A stretch of 64,000 nt of DNA, taken from the NCBI GenBank assembly GCA_027623195.1, contig JAQBUT010000007.1, positions 1 to 64,000 of the forward strand. The letters run 5' to 3'. This stretch comes from Chloroflexota bacterium. GTDB lineage: Bacteria; Chloroflexota; Dehalococcoidia; Lucifugimonadales; JADFKI01. Of the stretch, positions 1-64,000 are shown piece by piece. The first letter of the stretch is position 1; every line of letters starts with the position of its first letter. The translations under genes were made by a program, and so were the position numbers. Below the pieces are notes generated by a model that saw nothing but the letters and a program-made list of their open reading frames with translations, was not told the DNA's origin and did not search any database.

Positions 1-136
1 TATTTCTGTCATTTTAGGAGCGGGACTCTCTCTTAGCTACCTGTCTAAAAAACCGATACCACCTCAGAGGCAAGACAATGAGAATGGGGCTGCTCAGGCT
101 AGGGGGCTTTTGGAAAAGATGGAATTGTGCCAGTTT

Positions 137-1405
137 CTAATTCACAGCGCTTCGGCGGCTGGATCGGTACAGGTGCATCAGGCCCTGGTGCCGACGCGCC
201 GAAAGGCTGCTTTTAGACGGCAAACCCATTTGTTTTCGCATCTCCCGCGTAATTTCGTTATCAGCCAGCCCTGGGAATTTTTTGTATGCATTCAACGTAA
301 GTTCCGCCAATTCCGCATAGGACTCCCGCTGGGCCAGGGCGCGCAAGAAAGGCAAGGCAACGTTAACGGTGATATCCCCGGCGCGACCAGCACCTATGAA
401 AGGCTTGACGCGGAATATGGCCTCTAGCCCGCTGGCTCCCTCTGTAGCAAGGACGTCTTGAAGCAGTCGTGACAGGCCCGACTTCAGGCAGTTTTCCAGT
501 ATGTGCACGGCTCCCTGAATACGACGCAACGGGTGGTTCGACGGTCGAACTCGGAACAGTCGCCACTGGTCCAGCGAAAGAGGCCTCACTCTAGATGAAC
601 CAGGGGACGAACCTGGAGACGGGCGCAAGGGAAGAAGCCGGGAAAGACGTAGCAACTCCTTCGTTTGAGGGTCCGCTTGAATTAAGGATATCAGGCCTGA
701 CGCTGACAGCAGCATAGCGTGGAGGGCCAAGGCGCGGATGGACGTTGGCTCATCCCCTAGCATGGCAAGCGCTGAAAACGGGACGACGTCTGCCAGCTGA
801 CGAAATGGTTTGCGATTTGACGCGTAGCCAAGGGCTTCCATAAGGGACCGATAAATCACCTGGTCCGCCGTGCCTTCGTTCAATTCCAGGGCGAAGCCTC
901 GGCACCTGGCGAGGAATCTCTCGTCACCCGCCAGATCTAGCCTGGCTTCCAGGTCGGCCGTTTCAAGGGCCGAACCCTGTTCGTGTTTCAATGGTTCTGC
1001 GGCGTCAAGAATATCTAGGCGATCCAAATGGTCCTGAAGAGATGCAATTGGCACGCGCATTTTTGAGTGCTGCGACGTTGTGGAATGCCCCTTGGCGGAA
1101 AGCACGACATGTAGCACTACGCCATTGTAGTTGGGATCGGCGTGATGGCCATGCCCGTACCAGTCAGGCGCATTGAGGTGTAACTCCACGTCACCGGTCA
1201 CTGACTCGCCGGCCTCGTTCAACAGCCTTGCGTCCAGGAAATCCGGACCGGCCCTGGGATTTGGTCTGCCGGGGTAGCTGACCCAGTATCGTTGCCCGTC
1301 CTGAGTCGTCAGGCCGTCCCGCAGGGTGCCTGCTCGCTCCCACAGGCTAGCTAGGGCGCGTTCGGAGTCCACACTATGAGGCCGTTCCGCGATCATTAAA
1401 GACAT
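137..1405 (-). CDS. DUF2851 family protein
   Basis: 422-aa ORF with PGxPNxxAGPDF, GDVELH, WYGHGHHxDPNYNGVVLHVV and RPSNHPLRRI motifs typical of DUF2851. Confidence 0.85.
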   Translation of the reverse strand: MSLMIAERPHSVDSERALASLWERAGTLRDGLTTQDGQRYWVSYPGRPNPRAGPDFLDARLLNEAGESVTGDVELHLNAPDWYGHGHHADPNYNGVVLHVVLSAKGHSTTSQHSKMRVPIASLQDHLDRLDILDAAEPLKHEQGSALETADLEARLDLAGDERFLARCRGFALELNEGTADQVIYRSLMEALGYASNRKPFRQLADVVPFSALAMLGDEPTSIRALALHAMLLSASGLISLIQADPQTKELLRLSRLLPLRPSPGSSPGSSRVRPLSLDQWRLFRVRPSNHPLRRIQGAVHILENCLKSGLSRLLQDVLATEGASGLEAIFRVKPFIGAGRAGDITVNVALPFLRALAQRESYAELAELTLNAYKKFPGLADNEITREMRKQMGLPSKSSLSARRHQGLMHLYRSSRRSAVN

Positions 1406-1503
1406 GGGTATCTCGTGGCTTACGCTTTAATCACGCCAATGATACCCAATTTTACTACTACTAAAAAGGGGTATGCCGTATTTCCCTCCACAGTATTCTG
1501 ACG

Positions 1504-1535
1504 AAAAAAGTGCGGCCCATTAGCTGGGCCGCACT
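1504..1535 (-). terminator. Intrinsic terminator of the fur-like/Ni-transporter operon
   Basis: AGTGCGGCCCA-TTAGC-TGGGCCGCACT hairpin followed on the minus strand by a T-run, just after the stop at 1572. Confidence 0.8.
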
Positions 1536-1571
1536 AATTAAATGCGATTGTGCCGGAGATTTCGTAAGGAA

Positions 1572-2321
1572 CTAGAAGGGAATGATTGCCGTCCCAAAGA
1601 CTATGTCGGACATCAGTCCAACGCCAAATATAAGGCTGGCTACTCCAGCCACACCGGCCACCATACCATTGACCTTATCAAAGCTACCGCTAATGGAAAA
1701 CGGAATTCCCAAAAGCACTGTGATAATCCCCATGGATACGATGGTTCCTACGCCGAAGAGTATGATGTACCCGATTCCGGCCCAGAAGGACGATATGGTG
1801 GGCAGAAGCACCAGCATCACTGCGGCGCTACCTGCCAGCCCGTGCACCACGCCTATGAAGTAGGACTTGGCCCTGAAGAATGGCTTGCCCGGGTTGAAGA
1901 AGCCGTGCTCTTTCTGGGCGTCGGCGGCATCGGTTGAGCCGTGACTACCGTGTATGTGGAGGTGTGGATCGTCATCGTGCTCGTGCCGGTGAACATGCAG
2001 CCTGCCTCGTTTGAGGTTCCAGAAGACCTGCGCCCCCAGAAGCACCAGCATTATTCCTACGCCAAACTCAAACACCGGAGCCACCGTCTCGTATCGGTCC
2101 AGCACCACAGATTTGAATATCAGTATGATCACGCCCAGCACCAGCAGCGGCGTGGTGTGACCCAACCCCCATGAACCACCGACCCATATGCCACGCCAGG
2201 CGTTCCGGTACTCCGTTGCGATAGTCGAAACAGCCACCACATGGTCGGCATCGGTAGCGTGCTTCAGTCCCAGCAGAAACCCCAACGCCAGGGCAGCCAG
2301 GGCACCTGATTGTAAGTCCAT
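1572..2321 (-). CDS. Nickel/cobalt transporter (NiCoT/UreH-like membrane protein)
   Basis: LGLKHATDADH motif, WGLGHT, His-rich loop (HVHRHEHDDDPHLHIH), GVVHGLAGS, about 6 TM segments. Confidence 0.85.
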   Translation of the reverse strand: MDLQSGALAALALGFLLGLKHATDADHVVAVSTIATEYRNAWRGIWVGGSWGLGHTTPLLVLGVIILIFKSVVLDRYETVAPVFEFGVGIMLVLLGAQVFWNLKRGRLHVHRHEHDDDPHLHIHGSHGSTDAADAQKEHGFFNPGKPFFRAKSYFIGVVHGLAGSAAVMLVLLPTISSFWAGIGYIILFGVGTIVSMGIITVLLGIPFSISGSFDKVNGMVAGVAGVASLIFGVGLMSDIVFGTAIIPF

Positions 2322-2385
2322 TCCCTACTCTCCTGCGGAAAAAATCAAATTGCTAAACGCCGTTTCGTCAACCTATCTCTAAAGG

Positions 2386-2808
2386 CTATTCAAGACACTC
2401 TCGACATGTGCCGAACAGGGCGATGTGGTCGATATCTGTCTCAAAGCCATGCTCTTTCATTACCTGTTCGCCCAGGGCCTCCATGTAATTGTGGTCAAGA
2501 AGCACTACGCGGTCGCAGGCGCGGCAAATCAGGTGGTGGTGACGCTGAGGAGTAATCCACTCGAACTGGAAATCTCCACCGCCCATGTCCGTCTCCGAAA
2601 TAAGACGGATCTCCTTGAGGACGTTCAGAGTCCTGTAGATCGTCGACGCATCGATAAAGGGATAGGATTCCTTGACCTCAGCCAATATTTCCGTAGCCGT
2701 CTTGTGGCCTTTGGCATGCCGAATGGCGGAAAGAATCATCAGACGCTGAGGCGTTAGCCTGTGACCAGTTTCCTTCAAGGTCTGCGCCGTCGCCTTTTCA
2801 CAACTCAT
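2386..2808 (-). CDS. Fur family transcriptional regulator (possibly nickel-responsive)
   Basis: RLTPQR, STIYRTL, HHHLICRAC and C-terminal CREC; ATG at 2808 follows AGGAG. Confidence 0.92.
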   Translation of the reverse strand: MSCEKATAQTLKETGHRLTPQRLMILSAIRHAKGHKTATEILAEVKESYPFIDASTIYRTLNVLKEIRLISETDMGGGDFQFEWITPQRHHHLICRACDRVVLLDHNYMEALGEQVMKEHGFETDIDHIALFGTCRECLE

Positions 2809-2817
2809 ATTTCGCTC

Positions 2818-2838
2818 CTGCAACTACTTGCAGTTGCA
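2818..2838. promoter_or_regulatory. Candidate operator palindrome next to the fur-like RBS
   Basis: CTGCAACTACTTGCAG is 14/16 palindromic; also TGCAACT-N6-AGTTGCA. Confidence 0.4.
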
Positions 2839-2977
2839 ATTTAGCAATATAAGCGATTCTTGTCAATAACAGAAATTAAGGCTTTGCACTTCGGATACAT
2901 TAAGGCGCGCAAACACCTTATTTGACTGCCGTAACAGGCGTTGATACACTCCCGTAACCCCTTGATGTGGCCTCATT

Positions 2978-4192
2978 ATGAACGACGCAAAGAAACTAAG
3001 CTCACTATTTGAATCCGGTCGACTGCTGCACCCTGCGGAAGGGGAAGTCGGCATCGTTGGCTTCGCCAGGGACCTGCACCGACTGGCCGGTGGACAGCCA
3101 GACGGTTCGCCTGACGACCAGCCTACCGTGCTGGCGGAACTTGGCGCCCCAAGGCATCTGGTCTTTCTGCTTGTGGACGGCCTGGGAATGAACTTCATCG
3201 AGAGCATGGGCCCCGACGCCTTCATTCCAAAACACGTCGTTGGGGAGATGAGGTCGGTGTTTCCGTCCACCACTGCAACGGCGCTCACATCGCTGGCTAC
3301 CGGAAAGTGGCCCGAAGACCATTCGGTAATGGGTTGGCACACCATGCTACCGGAAATCCAGGCAGTATCCACCATAATCCGTTACCAGAGGGTTCCAGAC
3401 GAGATGCCTCTATCCAAGATTGGCATCACCCCGCAACAGGCTTACCCAGTTCCATCGCGAATGCCATCATCCAAGAGCCGACGAAAGGTGATGTACCTGG
3501 TGCCCGAGAAAATTGCAGGCAGCGCTTACTCCAGGTACTGGTCCGCTGGCGTCGTAAGTAGGGGTTACAAATCGATCACAGGCGCCGTCAACCAGGTCAT
3601 CAAAAACATGGTGGGGTCTAAAGGAACGACCTTCACTTACCTCTATTTTCCGCAGGTGGACCACGCGGCACACAGGCACGGCACAGGCCATGAAGAAACG
3701 CTTTCGGCGCTTGAACAGGTGGATAAGGCAGTGGAAAAGCTAGCCGCATCTATGCCCGAAGACGCCCGCCTGATTATCACCGCAGACCACGGACACCTGG
3801 ATGCGGAGCCCGCGAAGATGTACGGCCTGGAAGCCGACGATAAGCTGTTGTCGTACTGCAGTGGGCCACCTTCTGGGGACGTTCGACTGATGTACGTTAC
3901 CGTGAACGACGGCTACACCCAGGCCTTTCGACAGCTAATCTCCGATAGGTACGGTGAGGATTTCTTAGTGCTGAAAACCGACGAGGCCGAAGATTTGAAC
4001 CTGTTCGGCCCAGGCGCGCTGTCGCCGGAGACCAGACGAAGAGTCGGGAACCTCATGGTGATTTCCACAGGGCCGGCAATTCTGGACTTTCGCGCCGCAT
4101 TAGGGGAGAAGTCCGAGGGTAGAGGCCCGACCTCTTCGGACCACTCCGGCCTGACACCGGACGAAATGCGCATACCGCTGGTGATTATTTAG
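2978..4192 (+). CDS. Alkaline phosphatase superfamily protein (nucleotide pyrophosphatase/phosphodiesterase)
   Basis: LVDGLG, SVFPSTTATALTSLATG, DHAAH, ITADHGH, HSGLT motifs. Confidence 0.9.
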   Translation: MNDAKKLSSLFESGRLLHPAEGEVGIVGFARDLHRLAGGQPDGSPDDQPTVLAELGAPRHLVFLLVDGLGMNFIESMGPDAFIPKHVVGEMRSVFPSTTATALTSLATGKWPEDHSVMGWHTMLPEIQAVSTIIRYQRVPDEMPLSKIGITPQQAYPVPSRMPSSKSRRKVMYLVPEKIAGSAYSRYWSAGVVSRGYKSITGAVNQVIKNMVGSKGTTFTYLYFPQVDHAAHRHGTGHEETLSALEQVDKAVEKLAASMPEDARLIITADHGHLDAEPAKMYGLEADDKLLSYCSGPPSGDVRLMYVTVNDGYTQAFRQLISDRYGEDFLVLKTDEAEDLNLFGPGALSPETRRRVGNLMVISTGPAILDFRAALGEKSEGRGPTSSDHSGLTPDEMRIPLVII

Positions 4193-4280
4193 GAAGCACA
4201 GTGCTAAAATCCTTGCATTCAGTCCTGACACCAAAAGGCCGGATGGCAACAGGCCTCAAAGCAACAGAGGGGGTAAGATA

Positions 4281-5156
4281 ATGGAAAAACGCAGACTGGG
4301 TAGAACAGAACACCAGAGCACGGTGGTAACCATCGGCACAGCCGGCCTGGGCAAGGTGACGCAAGATGTAGCGGACCAGGGCGTAGAACTCATGATGAAA
4401 CACGGCGTCAACCATGTGGACATCGCGCCGACCTACGGCCAGGCCATGGAGCGCATGGCGCCGTGGATGCCAAAGATTCGCAAAAAAATCTTCCTGGGGT
4501 CCAAGACCAGAGCACGCACCAAGTCGGAGGCCTGGGATAACATCCACAGCATCATGAGCAGGCTGGGCGTGGAGTCCTTCGATCTGTTCCAACTGCACTC
4601 AGTGGGTGTCATGGAAGACCTGGACGCCGTGACCGGTCCAGGAGGTGCGCTAGAGGCGTTGGTTGAGCTGAAGGAGCAGGGCCTGACTCGGTTCATCGGC
4701 GTTACGGGCCATGGGCCAGAAGCGCCCAGGGTACACCTGGAGGCCCTTCGCAGGTTTGACTTCGACACTATCATGTTTCCCGTTAGCGCGGCCATCTACA
4801 AGAACCCCGACTACAGCGAAAGCGCTCAGGAGTTGCTGGCAGCGGCGAACGAAAAGGATGTGGGCATCCAGACCATCAAGATGCTGGCGCGAGGTGGCTG
4901 GGGAGATCGGGACCGAGAGATGGCAACCTGGTACGACCCACACCGGGAGCAGCCCGACATCGACAGGGCCTTGTGGTGGGTACTATCCCAACCAATGCAT
5001 ACGGCCCCAAGCACTGGCGAGGTTACGCTTTGGCCGAACCTCTTGGATGCCGCTGAGCGCTTCAGCCCTCTTTCCTCCGACGAGCAGGAGAAGGTCGTCA
5101 ACAGCCAACAGCCTCCCCTACCGGAACCGGGCCTGGGAATACTAGCCGCAGACTAG
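4281..5156 (+). CDS. Aldo/keto reductase
   Basis: MEKRRLGRT, DIAPTYG, DLFQLH, RFIGVTGH. Confidence 0.9.
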   Translation: MEKRRLGRTEHQSTVVTIGTAGLGKVTQDVADQGVELMMKHGVNHVDIAPTYGQAMERMAPWMPKIRKKIFLGSKTRARTKSEAWDNIHSIMSRLGVESFDLFQLHSVGVMEDLDAVTGPGGALEALVELKEQGLTRFIGVTGHGPEAPRVHLEALRRFDFDTIMFPVSAAIYKNPDYSESAQELLAAANEKDVGIQTIKMLARGGWGDRDREMATWYDPHREQPDIDRALWWVLSQPMHTAPSTGEVTLWPNLLDAAERFSPLSSDEQEKVVNSQQPPLPEPGLGILAAD

Positions 5157-5657
5157 ATGCGACTAATCCGTCGAGTTTACAGGCTTGCCCTCCTGGTGAC
5201 GTTTCTGGCCGTCGGCTCCTTCGGCATATTTGTCCTTTTGGACGGGAACTCTGACCGGTGTGAAACGCGCATCTGCTGTATCGACTGCCAGTCCGCCGTG
5301 GTGGCCAGGATAATCGACGGGGACACGCTTGTTGTTGACCGCCGGTTCCAGCAGGACCAGAGGGTCAGGTTATACGGCGTGGATACTCCAGAGGTCGGCG
5401 AGCCTTGCTCTGACGAGGCAACGGATCTGCTGCGCCAGTTGGCAGGAGGCCGAGTCCGCGTCGAAACGGGGCCGCGTGCTGAAGACGTGTACGAAAGAAG
5501 TCTCTACTACCTGTACACGCAGTCCGGGGATAGCATTGACGAAATTCTGGTGCGGGAAGGCCTGGGAATTGCCTGGACCAGGGACGGTCAGCATCGAGAT
5601 TTGCTTGTGGATTTGGAGCGTCAGGCCAAGAGTTCGGGAACGGGCTGCCTCTGGTAA
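5157..5657 (+). CDS. Thermonuclease (SNase-like) family protein, membrane-anchored
   Basis: N-terminal TM, IIDGDTL, VRLYGVDTPE, LVREGL, C-terminal GCLW. Confidence 0.85.
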   Translation: MRLIRRVYRLALLVTFLAVGSFGIFVLLDGNSDRCETRICCIDCQSAVVARIIDGDTLVVDRRFQQDQRVRLYGVDTPEVGEPCSDEATDLLRQLAGGRVRVETGPRAEDVYERSLYYLYTQSGDSIDEILVREGLGIAWTRDGQHRDLLVDLERQAKSSGTGCLW

Positions 5658-5841
5658 GACTTATAGAAACACGACGGAGCGTGAAAGCTTCATACGGGTT
5701 TCATTAATAGAGGGCGGGCGACATGAAAAGGTTGCTCGAAATGGCTGGCGTGTCAGGTAGTCCAACAGTGGTTGCCGGGATACCAAGACAGGAGTCCGTC
5801 GACGTTCGGTAGCGCCGCCACAATCGCGACACACCATGCCA

Positions 5842-6699
5842 CTATTCGACGGTCCCGCCAGTGCTCCCGTTTATAATTAATCGAGGCACTGTTGGTGCTC
5901 CGGGCGGCCAACAGAAGATTGCCCCCTCCGTCAATTCGTTGCCCATCTTCATCAGCACGCCATTATTCAACCTCGCACCCACAACCCAATCCTGTACAAG
6001 GCTCGTCAGGTCGAAGGTAAGGTCCCCGAAGAACGATTCACTTGTTCCCACAGGCGCAGGCACGCCCGACGCCTCCACGGTTGGGCTGTGGTCCAGACTA
6101 GGGGAGAATGTGCCCGCCCCATCAGGCGAAGGCTGGTTGTTCCACCTAACATTGGTCGAGCTCCACGAAGGGAAAGGCCCGGAGTAGCCCGCAGGGGCCG
6201 ATGGTCCCACAATTTGGTGGGCAGTGACCAGAGGAGCATAGCTATTTCCCACCACGGTAACCATAGTTAACATGGCGTTGCTGATTGTCGAATCAGGCGC
6301 GATGGGCGATAAATCAAAGTAGAGGACCGACCTTCCGATGCGATCGGTGGCATCGTGTAGGTCAGGAAAATCTCTCATCATTAGCAGAATGCTGCCGTCT
6401 AAAACCTGGTCTGCAAGCGGCGGTAATGTAACGTCAGGCGTTTCCTTGACTACCCTGCGTCCATGAAGGGCCGGCAACGTCAGCGTAAACGATGTATTCG
6501 ATGGTCCAGGGCTTGTGCCTCCACCTCCGCCAGGGCTGAAGCTCGAATTTGCTGAGGCGGGCTTGGGTCTTACAGTAGCCACAATTGGCTTACTGAATGC
6601 CAGACCCAATGCCGCAACACCCCCAGCCTTGATAACCTGGCGGCGCGTAAGCCTGGAATACAGGCGCGAACGATCCTCTTTATTATCAGAACAAGACAA
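5842..6699 (-). CDS. Tat-exported DNRLRE-like domain protein
   Basis: TTG start after GGAGGG; twin-arginine signal LTRRQVIKAGGVAALGLAF; RSVLYFDLS, WNNQP, FDLTSLVQDWV, NNGVLMK, PRLII. Confidence 0.7.
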   Translation of the reverse strand: MSCSDNKEDRSRLYSRLTRRQVIKAGGVAALGLAFSKPIVATVRPKPASANSSFSPGGGGGTSPGPSNTSFTLTLPALHGRRVVKETPDVTLPPLADQVLDGSILLMMRDFPDLHDATDRIGRSVLYFDLSPIAPDSTISNAMLTMVTVVGNSYAPLVTAHQIVGPSAPAGYSGPFPSWSSTNVRWNNQPSPDGAGTFSPSLDHSPTVEASGVPAPVGTSESFFGDLTFDLTSLVQDWVVGARLNNGVLMKMGNELTEGAIFCWPPGAPTVPRLIINGSTGGTVE

Positions 6700-6968
6700 T
6701 AAGCCCTCCGAGCAGCAAAAGCCAGTGGATGTTGGAATGGATGAGTGACATCTCCGCACGTCCGGCTGACACAACGTTGCCGGTAATGTGAAATGCTTAG
6801 CCGCCTTGCATAAACATACAGGACGACCGTGAAAAACCCGGAGCCGAATCAGTACCCGTTCGGGGGACAGGCTGTCCCAAGGCGTGAACTAGGCGTGAAC
6901 CCATTGCTGAATATGGTGTACAGATGGTGACTGTTGGGCTGGGATTTGCGACATAACAGTCGCAGGTC

Positions 6969-7622
6969 TCAGCCCAGCTTGTAGGCGTGGACTACAAAAA
7001 TAGGATCTGTGTAGACGGGAGATTCAGGGCTAGCGTCAGTGGCTTTTGGCGGCGTCCATCCCCCGGAATTTGTGAAGTAGGAACCAATGAGTTCGGCACG
7101 TTGGTGGTCGTCAAGTTTTTGCCATACTGCCACCGCCTTGGTTGGGAACATTCGGTTGGAGTATATGACGTGAAAGACGGCGCCTGGCTTAATCACCCTT
7201 CGAACCTCTCGGAAGACCTCCAGAGGCCTGGTGATGTACTGGATGGAAACGGTTACTATTGCCGCATCGAACCGATCGTCCTCGAAAGGCAATGTGGGGG
7301 CCTGGTTAATGTCGTGCACCACCCGTTCGTCTAGCTGCTGGTTCTCCGCCAACTCAACCTCGTTTAGCCCAAGCCCTACTAAAGCCTTCTTGCCAAAGCC
7401 CTCAGGCAGATGTGATCGCCAACTGCTCATCAGGTCCAATATGATGGCGTTTTCGGGCAGAGCCTCCTGCAGGTAGGCCCCCACGGCACAAATGGCAGCC
7501 TCGTCTATGTGCACTAGAAGTCGTGGCTCCACGTAGAAGAGTCCGTCGTTGCTCTCGTCCTGACGCCTGAAGAACTCGGGTGGGTATACATCCTCTGATG
7601 ATGGCAATGGCCCCTGGTTCAT
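6969..7622 (-). CDS. Class I SAM-dependent methyltransferase (type 11)
   Basis: FYVEPRLLVHID, LDLMSSWRSHLP, SNRMFPTKAV. Confidence 0.88.
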   Translation of the reverse strand: MNQGPLPSSEDVYPPEFFRRQDESNDGLFYVEPRLLVHIDEAAICAVGAYLQEALPENAIILDLMSSWRSHLPEGFGKKALVGLGLNEVELAENQQLDERVVHDINQAPTLPFEDDRFDAAIVTVSIQYITRPLEVFREVRRVIKPGAVFHVIYSNRMFPTKAVAVWQKLDDHQRAELIGSYFTNSGGWTPPKATDASPESPVYTDPIFVVHAYKLG

Positions 7623-7761
7623 TTCCGTCCGATCTCCACCTGCAAATTACACGGCATCCGGCTTGTCGCCGCAGGGTCTGGTCGCGAGTGTAACAACGGC
7701 CCAATTCCCGGTCAATCCACATACCCAGTATCCGTCGGCTTTCCGTTATAATGACCTCAAT

Positions 7762-8427
7762 ATGTGCGGAAGATATACGTTAACGACCAGCGCCGAAGAG
7801 TTGGAAGAGAGGTTCCGTTTTAGCGCGGATGGCCTCAATATTGTCCCAAACTACAACGCGGCTCCCAGGCAGCCCGTGCTCACCATCGTGCGGGAGGACG
7901 GCAACGTCGGGCGACTGATGAAGTGGGGGCTGATACCATCCTGGGCGCCGGACCCGTCCATCGGCAACAAGATGATTAACGCGCGCTCTGAAACTGTGGC
8001 CGAGAAACCCAGCTTCCGCGCAGCGCTCACCAAGCGTCGTTGCCTGATACCGGCCGACGGTTTTTACGAGTGGCAGAAGGTTGGACCCAACAAGCGCCCA
8101 ATGCGTATAACACTGGCCTCTGGGAAGCCTTTCGCATTCGCAGGCCTTTGGGAGACATGGCATACGCGAAAAGGCGAAACTGTACACACCTGCACTATCC
8201 TGACCACCTCCGCCAACGAGAGTCTGGCACCCATTCACAACAGGATGCCCGTGATACTCACTCCTGAAGTCGAGGAGATATGGCTGGACCACACAATCCA
8301 GGATAGGGAACTGCTCTCTAGCCTATTCGTCCCCTACGACCCGTCAGAGACGGTGGCATACGAGGTTTCCGATCTCGTAAACTCTGCTGCCAACAACGTC
8401 CCTGAAGCTATTACGCCAGTTGCGTAG
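7762..8427 (+). CDS. SOS response-associated peptidase (SRAP/YedK, abasic-site protection)
   Basis: Starts MCGRY (catalytic Cys2); WGLIPSW, INARSET, RCLIPADGFYEW, HNRMPVIL. Confidence 0.93.
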   Translation: MCGRYTLTTSAEELEERFRFSADGLNIVPNYNAAPRQPVLTIVREDGNVGRLMKWGLIPSWAPDPSIGNKMINARSETVAEKPSFRAALTKRRCLIPADGFYEWQKVGPNKRPMRITLASGKPFAFAGLWETWHTRKGETVHTCTILTTSANESLAPIHNRMPVILTPEVEEIWLDHTIQDRELLSSLFVPYDPSETVAYEVSDLVNSAANNVPEAITPVA

Positions 8428-9661
8428 TCCCGTTCCAGGGCCACGCTTTTCTCGTACGTTTCCTTTTAACATCTACCGGGGCTGGTGGATAGTTGCTGTA
8501 ACTTTCATGGCGGCCGCCGTCACAATTGGTTCCAGCCAGTACATCTTTGGGCTCTACTTCGAGCCGCTGGAAGATGCCTTCGGGTGGAATCGCACACAGA
8601 TTAGCGCATCGCTCTCTTTCTCAGCCATTGGCAGCCTGGCTGCGCCCCTTCTGGGACGTCTCATGGACAGGTACGGAACCAGGTATGTCATGTCCCTGTC
8701 TCTGGTGCTCACGGCGGTCAGCTTCCTGTTACGCCCCCTCATGTCCGAACTCTGGCACTGGTACGGCCTTAGCCTTATACAGTTTATTGGCTTCTCCGGA
8801 GCGGTGATGCTACCCGCAGGCAAGTTGGTAGGCATCTGGTTTCAGGGCAAACGCGGGCGCGTTATGGGTGTGGCTATGATGGGCAACAACTTCGGAGGCC
8901 TGCTGATGCCGGCCATAGCCGGGTTCACTTTGACGGCCTTCTCATGGCGGGCCTCCTACTTCGTGGTCGGCCTGACGATTTTGCTGGTCGGCTTTGCGGC
9001 CTTGGCGCTGGTGCATGAGAACGTACCAGCCGAAGGGCCGAGGTTGCGGCAGAGTAATCCCAGGCCAATTACAGGGTCCACCCTGAAAGAGGCCCTCCGT
9101 AGCCGTGTGTTTTACGTTCTCGTAGCGCTTTTCATTGTTGGCAGCATGCCCTTTGCGGCGCTTCTGCCGCAGATGGTGGCTCACCTGACCAACGAAGGGT
9201 ACACTTTGGCGTCCGCCTCAATGGCGCTTAGCTTGATTGCTGTCGGAGGCATGGCGGGCAAGCTGGTCTTTGGAATATTGGCTGAGCACATCACAGCCCA
9301 GAAAGGCATGCTGATAAGTTTTTCCGGACTCACCGTTGCCATCATTCTTATGAGAGACCTTCCGGCCTATCACCTGATTTGGCTGGTCGCGCCGATCTTC
9401 GGACTATGCATGGGCTCCTTCGGCACTCTAGTTACGCTGGCAACGCAGGACAACTTTGGCCTTCGCAGCTTCGGGAGCATAACCGGCGCGCTGAACGCAG
9501 CCACAGTATTTGCCTTCGCTCTGGGGCCGCTCCTGGGTGGAGCCTCTTTTGACGTCACCGGCAGCTACGGGACGGCCTTTATCGCCGTCGCGGCAATGAT
9601 CGCCTTTGGACTTCTTATGGTCACTCAGGTGCGAGACGGACCCTTCCAAAGCCAGCCTTAA
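8420..9661 (+). CDS. MFS transporter
   Basis: About 12 hydrophobic segments, GRLMDRYGTR motif A, YRGWWIV N-terminus. Confidence 0.9.
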   Translation: MRSPVPGPRFSRTFPFNIYRGWWIVAVTFMAAAVTIGSSQYIFGLYFEPLEDAFGWNRTQISASLSFSAIGSLAAPLLGRLMDRYGTRYVMSLSLVLTAVSFLLRPLMSELWHWYGLSLIQFIGFSGAVMLPAGKLVGIWFQGKRGRVMGVAMMGNNFGGLLMPAIAGFTLTAFSWRASYFVVGLTILLVGFAALALVHENVPAEGPRLRQSNPRPITGSTLKEALRSRVFYVLVALFIVGSMPFAALLPQMVAHLTNEGYTLASASMALSLIAVGGMAGKLVFGILAEHITAQKGMLISFSGLTVAIILMRDLPAYHLIWLVAPIFGLCMGSFGTLVTLATQDNFGLRSFGSITGALNAATVFAFALGPLLGGASFDVTGSYGTAFIAVAAMIAFGLLMVTQVRDGPFQSQP

Positions 9662-9780
9662 CGTTTCAGTACCCGAATCCAATCGCTGAACTGATAGTAG
9701 CGGCGCGCCAAAGGTTATATACCACGTAGGATCAGTGCGCTATCGAGCGCCTCCTGCAACAGTCATTCTCAGAAGGGGTA

Positions 9781-10836
9781 TTGCCAAGAAATATGGCTGG
9801 AAAGATTAACGTTGCGATCATAGGGTGCGGCTGGGCCGGGCTGCGTCACGCCGTCGCCTATCGAAGTTGCGGAGCCAATGTCTCGTGGGCGGTAGACGTG
9901 GACAAGCGCCGGGCATCTGCTATTGCCCGGTCGTATTCGGATACCCATGTAGTCCAGGATATTCAGGTGGCATTGGAGGACCCCGCTATCGATGCGGTCA
10001 GCATCTGCCTTCCCACCGATATGCATGCCGACGCGGCTATCCTGGCAGCACAGGCGGGGAAACATATTCTATGCGAAGAGCCCATGGCCACCACTTTGGA
10101 AGATGCTGACGCGATGATTGCCGCGGCAGAGGCGGCCAGCGTGACGCTCATGATAGGTGCCAACGTCCGCTTTAGCCCTCTCTATAGAAACATTCGTGAC
10201 CTGTTGCAAGAGGGCGTTATTGGCCAGCCGGCGCTGGTCAGGCTGAACCGGGAGTCTTACGTAAACGAGTCATCACTAAATGACTGGGGCTGGAGGCTTG
10301 GCCCCGGCGCAGGGGTGATGATGTCCGAGGGCGTTCACGACATTGAGATGATGCGAATGGTCGTCGGAGAGATCGATAGCGTACATGCCGCGAGGGCTCC
10401 TCAACGCATCCACGAGATCCAAACGGACGATACCAGCATTGCCACCTTGCGTTTCGTCGACGGCACGCTGGGAATGCTGGTTGAGAGCTGCACCTCCCGT
10501 CGTCTGGAAACGGTATCAGGCAAGGAAGTGCACACGCTACGCATCGACGGGGCATTAGGCAGTCTACACTCTCCGGATCCCAGATCGTTACAGATTTTCA
10601 GCGCCAGGGAGGACTACCTGGTAAATGGACGGCCCATGAGGAAGGACATTCACGTGCCAGAGTCGGACACCTTCCTTCTGGAGGTACTCCACTTCCTGAA
10701 ATGCATACAAACAGGACAGGACCCTACTACCAGCGGTCGTGCGCAGCGGCGATCCTTGGAACTGGTTCTGGCCGCGTACAGGTCTATGGACAGCGATATG
10801 ACCGAAGCCATTAGCTACTCCACCACATTGGATTGA
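9781..10836 (+). CDS. Gfo/Idh/MocA family oxidoreductase
   Basis: IIGCGWAG, DAVSICLP, GKHILCEEP (EKP variant); start may be ATG 9793. Confidence 0.88.
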   Translation: MPRNMAGKINVAIIGCGWAGLRHAVAYRSCGANVSWAVDVDKRRASAIARSYSDTHVVQDIQVALEDPAIDAVSICLPTDMHADAAILAAQAGKHILCEEPMATTLEDADAMIAAAEAASVTLMIGANVRFSPLYRNIRDLLQEGVIGQPALVRLNRESYVNESSLNDWGWRLGPGAGVMMSEGVHDIEMMRMVVGEIDSVHAARAPQRIHEIQTDDTSIATLRFVDGTLGMLVESCTSRRLETVSGKEVHTLRIDGALGSLHSPDPRSLQIFSAREDYLVNGRPMRKDIHVPESDTFLLEVLHFLKCIQTGQDPTTSGRAQRRSLELVLAAYRSMDSDMTEAISYSTTLD

Positions 10837-10897
10837 CACCCCGATTTCAGCACTGCTACACTCGCCCTTACCCTGATATCAGGAACCGGGAAAGGAC

Positions 10898-11395
10898 GTG
10901 ATGGCGGCGGATCAGCGAGCGTTCCAGGACATGATGGCGGACAACCACTGCTGGGGGTGCGGCGCGGAAAACGACGCCGGTCTTCAGATAAAAAGCTTCT
11001 GGGACGGCGATGCGGCCGTATGTGGATTCCAGCCCAAAATTCACCACATGGCGGGGCCACCACACGTCCTGAACGGCGGCATCATCAGCACTGTGATCGA
11101 TTGCCACTGCATTTGGACATCCATAGCGGCAGCATACCGCTCAGAAGGGCGGGAAATCGGCCAGGGCGAAAGAATCTGGTATGCCACAGGCTCCCTGAGC
11201 GTGTCTTTCAAACGCCCGACACCAATAGACCAACAGGTCGACTTACGGGCTGTGGTAACGGATTTCACTGAACGCAGAACTAACCTGACCTGCACGTTAT
11301 CATCCGAAGGACAGGAGTGCGCCGTAGCAGAAGTCGTGGCGGTTCGCGTGCCGCTAGCCTGGTTGGATCCATCTCAGTCCAAAGGCACGGTGTAG
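10898..11395 (+). CDS. PaaI-like hotdog-fold thioesterase
   Basis: CWGCG, LNGGIISTVIDCH, TGSLSVSFKRPTP. Confidence 0.85.
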   Translation: MMAADQRAFQDMMADNHCWGCGAENDAGLQIKSFWDGDAAVCGFQPKIHHMAGPPHVLNGGIISTVIDCHCIWTSIAAAYRSEGREIGQGERIWYATGSLSVSFKRPTPIDQQVDLRAVVTDFTERRTNLTCTLSSEGQECAVAEVVAVRVPLAWLDPSQSKGTV

Positions 11396-11398
11396 GCC

Positions 11399-11704
11399 GT
11401 GACCGCTAGCAACTGGGACCTACCGGACGAGCCCTGGGTAGACGCCGCTGACACCGCTCTGGACTTCATAGAGGATGGCGACGCCAAGGGACTGATACTG
11501 TACCGGTTCAACGGGCAGTACATGCCTGCATTACGAAAGGCCCGCAACGGTGAGCAGGTTTGGCGAGCATGGAATGCCTTTCATCACTATCTAACGACCC
11601 GCGAGACTCGCCGCAAGTTCTTTTGCCTGTCCCATAATGACGCTGATAAGACGATTTCTCTGCTAACGTCCATTCTGGACTTACCGCCGTATCAGCTTCC
11701 GTAG
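11399..11704 (+). CDS. Hypothetical protein
   Basis: 101-aa ORF starting 3 nt after the upstream gene; no recognised motif. Confidence 0.6.
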   Translation: MTASNWDLPDEPWVDAADTALDFIEDGDAKGLILYRFNGQYMPALRKARNGEQVWRAWNAFHHYLTTRETRRKFFCLSHNDADKTISLLTSILDLPPYQLP

Positions 11705-12026
11705 ACCTGCCCGAAAGACTAACCGCGGACAACCACATCCATATTGAAAGCACGCTTCAGACTATCCAAAGAAGTCTATGGCCAGCGGCAATCCATAAAA
11801 CGCCGCGACAGCAAGAATGGTAATTTTCAGGACTTTGCCCAGGCCGCTTCGCGTGAGTTACGGATGAACCAACTATGCGTGGTGCTCTCTGGTTGGAGCC
11901 GTATTCCATGGGAATACACGTGCCAAATCGCCCACCAATGCTAGCATGGATATAATGAAAGGCATCGGCGCCCGGTGGAGCCTGAACGGTGCGCCGTGGA
12001 ATCTTGGCTAGCAATCTGAGGTGCCT

Positions 12027-13280
12027 ATGACTGGTGTCCAGCTACCTGGATACGCGGTGTTTGATGACTACGTGTTTAGTCAGCGCATTGCAGTGGTGCT
12101 GCGCTGGTTCCTTTTGGTGACATGGCTGGCGCTCATCAACTACAGGCCCGACCTGGGCACCAGAACATTGTGGTCTCTAAACGGCATGGGGTTGGCTCTA
12201 GCCCTACTGAACGGTTACTTGCATTGGCGAATAATCAAAGACAGGCCTATACCCGGTCGGTACGTCATCGCCCTCAGCATATTTGATCTTTCAATAATCA
12301 CGGCGGGCATAGGTCTCACCACCCGGTTCGAAAATAACTTCTTCGTCTTTTACTACCCTGCCCTACTTGGTATAAGTCTCGTATTCTCATCTCGCAGGCT
12401 CAGCTTCACTCTGGTATCGCTTGTGGCTGTGTCGTACGCAGCCATTACCCTGGTCCTCCAGCCAGGTCTGGACTTCACTTTGGGGCAGGAAAGGGTGCTG
12501 CTGGTGAGAATCGCAACCATGTTCGGCGTGACGGCCGCGGGCAATCTCATGACCAGGATCGAGCGCACCAGGAGACTGCAAGCGGTGCGGGCCGAGCGCG
12601 AAGAGTCCCAGAAGAACCTCGAGCTTCAGCGGCGAGCGGCGCAGGCAGAGCTTGAGGCTCAAATGGAACGCGATAGAATTGCCAGAGAGATTCACGACGG
12701 CATAGCGCAATCCATGTACGCCTTGAGCCTCAACCTGGAGACTTGTGCCGACCTGGCTGGCCGGGAGGAAGGCCCGCTGAAAGACCGTTTGCAGGCGTTG
12801 GTACCCCTGGCCCGCAGCACACTGCTAGAGACCCGTCAGTACATATTCGATCTGAAACCTCTGCTCTCCGGGACGAACGATCTTTCATCCGTAGCCCTGA
12901 GCCAGGTAAAAGAGTTCCAGACCGTAACTGGAATACTCAGCAAGCTTGAGATTGACGGCGATCCAACTAATGTGCCGGTGGGTGTGGCAACTGCTGTATT
13001 CCGAATTCTCCAGGAAAGCCTGAGCAATGTCCTGAAGCACTCTAGCGCAAACAGCGTAACGGCCAGCCTCAGGCTTAGGAAGGACTGCGTAACGCTGTCC
13101 GTTCACGACAACGGACGCGGCTTTGATACGGCGGTTGTGGACGCAGGCCACGGTCTGATTAACATGAGACACAGGGCTGAGGAGCTTGGCGGAACCTTCC
13201 GATTGAACAGCGAGAGGGACGAAGGAACCACGGTAAAGGTAACCTTGCCCACTGGAGAGGCGCATGAAAACGATGATTAA
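12027..13280 (+). CDS. Membrane sensor histidine kinase (HisKA_3 type)
   Basis: Multi-TM N-terminus, ERDRIAREIHD, QESLSNVLKHS, DNGRGFD, GHGLINM. Confidence 0.93.
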   Translation: MTGVQLPGYAVFDDYVFSQRIAVVLRWFLLVTWLALINYRPDLGTRTLWSLNGMGLALALLNGYLHWRIIKDRPIPGRYVIALSIFDLSIITAGIGLTTRFENNFFVFYYPALLGISLVFSSRRLSFTLVSLVAVSYAAITLVLQPGLDFTLGQERVLLVRIATMFGVTAAGNLMTRIERTRRLQAVRAEREESQKNLELQRRAAQAELEAQMERDRIAREIHDGIAQSMYALSLNLETCADLAGREEGPLKDRLQALVPLARSTLLETRQYIFDLKPLLSGTNDLSSVALSQVKEFQTVTGILSKLEIDGDPTNVPVGVATAVFRILQESLSNVLKHSSANSVTASLRLRKDCVTLSVHDNGRGFDTAVVDAGHGLINMRHRAEELGGTFRLNSERDEGTTVKVTLPTGEAHENDD

Positions 13281-13935
13281 ATTGATGATCGTCGATGACC
13301 ATGAGGTGGTCAGACTGGGGCTAAGAAGCGCTCTGGAGCTAGAAGACGATATGGAGCTTATGGGCGACTTCGCCGACGCGAAGGAAGCCTTACGAGAGGC
13401 AGAACTCCTCAAGCCCGACGTGGTGCTTATGGATGTCCGCATGCCCGGCATGGACGGCATTGAGGCCTGCCGCGCCATGCGGGACATCACGCCCGAAACC
13501 AGGGTGATAATGCTAACGTCCTACAGCGACCAGCAGGCTGTTTTTGCCTCCATCATGGCTGGCGCTTCCGGCTACTTGCTGAAAAACACCGGACGAGCCG
13601 ACTTGCTTAACGCCGTACGGTCCGTCGCAGGCGGCGTTTCGCTGCTGGACCCTGCCGTCACCAAACAGGTCCTGGAGAAGCTAAAGGCCCTCACGGTGAA
13701 GGAGGAGGCCCGGGAGGTCGAGATGCTATCCGACCGGGAACGAGAAGTCCTGGCGCTGGTGGCGGACGGCTTGACGAACAAGGAGATAGCCGCACAGCTG
13801 GTCATAAGCGGCAACACTGCCAGAAACCACGTTAGCCGTATTCTGGACAAGCTGGGCCTTAACAGAAGAAGCGAGGCCGCAGCATTCGCGGCTCAACACG
13901 GCCTCTTGTTAAGCGACAAAGAGGCTGAGGATTAA
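13264..13935 (+). CDS. NarL/LuxR family response regulator
   Basis: VDDH, DVVLMD, GYLLK, LSDREREVL...TNKEIA; overlaps the kinase. Confidence 0.95.
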   Translation: MKTMIKLMIVDDHEVVRLGLRSALELEDDMELMGDFADAKEALREAELLKPDVVLMDVRMPGMDGIEACRAMRDITPETRVIMLTSYSDQQAVFASIMAGASGYLLKNTGRADLLNAVRSVAGGVSLLDPAVTKQVLEKLKALTVKEEAREVEMLSDREREVLALVADGLTNKEIAAQLVISGNTARNHVSRILDKLGLNRRSEAAAFAAQHGLLLSDKEAED

Positions 13936-14288
13936 GCTAGGATTTTGTTGCCCTATGGCCTATTAACGCCGCATCAAAAGACCGGTCAGACGAATGGTTC
14001 GCTACCTCGGACCATAAGCATTCCACAATAATCATTTCCTGACTTATCTTGAAATTGATCCACGGTCTACGACATTCACAGTATTTACCTCGTGATATTC
14101 GTTAATACACAATTTGGGTGAGAATCCCACGATACCTAATGCCTTTTTTCTTAACTGGCTAAATGGACATGCTCTGGCAGTTGTAGAAGAATACCTGGAA
14201 ACCATGATCTAGGTATGGCTCCAGAAATGGTCAAATCTAGACCTGTAAGGCTCCACAATCAGGGATTGGGAAGGGTACCAAGGCTGTT

Positions 14289-14921
14289 GTGAACAGAGTT
14301 GTAGCCAAAACCGCCACCAGGGAGGCCGCCAGACGCCTGGGCACCCATCTGCGGGCATTACGGACTGCTCGCGGCTGGACTCAGCGACAGGTAGCCGGTG
14401 AAGTTGGCGTCGATAGCGTGACTCTCCGTAGATGGGAGCTAGGCATGTTCTCCCCTTCTCAAGTAAACATGGAACGTCTGGCCGCCATATTCGAGGTGGA
14501 CCTCGAATCGCTAATGCAAGTCGTGTCTGCGCCTGCATCCTCCATTGGAATGCCTGCAATTCCCATAAAAGGCTACGTCGATGCCGGCACTCCAAGGACG
14601 GAATACGACGTGGACCTAGGTCTGTCGTCTGTGCCAAGCAGCCTCGTCAATGACAATTCCAACGCCTTCTTACGAGTCGTCAGTGGAGACTCGTTGACTG
14701 TAGACGGGATTCACGATAGTGACATGCTGGTGGTAAATCCAGACGGACTTCCAGGGCTGGGCATGATTTGCATTATTCGATTGGGACCAGCGTTCTGTGG
14801 GGCTGCATATATTCCCGGAGTGGGCTATCGCTGGCGAACACCCAGTGGTCGGATTGAGAGCCTATCAACTGACGAGGTCGGCTTTGCGGGTAATGTCATA
14901 GGACATATCCGCAAGATGTAG
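14289..14921 (+). CDS. XRE HTH plus S24 (LexA/CI-like) domain regulator
   Basis: HTH_3 (LRALRTARGWTQRQVA...WELG), VDAG, VSGDSL...IHDSDMLVV. Confidence 0.8.
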   Translation: MNRVVAKTATREAARRLGTHLRALRTARGWTQRQVAGEVGVDSVTLRRWELGMFSPSQVNMERLAAIFEVDLESLMQVVSAPASSIGMPAIPIKGYVDAGTPRTEYDVDLGLSSVPSSLVNDNSNAFLRVVSGDSLTVDGIHDSDMLVVNPDGLPGLGMICIIRLGPAFCGAAYIPGVGYRWRTPSGRIESLSTDEVGFAGNVIGHIRKM

Positions 14922-15006
14922 CTCAGGCAACACTACCGATTTCTCTCAGCACTCGTATGAACGAAGTACGAGTGGCCAGGTTTGAGTGTGTCGGGCCTTA
15001 GCGATC

Positions 15007-16833
15007 TTAGTTAGCGGTAACGGAGCCCGACACTACAAGAGTGATCGGGACCAGGTCCTGGGCTGGGGTGTCGCTGTCCAGTTGGATGAGCGTCAGATTC
15101 ACCTGGGAGGTGCCTACCGAAAGCAGGTCCACGTTGGCAGTTGCGATGACAGTAGACGTAATCTGCCCCTGCAGTAACTCTGTGGCGTCCGCCACGATCA
15201 CGCGGACAGTGGAGCCAGGCGCGCCGGTCACAAGCTGGAAGCCATATCCTGGCAGCGTCACACCCTGAATCTGCGCCACGGTGGGGTCCTGCACCGACAG
15301 GTCGAATACAAATCCCGAAATGCCGTTAGACACGGTTTCCAGGACGACGTCAACGGACACGGTTTGGCTAACGTTCCCCACTGCGCTGGTCACCGATAAG
15401 ACGGGCGAAGGCGTTGGGGTCGCAGTCGAACCGGCTGGTGGCGTCGAGGTAGATGTTGGCAACGGCGTCGCAGTCGGTGGCGGCGTCGACGTAAACGTAG
15501 GCGTCGGGGTGGCAGTCGGTGGTGGCGTCGACGTGAACGTAGGCAACGGCGTCGGGGTGGCAGTCGGTGGTGGCGTCGATGTAAACGTAGGCAACGGCGT
15601 CGGGGTGGCAGTCGAGCCCGGTGGTGGCGTCGATGTAAACGTCGGCAACGGCGTGGATGTGGGCAAAGGCGTTGGCGTGGGCGTATTCGATATCCCAGTA
15701 AAGGAAACATCGTCGAACCACGCCGTACCGGTGGCAGGAGGTCTTGTCACCAGATAAAGCCTTATCCTTGCGACCGCAGCGCCAGCAGGGGGCGACAGCC
15801 CAACTGCAGATACCTCGACCCACCCATTAGTTCCGAAGAACTCGCCGAGTAAGTCCGTACGAAGTACGCTGGAAGCGTTCAAAGTCTCCGAGCCCGGCAG
15901 TCCTGCTCCATTCAGCCACTGTATCTCAATCGTCGCGTCTGACCAGGTCACACTGGCCGTCTTCAACCAGACCGACACATCGTAGGTACTGCCCACCGTA
16001 GCGGCCAAGTCCTGGTAGACCTCACTGAAGCCCGACGTTCCTACTACGATCTCCTGGGAGTGTGTACCCGAGTGAGCCTGCGTTGTAACTATGGAGCGCC
16101 CGAGAAACGAGGTCTTCTGCCATCCAACGCCACTGTTCTCAAAACCTGGATCGATTACCAGGTTACCGGCCGGCAGTGGCGTAGAAGTAGGGATAGCCGT
16201 TACTGTGGGCGTGGCCGCAGGCGTGCCCACGAGCGTACTGGTCGGAGTCACAGTTGAGGCCACCGTTGGAACGGGCGTAGAGGTAGATGCCGGCGAACCG
16301 CCACCACCGCCACCTCCACCACCACCGCCTAGACGCTTCTTCTTAGGAGTTGGTGTTGCAGTCCTGGTGGCCTTGACCGTCGGACTGGCGGTAGGCCGCT
16401 TGGTCGCTGTCGCGGCAACCGTCGGTATCGAACCGGGCGCACCAACGCTAAAAGTAGGGCCTGCAAATGGCGTCGCGGTTGGAGTGGCACTTGGCCTATC
16501 GTTATCTGGCGACGGCTTTGAGACTCTAGGCGTCGCGGTAGCTGTTGCACGATATCGGATAGGCGTTCGCGTTGCTGTCGCCGTAGAGATAGCCGTGGCT
16601 ACAGGCGCGGGCGTCGCCGAGGCATTGGATAACAGGTTGGGAAGTTTCCCGATAAGGCTCTGGAAAGGAAAGGGCGTGCGAGTAGGGACGGGAGTCCACC
16701 CTAACGGAGCCAGAGTGGGTCTTGCCGCTGCCAGCAAGCTGGGTGGCTGTTTTTGAAATTCGAATCGGCAGGCTGCCAACACAAGGGGAAGGGCCAATGC
16801 CGCGAATATGATCCAGCGACTTACTGAAGTCAA
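15007..16833 (-). CDS. Thr/Pro-rich surface lipoprotein with CBM4-like domain and C-terminal cohesin-like domain
   Basis: Lipobox LVLAAC; PT linkers and poly-Gly; NLVIDPGFE...WFDDV domain; C-terminal beta-sandwich GISGFVFDLSVQDPTVAQI...LIQLDSD. Confidence 0.75.
   Translation of the reverse strand: MTSVSRWIIFAALALPLVLAACRFEFQKQPPSLLAAARPTLAPLGWTPVPTRTPFPFQSLIGKLPNLLSNASATPAPVATAISTATATRTPIRYRATATATPRVSKPSPDNDRPSATPTATPFAGPTFSVGAPGSIPTVAATATKRPTASPTVKATRTATPTPKKKRLGGGGGGGGGGGSPASTSTPVPTVASTVTPTSTLVGTPAATPTVTAIPTSTPLPAGNLVIDPGFENSGVGWQKTSFLGRSIVTTQAHSGTHSQEIVVGTSGFSEVYQDLAATVGSTYDVSVWLKTASVTWSDATIEIQWLNGAGLPGSETLNASSVLRTDLLGEFFGTNGWVEVSAVGLSPPAGAAVARIRLYLVTRPPATGTAWFDDVSFTGISNTPTPTPLPTSTPLPTFTSTPPPGSTATPTPLPTFTSTPPPTATPTPLPTFTSTPPPTATPTPTFTSTPPPTATPLPTSTSTPPAGSTATPTPSPVLSVTSAVGNVSQTVSVDVVLETVSNGISGFVFDLSVQDPTVAQIQGVTLPGYGFQLVTGAPGSTVRVIVADATELLQGQITSTVIATANVDLLSVGTSQVNLTLIQLDSDTPAQDLVPITLVVSGSVTAN
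15410..15685 (-). repeat. Intragenic tandem repeats encoding TPTPLPTFTSTPPP
   Basis: About 5 imperfect 42-54 nt units. Confidence 0.8.
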
Positions 16834-16969
16834 TGGCGTGTACCTAAGGCGGACGAATGCTTCGCCATAGCGTTATCCATGCTGCGTTATAAGTAACCGC
16901 CAGTAGCCTGCTGCAAACTACGCCCTACGTTGGGATATCGGGTGCATAGCAGGGCCGCGAACGGCTTCA

Positions 16970-17464
16970 TCACCATCTTAAGCCCCTGCTGATCAGTAGC
17001 AACTGGCTACAGAGTGATCCGCCTGCCGCAGAGTTGCTCAAGTCAGTTGCTTGCCCCCAACGATATGCCGTGTAAACCGTCACCCCATCTGATTGGCTAC
17101 CTGTTCCACCTGAAGGCAACCTAACAGGTGAACCAGCCGTCAGAAAACCCTCAAGAAGCGTCATCTCAATTACGTAGCTTGGGCGCTCCTGGGAACCCTT
17201 GCCCAGCGTCGCGCAGATTTCTATGCGCGTACCCAGTTTGAGAGTGGCGATTCGCTGGGCAGCCTCCATCTCGTCCTCGCCATCGCGACAGGACGCCGCA
17301 GGCAAGCCCCACATGCCGGGAAATTCATCGTCATCGTCCGGCCTTCGCACTAGAAGAAGGTCAGAATCTACGTCACTGCCTCTTCGAACAACCAGGGCCA
17401 CTGAATGCTTGACCGGCTTGCTTCCGATAACACTACCTCCGAAGGCTCGGACATCCTGGGCCAT
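16970..17464 (-). CDS. NUDIX hydrolase family protein
   Basis: LLVRRP...PGMWGLPAASCRDGEDEMEAAQR (degenerate Nudix box); ATG after GGAGG. Confidence 0.7.
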   Translation of the reverse strand: MAQDVRAFGGSVIGSKPVKHSVALVVRRGSDVDSDLLLVRRPDDDDEFPGMWGLPAASCRDGEDEMEAAQRIATLKLGTRIEICATLGKGSQERPSYVIEMTLLEGFLTAGSPVRLPSGGTGSQSDGVTVYTAYRWGQATDLSNSAAGGSLCSQLLLISRGLRW

Positions 17465-17648
17465 ATATGCCTCCCCCACAAGCGCAGAAAAGGGCTACGC
17501 CCATAGAGTGTCGAATGCTAACATTGAAATTAGGCGGAATCACAATGCGACGAAACTATTATGCGAATCCATCCGTCCACCCTCAGTAATCTTACGATAC
17601 CGGCTACTAGATAATAATCAAGTTACTAACAGAACCCAGGAGTCTGGA

Positions 17649-18720
17649 TTGAATATTCTTGAACATATGCGGACATTCGGTCACGAGCAGTTGGCGATTT
17701 TCAGCGATCCGTCCAGCGGACTGAAGGCGTTCATAGCCATTCATGACACCACGCTGGGGCCTGCCTGCGGAGGCGTCCGCATCTGGCCACATGCCTCCGA
17801 GGACGACGCCATCATGGACGTTCTCCGCCTCTCCCGGGCCATGACGTACAAGTCTGCAGCTGCTGGTCTAGCGTTCGGCGGGGGCAAGGGCCTGGTTATG
17901 GCAAATCCGCATACGGAGAAGAACGAAGCCATGCTTCGCGCATTCGGCAGAAGCGTGGATTCGCTATGCGGGCGATATTACACCACCGAAGACGTAGGTA
18001 TGAAGCCGGAGGACCTGGTGCACATTGCAAAGGAGACCAGGTATGTCGTCGGTCTGCCTCCGGAGATGGGCGGCAGCGGTGACACGTCCCCTCTAACTGG
18101 CCTGGGGGGTATACCTGGGCATGAAGGCAGCGGCGGAGTCCATATGGGGGTCCGACAGCCTTAGCGGAAAGACCGTAGCCATGCAAGGGTTTGGAAACGT
18201 GGCTCGGCAGACCGCGATGCACCTACGACAAGAGAATGTGCGGCTAATCGTAACGGACATAAATGGAGAGGCTATCGAGGAGGCGCGTTCGCTAGGCGCA
18301 ACCATAGTGGCCCCTGACGACATATATGACGTGGAGGCAGACATATTCTCTCCATGTGCCCTGGGCGGCATACTCAATGATGAGACGATACCAAGGCTAA
18401 AGGCGGCACTGGTGGCTGGCGGAGCTAACAACCAACTGCTGGAGGCCAGACATGGCGAAGACCTAAGGAGTAGGGGTATTGTCTACGCGCCGGACTACAT
18501 AATTAACGCAGGTGGAATCATACAGGTGGCGTGCGAGGCCGAGGGTGGGGACATCGCCCAACGTGCCAGGGCCAAAACGGAAGAGATTTTTCAGACTACG
18601 CAACGGGTGCTGGCCATATCCCGCGAACAGGACATACCAACGTCGGAGGCGGCCGACCGTCTGGCCGAGGATAGGCTCAGGCTAGCCAAAGCAAAAGCCC
18701 AGGAAAGCGGCCCCGCGTAA
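17649..18720 (+). pseudogene. Glu/Leu/Phe/Val dehydrogenase (leucine dehydrogenase-like), frameshifted at G6 run 18104-18109
   Basis: IAIHDTTLGPACGG, LSRAMTYK, GGGK in one frame; QGFGNV, FSPCALGG, GGANNQL, YAPDYIINAGG in the next; removing one G gives TGLGVYLGMKAA. Confidence 0.85.
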
Positions 18721-18827
18721 TTACAACAGTCCAATAAACGTTAATATTCGTCCTGCTACGTTGGCTTGAGGCTTGAGCAGCCGCGTCGAAGCCGTTAACA
18801 TACCTGCCACGTTCAACACATGCAGGT

Positions 18828-20210
18828 ATGGCCAAAATGAAATTTGATGCCCAAGCGTACACCGTAAATCGTGTGGTCGTGCTAGGGGCCGGAACCATGG
18901 GCGCTCAGATCGCGGCCCAGGTAGCTGCCAGGGGCATACCTTGTGACCTGCTGGACATGCGCTCCGAAGGTGATCGGCCAAATGGCCTTGCGGAGGAGGC
19001 CAAGGTAAGGCTGTCCAAGGCCCGTCCCTCGGTGCTGGAATCGCCTGCGGACCTTGACCTGATACACCCCGGCAACTTCGACGACGACATGGCGCGAGTG
19101 GCCGAAGCAGATTGGGTCATCGAAGCCATAGTTGAGAGGCCAGAGCCCAAGGCACAACTATGGTCGCGAGTTGGCCAGCATATTGGCGAAAACACGATAG
19201 CCAGTTCCAACACCTCCGGCATACCCATAGCCCAAATAGCCGAGGCCCTGCCGGAGCAAGTCCGCAGCCGCTTCCTGGGTACTCACTTCTTCAACCCGCC
19301 GAGGTACGTTCGACTGCTGGAGCTTATTTCGGCTCCGACCACCGACCCCGCTGTCCTTGAGGCCATCCGGGCCTTTGCATCGGAACGACTGGACAAGGGT
19401 GTGGTTCGGGCTAACGACGTGCCTGGATTTATATCCAACAGAATCGGCACCTACTACTTTCTGAGCGTCCTACACGCGGCCGAAGAATTTGGCTTCTCCG
19501 TCGACGAAGTTGACGCAATAACCGGCCCCCTAATGGGACGGCCCGGCAGCGCCACCTACCGCACGCTGGACCTGGTAGGTCTGGATATTTTTGTGGACAT
19601 CTGTGACAACACCAAGGCCGCGCTGGAAGCATCCAGCGCCGCGAAGGCAGAGGCAGATTCCTTTATCGCCCCTGCACTGGCACGAGAGATGATTAGCCGT
19701 GGCTGGCTAGGCAACAAATCAGGCCAAGGCTTTTACAAAAGAGCAAAGGCAGAGGGCGACTCAACCATTTTCTCGTTACAGACCAGTTCTATGGAATACC
19801 AGCCCAGGCAGCGGGCCGCCTCAGCCACCCTCAAAGAGTTACTGGAAGTCGAAGAAACTGGCGAGCGAATTCGGCGGCTGGTCTCATCAGGTGGACCAAC
19901 GGAGGCGTTGGCCTGGAGGGTATTGTCTCAGCTTATGGCCTACTCAGCATGGAAGCTGGGTGAGGTGGCGGACGACCTCATCAGTATCGACAGGGCCATG
20001 CGCTGGGGCTTCAACTGGGCGCTGGGTCCTTTCGAGACCTGGGACGCCATAGGTATAGCCTACGCCGTAGACCGAATGGCACAGGGCGGGATGGCCCTAC
20101 CCGACTGGGTCGCACGTATGGCATCAACCGGCGATGGCTTCTACAGGGAGCAGGACGGCGCCGTCATGCAGGTTGACTCCAAATTACACTATACGTCGGT
20201 TGACCAGTAG
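18828..20210 (+). CDS. 3-hydroxyacyl-CoA dehydrogenase
   Basis: LGAGTMG, IEAIVE, SSNTSGIPI, THFFNPPRY, DRAMRWGFNW; no C-terminal hydratase domain. Confidence 0.92.
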   Translation: MAKMKFDAQAYTVNRVVVLGAGTMGAQIAAQVAARGIPCDLLDMRSEGDRPNGLAEEAKVRLSKARPSVLESPADLDLIHPGNFDDDMARVAEADWVIEAIVERPEPKAQLWSRVGQHIGENTIASSNTSGIPIAQIAEALPEQVRSRFLGTHFFNPPRYVRLLELISAPTTDPAVLEAIRAFASERLDKGVVRANDVPGFISNRIGTYYFLSVLHAAEEFGFSVDEVDAITGPLMGRPGSATYRTLDLVGLDIFVDICDNTKAALEASSAAKAEADSFIAPALAREMISRGWLGNKSGQGFYKRAKAEGDSTIFSLQTSSMEYQPRQRAASATLKELLEVEETGERIRRLVSSGGPTEALAWRVLSQLMAYSAWKLGEVADDLISIDRAMRWGFNWALGPFETWDAIGIAYAVDRMAQGGMALPDWVARMASTGDGFYREQDGAVMQVDSKLHYTSVDQ

Positions 20211-20283
20211 CTTTAAGAATTGCTAATAACGTAAATGCATTCTTTTTCATGGATTGATAAACAAACCCACTGGAGGGGATACC

Positions 20284-20727
20284 GTGCAAGAGCCGGAGCG
20301 GATCAAACCAACCAAATTAGGCGATTATTTGGCCATTATGACAAAGGCCGTATTCCAGTCGGGAATATCCTGGAAGGTCGTTAATAACAAATGGCCGGAC
20401 ATCCAGGAGGCGTTCCAGGGCTTTGATGCGGAGACGGTGGCAGCGTACGGCGAAAAGGAACTGGACGATCTCACAGGGGATAGGCGGGTGATTCGTAACC
20501 GGCGAAAGCTTGAGGCCATAGTAGGCAACGCCCGCCGTATGGTCGAACTAGACAAGGAGTTCGGCGGCTTCCAGAAGTATCTGCGCTCCCAACCAGACTT
20601 CGAGGCCACGGTGAAAGACATCCGCAAGCAGTTCAAATTCATGGGGCTCACGGGAATTTACTACTTCCTTTATGTTGTGGGTGAAGAGGTCCCGCCACAT
20701 GAGGAGATATTCCCAGGACGTAAATGA
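20284..20727 (+). CDS. DNA-3-methyladenine glycosylase I-like protein (short form)
   Basis: VFQSGISWKVV, AFQGFD, VIRNRRKLEAIVGNAR, FKFMG; GTG after GGAGGGG. Confidence 0.8.
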   Translation: MQEPERIKPTKLGDYLAIMTKAVFQSGISWKVVNNKWPDIQEAFQGFDAETVAAYGEKELDDLTGDRRVIRNRRKLEAIVGNARRMVELDKEFGGFQKYLRSQPDFEATVKDIRKQFKFMGLTGIYYFLYVVGEEVPPHEEIFPGRK

Positions 20728-21383
20728 GCGAGTCCTGCCCTCTCTGCAACAATGGGTCCACGTCGGTGCTGCATAGAGGCGGCAGGGACTCAGGCTTCAG
20801 GGACTTTTTTCATTGCGAAACGTGCGACCTGGTATTCGTTCCGCGAACCCAATTGCTCACTCCCGAGGGGCAGAAGGACCGCTACCTACAGCACAACAAT
20901 GACGTGGACGACCCGGACTACCGCCTGTTCTTAGGCAGGCTCTACTACCAGTTAAAGCCTCACCTCATGACAGGCGCAAAGGGTCTGGAATATGGAAGCG
21001 GCCCCGGACCGGCGCTGGTGGCCATGATGCAGGAGGACGGCTTTGACGTGGATATGTACGATTTCTACTTCCACGCGGATGAGGCTGTCTTCAACAAGAC
21101 TTACGACTTCATCACGTGTACGGAGACCGCCGAGCATTTTTCCGATCCAGCTCTAGAGTTCCAACAACTGGCCGCCATGCTGAGAAGCCCTGGGTGGATG
21201 GGACTAATGACAGGTATGTTGGCCGACTGGTCCCAATTCCCCATCTGGTATTACCATCGGGACCCGACCCACGTAAATTTCTTCAGCCGAAAAACCATGT
21301 CATGGATCGCAAGGAAGCATGACTGGGAGGTTTCTTTCCCCACTGAAAACGTGGCCCTGTTCTTCAATCCCCAGGGGCTATAG
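20724..21383 (+). CDS. Class I SAM-dependent methyltransferase with N-terminal Zn-ribbon
   Basis: CPLC...CETC, HNND, EYGSGPGP, YDFITCTETAEHF, WYYHRDPTHV. Confidence 0.88.
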   Translation: MSESCPLCNNGSTSVLHRGGRDSGFRDFFHCETCDLVFVPRTQLLTPEGQKDRYLQHNNDVDDPDYRLFLGRLYYQLKPHLMTGAKGLEYGSGPGPALVAMMQEDGFDVDMYDFYFHADEAVFNKTYDFITCTETAEHFSDPALEFQQLAAMLRSPGWMGLMTGMLADWSQFPIWYYHRDPTHVNFFSRKTMSWIARKHDWEVSFPTENVALFFNPQGL

Positions 21384-21450
21384 GTCCAAGAACCACTGGC
21401 ATCTGCCAGGCAACATCAAGACCGCCACGGCCTCAGCGCACGTCGCCCCG

Positions 21451-22527
21451 CTATGCCCCAGACGCCTCCTCCAGTATGCGGCGTCCCAAGTCATTAGGCG
21501 GATGAACGTCCCTGAGCGCAGGTATGACCTCTTCGCCCAACAGGCGCACCGACCGCATAATCTTGTGGTGCTCGATGCCGCCTATCTGAGTCCAGGCAAT
21601 CAGACGGGTTGCGCCCAACTCACCAAAGCGCTTTAGCTTTTCGGTCACCGTCTCCGGACTGCCAAAGAACAGGCGCTGCTCAAAGGTCTCATCGTCCAGC
21701 TCGTCCGCGACAGGGACGACGTCCACCTTGCCGTTAACGACCTTCTTGCGTGCCAGAGCGTGAAGCGCCCTCATCTGCCAGCGGACCTGCGCAATCTCCT
21801 GTCGCGCCTCCTCGTCGGTGGGCGCAACGTAGATCATGATGTCTAAACCCAGTTGCAAATCATCAATCGGCTTGCCCTGCTCCTGGAGCGTACCGAAATA
21901 CAACTCAAGCTGGGACCGCAAAGCGTCCTCACCGCTGAGGGCTGATGCCATTGGCATCATGTCTCGCTCCGCGGCAATTCTCATAGAATCGGCGCTGGTG
22001 CCGGCCAACCACATAGGCGGATGGGGCTTCTGTTTAGGCTTGGGGAAGACAGATATGGCTTCAGGGATTTTTATGTATTGTCCGTCATAGGTGAAAGACG
22101 ATTCGGAGGTCCACGCCTTTAGCATGACGTCCAGGGACTCGGTGAAGCGCTGGCGGGTCTCGGCCACGTCTATGTTAAATCCCCCGAGTTCGTAGGGGTG
22201 GTAGCCCCGGCCAACGCCACATATGAAACGTCCCTCCAGGAAGTTGTCGAGAACCGCGACCTCTTCCGCTACTCGAAGCGGCTGCCACATGGACAGGATA
22301 AGCGCCGCCGTGCCTATGCGAATGTTGCGCGTGCGCTCCCCTATCCTCAACGCCTGGAGAAGAGGCGACGGCGACTGGCCGTAGTTGGAGAAGTGGTGTT
22401 CCGCAAGCAGGCAGTAATCGAAGCCCAAGTCCTCGGATAACTGTATCTGCTCGACGGACTCATCGAATAGAGTCTGCCAGTTTCGAAGCTCCGGATTAGG
22501 CCATTCGAAAAACAGTCCGCATTCCAT
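21451..22527 (-). CDS. LLM class flavin-dependent oxidoreductase
   Basis: LAEHHFS, PLRVAEEVAVLD, GVGRGY, PKPKQKPHPP. Confidence 0.93.
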   Translation of the reverse strand: MECGLFFEWPNPELRNWQTLFDESVEQIQLSEDLGFDYCLLAEHHFSNYGQSPSPLLQALRIGERTRNIRIGTAALILSMWQPLRVAEEVAVLDNFLEGRFICGVGRGYHPYELGGFNIDVAETRQRFTESLDVMLKAWTSESSFTYDGQYIKIPEAISVFPKPKQKPHPPMWLAGTSADSMRIAAERDMMPMASALSGEDALRSQLELYFGTLQEQGKPIDDLQLGLDIMIYVAPTDEEARQEIAQVRWQMRALHALARKKVVNGKVDVVPVADELDDETFEQRLFFGSPETVTEKLKRFGELGATRLIAWTQIGGIEHHKIMRSVRLLGEEVIPALRDVHPPNDLGRRILEEASGA

Positions 22528-22589
22528 ATTTATGGATTCCTAATTTCAGGATATTGAAAATATGCCTTAATAATTTAGAGGTCAGAAAC

Positions 22590-23612
22590 CTACAATTCGA
22601 AATGGTCCCAGCCGCCGCGCGGCACCGCCATGGGGCTGCCGTTGTCGTCCAGGATGTTCACAGAGCCTTCGCCTGCGACAACCTCGCCGATCACGGACAT
22701 GGGTACGTCCAGGGCAGACCTCAGCCCATGCATTACATCGGCTGGCGCTGTGAACAACAGCTCGTAATCCTCACCGCCACCCAGCGCAAGATTGAGCCAG
22801 TCGTCCGGGAAGGCGGCTTTCAGAATATCGTCTGCGGGTATGGAGCCGGCGTTCAACATCGCGCTAACGTTGCTGGCAGTGCAGATTTTCGTCAGATCGT
22901 TAAGCAGCCCGTCGCTCACATCCATAGCCGTGGTCACACCATGCTCCGCCATAAGCAGGCCAGCCTTAACCTGAGGCACAGGACGGTTGTGAGCGTCTCG
23001 CAAGTGCCTGCTCGCAAGGGCATCCGGAAAATCTGCGCCGGTCTGCAACATACGAAGGCCACCGCCTGAGCAGCCAAGATGCCCTGTGACGGCTATAAGG
23101 TCTCCCGGTTTGGCGGCATCACGGCGAAGGATTCTCGAGTTTGGGAATGGAGCCGCGCCCTCAAGGGCAACGGTAACGAAAAATACAGGAGACTTAACGA
23201 TGTCCCCGCCGACGATGGCCCCGCCGTGAGCCGTAGCCACGTCCATAAGGCCGCGGTACATATCCAGCAGGCCTTCCACGGGAAGATCTCCGCGCAGTCC
23301 CAGCGTGACAATGGAGTAGGTCGGTCGGCAGCCCATGGCGGCAATGTCGCTGAGGTTCGTTGCCAACGACTTCCAGCCCAGGTCTCGCCAGTCCGTGTAG
23401 TCGAGATTGAAGTGGACACCCTCCACCATAGTATCGGTGGTAAGCACCCTGATACCCGGTGGACCCTGCCAGGCGGCTGCGTCATCCCCTATGGTGAGTA
23501 GCGTGCGGAACCCATCGTCGTCCAGCCTCTGAATGAGACTGCTGTTCTCGCCGCCAATGGTCTGGGCCAACCTATCGATGAGGGGAAATTCCCCGATATC
23601 TCTAACTAGCAT
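22590..23612 (-). CDS. thiL: Thiamine-monophosphate kinase
   Basis: GEFPLI, IGDDAA, DTMVEGVHF, NLSDIAAMG, GGD, MDVSDGL, GGEDYELLFT. Confidence 0.95.
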   Translation of the reverse strand: MLVRDIGEFPLIDRLAQTIGGENSSLIQRLDDDGFRTLLTIGDDAAAWQGPPGIRVLTTDTMVEGVHFNLDYTDWRDLGWKSLATNLSDIAAMGCRPTYSIVTLGLRGDLPVEGLLDMYRGLMDVATAHGGAIVGGDIVKSPVFFVTVALEGAAPFPNSRILRRDAAKPGDLIAVTGHLGCSGGGLRMLQTGADFPDALASRHLRDAHNRPVPQVKAGLLMAEHGVTTAMDVSDGLLNDLTKICTASNVSAMLNAGSIPADDILKAAFPDDWLNLALGGGEDYELLFTAPADVMHGLRSALDVPMSVIGEVVAGEGSVNILDDNGSPMAVPRGGWDHFEL

Positions 23613-23786
23613 GGCCCGCATTATACCCGGCATCAGGCCGTTTACTCAAACTTTTGTTTTCCATAAACGGCTTGCGACATAGATGAGGGCCGGGTGTCGA
23701 CGCCGAAGCAGACCTCCAGTAGTCTCGAAGGCTGCCAGGCGGCCCGGAGTCGGCACTCGTAACTCGGACTCCAACTATATGGTTTT

Positions 23787-24506
23787 CTATGCGGCGTTGG
23801 CGGTCGCCAACTCTTCTTCCTGTACCGGCGGGCTAAGTCGATAACCCATGCCGTGCACGGTCTTGATCCAGCGAGGGTTCTTGGCGTCGTCGTCCAGCTT
23901 GCGCCTAAGTCGCTGGATGTACTTCTTGACCTTATTCCCGCCGTCCAGGTCGTCGGACCATACGGCGTCCATGATGTACTCCTGCGAAAGCGTGATGTGT
24001 CTGTTCTTAGCCAGAAGGTGCAGCAGCCGAAACTCCGTCGGTGTCAGCCGCAAGCCTGTGGCTCCCAGGTATACCTCAAAGGTGCCGGGGTTAATGACAA
24101 GCTCGCCGCACTGAATGGGACCCTCGTCGCTCCTGCGATTCACCAGGCTGACGCGCCTCATGATGGCAACCACCTTAACCATCATCACCATCATGTTAGT
24201 GCTGGGGGTAATGTAATCGTCCCCACCAAGGTCTAGCACCTTTATGCCCTGCATCTCGTCTTCCCCGGTCATGGCAACAATAGGAATGTCGGAAAATTTT
24301 CTGATCTCTGAGATTGCCGAATACATATTCATGTCCGTGAGGTCTTCGCAAATAAACGCCATATCGGGCTCTTTCTGCTCAATAGCCATAAGGCCCTGGC
24401 TGGCCTTCGTGACCATAATGGATTCCAGATCAGGCCACCGAATACGCAGGGTTAGAGCCAGTTGTTCTATTCTGGTCGAGTCCTGTCCAAAAAATAGCGC
24501 CTTCAT
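23787..24506 (-). CDS. OmpR/PhoB family response regulator with atypical receiver
   Basis: Winged helix LTPTEFRLL...YIQRLRRKL...IKTVHGMGY; receiver lacks canonical Asp and Lys. Confidence 0.88.
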   Translation of the reverse strand: MKALFFGQDSTRIEQLALTLRIRWPDLESIMVTKASQGLMAIEQKEPDMAFICEDLTDMNMYSAISEIRKFSDIPIVAMTGEDEMQGIKVLDLGGDDYITPSTNMMVMMVKVVAIMRRVSLVNRRSDEGPIQCGELVINPGTFEVYLGATGLRLTPTEFRLLHLLAKNRHITLSQEYIMDAVWSDDLDGGNKVKKYIQRLRRKLDDDAKNPRWIKTVHGMGYRLSPPVQEEELATANAA

Positions 24507-24631
24507 GGGCTTCTCCTCTCACTTTGGAGCACGCCGTCTCGCACATCGGACATTTCTCTGTCAATCAGGCGTCCGTTGCCGGTCATGTTCACCAAATGTG
24601 CACACATGTTAGAAAAGCCGGGACGCCACTT

Positions 24632-24670
24632 CCTAACCTCAACCTGACGTAAGCCTGACATTAACCTCAC
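24632..24670 (-). promoter_or_regulatory. Four direct repeats at 11-bp spacing upstream of the OmpR-family gene
   Basis: Plus strand CCTAAC 24632, CCTGAC 24643, CCTGAC 24654, CCTCAC 24665. Confidence 0.6.
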
Positions 24671-25033
24671 AAAGAGACTATCTTTCCAATAAGTGGGTGT
24701 TGGGTATCACAAGCCCGCGATTTAACGGCCTCATGGCCGCAGCCAAGGCTGGAAGGCACCCATTCAGAACCACTCCGATTACCAGCCAATTTTGCCTACG
24801 AATATGGCCTCGTCGCTCAGTGATTTTTGGAAAAAAATGATCAGTTACCACCATTCCCAGAAAGATGCCGCAGTTCACGTTTGAGGTTGAATGTGAAGAA
24901 CAGCCGGACTACTTTGACCTAGAGGACAGGCGTCATCTGACAGATATAATTGATCTGGTGGGAGCGTGTGGCGTAGGCAGATCCATCGTCGCATGCCACC
25001 AGGCCACGCGGCAGTCGCAACGGTTGGTTTAGC

Positions 25034-25954
25034 TTAGTCCTTAACCCAGACCAGCCTGAAGCCACCCTGGATTTCGTCCAGTTCCCGCAGGTCGGACGCC
25101 TTTAGCTTCCAGTCGGCGGCGCTGGCGTTGTGCTGCACCTGTGCGGCTGACTTGGCGCCTACAATAGCCGAAGTCACCGCAGGGTTGGCGAGGGTCCAAG
25201 CTATGGCAAGCTGAACGATGTCTCTTCCGTGGTCCTCAGACCACTGCTTCAAGCCCTGCACGACGTCGTATATCTCCTGAAAGTAATCCCCCTGGAAGAA
25301 GTTGAAGCGCGTCCTCTCATCGTCTGAGGCGAACTGATGGCCAGGCTGATGCCTGCCTGCCAGCATACCCTTGCACAAGACCGAGTGGGGAATCACCCCA
25401 ATGCCGTTCTCCAAACAAAAGGGCAAAACATCATCCTCGGAGTCTCGCCATAGCATGTTGTAGCGCGGTTGGGAGCTAACTATCGGCCCGAAGTTCATGG
25501 CCTCTTTGGTCTCCTCAGGTGAGAAGTTGGACACACCGATATAGCGGATCTTCCCCTGCTCTCGCAGTCGCATAAGCCCAGCCATCGTGTCTTCAATGGG
25601 CCACTGAGGCTGAGGACTGTGAAGTTGATAGAGGTCGATGTGATCCGTGCCCAGGGAACGCAGGCTCGCCTCTATAGCCAAATTCATGTGCCCAACTGAG
25701 TGATCGTCTCCAGTGAGCTTGGTGGCCAGGAACGCCTGATTACGTTTTCCTGCCAACGCTTTTCCCAGCACGGACTCGCTAGTCTGGTAGCCCTCTGCCG
25801 TATCTATGAAGGTCATGCCGGCCTCCAGGGCTGCGTGAACGGCGGCGATTCCTTGCTCTTCCGCAACGCTACCCAAGCCGCCGCCTATGGGCCATGCACC
25901 AAAGCATATGACGGAGACCTGGGGCCCGTCTTTGCCCAGCATTCTAGTTTCCAT
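25034..25954 (-). CDS. Aldo/keto reductase
   Basis: FIDTAEGY, SLRSLGTDHIDLYQLH, GKIRYIGVSNF, QPRYNML. Confidence 0.93.
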   Translation of the reverse strand: METRMLGKDGPQVSVICFGAWPIGGGLGSVAEEQGIAAVHAALEAGMTFIDTAEGYQTSESVLGKALAGKRNQAFLATKLTGDDHSVGHMNLAIEASLRSLGTDHIDLYQLHSPQPQWPIEDTMAGLMRLREQGKIRYIGVSNFSPEETKEAMNFGPIVSSQPRYNMLWRDSEDDVLPFCLENGIGVIPHSVLCKGMLAGRHQPGHQFASDDERTRFNFFQGDYFQEIYDVVQGLKQWSEDHGRDIVQLAIAWTLANPAVTSAIVGAKSAAQVQHNASAADWKLKASDLRELDEIQGGFRLVWVKD

Positions 25955-27339
25955 TAAGCCTCCTCACTGGCCCCAATCCAGTCTTCTGATTTGCCTGGGG
26001 ATGATCTTAATATCAGATAGCCGGCCCCGCCCGAGATTATGGATGCGACCAGTGTGCCTACCTTGGCCTCTGTAATCAGAGTGGCGTCGTCAAAGGCGAG
26101 GCCACCAACAAATATTGCCATGGTAAAGCCGATTCCGCCCAGGCATGCGACGCCAATGATCTGTCTCCAAGTAATGCCCTGTGGCAAGAATGCGAGGCCG
26201 CTCTTTACTGCAATCCAACTGAAAATTCCTATGCCCAGCGGCTTTCCAATTACAAGCCCCAGAATTATCCCCAGCGATACAGGTGTAGTTGCAAGTCCCA
26301 AAATGTCGCCGTCCAGCAAAACACCTGCGTTGGACAGGGCAAACAAAGGCATAATGGCGAACGCAACTATAGGGTGCAGGCTGTGCTCAAGTCTTTGCAG
26401 GGGCGACTCGACTTGCCTTGCGGCAATCTCCAGCTCTTCCAGGGCCGATCTCTGCCTCACGGTGGTAAGCGCCAGGTGTCCCCGGCGCGGGCCGGACTCT
26501 CCATCGCCGGCAAACTCGTCCAACAGCGCTCTGCCCCGTGCCACAAACTGCTCTGGATTAATTCGGACCCGCAGAGGAACGGTCATAGCCACGAGGACGC
26601 CCGCCACCGTTGGATGAATACCAGACTTAAAAAAAGAGACCCAAACGACAGCGCCTACAAGCGCGTACACCAGGGGAGACCGCAGGCCTATGACGTTCAT
26701 TAGCACCAGGGTCACGATGAGGCCTCCACCGATGGCCAGGTTCACCCAGTGTATTGTCTCCGTAAAGAATACGGCTATCACGAGCACGGCCCCGACGTCG
26801 TCCACAATGGCGAAGGCGGTCAGAAATACCTTGAGCGGAATCGGAATGCGGCTGCCTAGCAAAGCAACGACGCCGAGAGAGAAAGCGATGTCGGTGGACA
26901 TGGGTATTGCCCAGCCATCCGCTCCTTCGCCACCCGCGTTTAGCATCACGTAAAGCGCGGCCGGAACGACCATCCCACCGACGGCCGCCACCACAGGCAG
27001 GGCTGCCTGCCTGAGAGACGCTAATTCTCCCAATATAATGGACCTTTTGATCTCCAGGCCGACCACGAAAAAGAAGATGGCCATCAGGGCATCGTTGATC
27101 CAGAAATGTAAAGGCTCGTCCATCAAGAACTGGCGAACACCGATAGTGAGGTGTGTTTCCCACAAGGCTTCGTAGTTGTGCTCGAATGCAGAGTTAGCCC
27201 AAATCAGGGCCGCGACGGTGCACGCCAGCAGCAAAAGTCCGCCTGATGCCTCCTCTGCGGCGAATCTCTGAAAAGGGCTCATGAGGCGGTCTATGTGTGG
27301 TTCCAACGGGGAACGCAGTCGATTGAGCAAACGTCGCAT
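25954..27339 (-). CDS. nhaA: Na+/H+ antiporter NhaA
   Basis: WINDALMAIFFFVVGLEIKR, GWAIPMSTDIAF, AIVDD, GIGFTMAIF. Confidence 0.95.
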   Translation of the reverse strand: MRRLLNRLRSPLEPHIDRLMSPFQRFAAEEASGGLLLLACTVAALIWANSAFEHNYEALWETHLTIGVRQFLMDEPLHFWINDALMAIFFFVVGLEIKRSIILGELASLRQAALPVVAAVGGMVVPAALYVMLNAGGEGADGWAIPMSTDIAFSLGVVALLGSRIPIPLKVFLTAFAIVDDVGAVLVIAVFFTETIHWVNLAIGGGLIVTLVLMNVIGLRSPLVYALVGAVVWVSFFKSGIHPTVAGVLVAMTVPLRVRINPEQFVARGRALLDEFAGDGESGPRRGHLALTTVRQRSALEELEIAARQVESPLQRLEHSLHPIVAFAIMPLFALSNAGVLLDGDILGLATTPVSLGIILGLVIGKPLGIGIFSWIAVKSGLAFLPQGITWRQIIGVACLGGIGFTMAIFVGGLAFDDATLITEAKVGTLVASIISGGAGYLILRSSPGKSEDWIGASEEA

Positions 27340-27395
27340 GATTCGGCTGGACTTCCCTTTATTCTTATATTCTTACGTTTTTTGATTGAGCCCTG

Positions 27396-27434
27396 AAAAC
27401 AGCAAGAAGGGCTTCATTAGAAACCCTTCCTGCT
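27396..27434 (-). terminator. Probable intrinsic terminator
   Basis: Minus strand AGCAGGAAGGG...CCCTTCTTGCT followed by GTTTT. Confidence 0.55.
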
Positions 27435-27481
27435 TGAAATCATGTTTTTCGGACGGTCTGTATTAATTCTACATTACGGCA

Positions 27482-29662
27482 CTAGCCAGAACCAGCATCA
27501 CCGGGCTCTGCAAGCTGCAACGTAGATGTTGCGTCGCCGCCAACCACAACTTCTTCACCCTGCTCCAGTCCAGACCTTATTACCGTCCAGCCATCGTTGC
27601 TCTCCCCGGTGACAACATCCTGCAGGATTATGGAACCGTTTCGTACTACCTTCACGGTTGGAGGGCTGCCCGGCTGGTCTGCCGCTATAGCATCCCTGGG
27701 GACAAGCAAGACGCCTGTCTGCTCGCCAACTATCGCGGTGCTGATTTTCGTCAGTGTAACGGGAATTTCAATTCCCTCAGGCACTTCTGCCCTGACCGTA
27801 ACGGAAAAACTAACAACGCCGCGCTCAGTCCTAGGCGCGCGACTAACAGAAGTAACAGTCCCTCTCAGAACCTGGCCTTGAAGGTCATGGAAGGTGATTT
27901 TGGCAGCCGCCCCTTCGCTAACGAAGCTAAGGTTAGACGCGTCAACAACCCCGTGTACCTCAACAACCGAGGGGTCAACTACCTGGGCAATTCGCGACTC
28001 ATCATCAACCAGATCGTCCTCTTCTGCATTCAGGAAAGCCACTACACCGTCAAAGGGAGCGCGAATAAGCCCGCCTTCCAGGTCGGCCTCAAGCTCGTCT
28101 ACCATTTCCCGTGCGGCCTCAACTGCAGCCTCAGCGGCTATCAGTTGTTGCTCATGTACACCGGCAGCTCCTTGAAGCTGTATCTGTGCGGCCTTAAACC
28201 GGGCTTCAGCAAGCGCCTCCTCAGCGGAGGCAAGCTCTACCTCCAAGGCGTTATCGTTGACGCTGTCCAAACCGTCCGTTGGCTCATCAAGCCTGGCTTG
28301 TGCAGCATCCAGCGCTGCCTGTGCCCTTTCGATGTCCTGCGGGCCTACGTTAAGGATGAGCACAGCTAAGTTTTCTTCAGCACTCTCAAGACTTGCCTTG
28401 GCCAGTCCAAGCCTCGACGCCGCCTCGAGAAGTTCTCCCGGCTCCGGTCCGTCCTCAATGTCATCGAAATCTTTACGCGCATCCAGGAACTTGTCCTGCG
28501 CAGCCGCTAGTGCATCCTCCGCACCATCGATCGCTTTAGACGCGTTGTCCGTAACTGTAACCAGGTTGTCTCCTGCTGCGTCAAACAGATCGAATTGTGT
28601 ATCAAACTCCCGCTCTATACACCTTTCCGACCCTCCCAGAATTTTATTTGCCTCACACGTTCCGATAATGGACCGGTAGCCAGGGTAAAGGTTCACCCAG
28701 GCCCAAACGGTGAACTCTCTCCATCGCGTATCGGGATTTTCTTCGGCAGGTTTAAAGCCCGTGGCGTATGCCGGGTTGGCTCTGTCGAACGTCACGTCCA
28801 GGTCTAAGCCCCAGGCTTCAAACAGGTCCTGCGGGTCTTCGTCTAGCTCGGCTTCGGTAAGCTCCACACCAAGCCAGAAACGATAAAGGTCCAGGTGGTT
28901 TTTATATGCTTCGTCGGCATCCTCCTGAGCAAACCGGAGCTTGTCCTCCCATTCCAGTTTTGCGTTATCGAAGGTGCGCTGGGCGGCATCCAAGTTGGTC
29001 TGAGCGAAGGTGAAGGCATTACTAGCGTCCCGAACTACATCGTCCGGGAACTGCCCGTTCTTCAGGTCCTCGTAGTCCTCCTCCGCATCGTCCAACTCTG
29101 TCAGCGCCAGCGCCACCGCTTTTTCGACTGTGGATAGTTGCAGCTCTTGAGGATCGACCAGGTCATCGTACCTATCCTTGGCGGCATCGACCGCTATGGC
29201 TGCCTTTGCAGCCGCCGTCTGAGCCAGAGCCACCAGTTCCGGATTGGTTATTTTCAGCTGGTTCATTTCGCTCTGCGCCAGCCTCAGCCCCACTCTGCTT
29301 TCGGCCAGGCTCTTCTCCAGTTGGGCCATTCGCAGCCTGTCAAAGCTAACCAGAGCATCGCCAGATCGAACTCGGGCACCTTCAGTGGTCATGACATCGC
29401 CCACAACGCCGGACGACTCAAATTTGAGCGTCGCGGTATGGGGAAACACCAGGGCGCCGTCCACAGGAATGTCCTTGGCGAGATTTCCCAGTTTTACAGG
29501 AACCAACTCCTGCCCGTCATCCAGTTCCAAAGACGAAGCACCCTGACCTCCGCAGGCGACTGAAATTAAAGCTATGGTGAAGAGTAAGAGGCTACCAAGA
29601 GCGATTTTGGATTTGAGTATCAACCGTGTATTGGGTCGCACCTGCGTTCTACCCATCATCAT
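27482..29662 (-). CDS. Very long membrane-fusion/efflux adaptor (HlyD-like) lipoprotein
   Basis: Lipobox LISVAC; lipoyl halves (SGVVGDV...EGARVRSGD, IRAPFDGVV); long coiled coil; C-terminal LLVPRDAI...IRSGLEQGEEVV; start uncertain. Confidence 0.8.
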   Translation of the reverse strand: MMMGRTQVRPNTRLILKSKIALGSLLLFTIALISVACGGQGASSLELDDGQELVPVKLGNLAKDIPVDGALVFPHTATLKFESSGVVGDVMTTEGARVRSGDALVSFDRLRMAQLEKSLAESRVGLRLAQSEMNQLKITNPELVALAQTAAAKAAIAVDAAKDRYDDLVDPQELQLSTVEKAVALALTELDDAEEDYEDLKNGQFPDDVVRDASNAFTFAQTNLDAAQRTFDNAKLEWEDKLRFAQEDADEAYKNHLDLYRFWLGVELTEAELDEDPQDLFEAWGLDLDVTFDRANPAYATGFKPAEENPDTRWREFTVWAWVNLYPGYRSIIGTCEANKILGGSERCIEREFDTQFDLFDAAGDNLVTVTDNASKAIDGAEDALAAAQDKFLDARKDFDDIEDGPEPGELLEAASRLGLAKASLESAEENLAVLILNVGPQDIERAQAALDAAQARLDEPTDGLDSVNDNALEVELASAEEALAEARFKAAQIQLQGAAGVHEQQLIAAEAAVEAAREMVDELEADLEGGLIRAPFDGVVAFLNAEEDDLVDDESRIAQVVDPSVVEVHGVVDASNLSFVSEGAAAKITFHDLQGQVLRGTVTSVSRAPRTERGVVSFSVTVRAEVPEGIEIPVTLTKISTAIVGEQTGVLLVPRDAIAADQPGSPPTVKVVRNGSIILQDVVTGESNDGWTVIRSGLEQGEEVVVGGDATSTLQLAEPGDAGSG

Positions 29663-30087
29663 AAAATTTGTAATCCTCGCTTGAAATTCATAAATAATTC
29701 CGGGGCGGGACTCCCGACCCATAACAAGCTTACGACATGGCATTGGCGTTCGCCATCCACCTTTGGTATGACTATACATTCAACTAAGGTCACGGCCTTA
29801 ACCCAACGTTGCGCATCTAGCCCGTTCCAAATCAGCAAAACATCCGGCCATATTATGCCGTCCGTAAATAGAACGATGTCACGCAGAAAAGGGTTTCACA
29901 TCCTGTCTCCGAGGTTAGTATATGGGCAAAACCAACATGTTCAAAAATCTAAGAAATCTATTGATGAATCGGGATGGGGTAGGTAATATTAACTGAACAT
30001 TCAGTAATTTAATTTCGCGGGTCCGCTTGGGGATGTGGTGCTCTACGAAATTACAAAAGCCGTTCTGGCAAATAAAGGGCAGGTGAA

Positions 30088-30324
30088 ATGCAAACCGTCA
30101 GAGTCGCAATAGACGTCAATCCACGCGACATACCAAACCTTGTTTGCTCCCATCTAGCAGGGAGCAAAGATGACGCAGGCTATTCCTCGGCAATCTCCGA
30201 GGCGCTGGCAGAGGCCTTGGGCGTGCAGGAGTTCCTGCATTGTCCGGAGCGAATACACGAGCTCAGGCGTTTTTTATGGGAAAAGGACCAGAGGTCGGAC
30301 GCGGATTTACATTCCCAGGACTAG
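30088..30324 (+). CDS. Hypothetical protein
   Basis: 78 aa, ATG preceded by AGGTGA; stop shares CTAG with the convergent gene. Confidence 0.55.
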   Translation: MQTVRVAIDVNPRDIPNLVCSHLAGSKDDAGYSSAISEALAEALGVQEFLHCPERIHELRRFLWEKDQRSDADLHSQD

Positions 30325-30737
30325 TCGCCACCGAACCGGTGACGATGCTCAACCATGGTTCATAGGTCCATCACAACCGGAATACCAGCCGCCTCGGCTT
30401 TTGCCTTGGCCTGCAGGTTTACAATACCTTCCTGCATCCAGACGTACTTGGCCCCTATTTCTATGGCTTCCACCACCACTGGCATAACCAGTTCCGGCCT
30501 TCGAAAAATGTCTACCATATCCACAGGCTCCGGTATCGACTTTAAGTCCGGATAGCTTTTCTCCCCCAGCACCTCGGATATCATCGGGTTGACTGGAATT
30601 ATCTTATAGCCCTGTTCCTGTAGGTACTTGGAGACGTAGTGGCTAGGTCTATCTGGGCTGGGAGAAATTCCGACAACGGCAATCGTATGGCTGTTAGCCA
30701 GAGATTCGTACACAGAATCCATAAATGTGAGCTCCAT
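30321..30737 (-). CDS. CoA-binding protein (YccU-like), candidate selenoprotein (in-frame TGA 30360-30362)
   Basis: IAVVGISPSPDRPS, PVNP, VDMVDIFR, WMQEG, then VVMDL-TGA-TMVEHRHRFGGD-TAG; TGA falls at the family Cys of MDxCxxxEH. Confidence 0.85.
30325..30345 (-). promoter_or_regulatory. Candidate bacterial SECIS hairpin
   Basis: Minus strand UCGUCACCG-GUU-CGGUGGCGA, 9-bp stem, loop starts 23 nt after UGA. Confidence 0.65.
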
Positions 30738-30912
30738 TCCTCGGAGTGAATTTAATTTGGTAAGCGACGGTCTCTAATCGAAGAGCGCCACGTGCTCACG
30801 GTAAAGTTCGAGAAACCCAACGCGGCCCCAATTGCAGGAATGCCAACCAAAATCGCTTATCAAATAAGGTTGGTTTGGAACTTTGGGAGGGGGGCCTGGC
30901 GAGGATAGGATA

Positions 30913-31197
30913 CTAATATACGTCCAGCGTGAACCTGGCGCCGTCAGGCGTATCCTTGAAATCCAGGACAGCGTCCGACATCTGCTCAGATAGCGATGGC
31001 GCCATGACTAGCGCCGTGCGGCCTCCTCTTCCGAACACCTCGTCGTCGTCGTCCGATTCGGAGATCGATATACCCCAGTCGCCCTCTCCGATCCAAACTG
31101 GAGGCGTCGCCAACCGTAGGAATTTATCGTTCTCCAGGCCCCGTCCATCAGCAATTCGAAAGAGCTCGTCTATAGCGCTGTCTGTAACCGTCAACAA
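30913..31197 (-). CDS. HesB/IscA-like small protein lacking cysteines
   Basis: MLTVTDSA, LRL, DDEVF, LDF pattern; no Cys. Confidence 0.65.
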   Translation of the reverse strand: MLTVTDSAIDELFRIADGRGLENDKFLRLATPPVWIGEGDWGISISESDDDDEVFGRGGRTALVMAPSLSEQMSDAVLDFKDTPDGARFTLDVY

Positions 31198-31328
31198 TGC
31201 ATCCCCATTTTAGTTAAGAATCCAAAATATATTGATCATATATCCTGCGTAGGACACACATCATATACCCAATGGGCTCTCCTGCATGGCCCTATTTCAA
31301 CATTACTATTCTTGCATAGCCACCAAAG

Positions 31329-32882
31329 CTATGGGTTGGCATTCGGGTTATTATTTGGCCAATTCTCGGGATGCATCTCCACCAAGTCGTTAACGTAAAT
31401 CATCAACATTGAGTTATTCACTGCGATGCCGACAATCAAGCACATTAATACTATTTGCCAGGCTCTGTTCTTAATTCCAACATACCCTGCGTGAACAATT
31501 ATCAGCCATGGTAGAAGGCTAGCTGCTGAAAATATAAAACTCTCTCGTGGATCGAAAAAGATAAATAGGGCTATGTATACCAGTTCAAAAAGCAAAATCC
31601 CGGAGGCCCATTTCCCGGCCTTAGCCGGAGATCTATTTACACCGACAAGACATCTAAGGGCAAAAACAGAAAACGCCACGGCCAATATGATCCATAGAAT
31701 GGGCAACTGGCCGAATATCAAAAGGTCTGGATTACCATACGAATTAGGGTGAACTATAGGTCCTATCACTGAAAAGACCAGCAAATTCAAGGGCACAAGT
31801 ATGTACCAAACCGGGTCAATCAAATTTCGGATATTGGCCCAAGTTTGGATGATATCGACGGCGTCAGTACTTAGAAACAAAGCGTAAGGAATAAAAAATG
31901 TGACGCCCAGGTATAAGCCATACCGCAGAACCAGTACCAACATGCGTCGTGTAAGGAAATTTCTAAGCACGTAGGATGTCCACGGAATAATCGCCAGCAG
32001 CAACTGTTGCGGAGCTGCGAATGCTGCCAAGGCATTGGAGCCCACAAGTGCAAGCCGTGTCGATTTGGCGCCTGACTGCGAAATCAAAACCAACAAGAAG
32101 ATGTTGGTGGCCAGTGTGGTGATGATATGAGTATCCGGGAAGCTGGAGAAGATCCAAATTGAGGCCGCGAATCCGTATATCGACGTAAAAAGCACGGCTG
32201 ACAGCTTGTCTCGATGACTAGCCAGAAAAATCCGAAAGGCGAGGTATACATTCATGACGCCAGCAAGGGCAACCGGAAATACGAATGATAAGTTCAGACC
32301 TATTGGATCCTCGAAAAATATGCCGGTTGCCGCCCGCGCGATTCTAAACAGAGGTACCGCGAAGACTACAAAAGCGATGTGCCTATGGGCTCCCCACCCG
32401 TCCATGACTGCAAAGTAAATTCTCTTTACATTGTCGGCTCCAAACAGCCAATCCGCACTTAGGGGATGAGACTGGATCGAGAAGGTAAGGAGGTAGCCAA
32501 AAAAAATAGGGCCAAGCACGACTATGTGGAGAAGAATGAGCCAAGGACGAACAGGCTTCTCAAGAAGTGCGGCAAGGCCGGGGGAGATCTTTTGAAGCGG
32601 TACAAGCCTCTGCGGCAAAAGGAACCCGACACTTAGAAGCAGCGCCGCCAATCCGCCTGATATCAGTGCTAGTCGAAGGAGGTCGAAGTTCCGATAGCTG
32701 TCGAAGCCCAGTCGCTCAGCGGCCAAGGCAATGATGACAAGCAACACGCCCATTACGCATCCGCCAGCCCCCAGCAGCCTTCCCCAGGTGAGGAAGCTTA
32801 GCTCAAAGGACAACCCTTTGCTCACAGCCCGGGCAATACGGGCTTGAGCGCTCATGAGGTTGTTGGAATTTGTTTGCGACAA
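31329..32882 (-). CDS. Polytopic membrane protein, possibly GT-C fold glycosyltransferase-like
   Basis: 517 aa, more than 10 TM segments; visibly more AT-rich than flanks; function is a guess. Confidence 0.6.
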   Translation of the reverse strand: MSQTNSNNLMSAQARIARAVSKGLSFELSFLTWGRLLGAGGCVMGVLLVIIALAAERLGFDSYRNFDLLRLALISGGLAALLLSVGFLLPQRLVPLQKISPGLAALLEKPVRPWLILLHIVVLGPIFFGYLLTFSIQSHPLSADWLFGADNVKRIYFAVMDGWGAHRHIAFVVFAVPLFRIARAATGIFFEDPIGLNLSFVFPVALAGVMNVYLAFRIFLASHRDKLSAVLFTSIYGFAASIWIFSSFPDTHIITTLATNIFLLVLISQSGAKSTRLALVGSNALAAFAAPQQLLLAIIPWTSYVLRNFLTRRMLVLVLRYGLYLGVTFFIPYALFLSTDAVDIIQTWANIRNLIDPVWYILVPLNLLVFSVIGPIVHPNSYGNPDLLIFGQLPILWIILAVAFSVFALRCLVGVNRSPAKAGKWASGILLFELVYIALFIFFDPRESFIFSAASLLPWLIIVHAGYVGIKNRAWQIVLMCLIVGIAVNNSMLMIYVNDLVEMHPENWPNNNPNANP

Positions 32883-33143
32883 ATTTTCTGCCCTTTGTTA
32901 ACGCCCAGGCGCTAAACCAGGGATTCCCCGCCTCATTTGTAGCTGTGGCGGATTCTGATCGACTCAAGTGCCATCCATAAATTATGGGACACGCTTTGCA
33001 GGTTGTAACTGTTTTTCGCACAGCATGGATGCATTTTCCCCGCTGAAAATGGGCGTGCACATGCAAAGACTAACAAGGCATAGTGAATAGGTTTGGGTAT
33101 GAGGAGTGAATTAAACGTTAGGCTGAAATGCCGAAGATAGTAA

Positions 33144-33220
33144 TGGTGGGGCATCGTGGACTCGAACCACGGACCTCAGTCTTATCAGGACTGCGCTCTA
33201 ACCAACTGAGCTAATGCCCC
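33144..33220 (-). tRNA. tRNA-Ile(GAT)
   Basis: GGGGCATTAGCTCAGTTGGTTAGAGCG CAGTC-CTGATAA-GACTG AGGTCCGTGGTTCGAGTCCACGATGCCCCACCA. Confidence 0.97.
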
Positions 33221-33240
33221 ATATATATGGGCCGCATAAC

Positions 33241-33657
33241 CTATTCTTTGGCTGTGCCCGTCACAGGGTCAAACTCTACCACGATTTCCACCGGTGTATT
33301 TCGAGCCACAATCAACTCCAAAGGTTCCGACGTACTGTCGTTCACCGGCTGATGGACGGAATCCTGCGGCACGTAGATGAAATCCCCTGCGGATATCTCC
33401 AAAGTCTTTTCCAGGTGCTTCCCTGTAAGGAATTTGCCCTTACCTTTGGAAACGTAGATAGCAGACTCACAGTTCACGTGGTAATGCGGACTGGATGCAC
33501 ACGCAGGCGGTATCGTTGCGATGGCCAGATGAATACCTTCCGTCCCGGCCAACGATTTCGATACGCCAGCCAGGCGAGTCATGGCCCCGGAGGCCACCTC
33601 CACCTCTAGCTGGTCTTTGCGTATTACCTTGCATTCGGCGTCCAGTTGCTTGTCCAC
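33241..33657 (-). CDS. Cupin domain protein
   Basis: SSPHYHVNCESAIY and GDFIYVPQDSVHQP motifs; GTG start 7 nt after TATACT. Confidence 0.88.
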   Translation of the reverse strand: MDKQLDAECKVIRKDQLEVEVASGAMTRLAGVSKSLAGTEGIHLAIATIPPACASSPHYHVNCESAIYVSKGKGKFLTGKHLEKTLEISAGDFIYVPQDSVHQPVNDSTSEPLELIVARNTPVEIVVEFDPVTGTAKE

Positions 33658-33727
33658 GAGGCAAAGTATATCATCCAACCATTCTCAAGGGAAGCCAATA
33701 TTCTCCCTCTGGGGTGGCGTCAACACA

Positions 33728-34159
33728 GTGCCAAAAGTAGACTTTCGATTCCATTACACTCTGCGAGTCAGATGGGGCGAGTGCGACGCCCAGGGAATCG
33801 TATTCAACGCCCAATACCTGAACTACATTGAGGTGGCTCATGCCGAGTACTACCGCAATCTGGGTGTGCTGTTGTACGACGAGGAGTCACGGAAACGCTT
33901 CGATGTGGCGACAGTCAACGTAACGCTGAATTACATAGCTCCAGCCAAGGTAGACGACCTGTTGGACATCTACATGCGAGTGATGGAAATAGGCAACAGC
34001 AGCATAAAGGTATCGGTAGAGATGCATCGGCAGACACCGGAGGAACCGCTAACCACTGGGGAGGTTGTGTACGTGGCCTATGATTCCGACCAGGAGAAGT
34101 CTCGACCTGTCCCGGACGGCGTGCGTGAGTTAATTATCGGCTTCGAGGGAATTGGCTAG
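33728..34159 (+). CDS. Acyl-CoA thioesterase (4HBT/YbgC family)
   Basis: LRVRWGECDAQGIVFNAQYLNY, IGNSSI, SRPVP. Confidence 0.9.
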   Translation: MPKVDFRFHYTLRVRWGECDAQGIVFNAQYLNYIEVAHAEYYRNLGVLLYDEESRKRFDVATVNVTLNYIAPAKVDDLLDIYMRVMEIGNSSIKVSVEMHRQTPEEPLTTGEVVYVAYDSDQEKSRPVPDGVRELIIGFEGIG

Positions 34160-34175
34160 CCAAGAAAGGTCCAGT

Positions 34176-34403
34176 CTAATTTCGGCCAATTGCCACTACT
34201 GCTTCCCGCTCTGCGGTGGTAATCAAAGGCTCGGTCGCTCCTGTAGGCAAGTGCTCTTCCGCGCGCCAGGTCACCAGGGCAGCAGCGGTGAGAGCTATGG
34301 TCAGAAGAATTAGCATGCTCAGTATCATTTCATCGGCGAACGCCATGGAGGATACCTGCAGTATCGCAGTCAGCCCGATGACTTTGAGCGCTAGTTTGAC
34401 CAT
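34176..34403 (-). CDS. Small membrane protein
   Basis: Two hydrophobic segments; ATG after GGAGG and upstream TATAAT. Confidence 0.55.
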   Translation of the reverse strand: MVKLALKVIGLTAILQVSSMAFADEMILSMLILLTIALTAAALVTWRAEEHLPTGATEPLITTAEREAVVAIGRN

Positions 34404-34534
34404 TGGGTGCCTCCACGCATAATGCGTCATGTTGGCACCCATTATACCCACCGTACAGGCATGCATCAAATAAGCGATGCCTTACTAATTCATAACCTGA
34501 GCCTAATTGTTTTTAGAAAAAGAAGTGGCAGGTG

Positions 34535-34885
34535 TTATTGACCCAGATCGACCTTGGCTATGACGGCTGCGTTGGCCATGATCGTCCTGTCGCCTGAGCC
34601 TTCTCGGCCCTCGATTTCCAGCCCGCCCTGCACTACCTTGAGCACGCCTTTGCCATGAGGCAAAACGGACAAAACCGTCGCCTCGTCCACCTGGTCTGGC
34701 TGCGGAATACCAACGGTTACTTCCACCACCATGTTCTTGGCCGCATCTGGCCCAAGCTGACTAAGAAGCATAAGGCTGCTCTGATGGACTGCGTTCCATA
34801 CGGCCCGCCTTGCCGCTTCCGTGTAGTTGTGTCCGTGAAGGTCGATTCCCATTCCCATTTCCAAGACAACCGGCTGTAGAGCCAT
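34535..34885 (-). CDS. Lin0512 family protein
   Basis: EMGMGIDLHG, AARRAV, LPHG, VVQGGL, ANAAV. Confidence 0.85.
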   Translation of the reverse strand: MALQPVVLEMGMGIDLHGHNYTEAARRAVWNAVHQSSLMLLSQLGPDAAKNMVVEVTVGIPQPDQVDEATVLSVLPHGKGVLKVVQGGLEIEGREGSGDRTIMANAAVIAKVDLGQ

Positions 34886-35003
34886 AATTCTTCCCTCCAA
34901 TATTAGCTAGGGTGTGATGTCGGTGAGATAGTATGGCATATCGCTGTGTCGAGAGCCATGGGAGGCTGACTCCGCCTTGAATGCAAAAGAATCCAAAAGT
35001 TTC

Positions 35004-35032
35004 TTGAGCAGTTGGTGCGGACTTGCTAGAAT
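35004..35032 (+). promoter_or_regulatory. Sigma70-type promoter of tRNA-Gly
   Basis: TTGAGC-17 nt-TAGAAT, 22 nt upstream of the tRNA. Confidence 0.6.
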
Positions 35033-35054
35033 GCGGTTACACAACCTCCACCGA

Positions 35055-35129
35055 GCGGGAGTAACTCAGTGGTAGAGTTCTTGCTTCCCAAGCAAGCTGT
35101 CGCGGGTTCGAATCCCGTCTCCCGCTCCA
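35055..35129 (+). tRNA. tRNA-Gly(CCC)
   Basis: GCGGGAG...CTTGC-TTCCCAA-GCAAG...GGTTCGAATCCC...CTCCCGCTCCA. Confidence 0.97.
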
Positions 35130-35234
35130 AAAGCCATTCCCAAATGAAAACGCCCCGTGACGCTTACCATACTCGGCCTACATCACAGGGCTTCTCGCTG
35201 AATCCATTACCAGAGGCAACTTTTGGCCGGGTCA

Positions 35235-35516
35235 CTAGTCTTCGTCGGTGCGTACAATCTCGACCTTGATGTTAACCAGAAGGGCAGCCAGAGCCCCCAG
35301 CGCGGCCAGCACCGGCGAAAGTAATGTCAGGGCTGTGCCTACCGCCACACTCGCCGTCAGGGGTATTTCTAGCAGGGTCTTGTCGTCCTGGTTCTTGATG
35401 ATAAGCCGGCGGACATTGCCCTCTTCCACCAGGCCTTTCACCCGGTCGACTAGTTCTCCTCCGGCAATCTCTATCGTCTCTGTCCACGTACGTTCCGTCT
35501 TGGTTTCCTGTGTCAT
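35235..35516 (-). CDS. DUF4342 domain protein
   Basis: ELVDRVKGLVEEGNVRRLIIK...LLEIPLT; AGGAGGAG RBS. Confidence 0.85.
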   Translation of the reverse strand: MTQETKTERTWTETIEIAGGELVDRVKGLVEEGNVRRLIIKNQDDKTLLEIPLTASVAVGTALTLLSPVLAALGALAALLVNIKVEIVRTDED

Positions 35517-35643
35517 ATCACTCCTCCTCATTTAATGGCCATTTCCCCACCCATAACCTATCCAAATAGGCGTGAGGAATGCATGAGAAGTTGTCCTAGG
35601 AGATACAGGACTTCAGCCGAAGACGCCCACGACCGAATCTATT

Positions 35644-35719
35644 AGGGGAGCCACTCGGTGGTAGAATTCCTGCTTCGTGGCGCAAGCTGTCGCGGGTTCG
35701 AGTCCCTTCGCCCGCTCCA
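35644..35719 (+). pseudogene. Degenerate copy of tRNA-Gly
   Basis: By hand about 61/75 identical to 35055-35129; mismatches in all stems, anticodon loop changed to 8 nt. Confidence 0.85.
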
Positions 35720-35858
35720 GTGCTTCGTCCACCCACTTGGCATTTTCTGCCCTCCAACGCGCACACCGTTTCGCAACCAGGGTCTTGGGGTTATTTTAAT
35801 AATAGGTAGCCGAACTTCTTGGTTGGGCTAAACTATTGAGTTCGTCTGGAGTAGGGAC

Positions 35859-36029
35859 GTGACCGATTCCAAGGTTCAAAAAAGTGGTTCTCTGAGAACA
35901 ATCATGCTGGTGCTAGGGCTTCTTCTGCTGGCGTCGACGGTGGCCTATATGCAGGTTTCCGAACACCGAGCGCCTCGCCCGGCTTTTGCGGACCAGCACT
36001 CCCCCGACCGCGTTATCGCCTCGCAATGA
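35859..36029 (+). CDS. Short ORF consisting mostly of a signal peptide (possible remnant)
   Basis: GGAG RBS, GTG start, MTDSKVQKSGSLRTIMLVLGLLLLASTVAY...PAFADQH, 56 aa. Confidence 0.35.
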   Translation: MTDSKVQKSGSLRTIMLVLGLLLLASTVAYMQVSEHRAPRPAFADQHSPDRVIASQ

Positions 36030-36416
36030 GCCAAACGAGACTTTGCAGCGCCGGGTCATTGGCACCGGAGCGGCAACCTGGGAGATTCCACCAAATAGGG
36101 ACTAGCCTTGCATTACGCTTATTATTGGCCCCGCCATCAACGCGGGGCCAATTTTCGTACGATTGGCATTTGGTAGGCAAAAGGGAAAGACTTTTGTAAT
36201 TTGATCGGATGGGAACGTTAATGAAAGGCAATTGCGTCACTACCATGTCCGTTCACAAGAACTTATCATGTGACATGACTCCTAATGGATATTGAGCGGA
36301 CTATCAGACTGAGACTGGCCAAGGACAAACTGGCATCGCATCCGTACCCAGACAGGATTTTGCGGTATCATTAAGATTGTCTGGTACGGTAAGTCTTAAC
36401 TGTGGCGCGAAGATAA

Positions 36417-37710
36417 ATGCTTGACCGTATGCCCAAAATTCTAACGCTCCTGGTAACTGCGGCGGTGATTTCCGTCGCAGGCGTACTAGTAACGAGCCAA
36501 ATCTCCTGGGCAACGCAGAGGGACACCCCTTCTCAGCAAAAGGCTGGCGGAGCATCCGGAAGCCCCGCGTCCTTTCACGCGCTGCCGGCAAACAAGGTTT
36601 ACTGGGCCGACGCGGGGTTTTCAGTCGATGGCGCGGCCAGTGTTATGCGAGCCGATTTTACCGGGACGCCAGTGGAGAACGGGGCATCTATCGAGGCAGT
36701 TGTCACCGATCGCAAATCCGTCAATGGCGTTGCCGTAGACCCGGCGGGAGGCCGAATTTACTGGTCTGACAACTTCGGTCCTTTCAGGTCAGATCTAAAC
36801 GGAACGACCATTGAGGATCTCCTCCCCCCCCTTCCCGGACGTAGCCTCGGCCAGCATTTTCGCCGACCTCAAAAACGGTAAGGTATACTGGGCATCGCCA
36901 GCGCAACGCAAAGTCCAAAGGGCCAACCTGGACGGCACCAACCCTGAGGACGATTACGCCCTCTTTTTCCCCTTTGCTGCAGGAGTCGCCGTGGACCCGA
37001 TCGGTCAACGTGTCTACTGGGCGAGCAACGGAGACACTCCAGGAGACCTTACAGACGGGAAGATCCTGCGTTCGATAAACCTCGGGATACCGGGTCCCCG
37101 ACTGAACCGGGGAGGCGAACCCGATGGAAACTATGAAATCATCGTGACATCCGTCGCTTCGTCCACGCCAACAAGTCTCAGTGATCCTGCAGGCCTTGCC
37201 CTGGATCTTTCCGCCGGCAAAGTCTACTGGGCAGACCTCACGGGTGGGAAAATACAGAGGGCTAATCTGGATGGCACCAACGCAGAGGACATTCTGACTG
37301 GACTATCGTTGCCGTACGGCATAGCCCTGGACCCAATCAACGGCCACATGTACTGGACGGAGCGAATCATAGCACCAAGGATCGTGCGCGCAGACCTGGA
37401 TGGAAGCAACCAGCAGGTCATTCTGGCAGGTCTAAACGACCCCTGGGGCCTAACCATGGACGTGGACCGTTGCCCTGCCTTGACTAGCGTCACGCCGCTG
37501 GATAACGACGCTGACTGGCGATGTGAGGATATCAATGCCAACGGGAGACAGGACTTCCAGGACGTGGTAGCGCTATTTCAGGACCTATCGGCTGCAGGCG
37601 ATCCTGCCAAGCAGTTCTACTTCGACTTCAACAGCAATAATGGCGTGGACTTCAATGACGTTGTAACGCTGTTCCAGGACCTGGCTACACTGGTGGGGGT
37701 GCTGCCCTAA
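36417..37710 (+). pseudogene. Secreted YWTD-like beta-propeller protein with C-terminal dockerin-like domain, frameshifted at C8 run 36824-36831
   Basis: Signal peptide; KVYWAD, RIYWSD, KVYWAS, HMYWTE and RANLDGT repeats continue across two frames; duplicated EF-hand-like DxNxNGxxDFxDVVxLFQDL. Confidence 0.8.
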
Positions 37711-38446
37711 CGCGATCCAGCCCTGAGGCTTCGGGGCGAACCCAGATCTGCGTGGCGATGTCGTAGCTAAACACCACGGGCTTGCCGTCGCATCGCAGGC
37801 TGACCACCCTACGGGGATAGTCTACCTCTTCAACAATAGCTACCTGGCCTGGTATCAGCTTGTTGAACACGAAATACTCCAGCAGCGCCTGGTCATCCTC
37901 AGGCACCCTATCAATGGTCACCTTCTGCCCAGGTGAGGCGTGATCAAGGGTCTTCACACTCTTGTCCGGCTTGTAACCGCTGCCTGGTATGGGGTGTCCA
38001 AATGGACAGGTCGAAGGGTTGCCTAATTTCTCCCTGATCTTCTCTTCCAGCTCAGGCGATATGGCGTGTTCCAGCCTATGTGCTTCCTCGTGCGCGTTTT
38101 CCAGTTCCATGCCCAGCAGGTCGACGACCAGCCTCTCGGCGAGGCGGTGCCTCCGAACGATACTCTCGGCGTAGGGCTTCCCTTTAGATGTCAGCACCAC
38201 ATCCTTAGCGGAGGTAGTCTCAACCAAACCCTCACGAGCCATTCGACGAATCATGCCCCCAACAGTTGGCAAGGATGTCCCCAACCCCTCAGCCTGGGGC
38301 AACATCTTCAGATGCTCCGCCAACTGGGTAAGCGTTACCCGGACATTCTGTTCGTTCAGGCGCAAAATCGACAGGAGGTAGTTTTCCATGGCCATGGATA
38401 GCCTGGACTCCGCCGCGTCGTGACTGTGGATTCTTGTTCCTGCCAT
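37685..38446 (-). CDS. DtxR/MntR family metal-dependent regulator with FeoA-like domain
   Basis: ENYLLSI, RRHRLAERL, AHEEAHRLEHAIS, CPFGHPIP. Confidence 0.93.
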   Translation of the reverse strand: MAGTRIHSHDAAESRLSMAMENYLLSILRLNEQNVRVTLTQLAEHLKMLPQAEGLGTSLPTVGGMIRRMAREGLVETTSAKDVVLTSKGKPYAESIVRRHRLAERLVVDLLGMELENAHEEAHRLEHAISPELEEKIREKLGNPSTCPFGHPIPGSGYKPDKSVKTLDHASPGQKVTIDRVPEDDQALLEYFVFNKLIPGQVAIVEEVDYPRRVVSLRCDGKPVVFSYDIATQIWVRPEASGLDRVRAAPPPV

Positions 38447-38529
38447 TTTTTATTCTCAGCGAAATGATATTTTGCATTAGCAGGCGACCCCAACCAGGGG
38501 TGCTTACCGCCTATTGTAGCTTATAGTAT

Positions 38530-39591
38530 TCAGTCGTCTCCGTCGGCGCGGAAGGCCCTCATAGGCGAATTGCTGGCAGGGATGAGGGTCACCCTGTCGC
38601 CAGGCGCTAACTTGGACTGGAATGGCTGTCTACAGTTCAACTTGGCTCCGGAGGGCATCCTAACCACCAGCATGTTCTCGCCCCCACGGAAGTCCCTGGC
38701 CTCGATAACGGATGCGCCCATAGGGTCCTTGATGACTCGGAAATCGTCCGGCTGCACCATCAGGCTAACGTCGCTACCCTCCTCGATGGCTCCTGCGCCG
38801 CTGGAGAACGGCAGGTCTCCGATCTCCGTAACCACAAAACCATTGGTAGCCTTGCCCTTCAGAAAGTCGCATGTGCGGCAAAACCTTGCGACGAAGGCGC
38901 TAACCGGCGTGCGGTAAATGTTGTCCGGAGTATCGATCTGCTCCAGCCTGCCATTGCGCATTATGCCAACCCGGTCTGCCATGGCGAAGGCCTCGTCGCG
39001 GTCGTGGGTAACAAACACCGTCGCGATGTTACTGCTGCGGACAATCCGCTCCACCTCGCCGCGCATCTCCCGTCGCATGCCCGTGTCGAGGTTGCTGAAG
39101 GGCTCGTCCAACAGCGCTACCACGGGCCTTGGAGCGAGCGTCCGGGCCAGGGCCACGCGCTGCTGCTGTCCGCCCGAGAGTTCGTGAGGATACCTCCCCT
39201 CCAGGCCGACAAGCTGCACCAGGTCCATAACCTCCACCAGCCTACGCTCACGTTCCGGCTTCGGCATGCCCTTCAAACCAAAAGAGACGTTCTGGGCGAC
39301 GGTCATGTGCGGAAAAAGGGCGTATTCCTGAAATACCATCCCTACGTTTCTGCGGTCGGGAGCCAGGTGGTTGCTTTTGGAAGACGCCACTTTGCCACTG
39401 ATGTAGACCTCGCCGCCGTCTACGTCATCAAAACCGGCTATCAGTCTAAGCAGAGACGTCTTGCCGCATCCGCTGGGTCCTAATATGGAGAGAATCTCCC
39501 CCGGCATCAACTCGAAGCCTACGTCGTCCACGGCGAGTACCCCTCCGTGGCGTTTCGTGACCCCCGAGCAACGCACAATTGCCTCGTTCAC
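38530..39591 (-). CDS. Fe3+ ABC transporter ATP-binding protein (FbpC-like)
   Basis: GPSGCGKT, LSGGQQQRVALAR, LLDEPFSNLD. Confidence 0.92.
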   Translation of the reverse strand: MNEAIVRCSGVTKRHGGVLAVDDVGFELMPGEILSILGPSGCGKTSLLRLIAGFDDVDGGEVYISGKVASSKSNHLAPDRRNVGMVFQEYALFPHMTVAQNVSFGLKGMPKPERERRLVEVMDLVQLVGLEGRYPHELSGGQQQRVALARTLAPRPVVALLDEPFSNLDTGMRREMRGEVERIVRSSNIATVFVTHDRDEAFAMADRVGIMRNGRLEQIDTPDNIYRTPVSAFVARFCRTCDFLKGKATNGFVVTEIGDLPFSSGAGAIEEGSDVSLMVQPDDFRVIKDPMGASVIEARDFRGGENMLVVRMPSGAKLNCRQPFQSKLAPGDRVTLIPASNSPMRAFRADGDD

Positions 39592-41219
39592 GCCCTAAGA
39601 CCCCTCTCCCGAATTATAAGGAAACCCATTGGCAACGATGATATCAGAATCAGCAGAAGCGCCGGCGCAGCTGCCCGAGCGAAGAAGGCCTCAGACGAGG
39701 CAGACCAAACAGAGGTTGCCAGCGTCTTGAAGCCCAAAGGCCCCAGGATTAGCGTAGCCGGCAGCTCCTTCATCGTCAGGAGGAAAACCATGGCGGCGCC
39801 CATGATTAGCCCGGAACGCATCAGAGGAATCGTAATCCTTATTAGGACCCCAATCTGGCCGTAACCCAGGCCTCTGGCGGCGTCTTCTAAACGAGGATTA
39901 ATCTGCAGGAGCGAAGACCGGACAGACCCCAGCGCTACAGGAAAGAACAGGACGGCGTATGCGAAGACCAGCAGAACAGTCGTCTGATAAACAGGCCCGG
40001 CATAGCGCGCACCAAAGAATACCAACGCCAACGCCACAACCACTCCCGGAAGAGCGTAGCCGACGTAGCTGACAGGCTCCATAAGCCTGTTCAAAAAAGA
40101 GGGGTATCGCACTACCAGAGCGGCCACAGGCATGGCAAGCAAAACCGTTGCCAGCGCGGCCGACACCGAGACCATGACAGAGTTCTGCGTAGCCTGCCAC
40201 AGTAGTAGCAACGGCTCACCTGCGGCCACACCGCGCACCAGCCAGTAGACCAGCACCGCTGTGGGTAATACCAGCGCCAGGGTCGCTATCAAGCCCAGAA
40301 AAAGGATGGCGGGCCACTTCCAGGCTCCTAGTCTGTGAACACGGTGGTCTCTGGACGACCCCGACCCGCTACGAAAGTACCTTTGCCGTCCCCTGGAATA
40401 GGTCTCCATGAGAAGCACAACTACGGCCATGGCCACCAGCAGCAGAGAGAAAAGCGCCGCCAGCGACCGGTCCAGGGCGGACTCGTACTGCTGGAATATT
40501 ACCCAGGTGAATGTGGGAAAGCGCATTAGCGATACGGCGCCAAAGTCGCTGAGGGTGTACAGCCCAACCAGAAGTGAACCCGCCGCTATGGAGGGACGAA
40601 GCTGGGGTAGCGTGACCCGCCGGAAGGTACTGAACGCGCTGTGTCCCAGGCCCCTGGCCGCCTCTTCCGCAGAGGAATCCAAGTTGGATATGGCGCCCCT
40701 TATAGTCAGAAAGAGGTATGGGTAGCTCAGCAGTCCCAGGATAAACGTAGCGCCAACAAGCCCGCGAATGTCGGGAAGACGCTCCAGGCCAAACAACGCG
40801 CCCAATGCCTGCTGCATCAGGCCTGTAGGACCCATGAACGATATGAAGAGAAAGGCTCCGACGAAACTGGGAATCACCAGCGGCAGAGCCGCAAGCATAG
40901 TCCACATTCCTCTGAAGGGCAGGTCTGTGCGAGAAGTCAGCCAGGCCATGGGCACGGCGATCAGAGCCGACATGGAAGTCACGGTTGCGATGAGCAGCGC
41001 CGTTCTACCCAGAATCATCGCCGTCCGCATTCGGAACAGAACGTCCCAGGCCTCCTCCCCTGCGTCGGCGCTGCGAATCAGAAGGTATGCCACCGGCACA
41101 AGCATTGCCAGGGCTACCAGCGATGCAGGCGCCAGAATCGTTACAGGCGGCAACCGCAGCCCGGCGCCCGCGGAGGTGCGGCCTGAATTGAAAACGCCTA
41201 TGGGGTTCAATGTAGCCAA
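39588..41219 (-). CDS. Fe3+ ABC transporter permease (FbpB-like)
   Basis: Two EAA loops (EEAARGLG, EDAARGLG), LSDFG, MKELPATL. Confidence 0.92.
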   Translation of the reverse strand: MATLNPIGVFNSGRTSAGAGLRLPPVTILAPASLVALAMLVPVAYLLIRSADAGEEAWDVLFRMRTAMILGRTALLIATVTSMSALIAVPMAWLTSRTDLPFRGMWTMLAALPLVIPSFVGAFLFISFMGPTGLMQQALGALFGLERLPDIRGLVGATFILGLLSYPYLFLTIRGAISNLDSSAEEAARGLGHSAFSTFRRVTLPQLRPSIAAGSLLVGLYTLSDFGAVSLMRFPTFTWVIFQQYESALDRSLAALFSLLLVAMAVVVLLMETYSRGRQRYFRSGSGSSRDHRVHRLGAWKWPAILFLGLIATLALVLPTAVLVYWLVRGVAAGEPLLLLWQATQNSVMVSVSAALATVLLAMPVAALVVRYPSFLNRLMEPVSYVGYALPGVVVALALVFFGARYAGPVYQTTVLLVFAYAVLFFPVALGSVRSSLLQINPRLEDAARGLGYGQIGVLIRITIPLMRSGLIMGAAMVFLLTMKELPATLILGPLGFKTLATSVWSASSEAFFARAAAPALLLILISSLPMGFLIIRERGLRA

Positions 41220-41257
41220 ATCGGCCCTGTTATTTATATGATTACAATCTTAGAAGG

Positions 41258-42415
41258 CTAGTTCAGAATACCCAGATCTCTGAGCAGCGCTTGAGTGCCC
41301 TGTAAATCGTCCAAATCCGCCATATCTATGTCGGGCTTGTTAACATCTTCTAACGGCGTCAGGAGCCTGTGGGTTGCCACGCCTTCGATTACCGGATACT
41401 CGAAGGTCTCGTTGGCGAAGTACTGCTGCGCATCCCGCGAGAGCATGTACTTTATGAAGCCCTCGGCAGCGCTCCTATTGGCCGCCGTATCCAGGATGCC
41501 AACGCCCGCCACCATTACCAGGCTGTCAGGCCCTCCTGCGGTTGGATAATAGTTTCGCGCCCCGAAGGTCTCGCCGCTTTCACTTATAAACCTGTACAAG
41601 TAGTAATGGTTAACCAGCCCTGCATCCACTTCTCCCGACTCCGTGGCCGCCACGATAGAAGTATTGTTGGGGTACTCCTTGGTTTCATTGGCCTGCATCC
41701 CCTTCAGCCAGGAGGTGGTCCTCTCCTCGCCCCATATCACCCGCATGGCCGTCACCATTGCCTGGAACGATCCGTTAGTAGGCGCCCACCCCACGCGGCC
41801 CTTCCACTCCTCGGAGGTGAACTTCTCTATGGATGCAGGCAGGTCTGACCTGGTTAGCTCGTCGGTGTTGTACACCACAACCCGCGCCCTGCCGGATATT
41901 CCAACCCATCTACCCTGAGGCGATTCGGCCCAGCTAGGCGCCAGTTCCAGAATATCCTCGGGGAGCTCCGCAAACATCCCGGCCTTATCGATAACGCCCA
42001 AACCACCAGGGTCCTGTGCAAAGAAGATATCTGCCGGCGAATTGTCACCTTCTTCCAGTAGCGTAGCCGCTATCTCAGAGGTGCTGCCGTACTTCACAGC
42101 CACTTCTATGCCGATGGCCGCCTCGAACCGCTCAATAATGGGACCAACTAGGGATTCGCTCCGACCGGAGTAGACTACTATTCTGTCGGAAGAGCCATCC
42201 GATTTGCTGATTTCATCACTCACCGGTCCAGGGTCGCTAATAGCGGGGCCTGGGTCGCTGGTGACTGGGCCGGGAGCGCCGCCTTTCTCATTAGGAGACC
42301 CGCCGCACGCAAAGCCCAATATGCCAACCAACGTAACCACAGTCACCGCTAAAACCAAATGCTTCAGCCTAATTCTCCCCTTCCGGTTTCCCCAATTATG
42401 GTGCACAAGCGCCAA
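41258..42415 (-). CDS. Fe3+ ABC transporter substrate-binding lipoprotein (FbpA/FutA-like)
   Basis: Lipobox LGFAC, VYSGRSE, SPADIF, GRARVVVYN, LVNHYY, ETFEYP. Confidence 0.92.
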   Translation of the reverse strand: MALVHHNWGNRKGRIRLKHLVLAVTVVTLVGILGFACGGSPNEKGGAPGPVTSDPGPAISDPGPVSDEISKSDGSSDRIVVYSGRSESLVGPIIERFEAAIGIEVAVKYGSTSEIAATLLEEGDNSPADIFFAQDPGGLGVIDKAGMFAELPEDILELAPSWAESPQGRWVGISGRARVVVYNTDELTRSDLPASIEKFTSEEWKGRVGWAPTNGSFQAMVTAMRVIWGEERTTSWLKGMQANETKEYPNNTSIVAATESGEVDAGLVNHYYLYRFISESGETFGARNYYPTAGGPDSLVMVAGVGILDTAANRSAAEGFIKYMLSRDAQQYFANETFEYPVIEGVATHRLLTPLEDVNKPDIDMADLDDLQGTQALLRDLGILN

Positions 42416-42443
42416 TATCAGATGATGTTATGTTGCTGCACTA

Positions 42444-42521
42444 AATATAATACTAAGTATGTACTAAGTCAACTTATGCGTCAGTACTAATTTATAAAGG
42501 TGTTATGACTTAATAACACCT
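42444..42521 (-). promoter_or_regulatory. Promoter of iron ABC operon with adjacent inverted repeat
   Basis: Minus strand TTGACT-17 nt-TATATT (42472-42444); AGGTGTTAT-N6-ATAACACCT at 42498-42521. Confidence 0.6.
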
Positions 42522-42748
42522 CTCAATATGAACGTTTGACATGTATGAGTATGGCTTGGATTATCGGACTTGTCCAAGGTCGTATCGGGAGTTCCGCCCA
42601 TATGAATTGACAGGCCAGAACTCGGCAAACTTGACTGTTTGTGCGACAGTCGGTAGACTCGTGTCTGCCCGGTGGCTTCCACTTGCGGCCCGATTGGAAA
42701 GTAGATAGCTCCGCCCCAATGTATTTGTCCAGAAATGGCAGGTCTATC

Positions 42749-44157
42749 GTGAAAAATTCGACCATCTCTATAGCCGTTATATTGGTTACTTTACTACTCA
42801 TTTTCTCCGTCTCTCGAGTCGAGGGAACTTCATTAAATTCCGTTATAGATTTCGAGTCGTTGCCAGATGGCGCATTTGTTTCCGAGGTCGCTTCGGGCCA
42901 TGGCCTAAACGGGAAGAAGTGACGGGTTCCATTTCGATTAGCGCGGTTAATCCTGCCAGGCAGGGCCGTAACGCAGCTATGATTTTCAACGCGGACTGCC
43001 CCGGCAAGTGCACCGGAAACGAAAAAACCTTGAAATCCGGCGAGACTGGCAAGGCATTGATAGCATCAGCGGACTTCGACTCCAACGATCCCGACAGTGC
43101 GGACCTGACTAGCCTGGTCTTCGACTTCGACTTTTCTAAATGGGGCTCTGGCGAGGTAGCCGTGAGAAGTTTCGATCTCATCAACGGCTCAGGTGTCTTC
43201 AAATACGCCAGCAACTCCCCCTCCACCCTGGTTCTGTACACCGGCGGAGAGAACGGCAACATCGTCGCATCCATCGACGTTCCTCTGGATAACCTGCCTG
43301 GCCTAGAGAACCTTTCCGTGGGCGTCGCCGGCGTGGATTTCATGCGGCTAACCATTGACGGACCGGCAGCGCTAGACAACATAGATGTCATACCCACATG
43401 TTCCGGCAGAGCCGCCACGCTAATCGGCACCGACGAAGCCGATGTGCTGAATGGAACACCGGGGCCAGATGTAATCATCGGCCTGGGCGGTAATGACACC
43501 ATTCGAGGCTTCGGAGGAAACGATGTAATCTGCGGGGGGGACGGCAGCGACCGCATATACGGCGACGACGGAAATGACATTATCTTGGGCCAAGGCCTCA
43601 ACGACAACATCTTCGGTGGCAAGGGCAACGACGCTATCGACGGCGGCGACGGCAAAGACACCATAGCTGGCGAGGCAGGCAACGATACGCTGTCCGGTGG
43701 CCCAGACGACGACACCATTCGGGGCGGCGACCACAACGACATAATTAAGGGCGAAGACGGCCAGGACAGCCTTTACGGTGGCGCTGGCAATGACTCCATT
43801 CGCGGTGGTTCCGGCAACGACGACCTGCGAGGAGAGGGAGGTGCCGACTCCTTTTGGGGAGGCGAAGGCTCTGATCGACTTTTCGGAAGTACCGGCGCGG
43901 ACAGGATGTTCGGGGAAGGTGGGCCAGACGTCCTGATCGGAGGCAGTGGCGACGATCGCATCAGTGGCGGCGATGGCAACGATCTCCTCATGGGCGGCGA
44001 CGGAAATGACGATCTCGAGGGCGATCGCGGCAATGACAGCCTGAAGGGCGACCGAGGCGACGACGTTCTCAAAGGCGGACCCGATGACGACGTCGTGGAC
44101 GGCGGATCAGGATACGACAGATGTAGCAGAGGTCCAGACTTCAGAGGTTGCGAGTAA
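42749..44157 (+). pseudogene. Secreted protein with hemolysin-type (RTX) Ca-binding repeats, split near 42911-42922
   Basis: Signal peptide and [10 protein letters not shown] start in one frame, remainder in another; adding one G gives GLNGEEVTGSI; many GGxGxDxL nonapeptides. Confidence 0.75.
43420..44125 (+). repeat. RTX nonapeptide repeat region
   Basis: More than 20 GGxGxDx(I/L)x-type units. Confidence 0.85.
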
Positions 44158-44206
44158 CCCAAACGATCACGTCTACCCTACGAATTTAGGTAATATAGGA
44201 ACATAC

Positions 44207-45379
44207 ATGCGGCCAAATGCTACAGACGCAGACGCGATCCTGGAGAACATCAAGGAAGTCTCCATAAAGTTCGCGCAGGACCAAAAAGAGAGACAGCTAA
44301 GGCGTGAACTTCATCAGGAAGACTTCGACCTCCTGAAGGAGGCGGGGTACAACCTCATGGCGGTTCCCGTGGAACATGGCGGTGCTTACATCGACACCCG
44401 CCAGACCACTCGACCTCTTTCTGAAATGTTGCGCATCCTGGCTCACGGCGATCCCTCTGTAGCTCTCGTGGCATCAATGCACCCGGCGGTCATCAGCACC
44501 TGGCTAGAGGTGCCGGAGGCTCCGGAACCCTACACCAAGGCCTGGGAAGACCAGAGACGCTGGGTGTTCGATACTGCCAAAGAGGGACACTGGTGGGGCA
44601 CGATAATCTCCGAACCAGGCTCCGGCGGTGACCCCTCCAAAAGCAAGGCGAAAGCGGTAAAAGACTCTAACGGTGATGGCTATCGCATTACCGGCCAGAA
44701 GCACTTTGGCAGCGGCTCAGGCATGACGTCTTTTATGATCACGCTGGCTTTGGCCGAGGGGGAGAATGCCCCCGACAATTTCATATTCGACATGCGTGGA
44801 GTGCCTTGGGACGGCTCTACCGGAGCCAAGCTTATAGCTCCGTGGGACGGTCATGGCATGACGGCTACGCAGAGTCACGGTATGGAGTTCAAGAAAATGC
44901 CTGCAACCCGAGCAGCGTGGCCGGACAATCCCGCACGAAATAAGGTCCGCCAGAGCACTGGCAGGCCAGGCGGACACACCTTTACCAGCGTCATAGTCGG
45001 TGTGATAGAGACGGCTATCGAAACCGCCAGGGCACAGCTTGAAAGCCGACGGGACTCCATGAAGCCCTTTGAACAGGTGGAGTGGGCCAGGATTGAAATG
45101 GAAGGCTGGCTCATTCAGCAAGCGTACGAAGGGGTGCTTCGCGAAGTCGAATCCGGCGCCGACGCGTCCAGAAGCGCCCTGCTTTGCAAAGAATCGGTGG
45201 CCGAGTTGGCGGAGTCGGTAATGCTCAGAATACCCAAGGTATTGGGCGGCAGGGCATATTCGCGAAGCCAGCCATACGGCTTCTGGTTGGAAGATGTACG
45301 CGCCCTGGGATTCCTGCGGCCGCCGTGGGGGTTCGCCTTCGACAGGATAATAAACGGCGCGTGGTCATCCCGCCTCTAA
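44207..45379 (+). CDS. Acyl-CoA dehydrogenase family protein
   Basis: VPVEHGG, LAHGDPSVALVASMH, SEPGSGG, ITGQKHFGSG, WDGHGMTATQS. Confidence 0.88.
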   Translation: MRPNATDADAILENIKEVSIKFAQDQKERQLRRELHQEDFDLLKEAGYNLMAVPVEHGGAYIDTRQTTRPLSEMLRILAHGDPSVALVASMHPAVISTWLEVPEAPEPYTKAWEDQRRWVFDTAKEGHWWGTIISEPGSGGDPSKSKAKAVKDSNGDGYRITGQKHFGSGSGMTSFMITLALAEGENAPDNFIFDMRGVPWDGSTGAKLIAPWDGHGMTATQSHGMEFKKMPATRAAWPDNPARNKVRQSTGRPGGHTFTSVIVGVIETAIETARAQLESRRDSMKPFEQVEWARIEMEGWLIQQAYEGVLREVESGADASRSALLCKESVAELAESVMLRIPKVLGGRAYSRSQPYGFWLEDVRALGFLRPPWGFAFDRIINGAWSSRL

Positions 45380-45401
45380 TGCACGCGTATCACCTCGCGA
45401 T

Positions 45402-46613
45402 ATGAACCTCGTTCTCACTAACGCCAACGTTATTGACGGCGTTAACCCTACCGTCGTTTCCAAGGCCAGCGTCACTGTCGAGAACGGTCGCATCGTTGAG
45501 ATTCTGGACGGCACTCGCTCTCCCGACACAAGCAACGCTCGTGTCGTTGACCTCCAGGGCTCATACCTCTTGCCTGGACTGTGGGATGTACACGTACACC
45601 CCGAATACCCAGTGCCACCCGGCACAACCGTCGCTCAGCAGACGGCAGCATTCGGGGCAGCGTTGTCCGAGGCTTTAACGGAAGGCGGAATCACCGGGGT
45701 TCGAAGCGGCGGAGCGGCGCACTTTATGGATGTGGCCTGGCGACGCATCTTCGATTCCGGCAGATTAGCTGGGCCACGAGTTTTCGCCAGCGGGTACTTT
45801 CTCACGACTACTGGCGGCCACTTCCTTACGTCAGGACAGGCCCGAGAGTGCGACGGCCCCTACGGCTTCGTTCAAGCCATCCGCGAGCAGATTAAGAACG
45901 AGGTCAATCACATAAAGCTAAACCTGACGGGCGGTATTATGGGCCCGTTCTGGGACAGACACTGGCACTCCTTCTTTCTGAAGGACGAGCTAGAGGCCGC
46001 ATTTGAACTCTGCCACCAGCGCGAATACAAGGTGATGGCCCACGCCGCCAACCCTGACGCTGTGAAACAGGCGCTACGCCTTGGCGCGCACACCGTCGAG
46101 CACGGCTACATCATGGACAACGAGTGCATTACGCAGTTTCAGGCGGGGGAAACCTGGTACGTCCCTACCCTGGCCATTTCCCACCTAACGCCAGAGCAGG
46201 CAACCAACCAGTGGGAACGTGATTGGGTCGAGTCCCGCCAGACGCCGCCAGACCTGTTGGCCCGTGCAGACGAAGCCTCCGACGAGCACCGCAAGTGGTT
46301 CCGGGCGGCATTGGACGCTGGTGTGAAGATGGCGCTGGGCTCAGACATTCGGCCTCTCAAAGAGGCGGCGCTGTTGGAGATGGGCCTTTGGGTTCGTGAC
46401 GGGGCAACCCCCTGGCAGGCTCTTCAGGCCGCCACGACTAACGCCGCCCAGCTTTGCGGCGTTGGGGATGACCTCGGCACCATTGAGATCGGCAAGCTGG
46501 CGGATATGATTGTGGTGTCTGCGAACCCGCTGGATGACATAGCCAATATTCGCAAGCTGGAGCTCGTTCTCAAAGAGGGTCGCATCGTTTCGGATAAGCG
46601 AAAGCTCTCCTAG
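45402..46613 (+). CDS. Amidohydrolase family protein
   Basis: LLPGLWDVHVH, VMAHA, TVEHG, ALGSD, GTIEIGKLAD. Confidence 0.92.
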   Translation: MNLVLTNANVIDGVNPTVVSKASVTVENGRIVEILDGTRSPDTSNARVVDLQGSYLLPGLWDVHVHPEYPVPPGTTVAQQTAAFGAALSEALTEGGITGVRSGGAAHFMDVAWRRIFDSGRLAGPRVFASGYFLTTTGGHFLTSGQARECDGPYGFVQAIREQIKNEVNHIKLNLTGGIMGPFWDRHWHSFFLKDELEAAFELCHQREYKVMAHAANPDAVKQALRLGAHTVEHGYIMDNECITQFQAGETWYVPTLAISHLTPEQATNQWERDWVESRQTPPDLLARADEASDEHRKWFRAALDAGVKMALGSDIRPLKEAALLEMGLWVRDGATPWQALQAATTNAAQLCGVGDDLGTIEIGKLADMIVVSANPLDDIANIRKLELVLKEGRIVSDKRKLS

Positions 46614-46622
46614 GTCCATCTG

Positions 46623-48044
46623 CTACAACTGGCCACAAAGCCTAAGCAGCGTCCTGATCCACGTAGGCAGGCCAACCTCAACCTCCCAACGGGCGTCCTC
46701 TGCGATGTTGTTCAGAATCCACATGTAGCTCATGGCCTGGTGAAGCGCCCCCAGGGGCTTCGCAGCATCGTATGCCTGCACCAACCTGTCCATGGGTTCG
46801 TGCTTCGCCCAGGGCTCCAGGTAGGCATCCCTGAGCCGGTCGCCAACCGATTTGTTACCCTGAAAATGGTTATCGTCGAAAACGGTGTTGGCCATGGTGG
46901 CCATGTCGAAGAACGGGTGCGAAATACAGGCGTCGGTCCAGTCGAAAAAGACGAAATCGCCGTCGTCCTTGGCAAGAATATTCCCACCCAGGTCTCCATG
47001 AACTAGCGAGTGCGGGATTCTGAAGTCCGCCAGTTGAGCGCACATGAATTTAAGACGCATGGACAGGCCCTGTAATGCCTGGACCTCCTCATCGGAAAGG
47101 CCTTGCGCCCTGCCTGCCAGCATCCTGGACGAGACGGTGATTAGAGGGTCTATAAGGTCTACCATGCGCCGAATGGACCTGTCCGGCATACCCATCTGCA
47201 ACCACAAACCCGTTCTCTCGGCCTGCTCTACCTGCATTATGGCGTGCCTGCGGACCGCCTCCTCCCACCTTTCGATGTCAGGGACATCCACCAGCAGTTT
47301 GCCTCCGAAGTCGGGCATCAAAAGCCAACCTCGATCCTTATCTGAAGCGAGAGGAGCCGACACCATCGCAGGGTACTCCCTGGCTATGGCATCCATGGCT
47401 ACACCCTCTTGCGCCATGAAAGGTGGAACCGCTTTAAAGTAGACGTCGCCCGTGGAGGTTGGGGTGCGAATGATAGACGACAACGCCCAGGACCTGACCT
47501 GCCGAGAGGGTCCGGTGCGAACAACGCTTTGGACCGCAAGCGCTTCGTCTATCCAAACTATGGCAGGGTCCCACCAACCAGCGGCGTACCAGGCTGCTCC
47601 CAGCTCTGGCGACGACGTTACTCCTTCCACCCAGGCGTTTAGGGCCATCCTGTCGTCCACGTGCGACAACGCAAGGTCAGCCAATTGTTGCGGCTCAGCC
47701 CACATCGCGCCCTTTGGTATTTCGTCTCCCAAGCCATGAAGCTCCACGGCATATGCCCGTATAAAGCCTTTGCTGTCACTGCCCTCACGCTGAAACAAGC
47801 ACCGAAGCAAGCTCGTCTCTAACCCGAACTGCTCTGCCATGGCCTTGTTTACGGGAGGCGCCGAGCGTATTCCAGCATCCTGGAAGACGGGCCTGGGAAG
47901 ATTCCAGCCGTTGTCGTTCGGCAGAAGCAGTGCCTCGTAACGCCGACTGTCGGGGTGGCCGGTTGCACGAGTAACGACGGCGAGATGCTGAAGGGGCATC
48001 TCGCCGTTGGTATTACCAGATGTATGGGAAACAGGAGTCGCCAA
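46623..48044 (-). CDS. APH-like phosphotransferase family protein
   Basis: VYFKA, LLMPDFG, LVHGDLGGNI, FFDWTDA. Confidence 0.78.
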   Translation of the reverse strand: MATPVSHTSGNTNGEMPLQHLAVVTRATGHPDSRRYEALLLPNDNGWNLPRPVFQDAGIRSAPPVNKAMAEQFGLETSLLRCLFQREGSDSKGFIRAYAVELHGLGDEIPKGAMWAEPQQLADLALSHVDDRMALNAWVEGVTSSPELGAAWYAAGWWDPAIVWIDEALAVQSVVRTGPSRQVRSWALSSIIRTPTSTGDVYFKAVPPFMAQEGVAMDAIAREYPAMVSAPLASDKDRGWLLMPDFGGKLLVDVPDIERWEEAVRRHAIMQVEQAERTGLWLQMGMPDRSIRRMVDLIDPLITVSSRMLAGRAQGLSDEEVQALQGLSMRLKFMCAQLADFRIPHSLVHGDLGGNILAKDDGDFVFFDWTDACISHPFFDMATMANTVFDDNHFQGNKSVGDRLRDAYLEPWAKHEPMDRLVQAYDAAKPLGALHQAMSYMWILNNIAEDARWEVEVGLPTWIRTLLRLCGQL

Positions 48045-49694
48045 TTAAGCGAAGCCGCCCCGGTGGGAAAACTCGGCCTCTTCATTGGTAATGAACTCCA
48101 ACAGGGCCGCCTGCCCGTTCTCGGTGGCATTTCGCGCCCGCTGAATTGCAGCGGCGACGTCGTTAGGGTCCTCAACGCGTTCGGCCCAGCCGCCCATCGC
48201 ACGACCGAGGTCGGCGTAGTGGCCACCCAGGTCGCGGGTGCCGTAAAGCTCGTGGGAGGACGCCATGTGGGGAATCTCGATGGCCATGGTGGAGTTGTTG
48301 AACACAACGGTCAATATGGGGATGTTGGCACGAACCGCCGTCTCGAAATCCAGGCCGGCCATTCCAAACGCGGCGTCACCCATAAAGTTCACGACAAACT
48401 TACTGGGGTCGGCCAGCTTCGCACCAATATTCAGTCCAAGGCCCGTTCCCAAACCGTGGGACTTGCCCCAGCCCAGGTAAGTGCGCGGACCGCCCGCCTG
48501 ATAAAAAGGCATTATCTGGTCGCGGGGGCTGCCGGAATCGTGGGTCACGATGGCTTCGTTAGGATCGACGGCCTGCATGAACTCCCAAATTACCCTGTAC
48601 GGCGTCATGGGGGTCTGGTTCGATGTCAGCTTTGGCATCCACTCGTTCAGCCACTCCTGTCGTATGCTGGCGATCTCACCAGCTACGGTGTTGGTGGTCC
48701 TGTGCCTCGTACTCAGAAGGTCCTTGCAGGCATCGATGAACTGACGCAGAACCAGCTTGGCATCACCAATTATCGGGTAGTCAACGACGTAGTTCTTGTC
48801 GATATCAATGGGGTCGTTGGTGGCGTGAATGATCGTCTTCCTGCCTGGAATTGGCATGACCATGCCGTGCTTGGTAAGGCTGGTGCCGATTGCCAAAACA
48901 ACGTCGGATTTCACGACGAACTGGTAGCAGGCGCGATTCATGACGCCGGAGCCGCTGCCCAAAGACAGGGGGTGCTTCTCTGGAAAGCCGCTCTTACCGG
49001 CCATGGTGGTCACTACTGGCACCTGCAGCAGTTCGGCCAGCTCCACAAGATCATCGGAGGCCTCGGCGTACATAACACCCTGCCCAGCCAGGATGATGGG
49101 GTTAGCAGCTTCCAGCAGAGCCTTGGCGGCGTCCATTACGTCCTGAGGGTTGCCCTCGGCGGCCGTGACCTTAACGGGGGTGTACGAATTTACGACCGAA
49201 GCGTCCACCTCAGCGTTGGCAATGTCGGCCGGTATCTCCACCATGACGGGGCCCGGCCTACCTCGCTTGAGGGCGGCGAATGCGCGTCGCATGGTGTCCA
49301 CCACGCGGTCCGGGGAATTGAGTTGCTCGATGTACTTGGTGACGTCGGCGTAGCTTTTCATAGAACTAAAGTGGGGATAGACGTCTTGTCGGTCCATAGG
49401 ATGACCTAGAGGCAGCAACAGCATGGGCACGCCATCAGAAAAGGCCGTGGCCACGCCTGCGAAGGCGTTTTCCGCGCCGGGGCCGTACTGCATTGCGAAA
49501 ACGCCGGGCGGCTTACCGTTCTTCACTCTGGCGTAGCCGTCGCCGATGCCCACGCCCACACGCTCCTGTCGGCAGATAATGGGGCGTATGCCAATCTCGG
49601 CGGCGGCCTCTATGACGGGCGTGGTGGGGAACGCGCTCAGGTATTCGATACCCTCTTGCTTCATGATTTGGGCGATGGCGTCGATGGTTCTCAT
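48045..49694 (-). CDS. Thiamine pyrophosphate-requiring enzyme (acetolactate synthase-like)
   Basis: CRQERVG, QYGPGAEN, GRPGPV, MGDAAFGM...NN. Confidence 0.92.
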   Translation of the reverse strand: MRTIDAIAQIMKQEGIEYLSAFPTTPVIEAAAEIGIRPIICRQERVGVGIGDGYARVKNGKPPGVFAMQYGPGAENAFAGVATAFSDGVPMLLLPLGHPMDRQDVYPHFSSMKSYADVTKYIEQLNSPDRVVDTMRRAFAALKRGRPGPVMVEIPADIANAEVDASVVNSYTPVKVTAAEGNPQDVMDAAKALLEAANPIILAGQGVMYAEASDDLVELAELLQVPVVTTMAGKSGFPEKHPLSLGSGSGVMNRACYQFVVKSDVVLAIGTSLTKHGMVMPIPGRKTIIHATNDPIDIDKNYVVDYPIIGDAKLVLRQFIDACKDLLSTRHRTTNTVAGEIASIRQEWLNEWMPKLTSNQTPMTPYRVIWEFMQAVDPNEAIVTHDSGSPRDQIMPFYQAGGPRTYLGWGKSHGLGTGLGLNIGAKLADPSKFVVNFMGDAAFGMAGLDFETAVRANIPILTVVFNNSTMAIEIPHMASSHELYGTRDLGGHYADLGRAMGGWAERVEDPNDVAAAIQRARNATENGQAALLEFITNEEAEFSHRGGFA

Positions 49695-49887
49695 GGGGTG
49701 TCCTCCCTGTTGGTGGTTTTTTAGCTATATGACTAGATGAGGGGAATATAGCACATGGGCCGGTGGCGGGTCATCAATCTGTGGAAGGCTACCGCACCTG
49801 ACAAAATCTGCTGAGATGGCATCATTCGAGGTACGTTTTGCTTGGGGCACCCCAGTAAGACGATTCAAACTGATTCGGAGTTGCAAT

Positions 49888-50542
49888 TTGACGGAAGCAT
49901 ACTGCGCAATTGCGGCACCCAGGTTCTGGAAGGCTCAAGGTTCTGCGCCTCTTGCGGACAAAACCTGGATGGTTCGGAGAAGACACTTGCGAACATCATT
50001 CCGATCGAGCGCGTAATTTTGATGACTGTGCTCTCCGGCGGGTCATATGCCTTCTACTGGTACTACATAACCTGGAAGCAATATCGGAATCACAGTGAAC
50101 AGAGAGCTTTCCCGGTCTGGCATTCGTTAACTTTATTAGTCCCAATTTATGGCCTTTTTCGGACGCACGCTCACATGAGAACTTATCAAGAGCTCATGGA
50201 CCGGCGGAACTTGGCGAACACGATCAACCCATCCATAGCGGTTGGTGTTGTGTTCGCAGTAGGAGTCCTGATTGGCGTCAGCTTTGCATTGTCGCTTTTT
50301 ATGATCAGCGAAAAATTGGGCGCTATGCTGCTTGTGATCAACGTGATATCTACCGGGATACTATTATGGCTAGTGTCCACGAATCAGGAAAACCTAAATA
50401 GGTATTGGGGGAAAGTTTTTTCCTTTCGACCGCCATCGCCAAGATTGGTGTGGGGGAACTAATCCTGACTGTGATCGGTATTCTGGGTTGGCTAGATTCC
50501 ATTGCTACCGCACTCAGCGGTTCGTACAGGGCTTTCTTTTAG
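49888..50542 (+). pseudogene. Zinc-ribbon membrane protein with two apparent frameshifts (about 49907 and 50416-50426)
   Basis: TTG after GGAG; YC|NCG...FCASCG needs a frame change; last TM (AKIGVGELILTVIGILGW) lies in another frame. Confidence 0.65.
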
Positions 50543-50547
50543 CAAAT

Positions 50548-51561
50548 CTATTCCGCCGACACCCTCACCAGCAGCTTCCCAAAATTCTCGCCGCGCATCA
50601 TGCCTATGAACGCGGCGGGGGCGTTTTCGATGCCTTCTACAACGTCCTCTTTGTACTTGATCTTACCTTCGCGAATCCAGGCGGCGAGGCGCCGCCTGGC
50701 CTCATCGTGGTGCTGGCTAAACTGAAAGACCAAAAAACCCTCCATGCGGGCCTGGTGTGTCGTAAGCAGAAGCACGTTACGCGGCCCCATCGCCGGCTCG
50801 GCCAGGTTGTACTGCGAAATCTGACCGCAGATAGCAATCCGCGCGAAGTCGGCCAGGTTCTCCATGACAGCGTCCGTAATATCTCCGCCCACGTTGTCGA
50901 AGTAAACGTCGATTCCCAGAGGACATACCGAGGCCAACTCGGCCCGGACGTCTTGTGTCTTGTAGTTGATGCCCACGTCGAAACCCAGGTCGTTAACGAT
51001 GTAGTCGATCTTCTCTTGAGTTCCGGCGATGCCTACCACCCGACAGCCCATAATCTTGGCGATCTGCCCCACTATCTGCCCCACCGCGCCTGACGCTGCC
51101 GATACCACAACTGTATCGCCGGGCTTGGGCTCGCAGACGCTCAGCAGGCCAAAGTAAGCCGTCATGCCGGGCATACCTAAAATCCCCAGCGCCGTCTGGA
51201 GAGGCCCCAGGGCGGAGTCCACTCGACGTAGGTTGCGCCCATCGGACGTGGCGTACTCTTGCCAGCCTAGCGGCCCTTCCACCAGTTCGCCCACAGCAAA
51301 CGCCGGAGTCCTCGACACCACCACGCGACCAACGACTCCCCCAACGATAACGTTGCCCAGTTGCACCGACGGCGCGTAGGACTGTACGTCCCGCATGCGA
51401 CCGCGCATGTACGGATCCAGCGAAAGCCATATGACTTTTATCAGCACCTCACCTTCTCGCGGCTGAGGAATATGCTCCTCCACCAACTCAAAGTCCGACA
51501 TTTCTGGATAGGCTGCCGGGCGAGACTTTAGGGTGATTTTTCGATTGGATTCCTGCGTCAT
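50548..51561 (-). CDS. NADP-dependent oxidoreductase (CurA/prostaglandin reductase-like MDR)
   Basis: LSLDPYMRGRM, GMPGMTAYFGL, SAASGAVG, YFDNVGG, GENFGK. Confidence 0.93.
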   Translation of the reverse strand: MTQESNRKITLKSRPAAYPEMSDFELVEEHIPQPREGEVLIKVIWLSLDPYMRGRMRDVQSYAPSVQLGNVIVGGVVGRVVVSRTPAFAVGELVEGPLGWQEYATSDGRNLRRVDSALGPLQTALGILGMPGMTAYFGLLSVCEPKPGDTVVVSAASGAVGQIVGQIAKIMGCRVVGIAGTQEKIDYIVNDLGFDVGINYKTQDVRAELASVCPLGIDVYFDNVGGDITDAVMENLADFARIAICGQISQYNLAEPAMGPRNVLLLTTHQARMEGFLVFQFSQHHDEARRRLAAWIREGKIKYKEDVVEGIENAPAAFIGMMRGENFGKLLVRVSAE

Positions 51562-51751
51562 TCTTCCCCATTAATTGCTGGCTTTGCGATCATAACCTGG
51601 AACATCATAGACCTTGGGCCTCCCCCTGTCGAACGAGTGTTGTCAGGGGAGCATGGTGGTCGCTTGACTGCGAATACCGCCCACAATACCATGCCGCCAT
51701 CACCCGTATTGATGCATCGCCAATCACACAATACCTGTAAGGAGAGCCCGC

Positions 51752-54274
51752 ATGCCCGACTACCAACCACTGGACCTGTCTTCGCTCTGCAACGCCGGCC
51801 GGGAGATTCTGGGCAGCCGTGAACGAGCGCCGATAGGACTCCAGATGTTTCACGGCCTACCATTTCTCGTGGGCCGCGACGGCGCTGAGCCAGACGACCG
51901 TAGCTTCCTACTGCTAAACGAGGCCACGGGCGGCATGACGATACCTGTGGCCGACGTGGCGCACAACGTTATCTTCGCGCACAGGGTGCTGGACACGGAA
52001 ATACCCGAGGGCGGGCCTGTCGGCAAAGACGTAGCCGAGTATGTAATTCATTACTCCAATGGGCAGGAGTCCCGAATACCAGTTCGAGAGCGGTTCGAGA
52101 TAGGCTTAATGCCTGCAGACGAGGATGGCACGCGTGCCAACATCGCACTGAGAAGCGTGCCCTTCCTGGCTCTGGGCAACGTGAAGGAGGCCTTACCTCA
52201 GCGTTACGAAGGGCCGTGGGAGGAGACGGGCCGCCGCCAGACGGAGCTTTCCGCGCTGGGAGCATCTGAGCACAGTTACTTCCTCTGGGCCTGGGAGAAC
52301 CCCCGCCCAGCTGACGGGATACAGTCCATAGAAATATTGCCGATGGGGCCGTCGTTCATGATTGCGGCTGTGACCCTGGGAAAGATCGACGAACGCCCAT
52401 TCGTCACCCAGGGAAGAAGGGAGGCCCAGGTCACGCTGATCGACCCAGAGCAGGCCGACCGCCGATTCGACGTAGAGGTCGAGGTGGACCGTGGCCTGGC
52501 CACATTTGTGCATGCCCTGCCACACGCCTCGGCAGACGAGTTCGTGGCCGATTCGATGAAGGGCTATGGAGAGCCTCTGAATTTGCGTTCCAGCCCTGCC
52601 TACGTGGAAATCGCCGCCACGCCTTCGGCAACTGTAACAGTCAACCAGGCAGGGGAAACCGTTGGCGAGGTGAACTGGAAAGAGGTGGAGAGCCAGGGCT
52701 CTGCTTCCACTCCCTCAGTTCGCATCGACCTGCTGGACAGGGGCCGCAACTGGGTCCACGTCACGGTGTTGGACGACGACACCGGCCAGCCGGTCCCGTG
52801 CCGATTGCACTTTCGCTCGCCAGAGGGAATACCCTACCAGCCCCACGGACACCACAACCAGGTGAACTCCAACATGGGCACTTGGCACGTCGACGTGGGC
52901 GGCGACGTTCGCTTGGGCCAGATAACATATGCCTACATCGACGGCAAATGCCAGGGCTGGCTGCCTCGCGGAGAGGTCATCGTAGACGTGGCGCGCGGCT
53001 TCGAATACGAACCCCTGCGGGAGCGAATCACTATCGAGCCGGGCCAACAAGACCTGAAGTTACGCCTGAAGCAATGGACAAACATGAACGCCAAACGCTG
53101 GTTCAGCGGCGACTCCCACGTGCACTTCCTGTCTACCCAGGGTAGTCACTTCGAGTCGCAGGGCGAGGACCTTAACGTGGTCAACCTGCTGCAGTCCCAA
53201 TGGGGCAGCCTTTACACCAACACCGAGGACTTCACGGGCAGGCCCAGCGTATCCGGCGATGGCAGCAACATCGTGTACACCTCTCAGGAGAACCGGCAGC
53301 ACTTTCTCGGCCATATGATTCTCTGGGGACTAAAGGAGCCGGTCATGCCGTGGTGCAGCGACGGCCCCAACGAGGGCGAGCTGGCCGGGATCATGCAAAC
53401 GACCATGAGCCACTGGGCAGACGCCGCGCATGGCCAGGGGGGTCGCGTTGTCCTTCCTCACTTCCCACATCCGAATGGCGAGCCCGCAACCTTGATAGCC
53501 ACAGGCAGGGTGGACGGCGTGGAGATGATCCGTCACGAGCGTTTCAACCACGTCGAATACTACCGATACCTGAACTGCGGCTACAGGCTCCCCCTGGTGG
53601 GCGGCACTGACAAGATGAGCAACGAAGTGCCGGTGGGTCTCTATCGCACTTACGCATACGTTCCTGATGAACAAGAATTCAACTACGAGAACTGGTGCGC
53701 GGCGGTGTCCGCAGGCCGCACGTTCCTAAGCGGAGGCCCGCTCTTGGACTTCTCTGTAGACGGCCACCAGATCGGCGATACAGTCCATATGTCCAGCGCA
53801 GGGACAGTGGAGGTGCGGGCCTCTGCGGAGAGCATTCTGCCTATCCATACGCTGCAGTTGGTTCAAAACGGACGTGTGATTGCTTCCACTGAGGACCTTT
53901 CTGGCACGCGCCGACTGGAGCTGCGGGAGTCTGTCCAGATCGAGGCCAATTCTTGGCTGGCGGTGCGCTGCGGTGGCCCCAACTACATCGACAGCACCCC
54001 GCACTACGACGTCTGGAACCGGGGAGTATTCGCCCACACTTCGCCTATATACATGGCCGTCGGTGGCGACTGGGAGATGTACGATCAGGACGCGGCTCAG
54101 TACATGCTTACTATGATAGAGGGAGGCATGTCCTACGTCCGCCAGACCTCGCACCAGCACGCGCCGGCCTCCGTTACGCACCACCACGGCGAGGACGACC
54201 ACATGGCCTACCTGCTGCGGCCCTTCCTGGAGGCTCACGAGGCCATGCTGGCCAGAATGCACCGGCAGCGCTGA
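51752..54274 (+). CDS. CehA/McbA family metallohydrolase
   Basis: ARGFEYEP, WFSGDSHVH, QENRQHFLGH, YYRYLNCGYRLPLVGGTD, GRTFLSGGP, AHTSPIY. Confidence 0.85.
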   Translation: MPDYQPLDLSSLCNAGREILGSRERAPIGLQMFHGLPFLVGRDGAEPDDRSFLLLNEATGGMTIPVADVAHNVIFAHRVLDTEIPEGGPVGKDVAEYVIHYSNGQESRIPVRERFEIGLMPADEDGTRANIALRSVPFLALGNVKEALPQRYEGPWEETGRRQTELSALGASEHSYFLWAWENPRPADGIQSIEILPMGPSFMIAAVTLGKIDERPFVTQGRREAQVTLIDPEQADRRFDVEVEVDRGLATFVHALPHASADEFVADSMKGYGEPLNLRSSPAYVEIAATPSATVTVNQAGETVGEVNWKEVESQGSASTPSVRIDLLDRGRNWVHVTVLDDDTGQPVPCRLHFRSPEGIPYQPHGHHNQVNSNMGTWHVDVGGDVRLGQITYAYIDGKCQGWLPRGEVIVDVARGFEYEPLRERITIEPGQQDLKLRLKQWTNMNAKRWFSGDSHVHFLSTQGSHFESQGEDLNVVNLLQSQWGSLYTNTEDFTGRPSVSGDGSNIVYTSQENRQHFLGHMILWGLKEPVMPWCSDGPNEGELAGIMQTTMSHWADAAHGQGGRVVLPHFPHPNGEPATLIATGRVDGVEMIRHERFNHVEYYRYLNCGYRLPLVGGTDKMSNEVPVGLYRTYAYVPDEQEFNYENWCAAVSAGRTFLSGGPLLDFSVDGHQIGDTVHMSSAGTVEVRASAESILPIHTLQLVQNGRVIASTEDLSGTRRLELRESVQIEANSWLAVRCGGPNYIDSTPHYDVWNRGVFAHTSPIYMAVGGDWEMYDQDAAQYMLTMIEGGMSYVRQTSHQHAPASVTHHHGEDDHMAYLLRPFLEAHEAMLARMHRQR

Positions 54275-54413
54275 TAGAAGTGCCTGACCCAAAATTGCTG
54301 ACCGGTTGCAATCACACACGAATTACGGCTTTCCGCAAAGTACGACTGTTTCGCTATGGTCCTTCGAAGAGATAGTGGCGAACCAGACGTCCTAAGACGA
54401 CATTTTGCAAAAC

Positions 54414-54447
54414 AAAAAAAGAGAGGCCCGGTGCTCCGGACCTCTCT
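54414..54447 (-). terminator. Intrinsic terminator
   Basis: Minus strand GAGAGGTCCGG-AGCA-CCGGGCCTCTC followed by T7. Confidence 0.85.
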
Positions 54448-54740
54448 TCGCCTTATTCAGTTGTCGTACCCTTCGGCCACACACTCCCGGCATTGAATGC
54501 CAGATAAGCTCGTCCTACTAATTTATCTTCGGACTGTACAGCTTTAGTTCTCTATTTAAGTGAGCCTCAGGTGTTGGACTCCCCTGCTGGCTGTGTCCAC
54601 CTTGCTTACCCCTCAAGCTCGCCAGCAGGGGCCATTAAAGGGAACTTCCACGCATGATTCATAATGAATACTCGCTCCAAATGCCACCCCTTTCTGGCCT
54701 TTCGCCGATTTCCCTGGGGAAATCTCATTTACTTAGGTCA
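54414..54740 (-). ncRNA. Putative ~330-nt small RNA, possibly encoding a 24-aa peptide (54606-54680)
   Basis: Promoter TTGACC-17-TAAATT, terminator, internal 11-bp inverted repeat, SD-like AAAGGGGTG before TTG. Confidence 0.5.
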
Positions 54741-54745
54741 CCTCT

Positions 54746-54774
54746 AATTTACGCCTGTACACTGGTGGGGTCAA
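54746..54774 (-). promoter_or_regulatory. Sigma70-type promoter
   Basis: TTGACC (54774-54769), 17-nt spacer, TAAATT (54751-54746). Confidence 0.6.
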
Positions 54775-54837
54775 TTGGGTTGGCGTGAGGAAAATGTGAG
54801 GATGGTATGAAAGGCTTCTATCAGTTCGTGAAGGCAT

Positions 54838-55272
54838 CTAAGCCTTGACTTCCACTCGTGCCTTCAGCGCCTCGTTCATGTCGTAAAAGCCCTGTTCTAC
54901 CTTACGTAACATGCCGCCCATTAGAGGCACCATTATCCCGCCGAAGTGCTCACCGTGGACGAACGTGACTTGTCCTTCAGCTTGGGGCTCAATCATGAAG
55001 TAGTGCTGGCCAGTGAATAGAATCTTATGCAAGAACACGCCGACCCAACGCAATTCCCTGTTGGGTTCCACAGTCATAAGCCTGGTCTTGAATCCCATCG
55101 CTTTGCCACCGGGCGGTTCCATAAAGATGTCCAGATGGCCGCCTTGCCGCAATTCACCGCTGGCTCTGGTTATAAATGGATTCCACTCCGGGAATTTCTC
55201 CAGGTCTGTCAGCACACTCCAGACGTTTTCGGCTGAGGCGTTAATTGCAATCTCCTTACGTATTTGTTTCAT
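54838..55272 (-). CDS. SRPBCC (polyketide cyclase/dehydrase-like) domain protein
   Basis: INASAENVWSVLTD...PEWNPF, ELRW, GQHYF, MNEALKARVE. Confidence 0.88.
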   Translation of the reverse strand: MKQIRKEIAINASAENVWSVLTDLEKFPEWNPFITRASGELRQGGHLDIFMEPPGGKAMGFKTRLMTVEPNRELRWVGVFLHKILFTGQHYFMIEPQAEGQVTFVHGEHFGGIMVPLMGGMLRKVEQGFYDMNEALKARVEVKA

Positions 55273-55307
55273 GATTTCGCTCTCCTGACCAGCGTAAAAT
55301 TAGGTTG

Positions 55308-56390
55308 TTACAACTCAGACTCAATTTTCCTTCGCAGCCTGCGGATCCACCACAACAACATGCTATTGGAACGACCGCTGATTAAGGAAAAGGCGATAGC
55401 CCGATAGATCCAGCCCCGGCTAACTTTAGAAGGCCTTTCCGGGCTCAGCCATGCCTGATTAGCGGCCAGACTCGCCAGCGTTCCCAGTCCAATAACAACA
55501 GGCCAAAGCGCAGCCAGTCTTAGCCTCAGGTTCCGTCGTGGGATGGCCAGAACATACCGCTTGGCTGCTTCGTAATGCTCCAACGTCAGCCTGATACCGT
55601 TCACCAACACAGGGCGGGCCTGGAGGCCTCTGCCGGGATCAAGAAGGTCCGAAGGCGTCAGGCCCAGTTCCATTAGCGCATCCGATGCCAGGTAGCATCG
55701 TCCAATACGCAGGTCTTTCGGAACATCCCTGAGCACGTTCGTCATCTGAAGAGCCTTCCCGAACCGCACTCCCAATCTGGACATTTCAACCACATCCCAG
55801 TGGCGTAGCGATGGCGTATAAGACACCATGATTGCCGTCCAGAACTCACCTACGCATCCGGCGACATGGTACACGTAGTCGTCCAAGGCAATGGCGTTGC
55901 TCAGGGCAATAGCATCTCCCGAGTTTTCATCGGGGAAGGTCCGAAGGTCTATCTCCATTCCCCGCGTCAACCCAACGACCACGGACCGCACGGCGTCCCC
56001 ATCGTTATCAGGCAAACGCTCCATAAGCGCGAACGCCTCCGGTAAGGACCGTAAAAGCTCCACTTCCCTGGTTACCGGCTGAAGTTCATCCAGAGAGGCC
56101 CCTATATTTCGCAACATCTTGGGATTGGAGGGACCAGAAACCTGCGCCCTGAAATCCAAAATATGCCTCAGCCGTTCATCTGGGGGAACTAGGGTTGTGT
56201 CTGCAATGGTATCCGCCGCCCTGGCCAACAGGTACGCCAGACCAACAGGCTCGCGCACGCCCCTGGGAAGTATCCGCAGTGTTAAGTAAAAGGACCTGGA
56301 CACCCCTTTGAGGAGATCGGTGAGGAGGCGATGCTTATCGTCATGAGAAACGACGGGGGGCCTGTCGGAAGAAACCTTGTCGTCGGACAT
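55308..56390 (-). CDS. Squalene/phytoene synthase family protein
   Basis: VSRSF, YLLARAADTIAD, YVYHVAGCVGEFW, GKALQMTNVLRDVPKDL, GRCYL. Confidence 0.9.
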   Translation of the reverse strand: MSDDKVSSDRPPVVSHDDKHRLLTDLLKGVSRSFYLTLRILPRGVREPVGLAYLLARAADTIADTTLVPPDERLRHILDFRAQVSGPSNPKMLRNIGASLDELQPVTREVELLRSLPEAFALMERLPDNDGDAVRSVVVGLTRGMEIDLRTFPDENSGDAIALSNAIALDDYVYHVAGCVGEFWTAIMVSYTPSLRHWDVVEMSRLGVRFGKALQMTNVLRDVPKDLRIGRCYLASDALMELGLTPSDLLDPGRGLQARPVLVNGIRLTLEHYEAAKRYVLAIPRRNLRLRLAALWPVVIGLGTLASLAANQAWLSPERPSKVSRGWIYRAIAFSLISGRSNSMLLWWIRRLRRKIESEL

Positions 56391-56400
56391 CTGATACAGC

Positions 56401-56943
56401 CTAGTTATTCAGGCCGCGCTGGAGACCGCGCACGTAGGAGATTTGCCCAAGATGCTGGTCCTCCTCACCGATAAGCTGCCGATACATCCTGGCCATGGAA
56501 AAGCTACGGAATCGGCTGACAGTACCGGCGGTCTCTGGAAACGGAGTGCGGTTGGGGACGTAATCGAAGTCGCTCTCGCCGAGACCTCGTAGAAACGCCA
56601 AGGTCTCCTGTCGGACGGAGGTGAAGTACTCCTGCAATAGGTCCTTCGGGAGGTCCGGGAAAGCGGCCAACTCCTCCACGGACAATCCGAAGCCACTGCC
56701 CTTCTCAGCCAGGCCCAGCCTCTCATGCCAGCGGTCACGCTGCCAAACTGCAGACTCGCCTTTGCCGAACGAGTTGGTCCACCCATCCTCTACCCTGGCC
56801 ACATGCCAGTAAATAAAGGCGATTGAGTTGGCCTCCGGACTTGGCCTCCATGCCATTTCCAGGCTGGTCAACGGCTCAATCGCCACATTGACCCGGCCAT
56901 AATAATCCTCAAGGGTCTCTTCTATAAAATCGCCCAGCCTCAT
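56401..56943 (-). CDS. DinB family protein
   Basis: WRPSPEANSIAFIYWHVARVED, QHLGQISY. Confidence 0.85.
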   Translation of the reverse strand: MRLGDFIEETLEDYYGRVNVAIEPLTSLEMAWRPSPEANSIAFIYWHVARVEDGWTNSFGKGESAVWQRDRWHERLGLAEKGSGFGLSVEELAAFPDLPKDLLQEYFTSVRQETLAFLRGLGESDFDYVPNRTPFPETAGTVSRFRSFSMARMYRQLIGEEDQHLGQISYVRGLQRGLNN

Positions 56944-57111
56944 GTCCGCTCCGTAGAATCTTAATGTATGTATACGCGCGCAACCGGAATTATCTCACGT
57001 TTGCGAGGGTTAATGTCGGCTGAGCACGGACACGGCAACGGGCGCGCCTGTAAAAGATTAAGGAGTACCGAGGAAAGCAACTCTTCGGGAAAAGCCCTGC
57101 CAAAAGAGACT

Positions 57112-57651
57112 CTAGTTAACTGTAATTTTACCTGACATCAATTGAGGCTTCACGGCATTACCGTCGTCGTCGTCCACGCTGCGAATTTCCAACAGAAGGT
57201 CCGAGGTGCCGGCTTTGAGCAACTCGATATCCAAGGTGGCCAATAGGGCCTCTTTGATGTCGCCTTCCAGAAGACCAGGCAAGTCCACTGCCGTGATGTC
57301 TACTGAATCCGCCGGCAGTTCACTTACTATGGTCAGATTGAAATCCGGCAAGCTGACGTTGGATATTCGTGCAATGCTGGGATCAGCGACCGATACGACC
57401 AGTGCGTAACCGGCTATACCTGTCTTGGCATCGTATATGTGTATGGGGATGGGCACCACCTGTCCTACATTTCCAGAGCCTTCGGCTACTTGTATGCGGG
57501 AGCCGGTGACCGTGATGGCTGGCGGCGTAGTCGGCACTACTACTACAGCGGTGGTGGGCGCAGTAGGAGGGCCGGGGTCATCCGGTCCGCCAAAGCAGGC
57601 CACGGCCGCGAGCATGATTGTGGTAGCGATTAACAGGAAAAAAGTGCGCAT
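57112..57651 (-). CDS. Lipoprotein with a single cohesin-like domain
   Basis: Lipobox LAAVAC, PT linker, GIAGYALVVSVADPSIARI...LPADSV...VDDDDG. Confidence 0.75.
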   Translation of the reverse strand: MRTFFLLIATTIMLAAVACFGGPDDPGPPTAPTTAVVVVPTTPPAITVTGSRIQVAEGSGNVGQVVPIPIHIYDAKTGIAGYALVVSVADPSIARISNVSLPDFNLTIVSELPADSVDITAVDLPGLLEGDIKEALLATLDIELLKAGTSDLLLEIRSVDDDDGNAVKPQLMSGKITVN

Positions 57652-57838
57652 AGCAATTACCTAATCTAGTGCAGTCGCTCAGAATACTTCAATAGCCATA
57701 CGACTAGATTACAGGTAAACTTTACGGTTATAGGAATAACTTGCGACTCGTTGCCGATTATACGAGAGCTTGCCCTACGTGAACCCGCAAACCGCCCCTA
57801 AATAATTCAAGAGCAAAGTCATTGAATGCCGTACAAAT

Positions 57839-58135
57839 ATGAATAAAGTAGTTGTCAATATCGAGACTGTGAGCGATATAAGGGCCAGCGAAACAATGGC
57901 TGACCTGAGAAATGTCGTGGAGAACCTTTACTTTCCGATGCGGATTGCCGGCTTCTGGGATTTTCAAGCCGATGTTCACCTCTGTCCGCAGGAGGAACGC
58001 CGGCAGGATTGTCCGCACGGGCTTGGGGATGTTGAAGCCCGTAAGTCTGCTTACGTCGATACATTGCAGAAAGAGCGCAACGCCAATGTGGAAGTCTACT
58101 TTCCGCACGCCGGGATGACCTTCTACATGACCTGA
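57839..58135 (+). CDS. Hypothetical protein
   Basis: 98-aa ORF filling an intergenic gap; no recognised motif. Confidence 0.55.
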   Translation: MNKVVVNIETVSDIRASETMADLRNVVENLYFPMRIAGFWDFQADVHLCPQEERRQDCPHGLGDVEARKSAYVDTLQKERNANVEVYFPHAGMTFYMT

Positions 58136-58250
58136 TTTTTTTGGATTTTGGATTTCCCGTCAAAGCGCCTGCCTCGCTGTGCTTGACCATGCGACGAAAA
58201 AGTAACTGAGAAAACACCCAATGGATAACCCACAACTGGAGGTTCCCACT

Positions 58251-59846
58251 ATGCCCATTCCAAACCCAGCACGCCCTTCCCTGGCACCGTACGAGCTGTA
58301 CCCCTTACAAGACCTATTGAGCAGGACATCAAAACGGCTTCCGGATAAGGTTGCCATAATCGACGGTGACAGAACATTCACTTTCCAGCAATTGCAGTCC
58401 TATTCCGACAAGCTCGCTGCGGCGTTAACGGGCATTGGCGTCAGCCCTGGCGATAGAGTAGGTCTGCTGGCTCCCAACTGTGCCGAATTCGAAATAGCCT
58501 TCTTTGGCATCGTCAAAGCCGGGGCCATTGCGAGCACAATAAACTCTGGCTATCGCGAGCGGGAGATAGCCCATCAGCTCAACAACAGCGGCGCAGAGCT
58601 GCTAATCGTCCACGAGGCCATGCTGGAGATGGCGGAATCGGCGAAAAGCGACATTCCAGCGCTCAAGCGAATGATCGTTATTAAGGAAGGCTCGATTGAA
58701 CCCACATCCTTCTGGGGAATAATCGAAGGCTCGACCTCCGAACCACCGGCGATAAACGTAGACGCCTTGAATGACCTGGTCGCCCTGCCCTACTCAAGCG
58801 GCACCACAGGGTTCCCCAAGGGCGTCATGCTGACTCATCAAAACCTTACGAGTAACGTTGAACAGCTCATCAACAGGCCTGGAGAGGCAGCAGTTTGCAC
58901 CGAGAACGACGTTGTCCTTGTGCACCTTCCCCTGTTCCACATCTACGGCATGAACGTGATCATGAATCCCTGCATTGCTTTGGGCGCCACGCAGGTAATG
59001 ATGGGCCGCTTCGATATGGAATATCTCCTCAGGCTACTGTCAGAGCATAAAGTCACAGTTTTTTATTCCGTGCCACCGGTTGGACTCGGACTCAGCCAAT
59101 ATCCCGGCGTAGCGAAATACGACCTTAGTTCAATTAGATATGGGCTGTTCGGAGCAGCGCCCCTTTCTTCGGACCTGCAGGACAGGATTCAGGCGGCTCT
59201 GGGTTTCCCTATTATTCAAGGCTACGGTTTGACTGAGACCTCACCAGTGACCAACGTAGATTTCATAGAAGCCAACCGCCGAAAGCCCGGCTCCATAGGG
59301 CCGGCAACATCAGACACTGAGCAGAAAGTTGTGGACGTGGAGGACTTTACCAGGGAGGTCCCTTTTGGCGAGTCGGGAGAGCTATTGATCCGCGGCCCCC
59401 AGGTCATGCAGGGCTACTACAATGATCCGGATGCCAGCGCGGATACGCTAACGCCAGACGAATGGCTGCGCACCGGAGACATTGTCCGCATGGACGAAGA
59501 CGGCTACGTCTGGGTTCTGGACCGCAAGAAGGAGCTAATCAAATACAAGGGCTTTCAGGTGCCGCCCGCCGAGCTAGAAGGCCTTCTGCTAGAGCATCCG
59601 GCCGTCGCCGACGCGGCCGTCATTGGCAAAGCCGACGAGGAGTCTGGGGAAATTCCGAAAGCCTTCGTGGTACGCAAAGCAGGCCAGCAGGTCTCAGCAG
59701 AAGACATCATGGAATTTGTCGCAGGCAAAGTTTCCACCTTCAAGCACGTGCGCGAAGTCGAGTTCGTCGAGGCCATACCCAAGAATCCATCGGGCAAAAT
59801 TCTACGCCGAATTCTTGTTGAACAGGAGCGGGCAAAGTCTGGTTGA
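58251..59846 (+). CDS. AMP-dependent acyl-CoA synthetase (4-coumarate-CoA ligase-like)
   Basis: YSSGTTGFPKG, QGYGLTE, LRTGD, DRKKELIKYKGFQVPPAELE, PKNPSGK. Confidence 0.93.
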   Translation: MPIPNPARPSLAPYELYPLQDLLSRTSKRLPDKVAIIDGDRTFTFQQLQSYSDKLAAALTGIGVSPGDRVGLLAPNCAEFEIAFFGIVKAGAIASTINSGYREREIAHQLNNSGAELLIVHEAMLEMAESAKSDIPALKRMIVIKEGSIEPTSFWGIIEGSTSEPPAINVDALNDLVALPYSSGTTGFPKGVMLTHQNLTSNVEQLINRPGEAAVCTENDVVLVHLPLFHIYGMNVIMNPCIALGATQVMMGRFDMEYLLRLLSEHKVTVFYSVPPVGLGLSQYPGVAKYDLSSIRYGLFGAAPLSSDLQDRIQAALGFPIIQGYGLTETSPVTNVDFIEANRRKPGSIGPATSDTEQKVVDVEDFTREVPFGESGELLIRGPQVMQGYYNDPDASADTLTPDEWLRTGDIVRMDEDGYVWVLDRKKELIKYKGFQVPPAELEGLLLEHPAVADAAVIGKADEESGEIPKAFVVRKAGQQVSAEDIMEFVAGKVSTFKHVREVEFVEAIPKNPSGKILRRILVEQERAKSG

Positions 59847-60081
59847 CCGCCTGGTACCCTGCGCTCTCTGAAAAACGGCATGAGCCAGGGTTAGCCAGGG
59901 GGCCTAGATTATTCCCACCACATCCCATACGGTATTACGTGTGTACTTTGTTCGCAGTACACACGTAGCTCGGACGATGTACATGTCTGTCGGGCGGGCA
60001 ATATGCTATGTAGTATAATTAGCCGAATTTTGACGCCGACGTGACCGCTTTGTTCCGGATTTTCCGCATGGGCCGCCCCTA

Positions 60082-63000
60082 ATGTTCCCAGTGATCCGAT
60101 TCGTTCGAAAAACACAACTCTTAGTGTTTTTCATACTGCTGCTTGTAATCGCAGGCAGCGCTCACGCCCACACGCCCTACTACACGGCCCCCGGTAATTT
60201 GGCTCCCACGCCGAAAATTGGTCAGACGCTGTCGGCCATGTTCCAGGGATATCTCACGCAGACGCCCATTCAGCACTCCGCTGCGCTAACCGTTACAGCC
60301 GATGGTCTGGTTGCCGTGGATGCAACGGCTTCCGGCGACCCACTAACGCTGCTGGCCGACCTGGAAGCTCTCGGGATGAGGTACTCTGCCCAGGCTGGCA
60401 TGGTAGTGTCTGGACTGCTTCCTATCTCAGCCCTCGAGGATGTCGCGGGGCTACAAAGCCTTCGAGCCGTTCGACCGGCGTACGCCCTAACGGCATCAAC
60501 GCTGGCAGAGAGTCAGGGTTCGGTGGTAAGCCAGGGCGATGCGCTCATGAAGTCGGACTTGGCCCGGGCCGAGTTTGGAGTGGATGGCTCCGGCGTAAAC
60601 ATCGGCGTCATATCCGATAGCTTCAATTGCCAGGGCGAGTACATAACCGATATCGAAAACGGAGACCTTCCTGACAACGTAAATGTTGTGCTGGACATTC
60701 CGAATTTCCTCTGTAAAACCTTAGGCACTGACGAAGGCCGCGCCATCATGCAGGTCATTCACGACGTAGCCCCAGGCGCGGGTTTTACCTTTTACTCCGG
60801 CTTCGAGTCCACAATGCCCAGCTTCGTACGCGCCATCGATAGGCTGGCCAAAACAGAACAGGTGGACATCATCATCAGCGACTACGTTCATCTTAGCGAG
60901 CCTATGTTCCAGGACGGACTCATAGCGCAGGCCGTGAACTCGGCCGTCGCCAGTTCTAGCGTAGTCTACATAGCCAGCGCGGGAAACGGTGGCCAGGCCT
61001 CCTACGAAATCGACTTTGATCCAGGCCTATAGGATGACGAGGTTCCCAGTTTCTTCCCAGGTCTCACATTTAAACCCGATCCAGGTGCCCCCGGGTTCTA
61101 CCCTACATTTTTCGGCGGGATAGCGCACGACTTTGACTCAGGCCCCGGCAAAGATTTCTTTCAGAGGATCATAGTTCCAGAGGGCACGGGAGCCCTCATA
61201 TCTCTCCAGTGGGATTCGCCGTTCTTTTCCGCCACTGGCGGCGACGGCACACCCAATGATTTAGATGTATTCATTTTAGACCAGCCCCTCGACGCTATAG
61301 GCGACCCGGTGGGCGAGCCCACGAAGATAATCGGCGGCAGTTCGGATAAAAACAAAGGGTTGGATGCTGTAGAGGTAATCGACTTCTTCAATCCCGCTGG
61401 CTCCGGCCAAACGTTCTTTAACATAATGGTCGTGCATTCGCGGGACAAGGACATCGGAGAAGTTGATGACCGTACTTTAACCGGTCCTACGCCCGGCAAA
61501 TTCAAGTACGTCACCTTTCTGAGCGACATGACAATCGACCAGTACAACAGCGAAAGCGCCTCAGTATTTGGTCAGGCAGCGGCAAACGGCGCCCTGGCGG
61601 TAGGGGCCACCTACTACAACCAAACGCCCCATGTTCCTGAGAACTTCTCCTCCTACGGCCCGACAGAGATTCTTTTTGATTCATTTGGCAACCGATTAAC
61701 CCAATCAGAATTACGCCAGAAGCCTGACGTCATGGCCCCGGATGGTGTCAACATCCCGGGAACAACGCAGATAGGAACGCCTGATCCCGTTTCGGATGGC
61801 AACTATGAAGGGGACGGCATCCCGAACTACTTCGGAACGTCCGCATCGGCCGCGCATGCCGCCGGCGTCGCTGCACTAATCAAGCAGGCCGCGCCGACCA
61901 TATCACCGGCGACCCTTTTTGAAGCGATGCGTTCATCAGCAACCGACATGATGGCCCCCGGTTTCGATTACGACACCGGCTATGGCCTCATACAGGCCCA
62001 CGCCGCTATTTCGTCGCTGGCCGACCTGACCATCACAAAGCAGGCCTCCGTGGACGCCGGGGACGTTGGCGATATGGTCTCATTCGTCATTACCGTCACC
62101 AACAACGGACCAGCCACCTCTACTAACCTGACATTGAGTGATGCTCTACCAGGCGAAATGTCATTTCAGGAACTTTCGTCTGACCGGCTTACCTGCGGAC
62201 ACGACTCCGGCACCGTGACGTGCACCATGCTTTCATTGGCTGCGGGCCAGTCAGCCTCTTCCACCGTGGAGGCCATTTTGCAGAGCCCAGGTTCCATCTC
62301 CAACGCGGCGTCTGTTTCAGGGGACCAGCTAGACCCCGACGACTCCAACAACGCTGCAACCGCGTCAATCGAAGTGTCCGGAACCTCACAGCCAGACCTG
62401 GCGATAACTAAGGTCGACACGCTGGACCCTATTAACGTCGGCGAACTCATCACGTACCTGATCACAGTGACTAATCAAGGCACCGCCGAAGCGAACGGCG
62501 TAACAGTGACGGACGAACTTCCCAACGAAGTATCGTTCCAATCGGCCTCCGCCACCCCCGGCGATTGCGGGGAAACCAACGGCCTAGTGACCTGTGCGCT
62601 AGGAAAGCTTGGGGTTGGCGAGACAGCCACGGTCACTCTAGTAACGCTGGCATCGTCAACAGGCGCCATATCCAACACTGCGACCGTTGACGGCGACGAG
62701 CCCGACCTGGATATTTCGAATAACTCGGATGCCGAAGACACTACGGTCATTCTGGTACCCACGCCCACGACTACGCCGACGCCGACGACAACGCCGACGA
62801 CAACGCCCACGCCCACGACTACGCCGACGACAACACCCACGCCGACGACAACGCCCACGCAACAGCCGGCCAACGACGACAGTCCCAGAATACGCAGCAC
62901 GTCGGTGCCAACTCCAGAGCCCACGGCGGTTCCTACTGCCATACCCGCTATTGTGGACACGCCGGTGCCGACGCCTGAGCCCACGCCAGCGCCGCCCACG

Positions 63001-64000
63001 CCAGCACCTACAGTCGCGCCAAAGCCGGTTACGACTCAAGCAATCGAGCAGGCCCCTATCGAAGAGGCGGCCGAGGTAATTCAGCAGATGCCGCCGGATG
63101 AAGCGGCCGAATTGTTGAAAGAGGTTGAGCTTGACCGGACCATCGAGATCCTGCTGGCCGTTGACAAGGACACGGCAGGGAACATCCTGGATAACATGTC
63201 CGTGGAAAGCCTAATAGAGATCATCGAACGAGCAGACCAGGAAACCTTGATCGCGCTGCTGGCTCAGATGTCGCCGGAGCAGTTCTTCTTCATACCTCTG
63301 GACGTGCTACTCGCAAACCTGCCTGGAGTATCCGTGGAGATGCTGGCCCGCGAGTTGGTGCCTCAACCCGACCCCCGGCTGTCGAATCCCACTTCTCAGC
63401 AGATTTCCGACGCCATTGTTGAATACCTGGTGCCCCGTACCATTGCCGACGCATGGGCCAAGATAATCGGAAGCCCTGCTCCACTGGACGCGGTGCTGGC
63501 CAAGTTCACGAAAGACTTGACCCAGATCCGCGTGGTGGTTGAGGACTTCACCGAGGTGCCGGCCAGTGCACCCCCGCTGCCACCAGAAGACATACTTAAC
63601 TCCATATTCACGATCGATCTGCCGGACACGAGTCCGGAGGACATCTCTGTAGCCCACGTCACTCTTTACCTGGAAAAAACATGGCTTGAAGAGAACCAAA
63701 TCCACCCATGGTCTATTCGTTTTAATCGGCTGGACGAGGAACAAGGCGAATGGGTGCCATACCCGGCGAAGAGGGTGCGGGAAGACAACCAGCGCGTGTT
63801 CTACTCCGTCGGCATTCCTGGCTTCTCATTGTTTGCTATTACGGGGCGGGCGGAACTCAGGGTTCCGGACTTCCAGGTTTCCAACCTGATCATCGAACCC
63901 TCGTCGCCGACTGCCAATCAGGCCATCAGCGTTCGAGCTAACGTAACCAATATCGGCAGCGAGCCGGCCATCTTCCCGGCAAGCCTGTGGATAGATGGCA
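60082..64000 (+). pseudogene. Large secreted S8/S53-like peptidase with 2x DUF11, PT linker, helical repeat, PGF-pre-PGF-like and CARDB-like domains; single in-frame TAG at 61030-61032; runs off the window
   Basis: IGVISDS, DEGRAIM, SAGN before the TAG; same frame stays open to 64000 with KPDVMAPDG, FGTSASAAH, ITVTNxG, PGFSLFAITG. Confidence 0.82.
62758..63025 (+). repeat. Thr/Pro-rich linker repeats
   Basis: PTPTTTPTPTTTPTTTP low-complexity tract. Confidence 0.8.

What the first reader, a model, noticed from the sequence alone, without database searches (positions are those of the whole stretch)
15007..57651. Dispersed non-cellulosomal cohesin-dockerin surface display system of archaeal style
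Seen: two unlinked lipoproteins end in mutually similar ~125-aa beta-sandwich domains (about 15007-15400: GISGFVFDLSVQDPTVAQIQGVTLP...QLDSD; about 57112-57500: GIAGYALVVSVADPSIARISNVSLP...SVDDDDG). A secreted beta-propeller ends in a duplicated Ca-loop/helix (EDINANGRQDFQDVVALFQDL and DFNSNNGVDFNDVVTLFQDL, about 37492-37689). Known: these patterns resemble cohesins and dockerins, especially those of haloarchaea and methanogens. Inference: membrane-anchored single-cohesin adaptors, one on a long Thr/Pro stalk with a CBM-like domain and one short, capture dockerin-tagged cargo. No glycoside hydrolase is present in the window, so this would be a modular surface complex unrelated to cellulolysis.
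Basis: partly seen in the sequence, partly recalled or inferred. Interest (0 to 1): 0.85.

Follow-up and report, generated by a model that had tools for sequence, protein, structure and literature searches.

The report
Archaeal-type plug-and-socket surface tether, partly broken
An aquatic Chloroflexota bacterium encodes scattered, predicted membrane-anchored "socket" (cohesin) proteins and "plug" (dockerin)-tagged secreted proteins most like those of archaea, which likely snap together to hang binding proteins and sugar-cutting enzymes on the cell surface, but in this strain both plug-bearing genes are broken.

Summary
Observation confirmed. The two beta-sandwich domains are homologous (33% identity, E 1e-17). 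One was modelled and has a cohesin fold (Z 16; Archaeoglobus non-cellulosomal cohesin tied first). The Ca-loop pair models as a dockerin, not an EF-hand. It belongs to an archaeal three-loop subfamily; haloarchaeal sequences are nearest in a quick tree. The host is a likely SAR202-type Dehalococcoidia genome with 6 cohesins and 2 dockerins; both modules occur in the same 4 of 27 family genomes.

Two corrections. First, the cargo includes glycoside hydrolases: a GH30-like/cohesin/PKD/dockerin gene lies 15 kb past the window, and a relative has a GH5 version. Second, both dockerin genes of this assembly are broken (a frameshift in a C8 run; a deletion of about 29 kb). Contigs of two samples carry both lesions, while a related population is intact.

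Best reading: anchored single-cohesin sockets capture dockerin-tagged cargo (inferred, 0.65), and the cargo side is decaying here. Between the two populations one cohesin core and some propeller blades are replaced while the dockerins are identical. Non-cellulosomal pairs are known in archaea. I found no paper on SAR202, but this scan has noted similar systems in other Dehalococcoidia genomes.

The parts
15007..16833 (-). 608-aa predicted lipoprotein: lipobox (Cys22), Thr/Pro/Gly stalk, CBM-like module, Pro/Thr linker, C-terminal cohesin
   Evidence: a mosaic, no full-length orthologue found
15688..16167 (-). CBM4_9/CBM16-like beta-sandwich (ligand unknown)
   Evidence: weak Pfam CBM_4_9 E 0.11; weak PDB hit to a module of an S-layer-associated endoglucanase, E 0.5; ESM Atlas 0.95 to CBM_4_9 clusters
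15010..15405 (-). cohesin module 1
   Evidence: 33% identical to module 2, E 1e-17; Pfam Cohesin E 0.2 over positions 4-137 of 139; fold inferred by homology, not modelled
36417..37710 (+). secreted YWTD beta-propeller + dockerin gene, split by a +1 frameshift
   Evidence: intact orthologues P0033 (433 aa) and G002:C293
36824..36831 (+). C8 run at the frameshift; a possible slippage site (untested)
   Evidence: same letters in contigs of runs X1 and X2; 12 C/G runs of 8 or more in the genome
37471..37707 (+). archaeal-type dockerin: extra N-terminal DxDxDxxxE loop, two 12-residue Ca loops (37528-37563, 37624-37659), two long helices and a short one between
57112..57651 (-). 179-aa predicted lipoprotein (Cys19) with one cohesin
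   Evidence: lipobox Cys in 7 of 7 homologues P0002-P0008; syntenic next to a DinB gene in 3 of 3 relatives
57115..57501 (-). cohesin module 2 (modelled)
   Evidence: AlphaFold2 pLDDT 95; Foldseek and VIA top hits are cohesins

Best explanation
These genes encode predicted lipid-anchored single-cohesin sockets and dockerin-tagged secreted cargo of an archaeal subfamily, which likely bind each other in a calcium-dependent way to hold binding proteins and glycoside hydrolases on the cell surface; in this population both dockerin genes are broken, so the cargo side is likely lost or switched off. Steps: (1) Sec export and lipidation at the lipobox Cys (inferred from sequence). (2) The short adaptor holds its cohesin near the membrane; the long one lifts a CBM-like module and a cohesin on a Pro/Thr stalk (architecture shown, geometry inferred). 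(3) Cargo folds its dockerin on Ca2+ (ligand residues shown, binding inferred). (4) Dockerin helices dock on the conserved cohesin face (inferred from homology). (5) Cohesin-PKD-dockerin proteins could add a further socket and so extend short chains without a scaffoldin (inferred). The modules were probably acquired from archaea (direction not tested).
For: Fold: VIA ranks 1-19 are all cohesins (best Z 16.4, rmsd 2.0 over 126 residues; 2xdh Z 16.1; best non-cohesin Z 11.3); Foldseek E 7e-12. Dockerin model: VIA ranks 1-12 are all dockerins (Z 6.7, rmsd 2.5 over 56; next unrelated 3.2). The paralogue at C35:78943-79167 passes the Pfam Dockerin_1 cut-off. Co-occurrence: both modules in the same 4 of 27 family genomes and neither in the other 23. 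5 of 5 archaeal genomes picked for the dockerin also hold the cohesin. 76 of 120 dockerin hits carry the cohesin on the same chain, and 119 of 120 have the dockerin at the C-terminus. Division of labour among 150 cohesin hits: a C-terminal membrane anchor in 16 of 89 without a dockerin and 0 of 61 with one; with loose lipoboxes 32/89 vs 6/61, p 2.5e-4. The most conserved non-core residues over 249 domains (G28, G31, D73, D110-D112, G114) lie on strands 3, 6 and 8, the dockerin-binding sheet of solved cohesins (strand roles recalled). Archaeal pairs are reported to bind (PMC9012536 passages; PMC9705933 passages).
Against: Cohesins outnumber dockerins 22 to 7 in the four genomes. The small cohesin genes stay intact while dockerin genes are broken in G000 (2 of 2), G001 (1 of 1) and partly G004 (1 of 2), which a strict pairing model does not predict. 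The four positive genomes are two genera, so the co-occurrence may be a single event. The genes are unlinked. One cohesin core differs (49/96 identical) between populations whose dockerin is identical. The dockerin fold scores are middling (no Foldseek hit at E<=0.001). Lipid anchors rest on motifs only.
Confidence: 0.65

Rival explanations
1. The solo cohesins now work without dockerins, as small surface adhesion or spacer modules (binding glycan, an S-layer or another protein), and the dockerin-bearing genes are a decaying leftover.
For: 3:1 excess of cohesins. The short lipoprotein is intact and syntenic in 4 of 4 genomes while dockerin genes are broken. 3 of 7 cohesin/dockerin genes are broken in G000 against 8 of 183 control genes (p 0.0045, post hoc). 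The cohesin fold also resembles adhesin and pilin domains at Z 9-11.
Against: No genome among 27 in the family keeps cohesins without at least a dockerin remnant. A related population has intact versions of both cargo genes. Conservation is concentrated on the presumed binding face. Broken genes may be recent, population-level losses.
Confidence: 0.2
2. The main unit is the cohesin-(PKD)-dockerin protein, which binds itself or its own kind to build chains or an extracellular mesh; the lipoproteins only anchor or cap it, and the propeller is a minor passenger.
For: Cohesin and dockerin share a chain in 76 of 120 dockerin hits. Small signal-peptide-cohesin-PKD-dockerin proteins of about 335 aa with no other domain are common (P0019, P0049, P0065, P0083). 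22 of 150 cohesin hits have three or more cohesins (the ranking favours multi-domain proteins).
Against: 44 of 120 dockerin hits, the window's propeller among them, have no cohesin, and one methanogen has 45 dockerins for 8 cohesins: ordinary tagged cargo. The reading overlaps with the best explanation.
Confidence: 0.12
3. The domains are unrelated Ig-like and EF-hand modules and the resemblance is superficial.
For: Window domains are below the Pfam cut-offs; EF-hand proteins appear among sequence hits.
Against: Sequence profiles hit only cohesins in the PDB (5 of 5 and 4 of 4 weak hits). Fold searches rank cohesins and dockerins first; the first EF-hand is at Foldseek rank 26 with TM 0.30.
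Confidence: 0.03

Closest known systems
Archaeoglobus fulgidus non-cellulosomal cohesin-dockerin pair (cohesin PDB 2xdh; Bayer 1999, Haimovitz 2008, Voronov-Goldman 2011, seen only through citing papers)
   Same: Cohesin fold (Z 16.1, rmsd 1.9 over 120 residues); no multi-cohesin scaffoldin; no cellulolytic context; archaeal affinity.
   Different: Only 16-17% identity. Bacterial host with lipoprotein anchors; genes dispersed (the A. fulgidus genes are adjacent, recalled); propeller and GH cargo. The A. fulgidus dockerin was not compared.
Dockerin/cohesin proteins of ANME and methanogens (PMC9012536, PMC5244752; passages read)
   Same: The same dockerin and cohesin subfamily is found in Methanophagales, Methanomicrobiales and haloarchaea; proposed surface attachment; function untested.
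   Different: ANME have scaffoldin-like proteins with up to 5 cohesins and ABC binding proteins as cargo. Here there are single cohesins, few dockerins and lipoprotein anchors; some unnamed family members instead end in PGF/PEF-CTERM-like or transmembrane tails (motif names recalled).
Clostridial type I cohesin-dockerin with single-cohesin anchors and adaptors (C. thermocellum OlpA/OlpC, R. flavefaciens ScaC, C. acetobutylicum 6kgc, C. perfringens GH84/GH33 modules)
   Same: Best structural matches for both modules; single-cohesin anchor logic; dockerin at the C-terminus of GH cargo.
   Different: No scaffoldin and no SLH anchor seen; GH48/GH9 not seen on any dockerin here. The dockerin has a third N-terminal acidic loop, and Phe at positions 10 and 17 of both repeats in place of Ser/Thr and Lys/Arg (clostridial pattern recalled).
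Archaellum of Chloroflexota (PMC12488501, passages read)
   Same: Precedent for archaeal surface machinery transferred to Dehalococcoidia; this genome has an archaellin match.
   Different: Unrelated machinery; context only.

Membership tests
Cohesin module | Nine-stranded jelly-roll beta-sandwich of about 130-140 aa | tested here: met
   Model of 57115-57501, pLDDT 95; ranks 1-19 cohesins, Z up to 16.4. Module 1 by homology only.
Cohesin module | Pfam PF00963 score above the curated cut-off | tested here: not met
   12.3 bits and no hit for the two window domains; best in the genome 21.3 vs 24.1. A divergent subfamily; 3 of the 120 dockerin-query hits (not counting a UniRef label) were checked no further.
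Cohesin module | Conserved dockerin-binding face on strands 8-3-6-5 | tested here: inconclusive
   Conserved non-core residues lie on strands 3, 6 and 8 (mean entropy 1.9-2.4 vs 2.9-3.2 for strands 1, 2, 4, 5, 9; strand 7 is 2.5). They may be structural, and the face assignment is recalled.
Dockerin module | Two 12-residue Ca loops with D/N at positions 1, 3, 5, 9, 12, each followed by a helix | tested here: met
   DINANGRQDFQD and DFNSNNGVDFND; ligands at least 90% conserved in 118 sequences; helices 29-42, 48-51, 61-75.
Dockerin module | Dockerin (F-hand) rather than EF-hand packing | tested here: met
   VIA ranks 1-12 dockerins, Z 6.7 vs 3.2 for unrelated; Foldseek top rows dockerins but E 0.24 or worse.
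Dockerin module | Pfam PF00404 above the cut-off | tested here: inconclusive
   Window copy 15.1 vs 22.9 bits; its 47%-identical paralogue passes at 29.1.
Cohesin-dockerin system | Ca-dependent high-affinity cohesin-dockerin binding | not testable with these tools
   Needs a bench assay.
Cohesin-dockerin system | Both modules encoded, exported and intact in one genome | tested here: inconclusive
   Not met in G000 as assembled (both dockerin genes broken; 87% complete); met in G002 and indicated for the X3/X4 population.
Cellulosome | Multi-cohesin scaffoldin | tested here: not met
   All six cohesins of G000 are on separate ORFs; the same holds in G001, G002 and G004.
Cellulosome | Many dockerin-bearing cellulases | tested here: not met
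   Two dockerins in the genome, on a propeller and a GH30-like protein.
Archaeal-type (halo/methanogen) dockerin subfamily | PxDxDGDGxxED pre-loop followed by DxNGNGRxDFxDVVxLF twice | tested here: met
   Consensus of 118 sequences, 38-46% identity to archaeal copies; groups with haloarchaeal copies, SH-aLRT 96, quick tree of 76 columns.

The most novel reading that the evidence does not exclude
SAR202 bacteria took a complete cohesin-dockerin toolkit from haloarchaea and use it as a scaffoldin-free, self-extending surface code. Lipoprotein sockets anchor chains of cohesin-PKD-dockerin units. Near-identical populations swap cohesin cores and propeller blades and switch dockerin cargo off (C8 slippage, deletion) to vary what the cell displays to phage, grazers or polysaccharide particles.
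Probability: 0.15. Interest if true: 0.8.

Novelty: new variant of a known kind. Interest (0 to 1): 0.5.

Why it matters
The role of cohesins and dockerins outside cellulosomes is described as unknown (PMC5244752, PMC9012536). This is a small, fully listable case (6 sockets, 2 plugs) in a lineage reported to lack peptidoglycan (PMC10444878, for other SAR202 genomes), with natural intact and broken alleles. It defines a large subfamily that Pfam mostly misses (2,164 representatives at 50% identity). It links an archaeal tag to glycoside hydrolases in SAR202-type cells and would be a further archaeal surface system in Chloroflexota beside the archaellum. It may also supply orthogonal cohesin-dockerin pairs for engineering.

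Tried and rejected
Complex prediction of the short-lipoprotein cohesin with the window dockerin gave no verdict (score 0.04, mark 0.32, partner fold uncertain); it is used neither for nor against. The long-stalk cohesin was not modelled or docked. No RNA holder was listed, so expression is unchecked. Assembly error as the cause of the frameshift and of the C35:80380 junction was largely rejected: contigs of X1 (possibly the source) and X2 (same study) carry both without differences. Contigs cannot show minority alleles, so phase variation is untested. My first idea of an inversion or chimera at C35:80380 was rejected: an X3 contig shows a deletion of about 29 kb. The C5 frameshift and the G001/G004 stops were not checked against reads. 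A viral source was not supported: no dockerin relative among 600 pattern hits in viral contigs; the cohesin profile could not be searched there. NCBIfam gave nothing useful. The cluster look-up for multi-cohesin relatives could not be made, so their taxa are unknown. The careful tree did not finish, there was no bacterial outgroup and test_one_clade was not run, so donor and direction are not shown. Peer et al. 2009 was not held. General hypervariability of cohesins was not supported: in 26 pairwise comparisons of other small cohesin-PKD-dockerin proteins the cohesin identity was mostly within about 10 points of PKD and dockerin, and 3 larger ones were more diverged throughout; the swap is one observed case.
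Full report
1. Observation. The window is G000:C35:1-64000 of a 3.0-Mb, 65-contig assembly, 87% complete. The three elements are as described. The two C-terminal domains align at 33% over 110 residues, E 1e-17. Both proteins start with a hydrophobic stretch and a lipobox-like Cys; for the short one the Cys is kept in 7 of 7 homologues. The propeller gene runs 36417-37710 but is split by a +1 frameshift in a C8 run (36824-36831), so the dockerin-bearing ORF lacks the signal peptide. Close homologues are labelled Chloroflexi or Dehalococcoidia. The genome has 46 luciferase-like monooxygenase matches, the expansion described for SAR202 group III (PMC10444878, passages), so SAR202 is an inference.

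2. What the modules are. Pfam gives only sub-threshold Cohesin and Dockerin_1 hits for the window domains. Profiles of 6 and of 20 related domains hit only cohesins in the PDB, weakly (5 of 5, 4 of 4). An AlphaFold2 model of the short lipoprotein's domain (80 sequences, pLDDT 95) matches cohesins: Foldseek E 7e-12; VIA ranks 1-19 all cohesins, led by 6kgc (Z 16.4) and the A. fulgidus non-cellulosomal cohesin 2xdh (Z 16.1), best non-cohesin 11.3. The long lipoprotein's domain was not modelled. The Ca-loop module (118 sequences, pLDDT 97) has dockerins at VIA ranks 1-12 (Z 6.7, middling, but twice the best unrelated row) and at the top of a non-significant Foldseek list. Its paralogue passes the Pfam cut-off. 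Both loops have ligands at positions 1, 3, 5, 9 and 12. An extra N-terminal acidic loop and Phe at positions 10 and 17 of both repeats mark the subfamily. The CBM-like module has only weak support, from three searches.

3. Genome inventory. There are six cohesins on six ORFs (C35 three, C5, C9 two) and two dockerins. The second dockerin, 15 kb past the window end, closes a GH30-like/cohesin/PKD/dockerin protein. Its intact allele P0018 matches xylanase 1nof at E 8e-7 (GH30 label recalled). G004 has GH5-ThuA-cohesin-PKD-dockerin. At least 8 of 120 dockerin hits carry GH5, GH16, apiosidase-like or deacetylase domains. The system is therefore not a cellulosome, but it is not free of glycan-active cargo either.

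4. Distribution. Both modules occur in the same 4 of 27 family genomes (two genera) and were not found in 23, many of them closed (first seen as 4 of 41). In 300 other genomes of the class, strong matches (E<1e-15) were 2 for the cohesin and 3 for the dockerin, with 9 weaker genomes each. Of 76 named loci for the dockerin, 74 are archaeal (best 80 of 220; 30 of 64 parts scanned). 5 of 5 of those archaea tested also have the cohesin. In a quick tree (129 rows, 76 columns, midpoint root) the 13 Chloroflexota-labelled dockerins fall in one group of 25 (SH-aLRT 92; 11 rows unlabelled, 1 labelled Nitrososphaera) that joins four haloarchaeal rows (96). Patchiness and affinity suggest transfer from archaea; the direction was not tested. 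The cohesin profile finds 2,164 representatives. Among the best 150, C-terminal membrane anchors occur in 16 of 89 dockerin-free and 0 of 61 dockerin-bearing proteins, and 76 of 120 dockerin hits also carry a cohesin: the anchor/cargo/adaptor split expected of a pairing system.

5. Decay and swapping. Three of the seven cohesin/dockerin genes of G000 are broken: the propeller frameshift, loss of the 5' part of the GH30-like gene, and a frameshift in the C5 stalk-cohesin gene. In the control, 8 of 183 G002 genes with a comparable G000 match looked broken (248 queried from 404 kb; uncurated, some are shadow ORFs; p 0.0045, post hoc). Contigs of runs X1 and X2 carry the frameshift and the junction. 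X3 and X4, from another study, have intact genes, and the X3 contig has about 29 kb more at the junction. G001 has two in-frame stops; G004 has one stop and two degenerate modules; G002 shows none in 5 genes, two of them cut by contig ends. Between the two populations the GH30-like protein is identical in PKD (92/92) and dockerin (76/76) but 49/96 in the cohesin core, a 257-bp replaced block. The propeller keeps its dockerin 79/79 while residues 59-200 are 82/142. The long lipoprotein is itself a mosaic: its CBM-like module (121/160) and its cohesin (93/132) are found in two different proteins.

6. Mechanism. Most likely (0.65) the lipoproteins are single sockets at two heights that capture Ca-folded dockerins on secreted cargo, with cohesin-PKD-dockerin proteins as extenders. 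Shown: sequences, architectures, distribution, lesions. Predicted: folds. Inferred: lipidation, Ca binding, pairing, chain formation, archaeal origin. The main difficulty is that solo cohesins persist intact and syntenic while dockerin genes break, which leaves 0.2 for a dockerin-independent role.

7. Known and new. Non-cellulosomal cohesins and dockerins are known, archaeal pairs are reported to bind, and their function is open (PMC9012536 and PMC5244752, passages; PMC12484212 and PMC9705933, passages). Peer 2009, Bayer 1999, Haimovitz 2008 and Voronov-Goldman 2011 were seen only as citations. Seven literature searches (listings only) showed no paper on such a system in SAR202 or Dehalococcoidia. 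PMC10444878 has no mention of either module and PMC11557425 none of Chloroflexota in the main text. Supplements were not read and subscription papers are not held. Earlier notes of this scan describe cohesin-dockerin loci in at least 27 other Dehalococcoidia genomes, plus a SAR202 case; none matched this sequence or genome. They are unchecked and not counted as support.

8. Verdict. Real, and a new variant of a known kind: an archaeal-type, scaffoldin-free cohesin-dockerin set in a likely SAR202 lineage, with glycoside hydrolase and propeller cargo, whose plug genes are broken in this population. Interest 0.5.

Noticed in passing
G000:C35:78940-80430 (-) (L001:6938-8431), outside the window: GH30-like/cohesin/PKD/dockerin gene that lost its 5' part, with half of a neighbouring C-methyltransferase gene, in a deletion of about 29 kb relative to an X3 contig; a GH30-like lipoprotein paralogue at C35:84387-85840 is frameshifted too (intact in X3, X4).
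   Followed up: yes
L001:7481-7739 and window 36524-37050: Blocks of the cohesin core and of propeller blades are replaced between populations that are about 99% identical in the flanks of the first block; the dockerins are unchanged.
   Followed up: partly
G000:C9:78763-79365 (+) and C9:105422-105994 (+): Two further solo cohesins with signal peptides but no lipobox; the first ends in a Gly/Lys-rich basic tail that is conserved in G001.
   Followed up: partly
G000:C5:5695-7112 (+): Second stalked cohesin lipoprotein, frameshifted; a similar gene has an in-frame stop in G001 and is open in G004.
   Followed up: partly
window 17199-18720 (+): Glu/Leu/Phe/Val dehydrogenase split over two overlapping ORFs near a G7 run at about 18103: a further frameshift, outside the system.
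   Followed up: no
window 42919-44157 (+): 412-aa protein with 11 RTX Ca-binding repeat matches and an unknown N-terminal domain.
   Followed up: no
window 5842-6774 (-): Protein with a Tat-like signal (RRQVIK) and a weak disaggregatase-related repeat match, a domain known from Methanosarcina surface proteins (recalled).
   Followed up: no
window 60082-61032 (+): Secreted subtilase-like protein without a Pfam hit that stops early; looks truncated.
   Followed up: no
window 14289-14921 (+): XRE/S24 (LexA/CI-like) regulator convergent with the long cohesin lipoprotein gene.
   Followed up: no
G000:C32:7292-8272 (-) and C17:22540-22956 (+): Archaellin and sortase family matches above the cut-off.
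   Followed up: no
P0009: 236-aa metagenome protein joining this cohesin to an N-terminal part that by eye resembles small phage structural proteins; no Pfam hit.
   Followed up: partly
G341 (genome of L065, Methanosphaerula subterraneus): 45 dockerins and 8 cohesins of this subfamily in one methanogen.
   Followed up: no
L001:8065-8094 and 13870-13899: Run X1 contigs branch at both places into similar foreign sequence, possibly an insertion element in part of the population.
   Followed up: no
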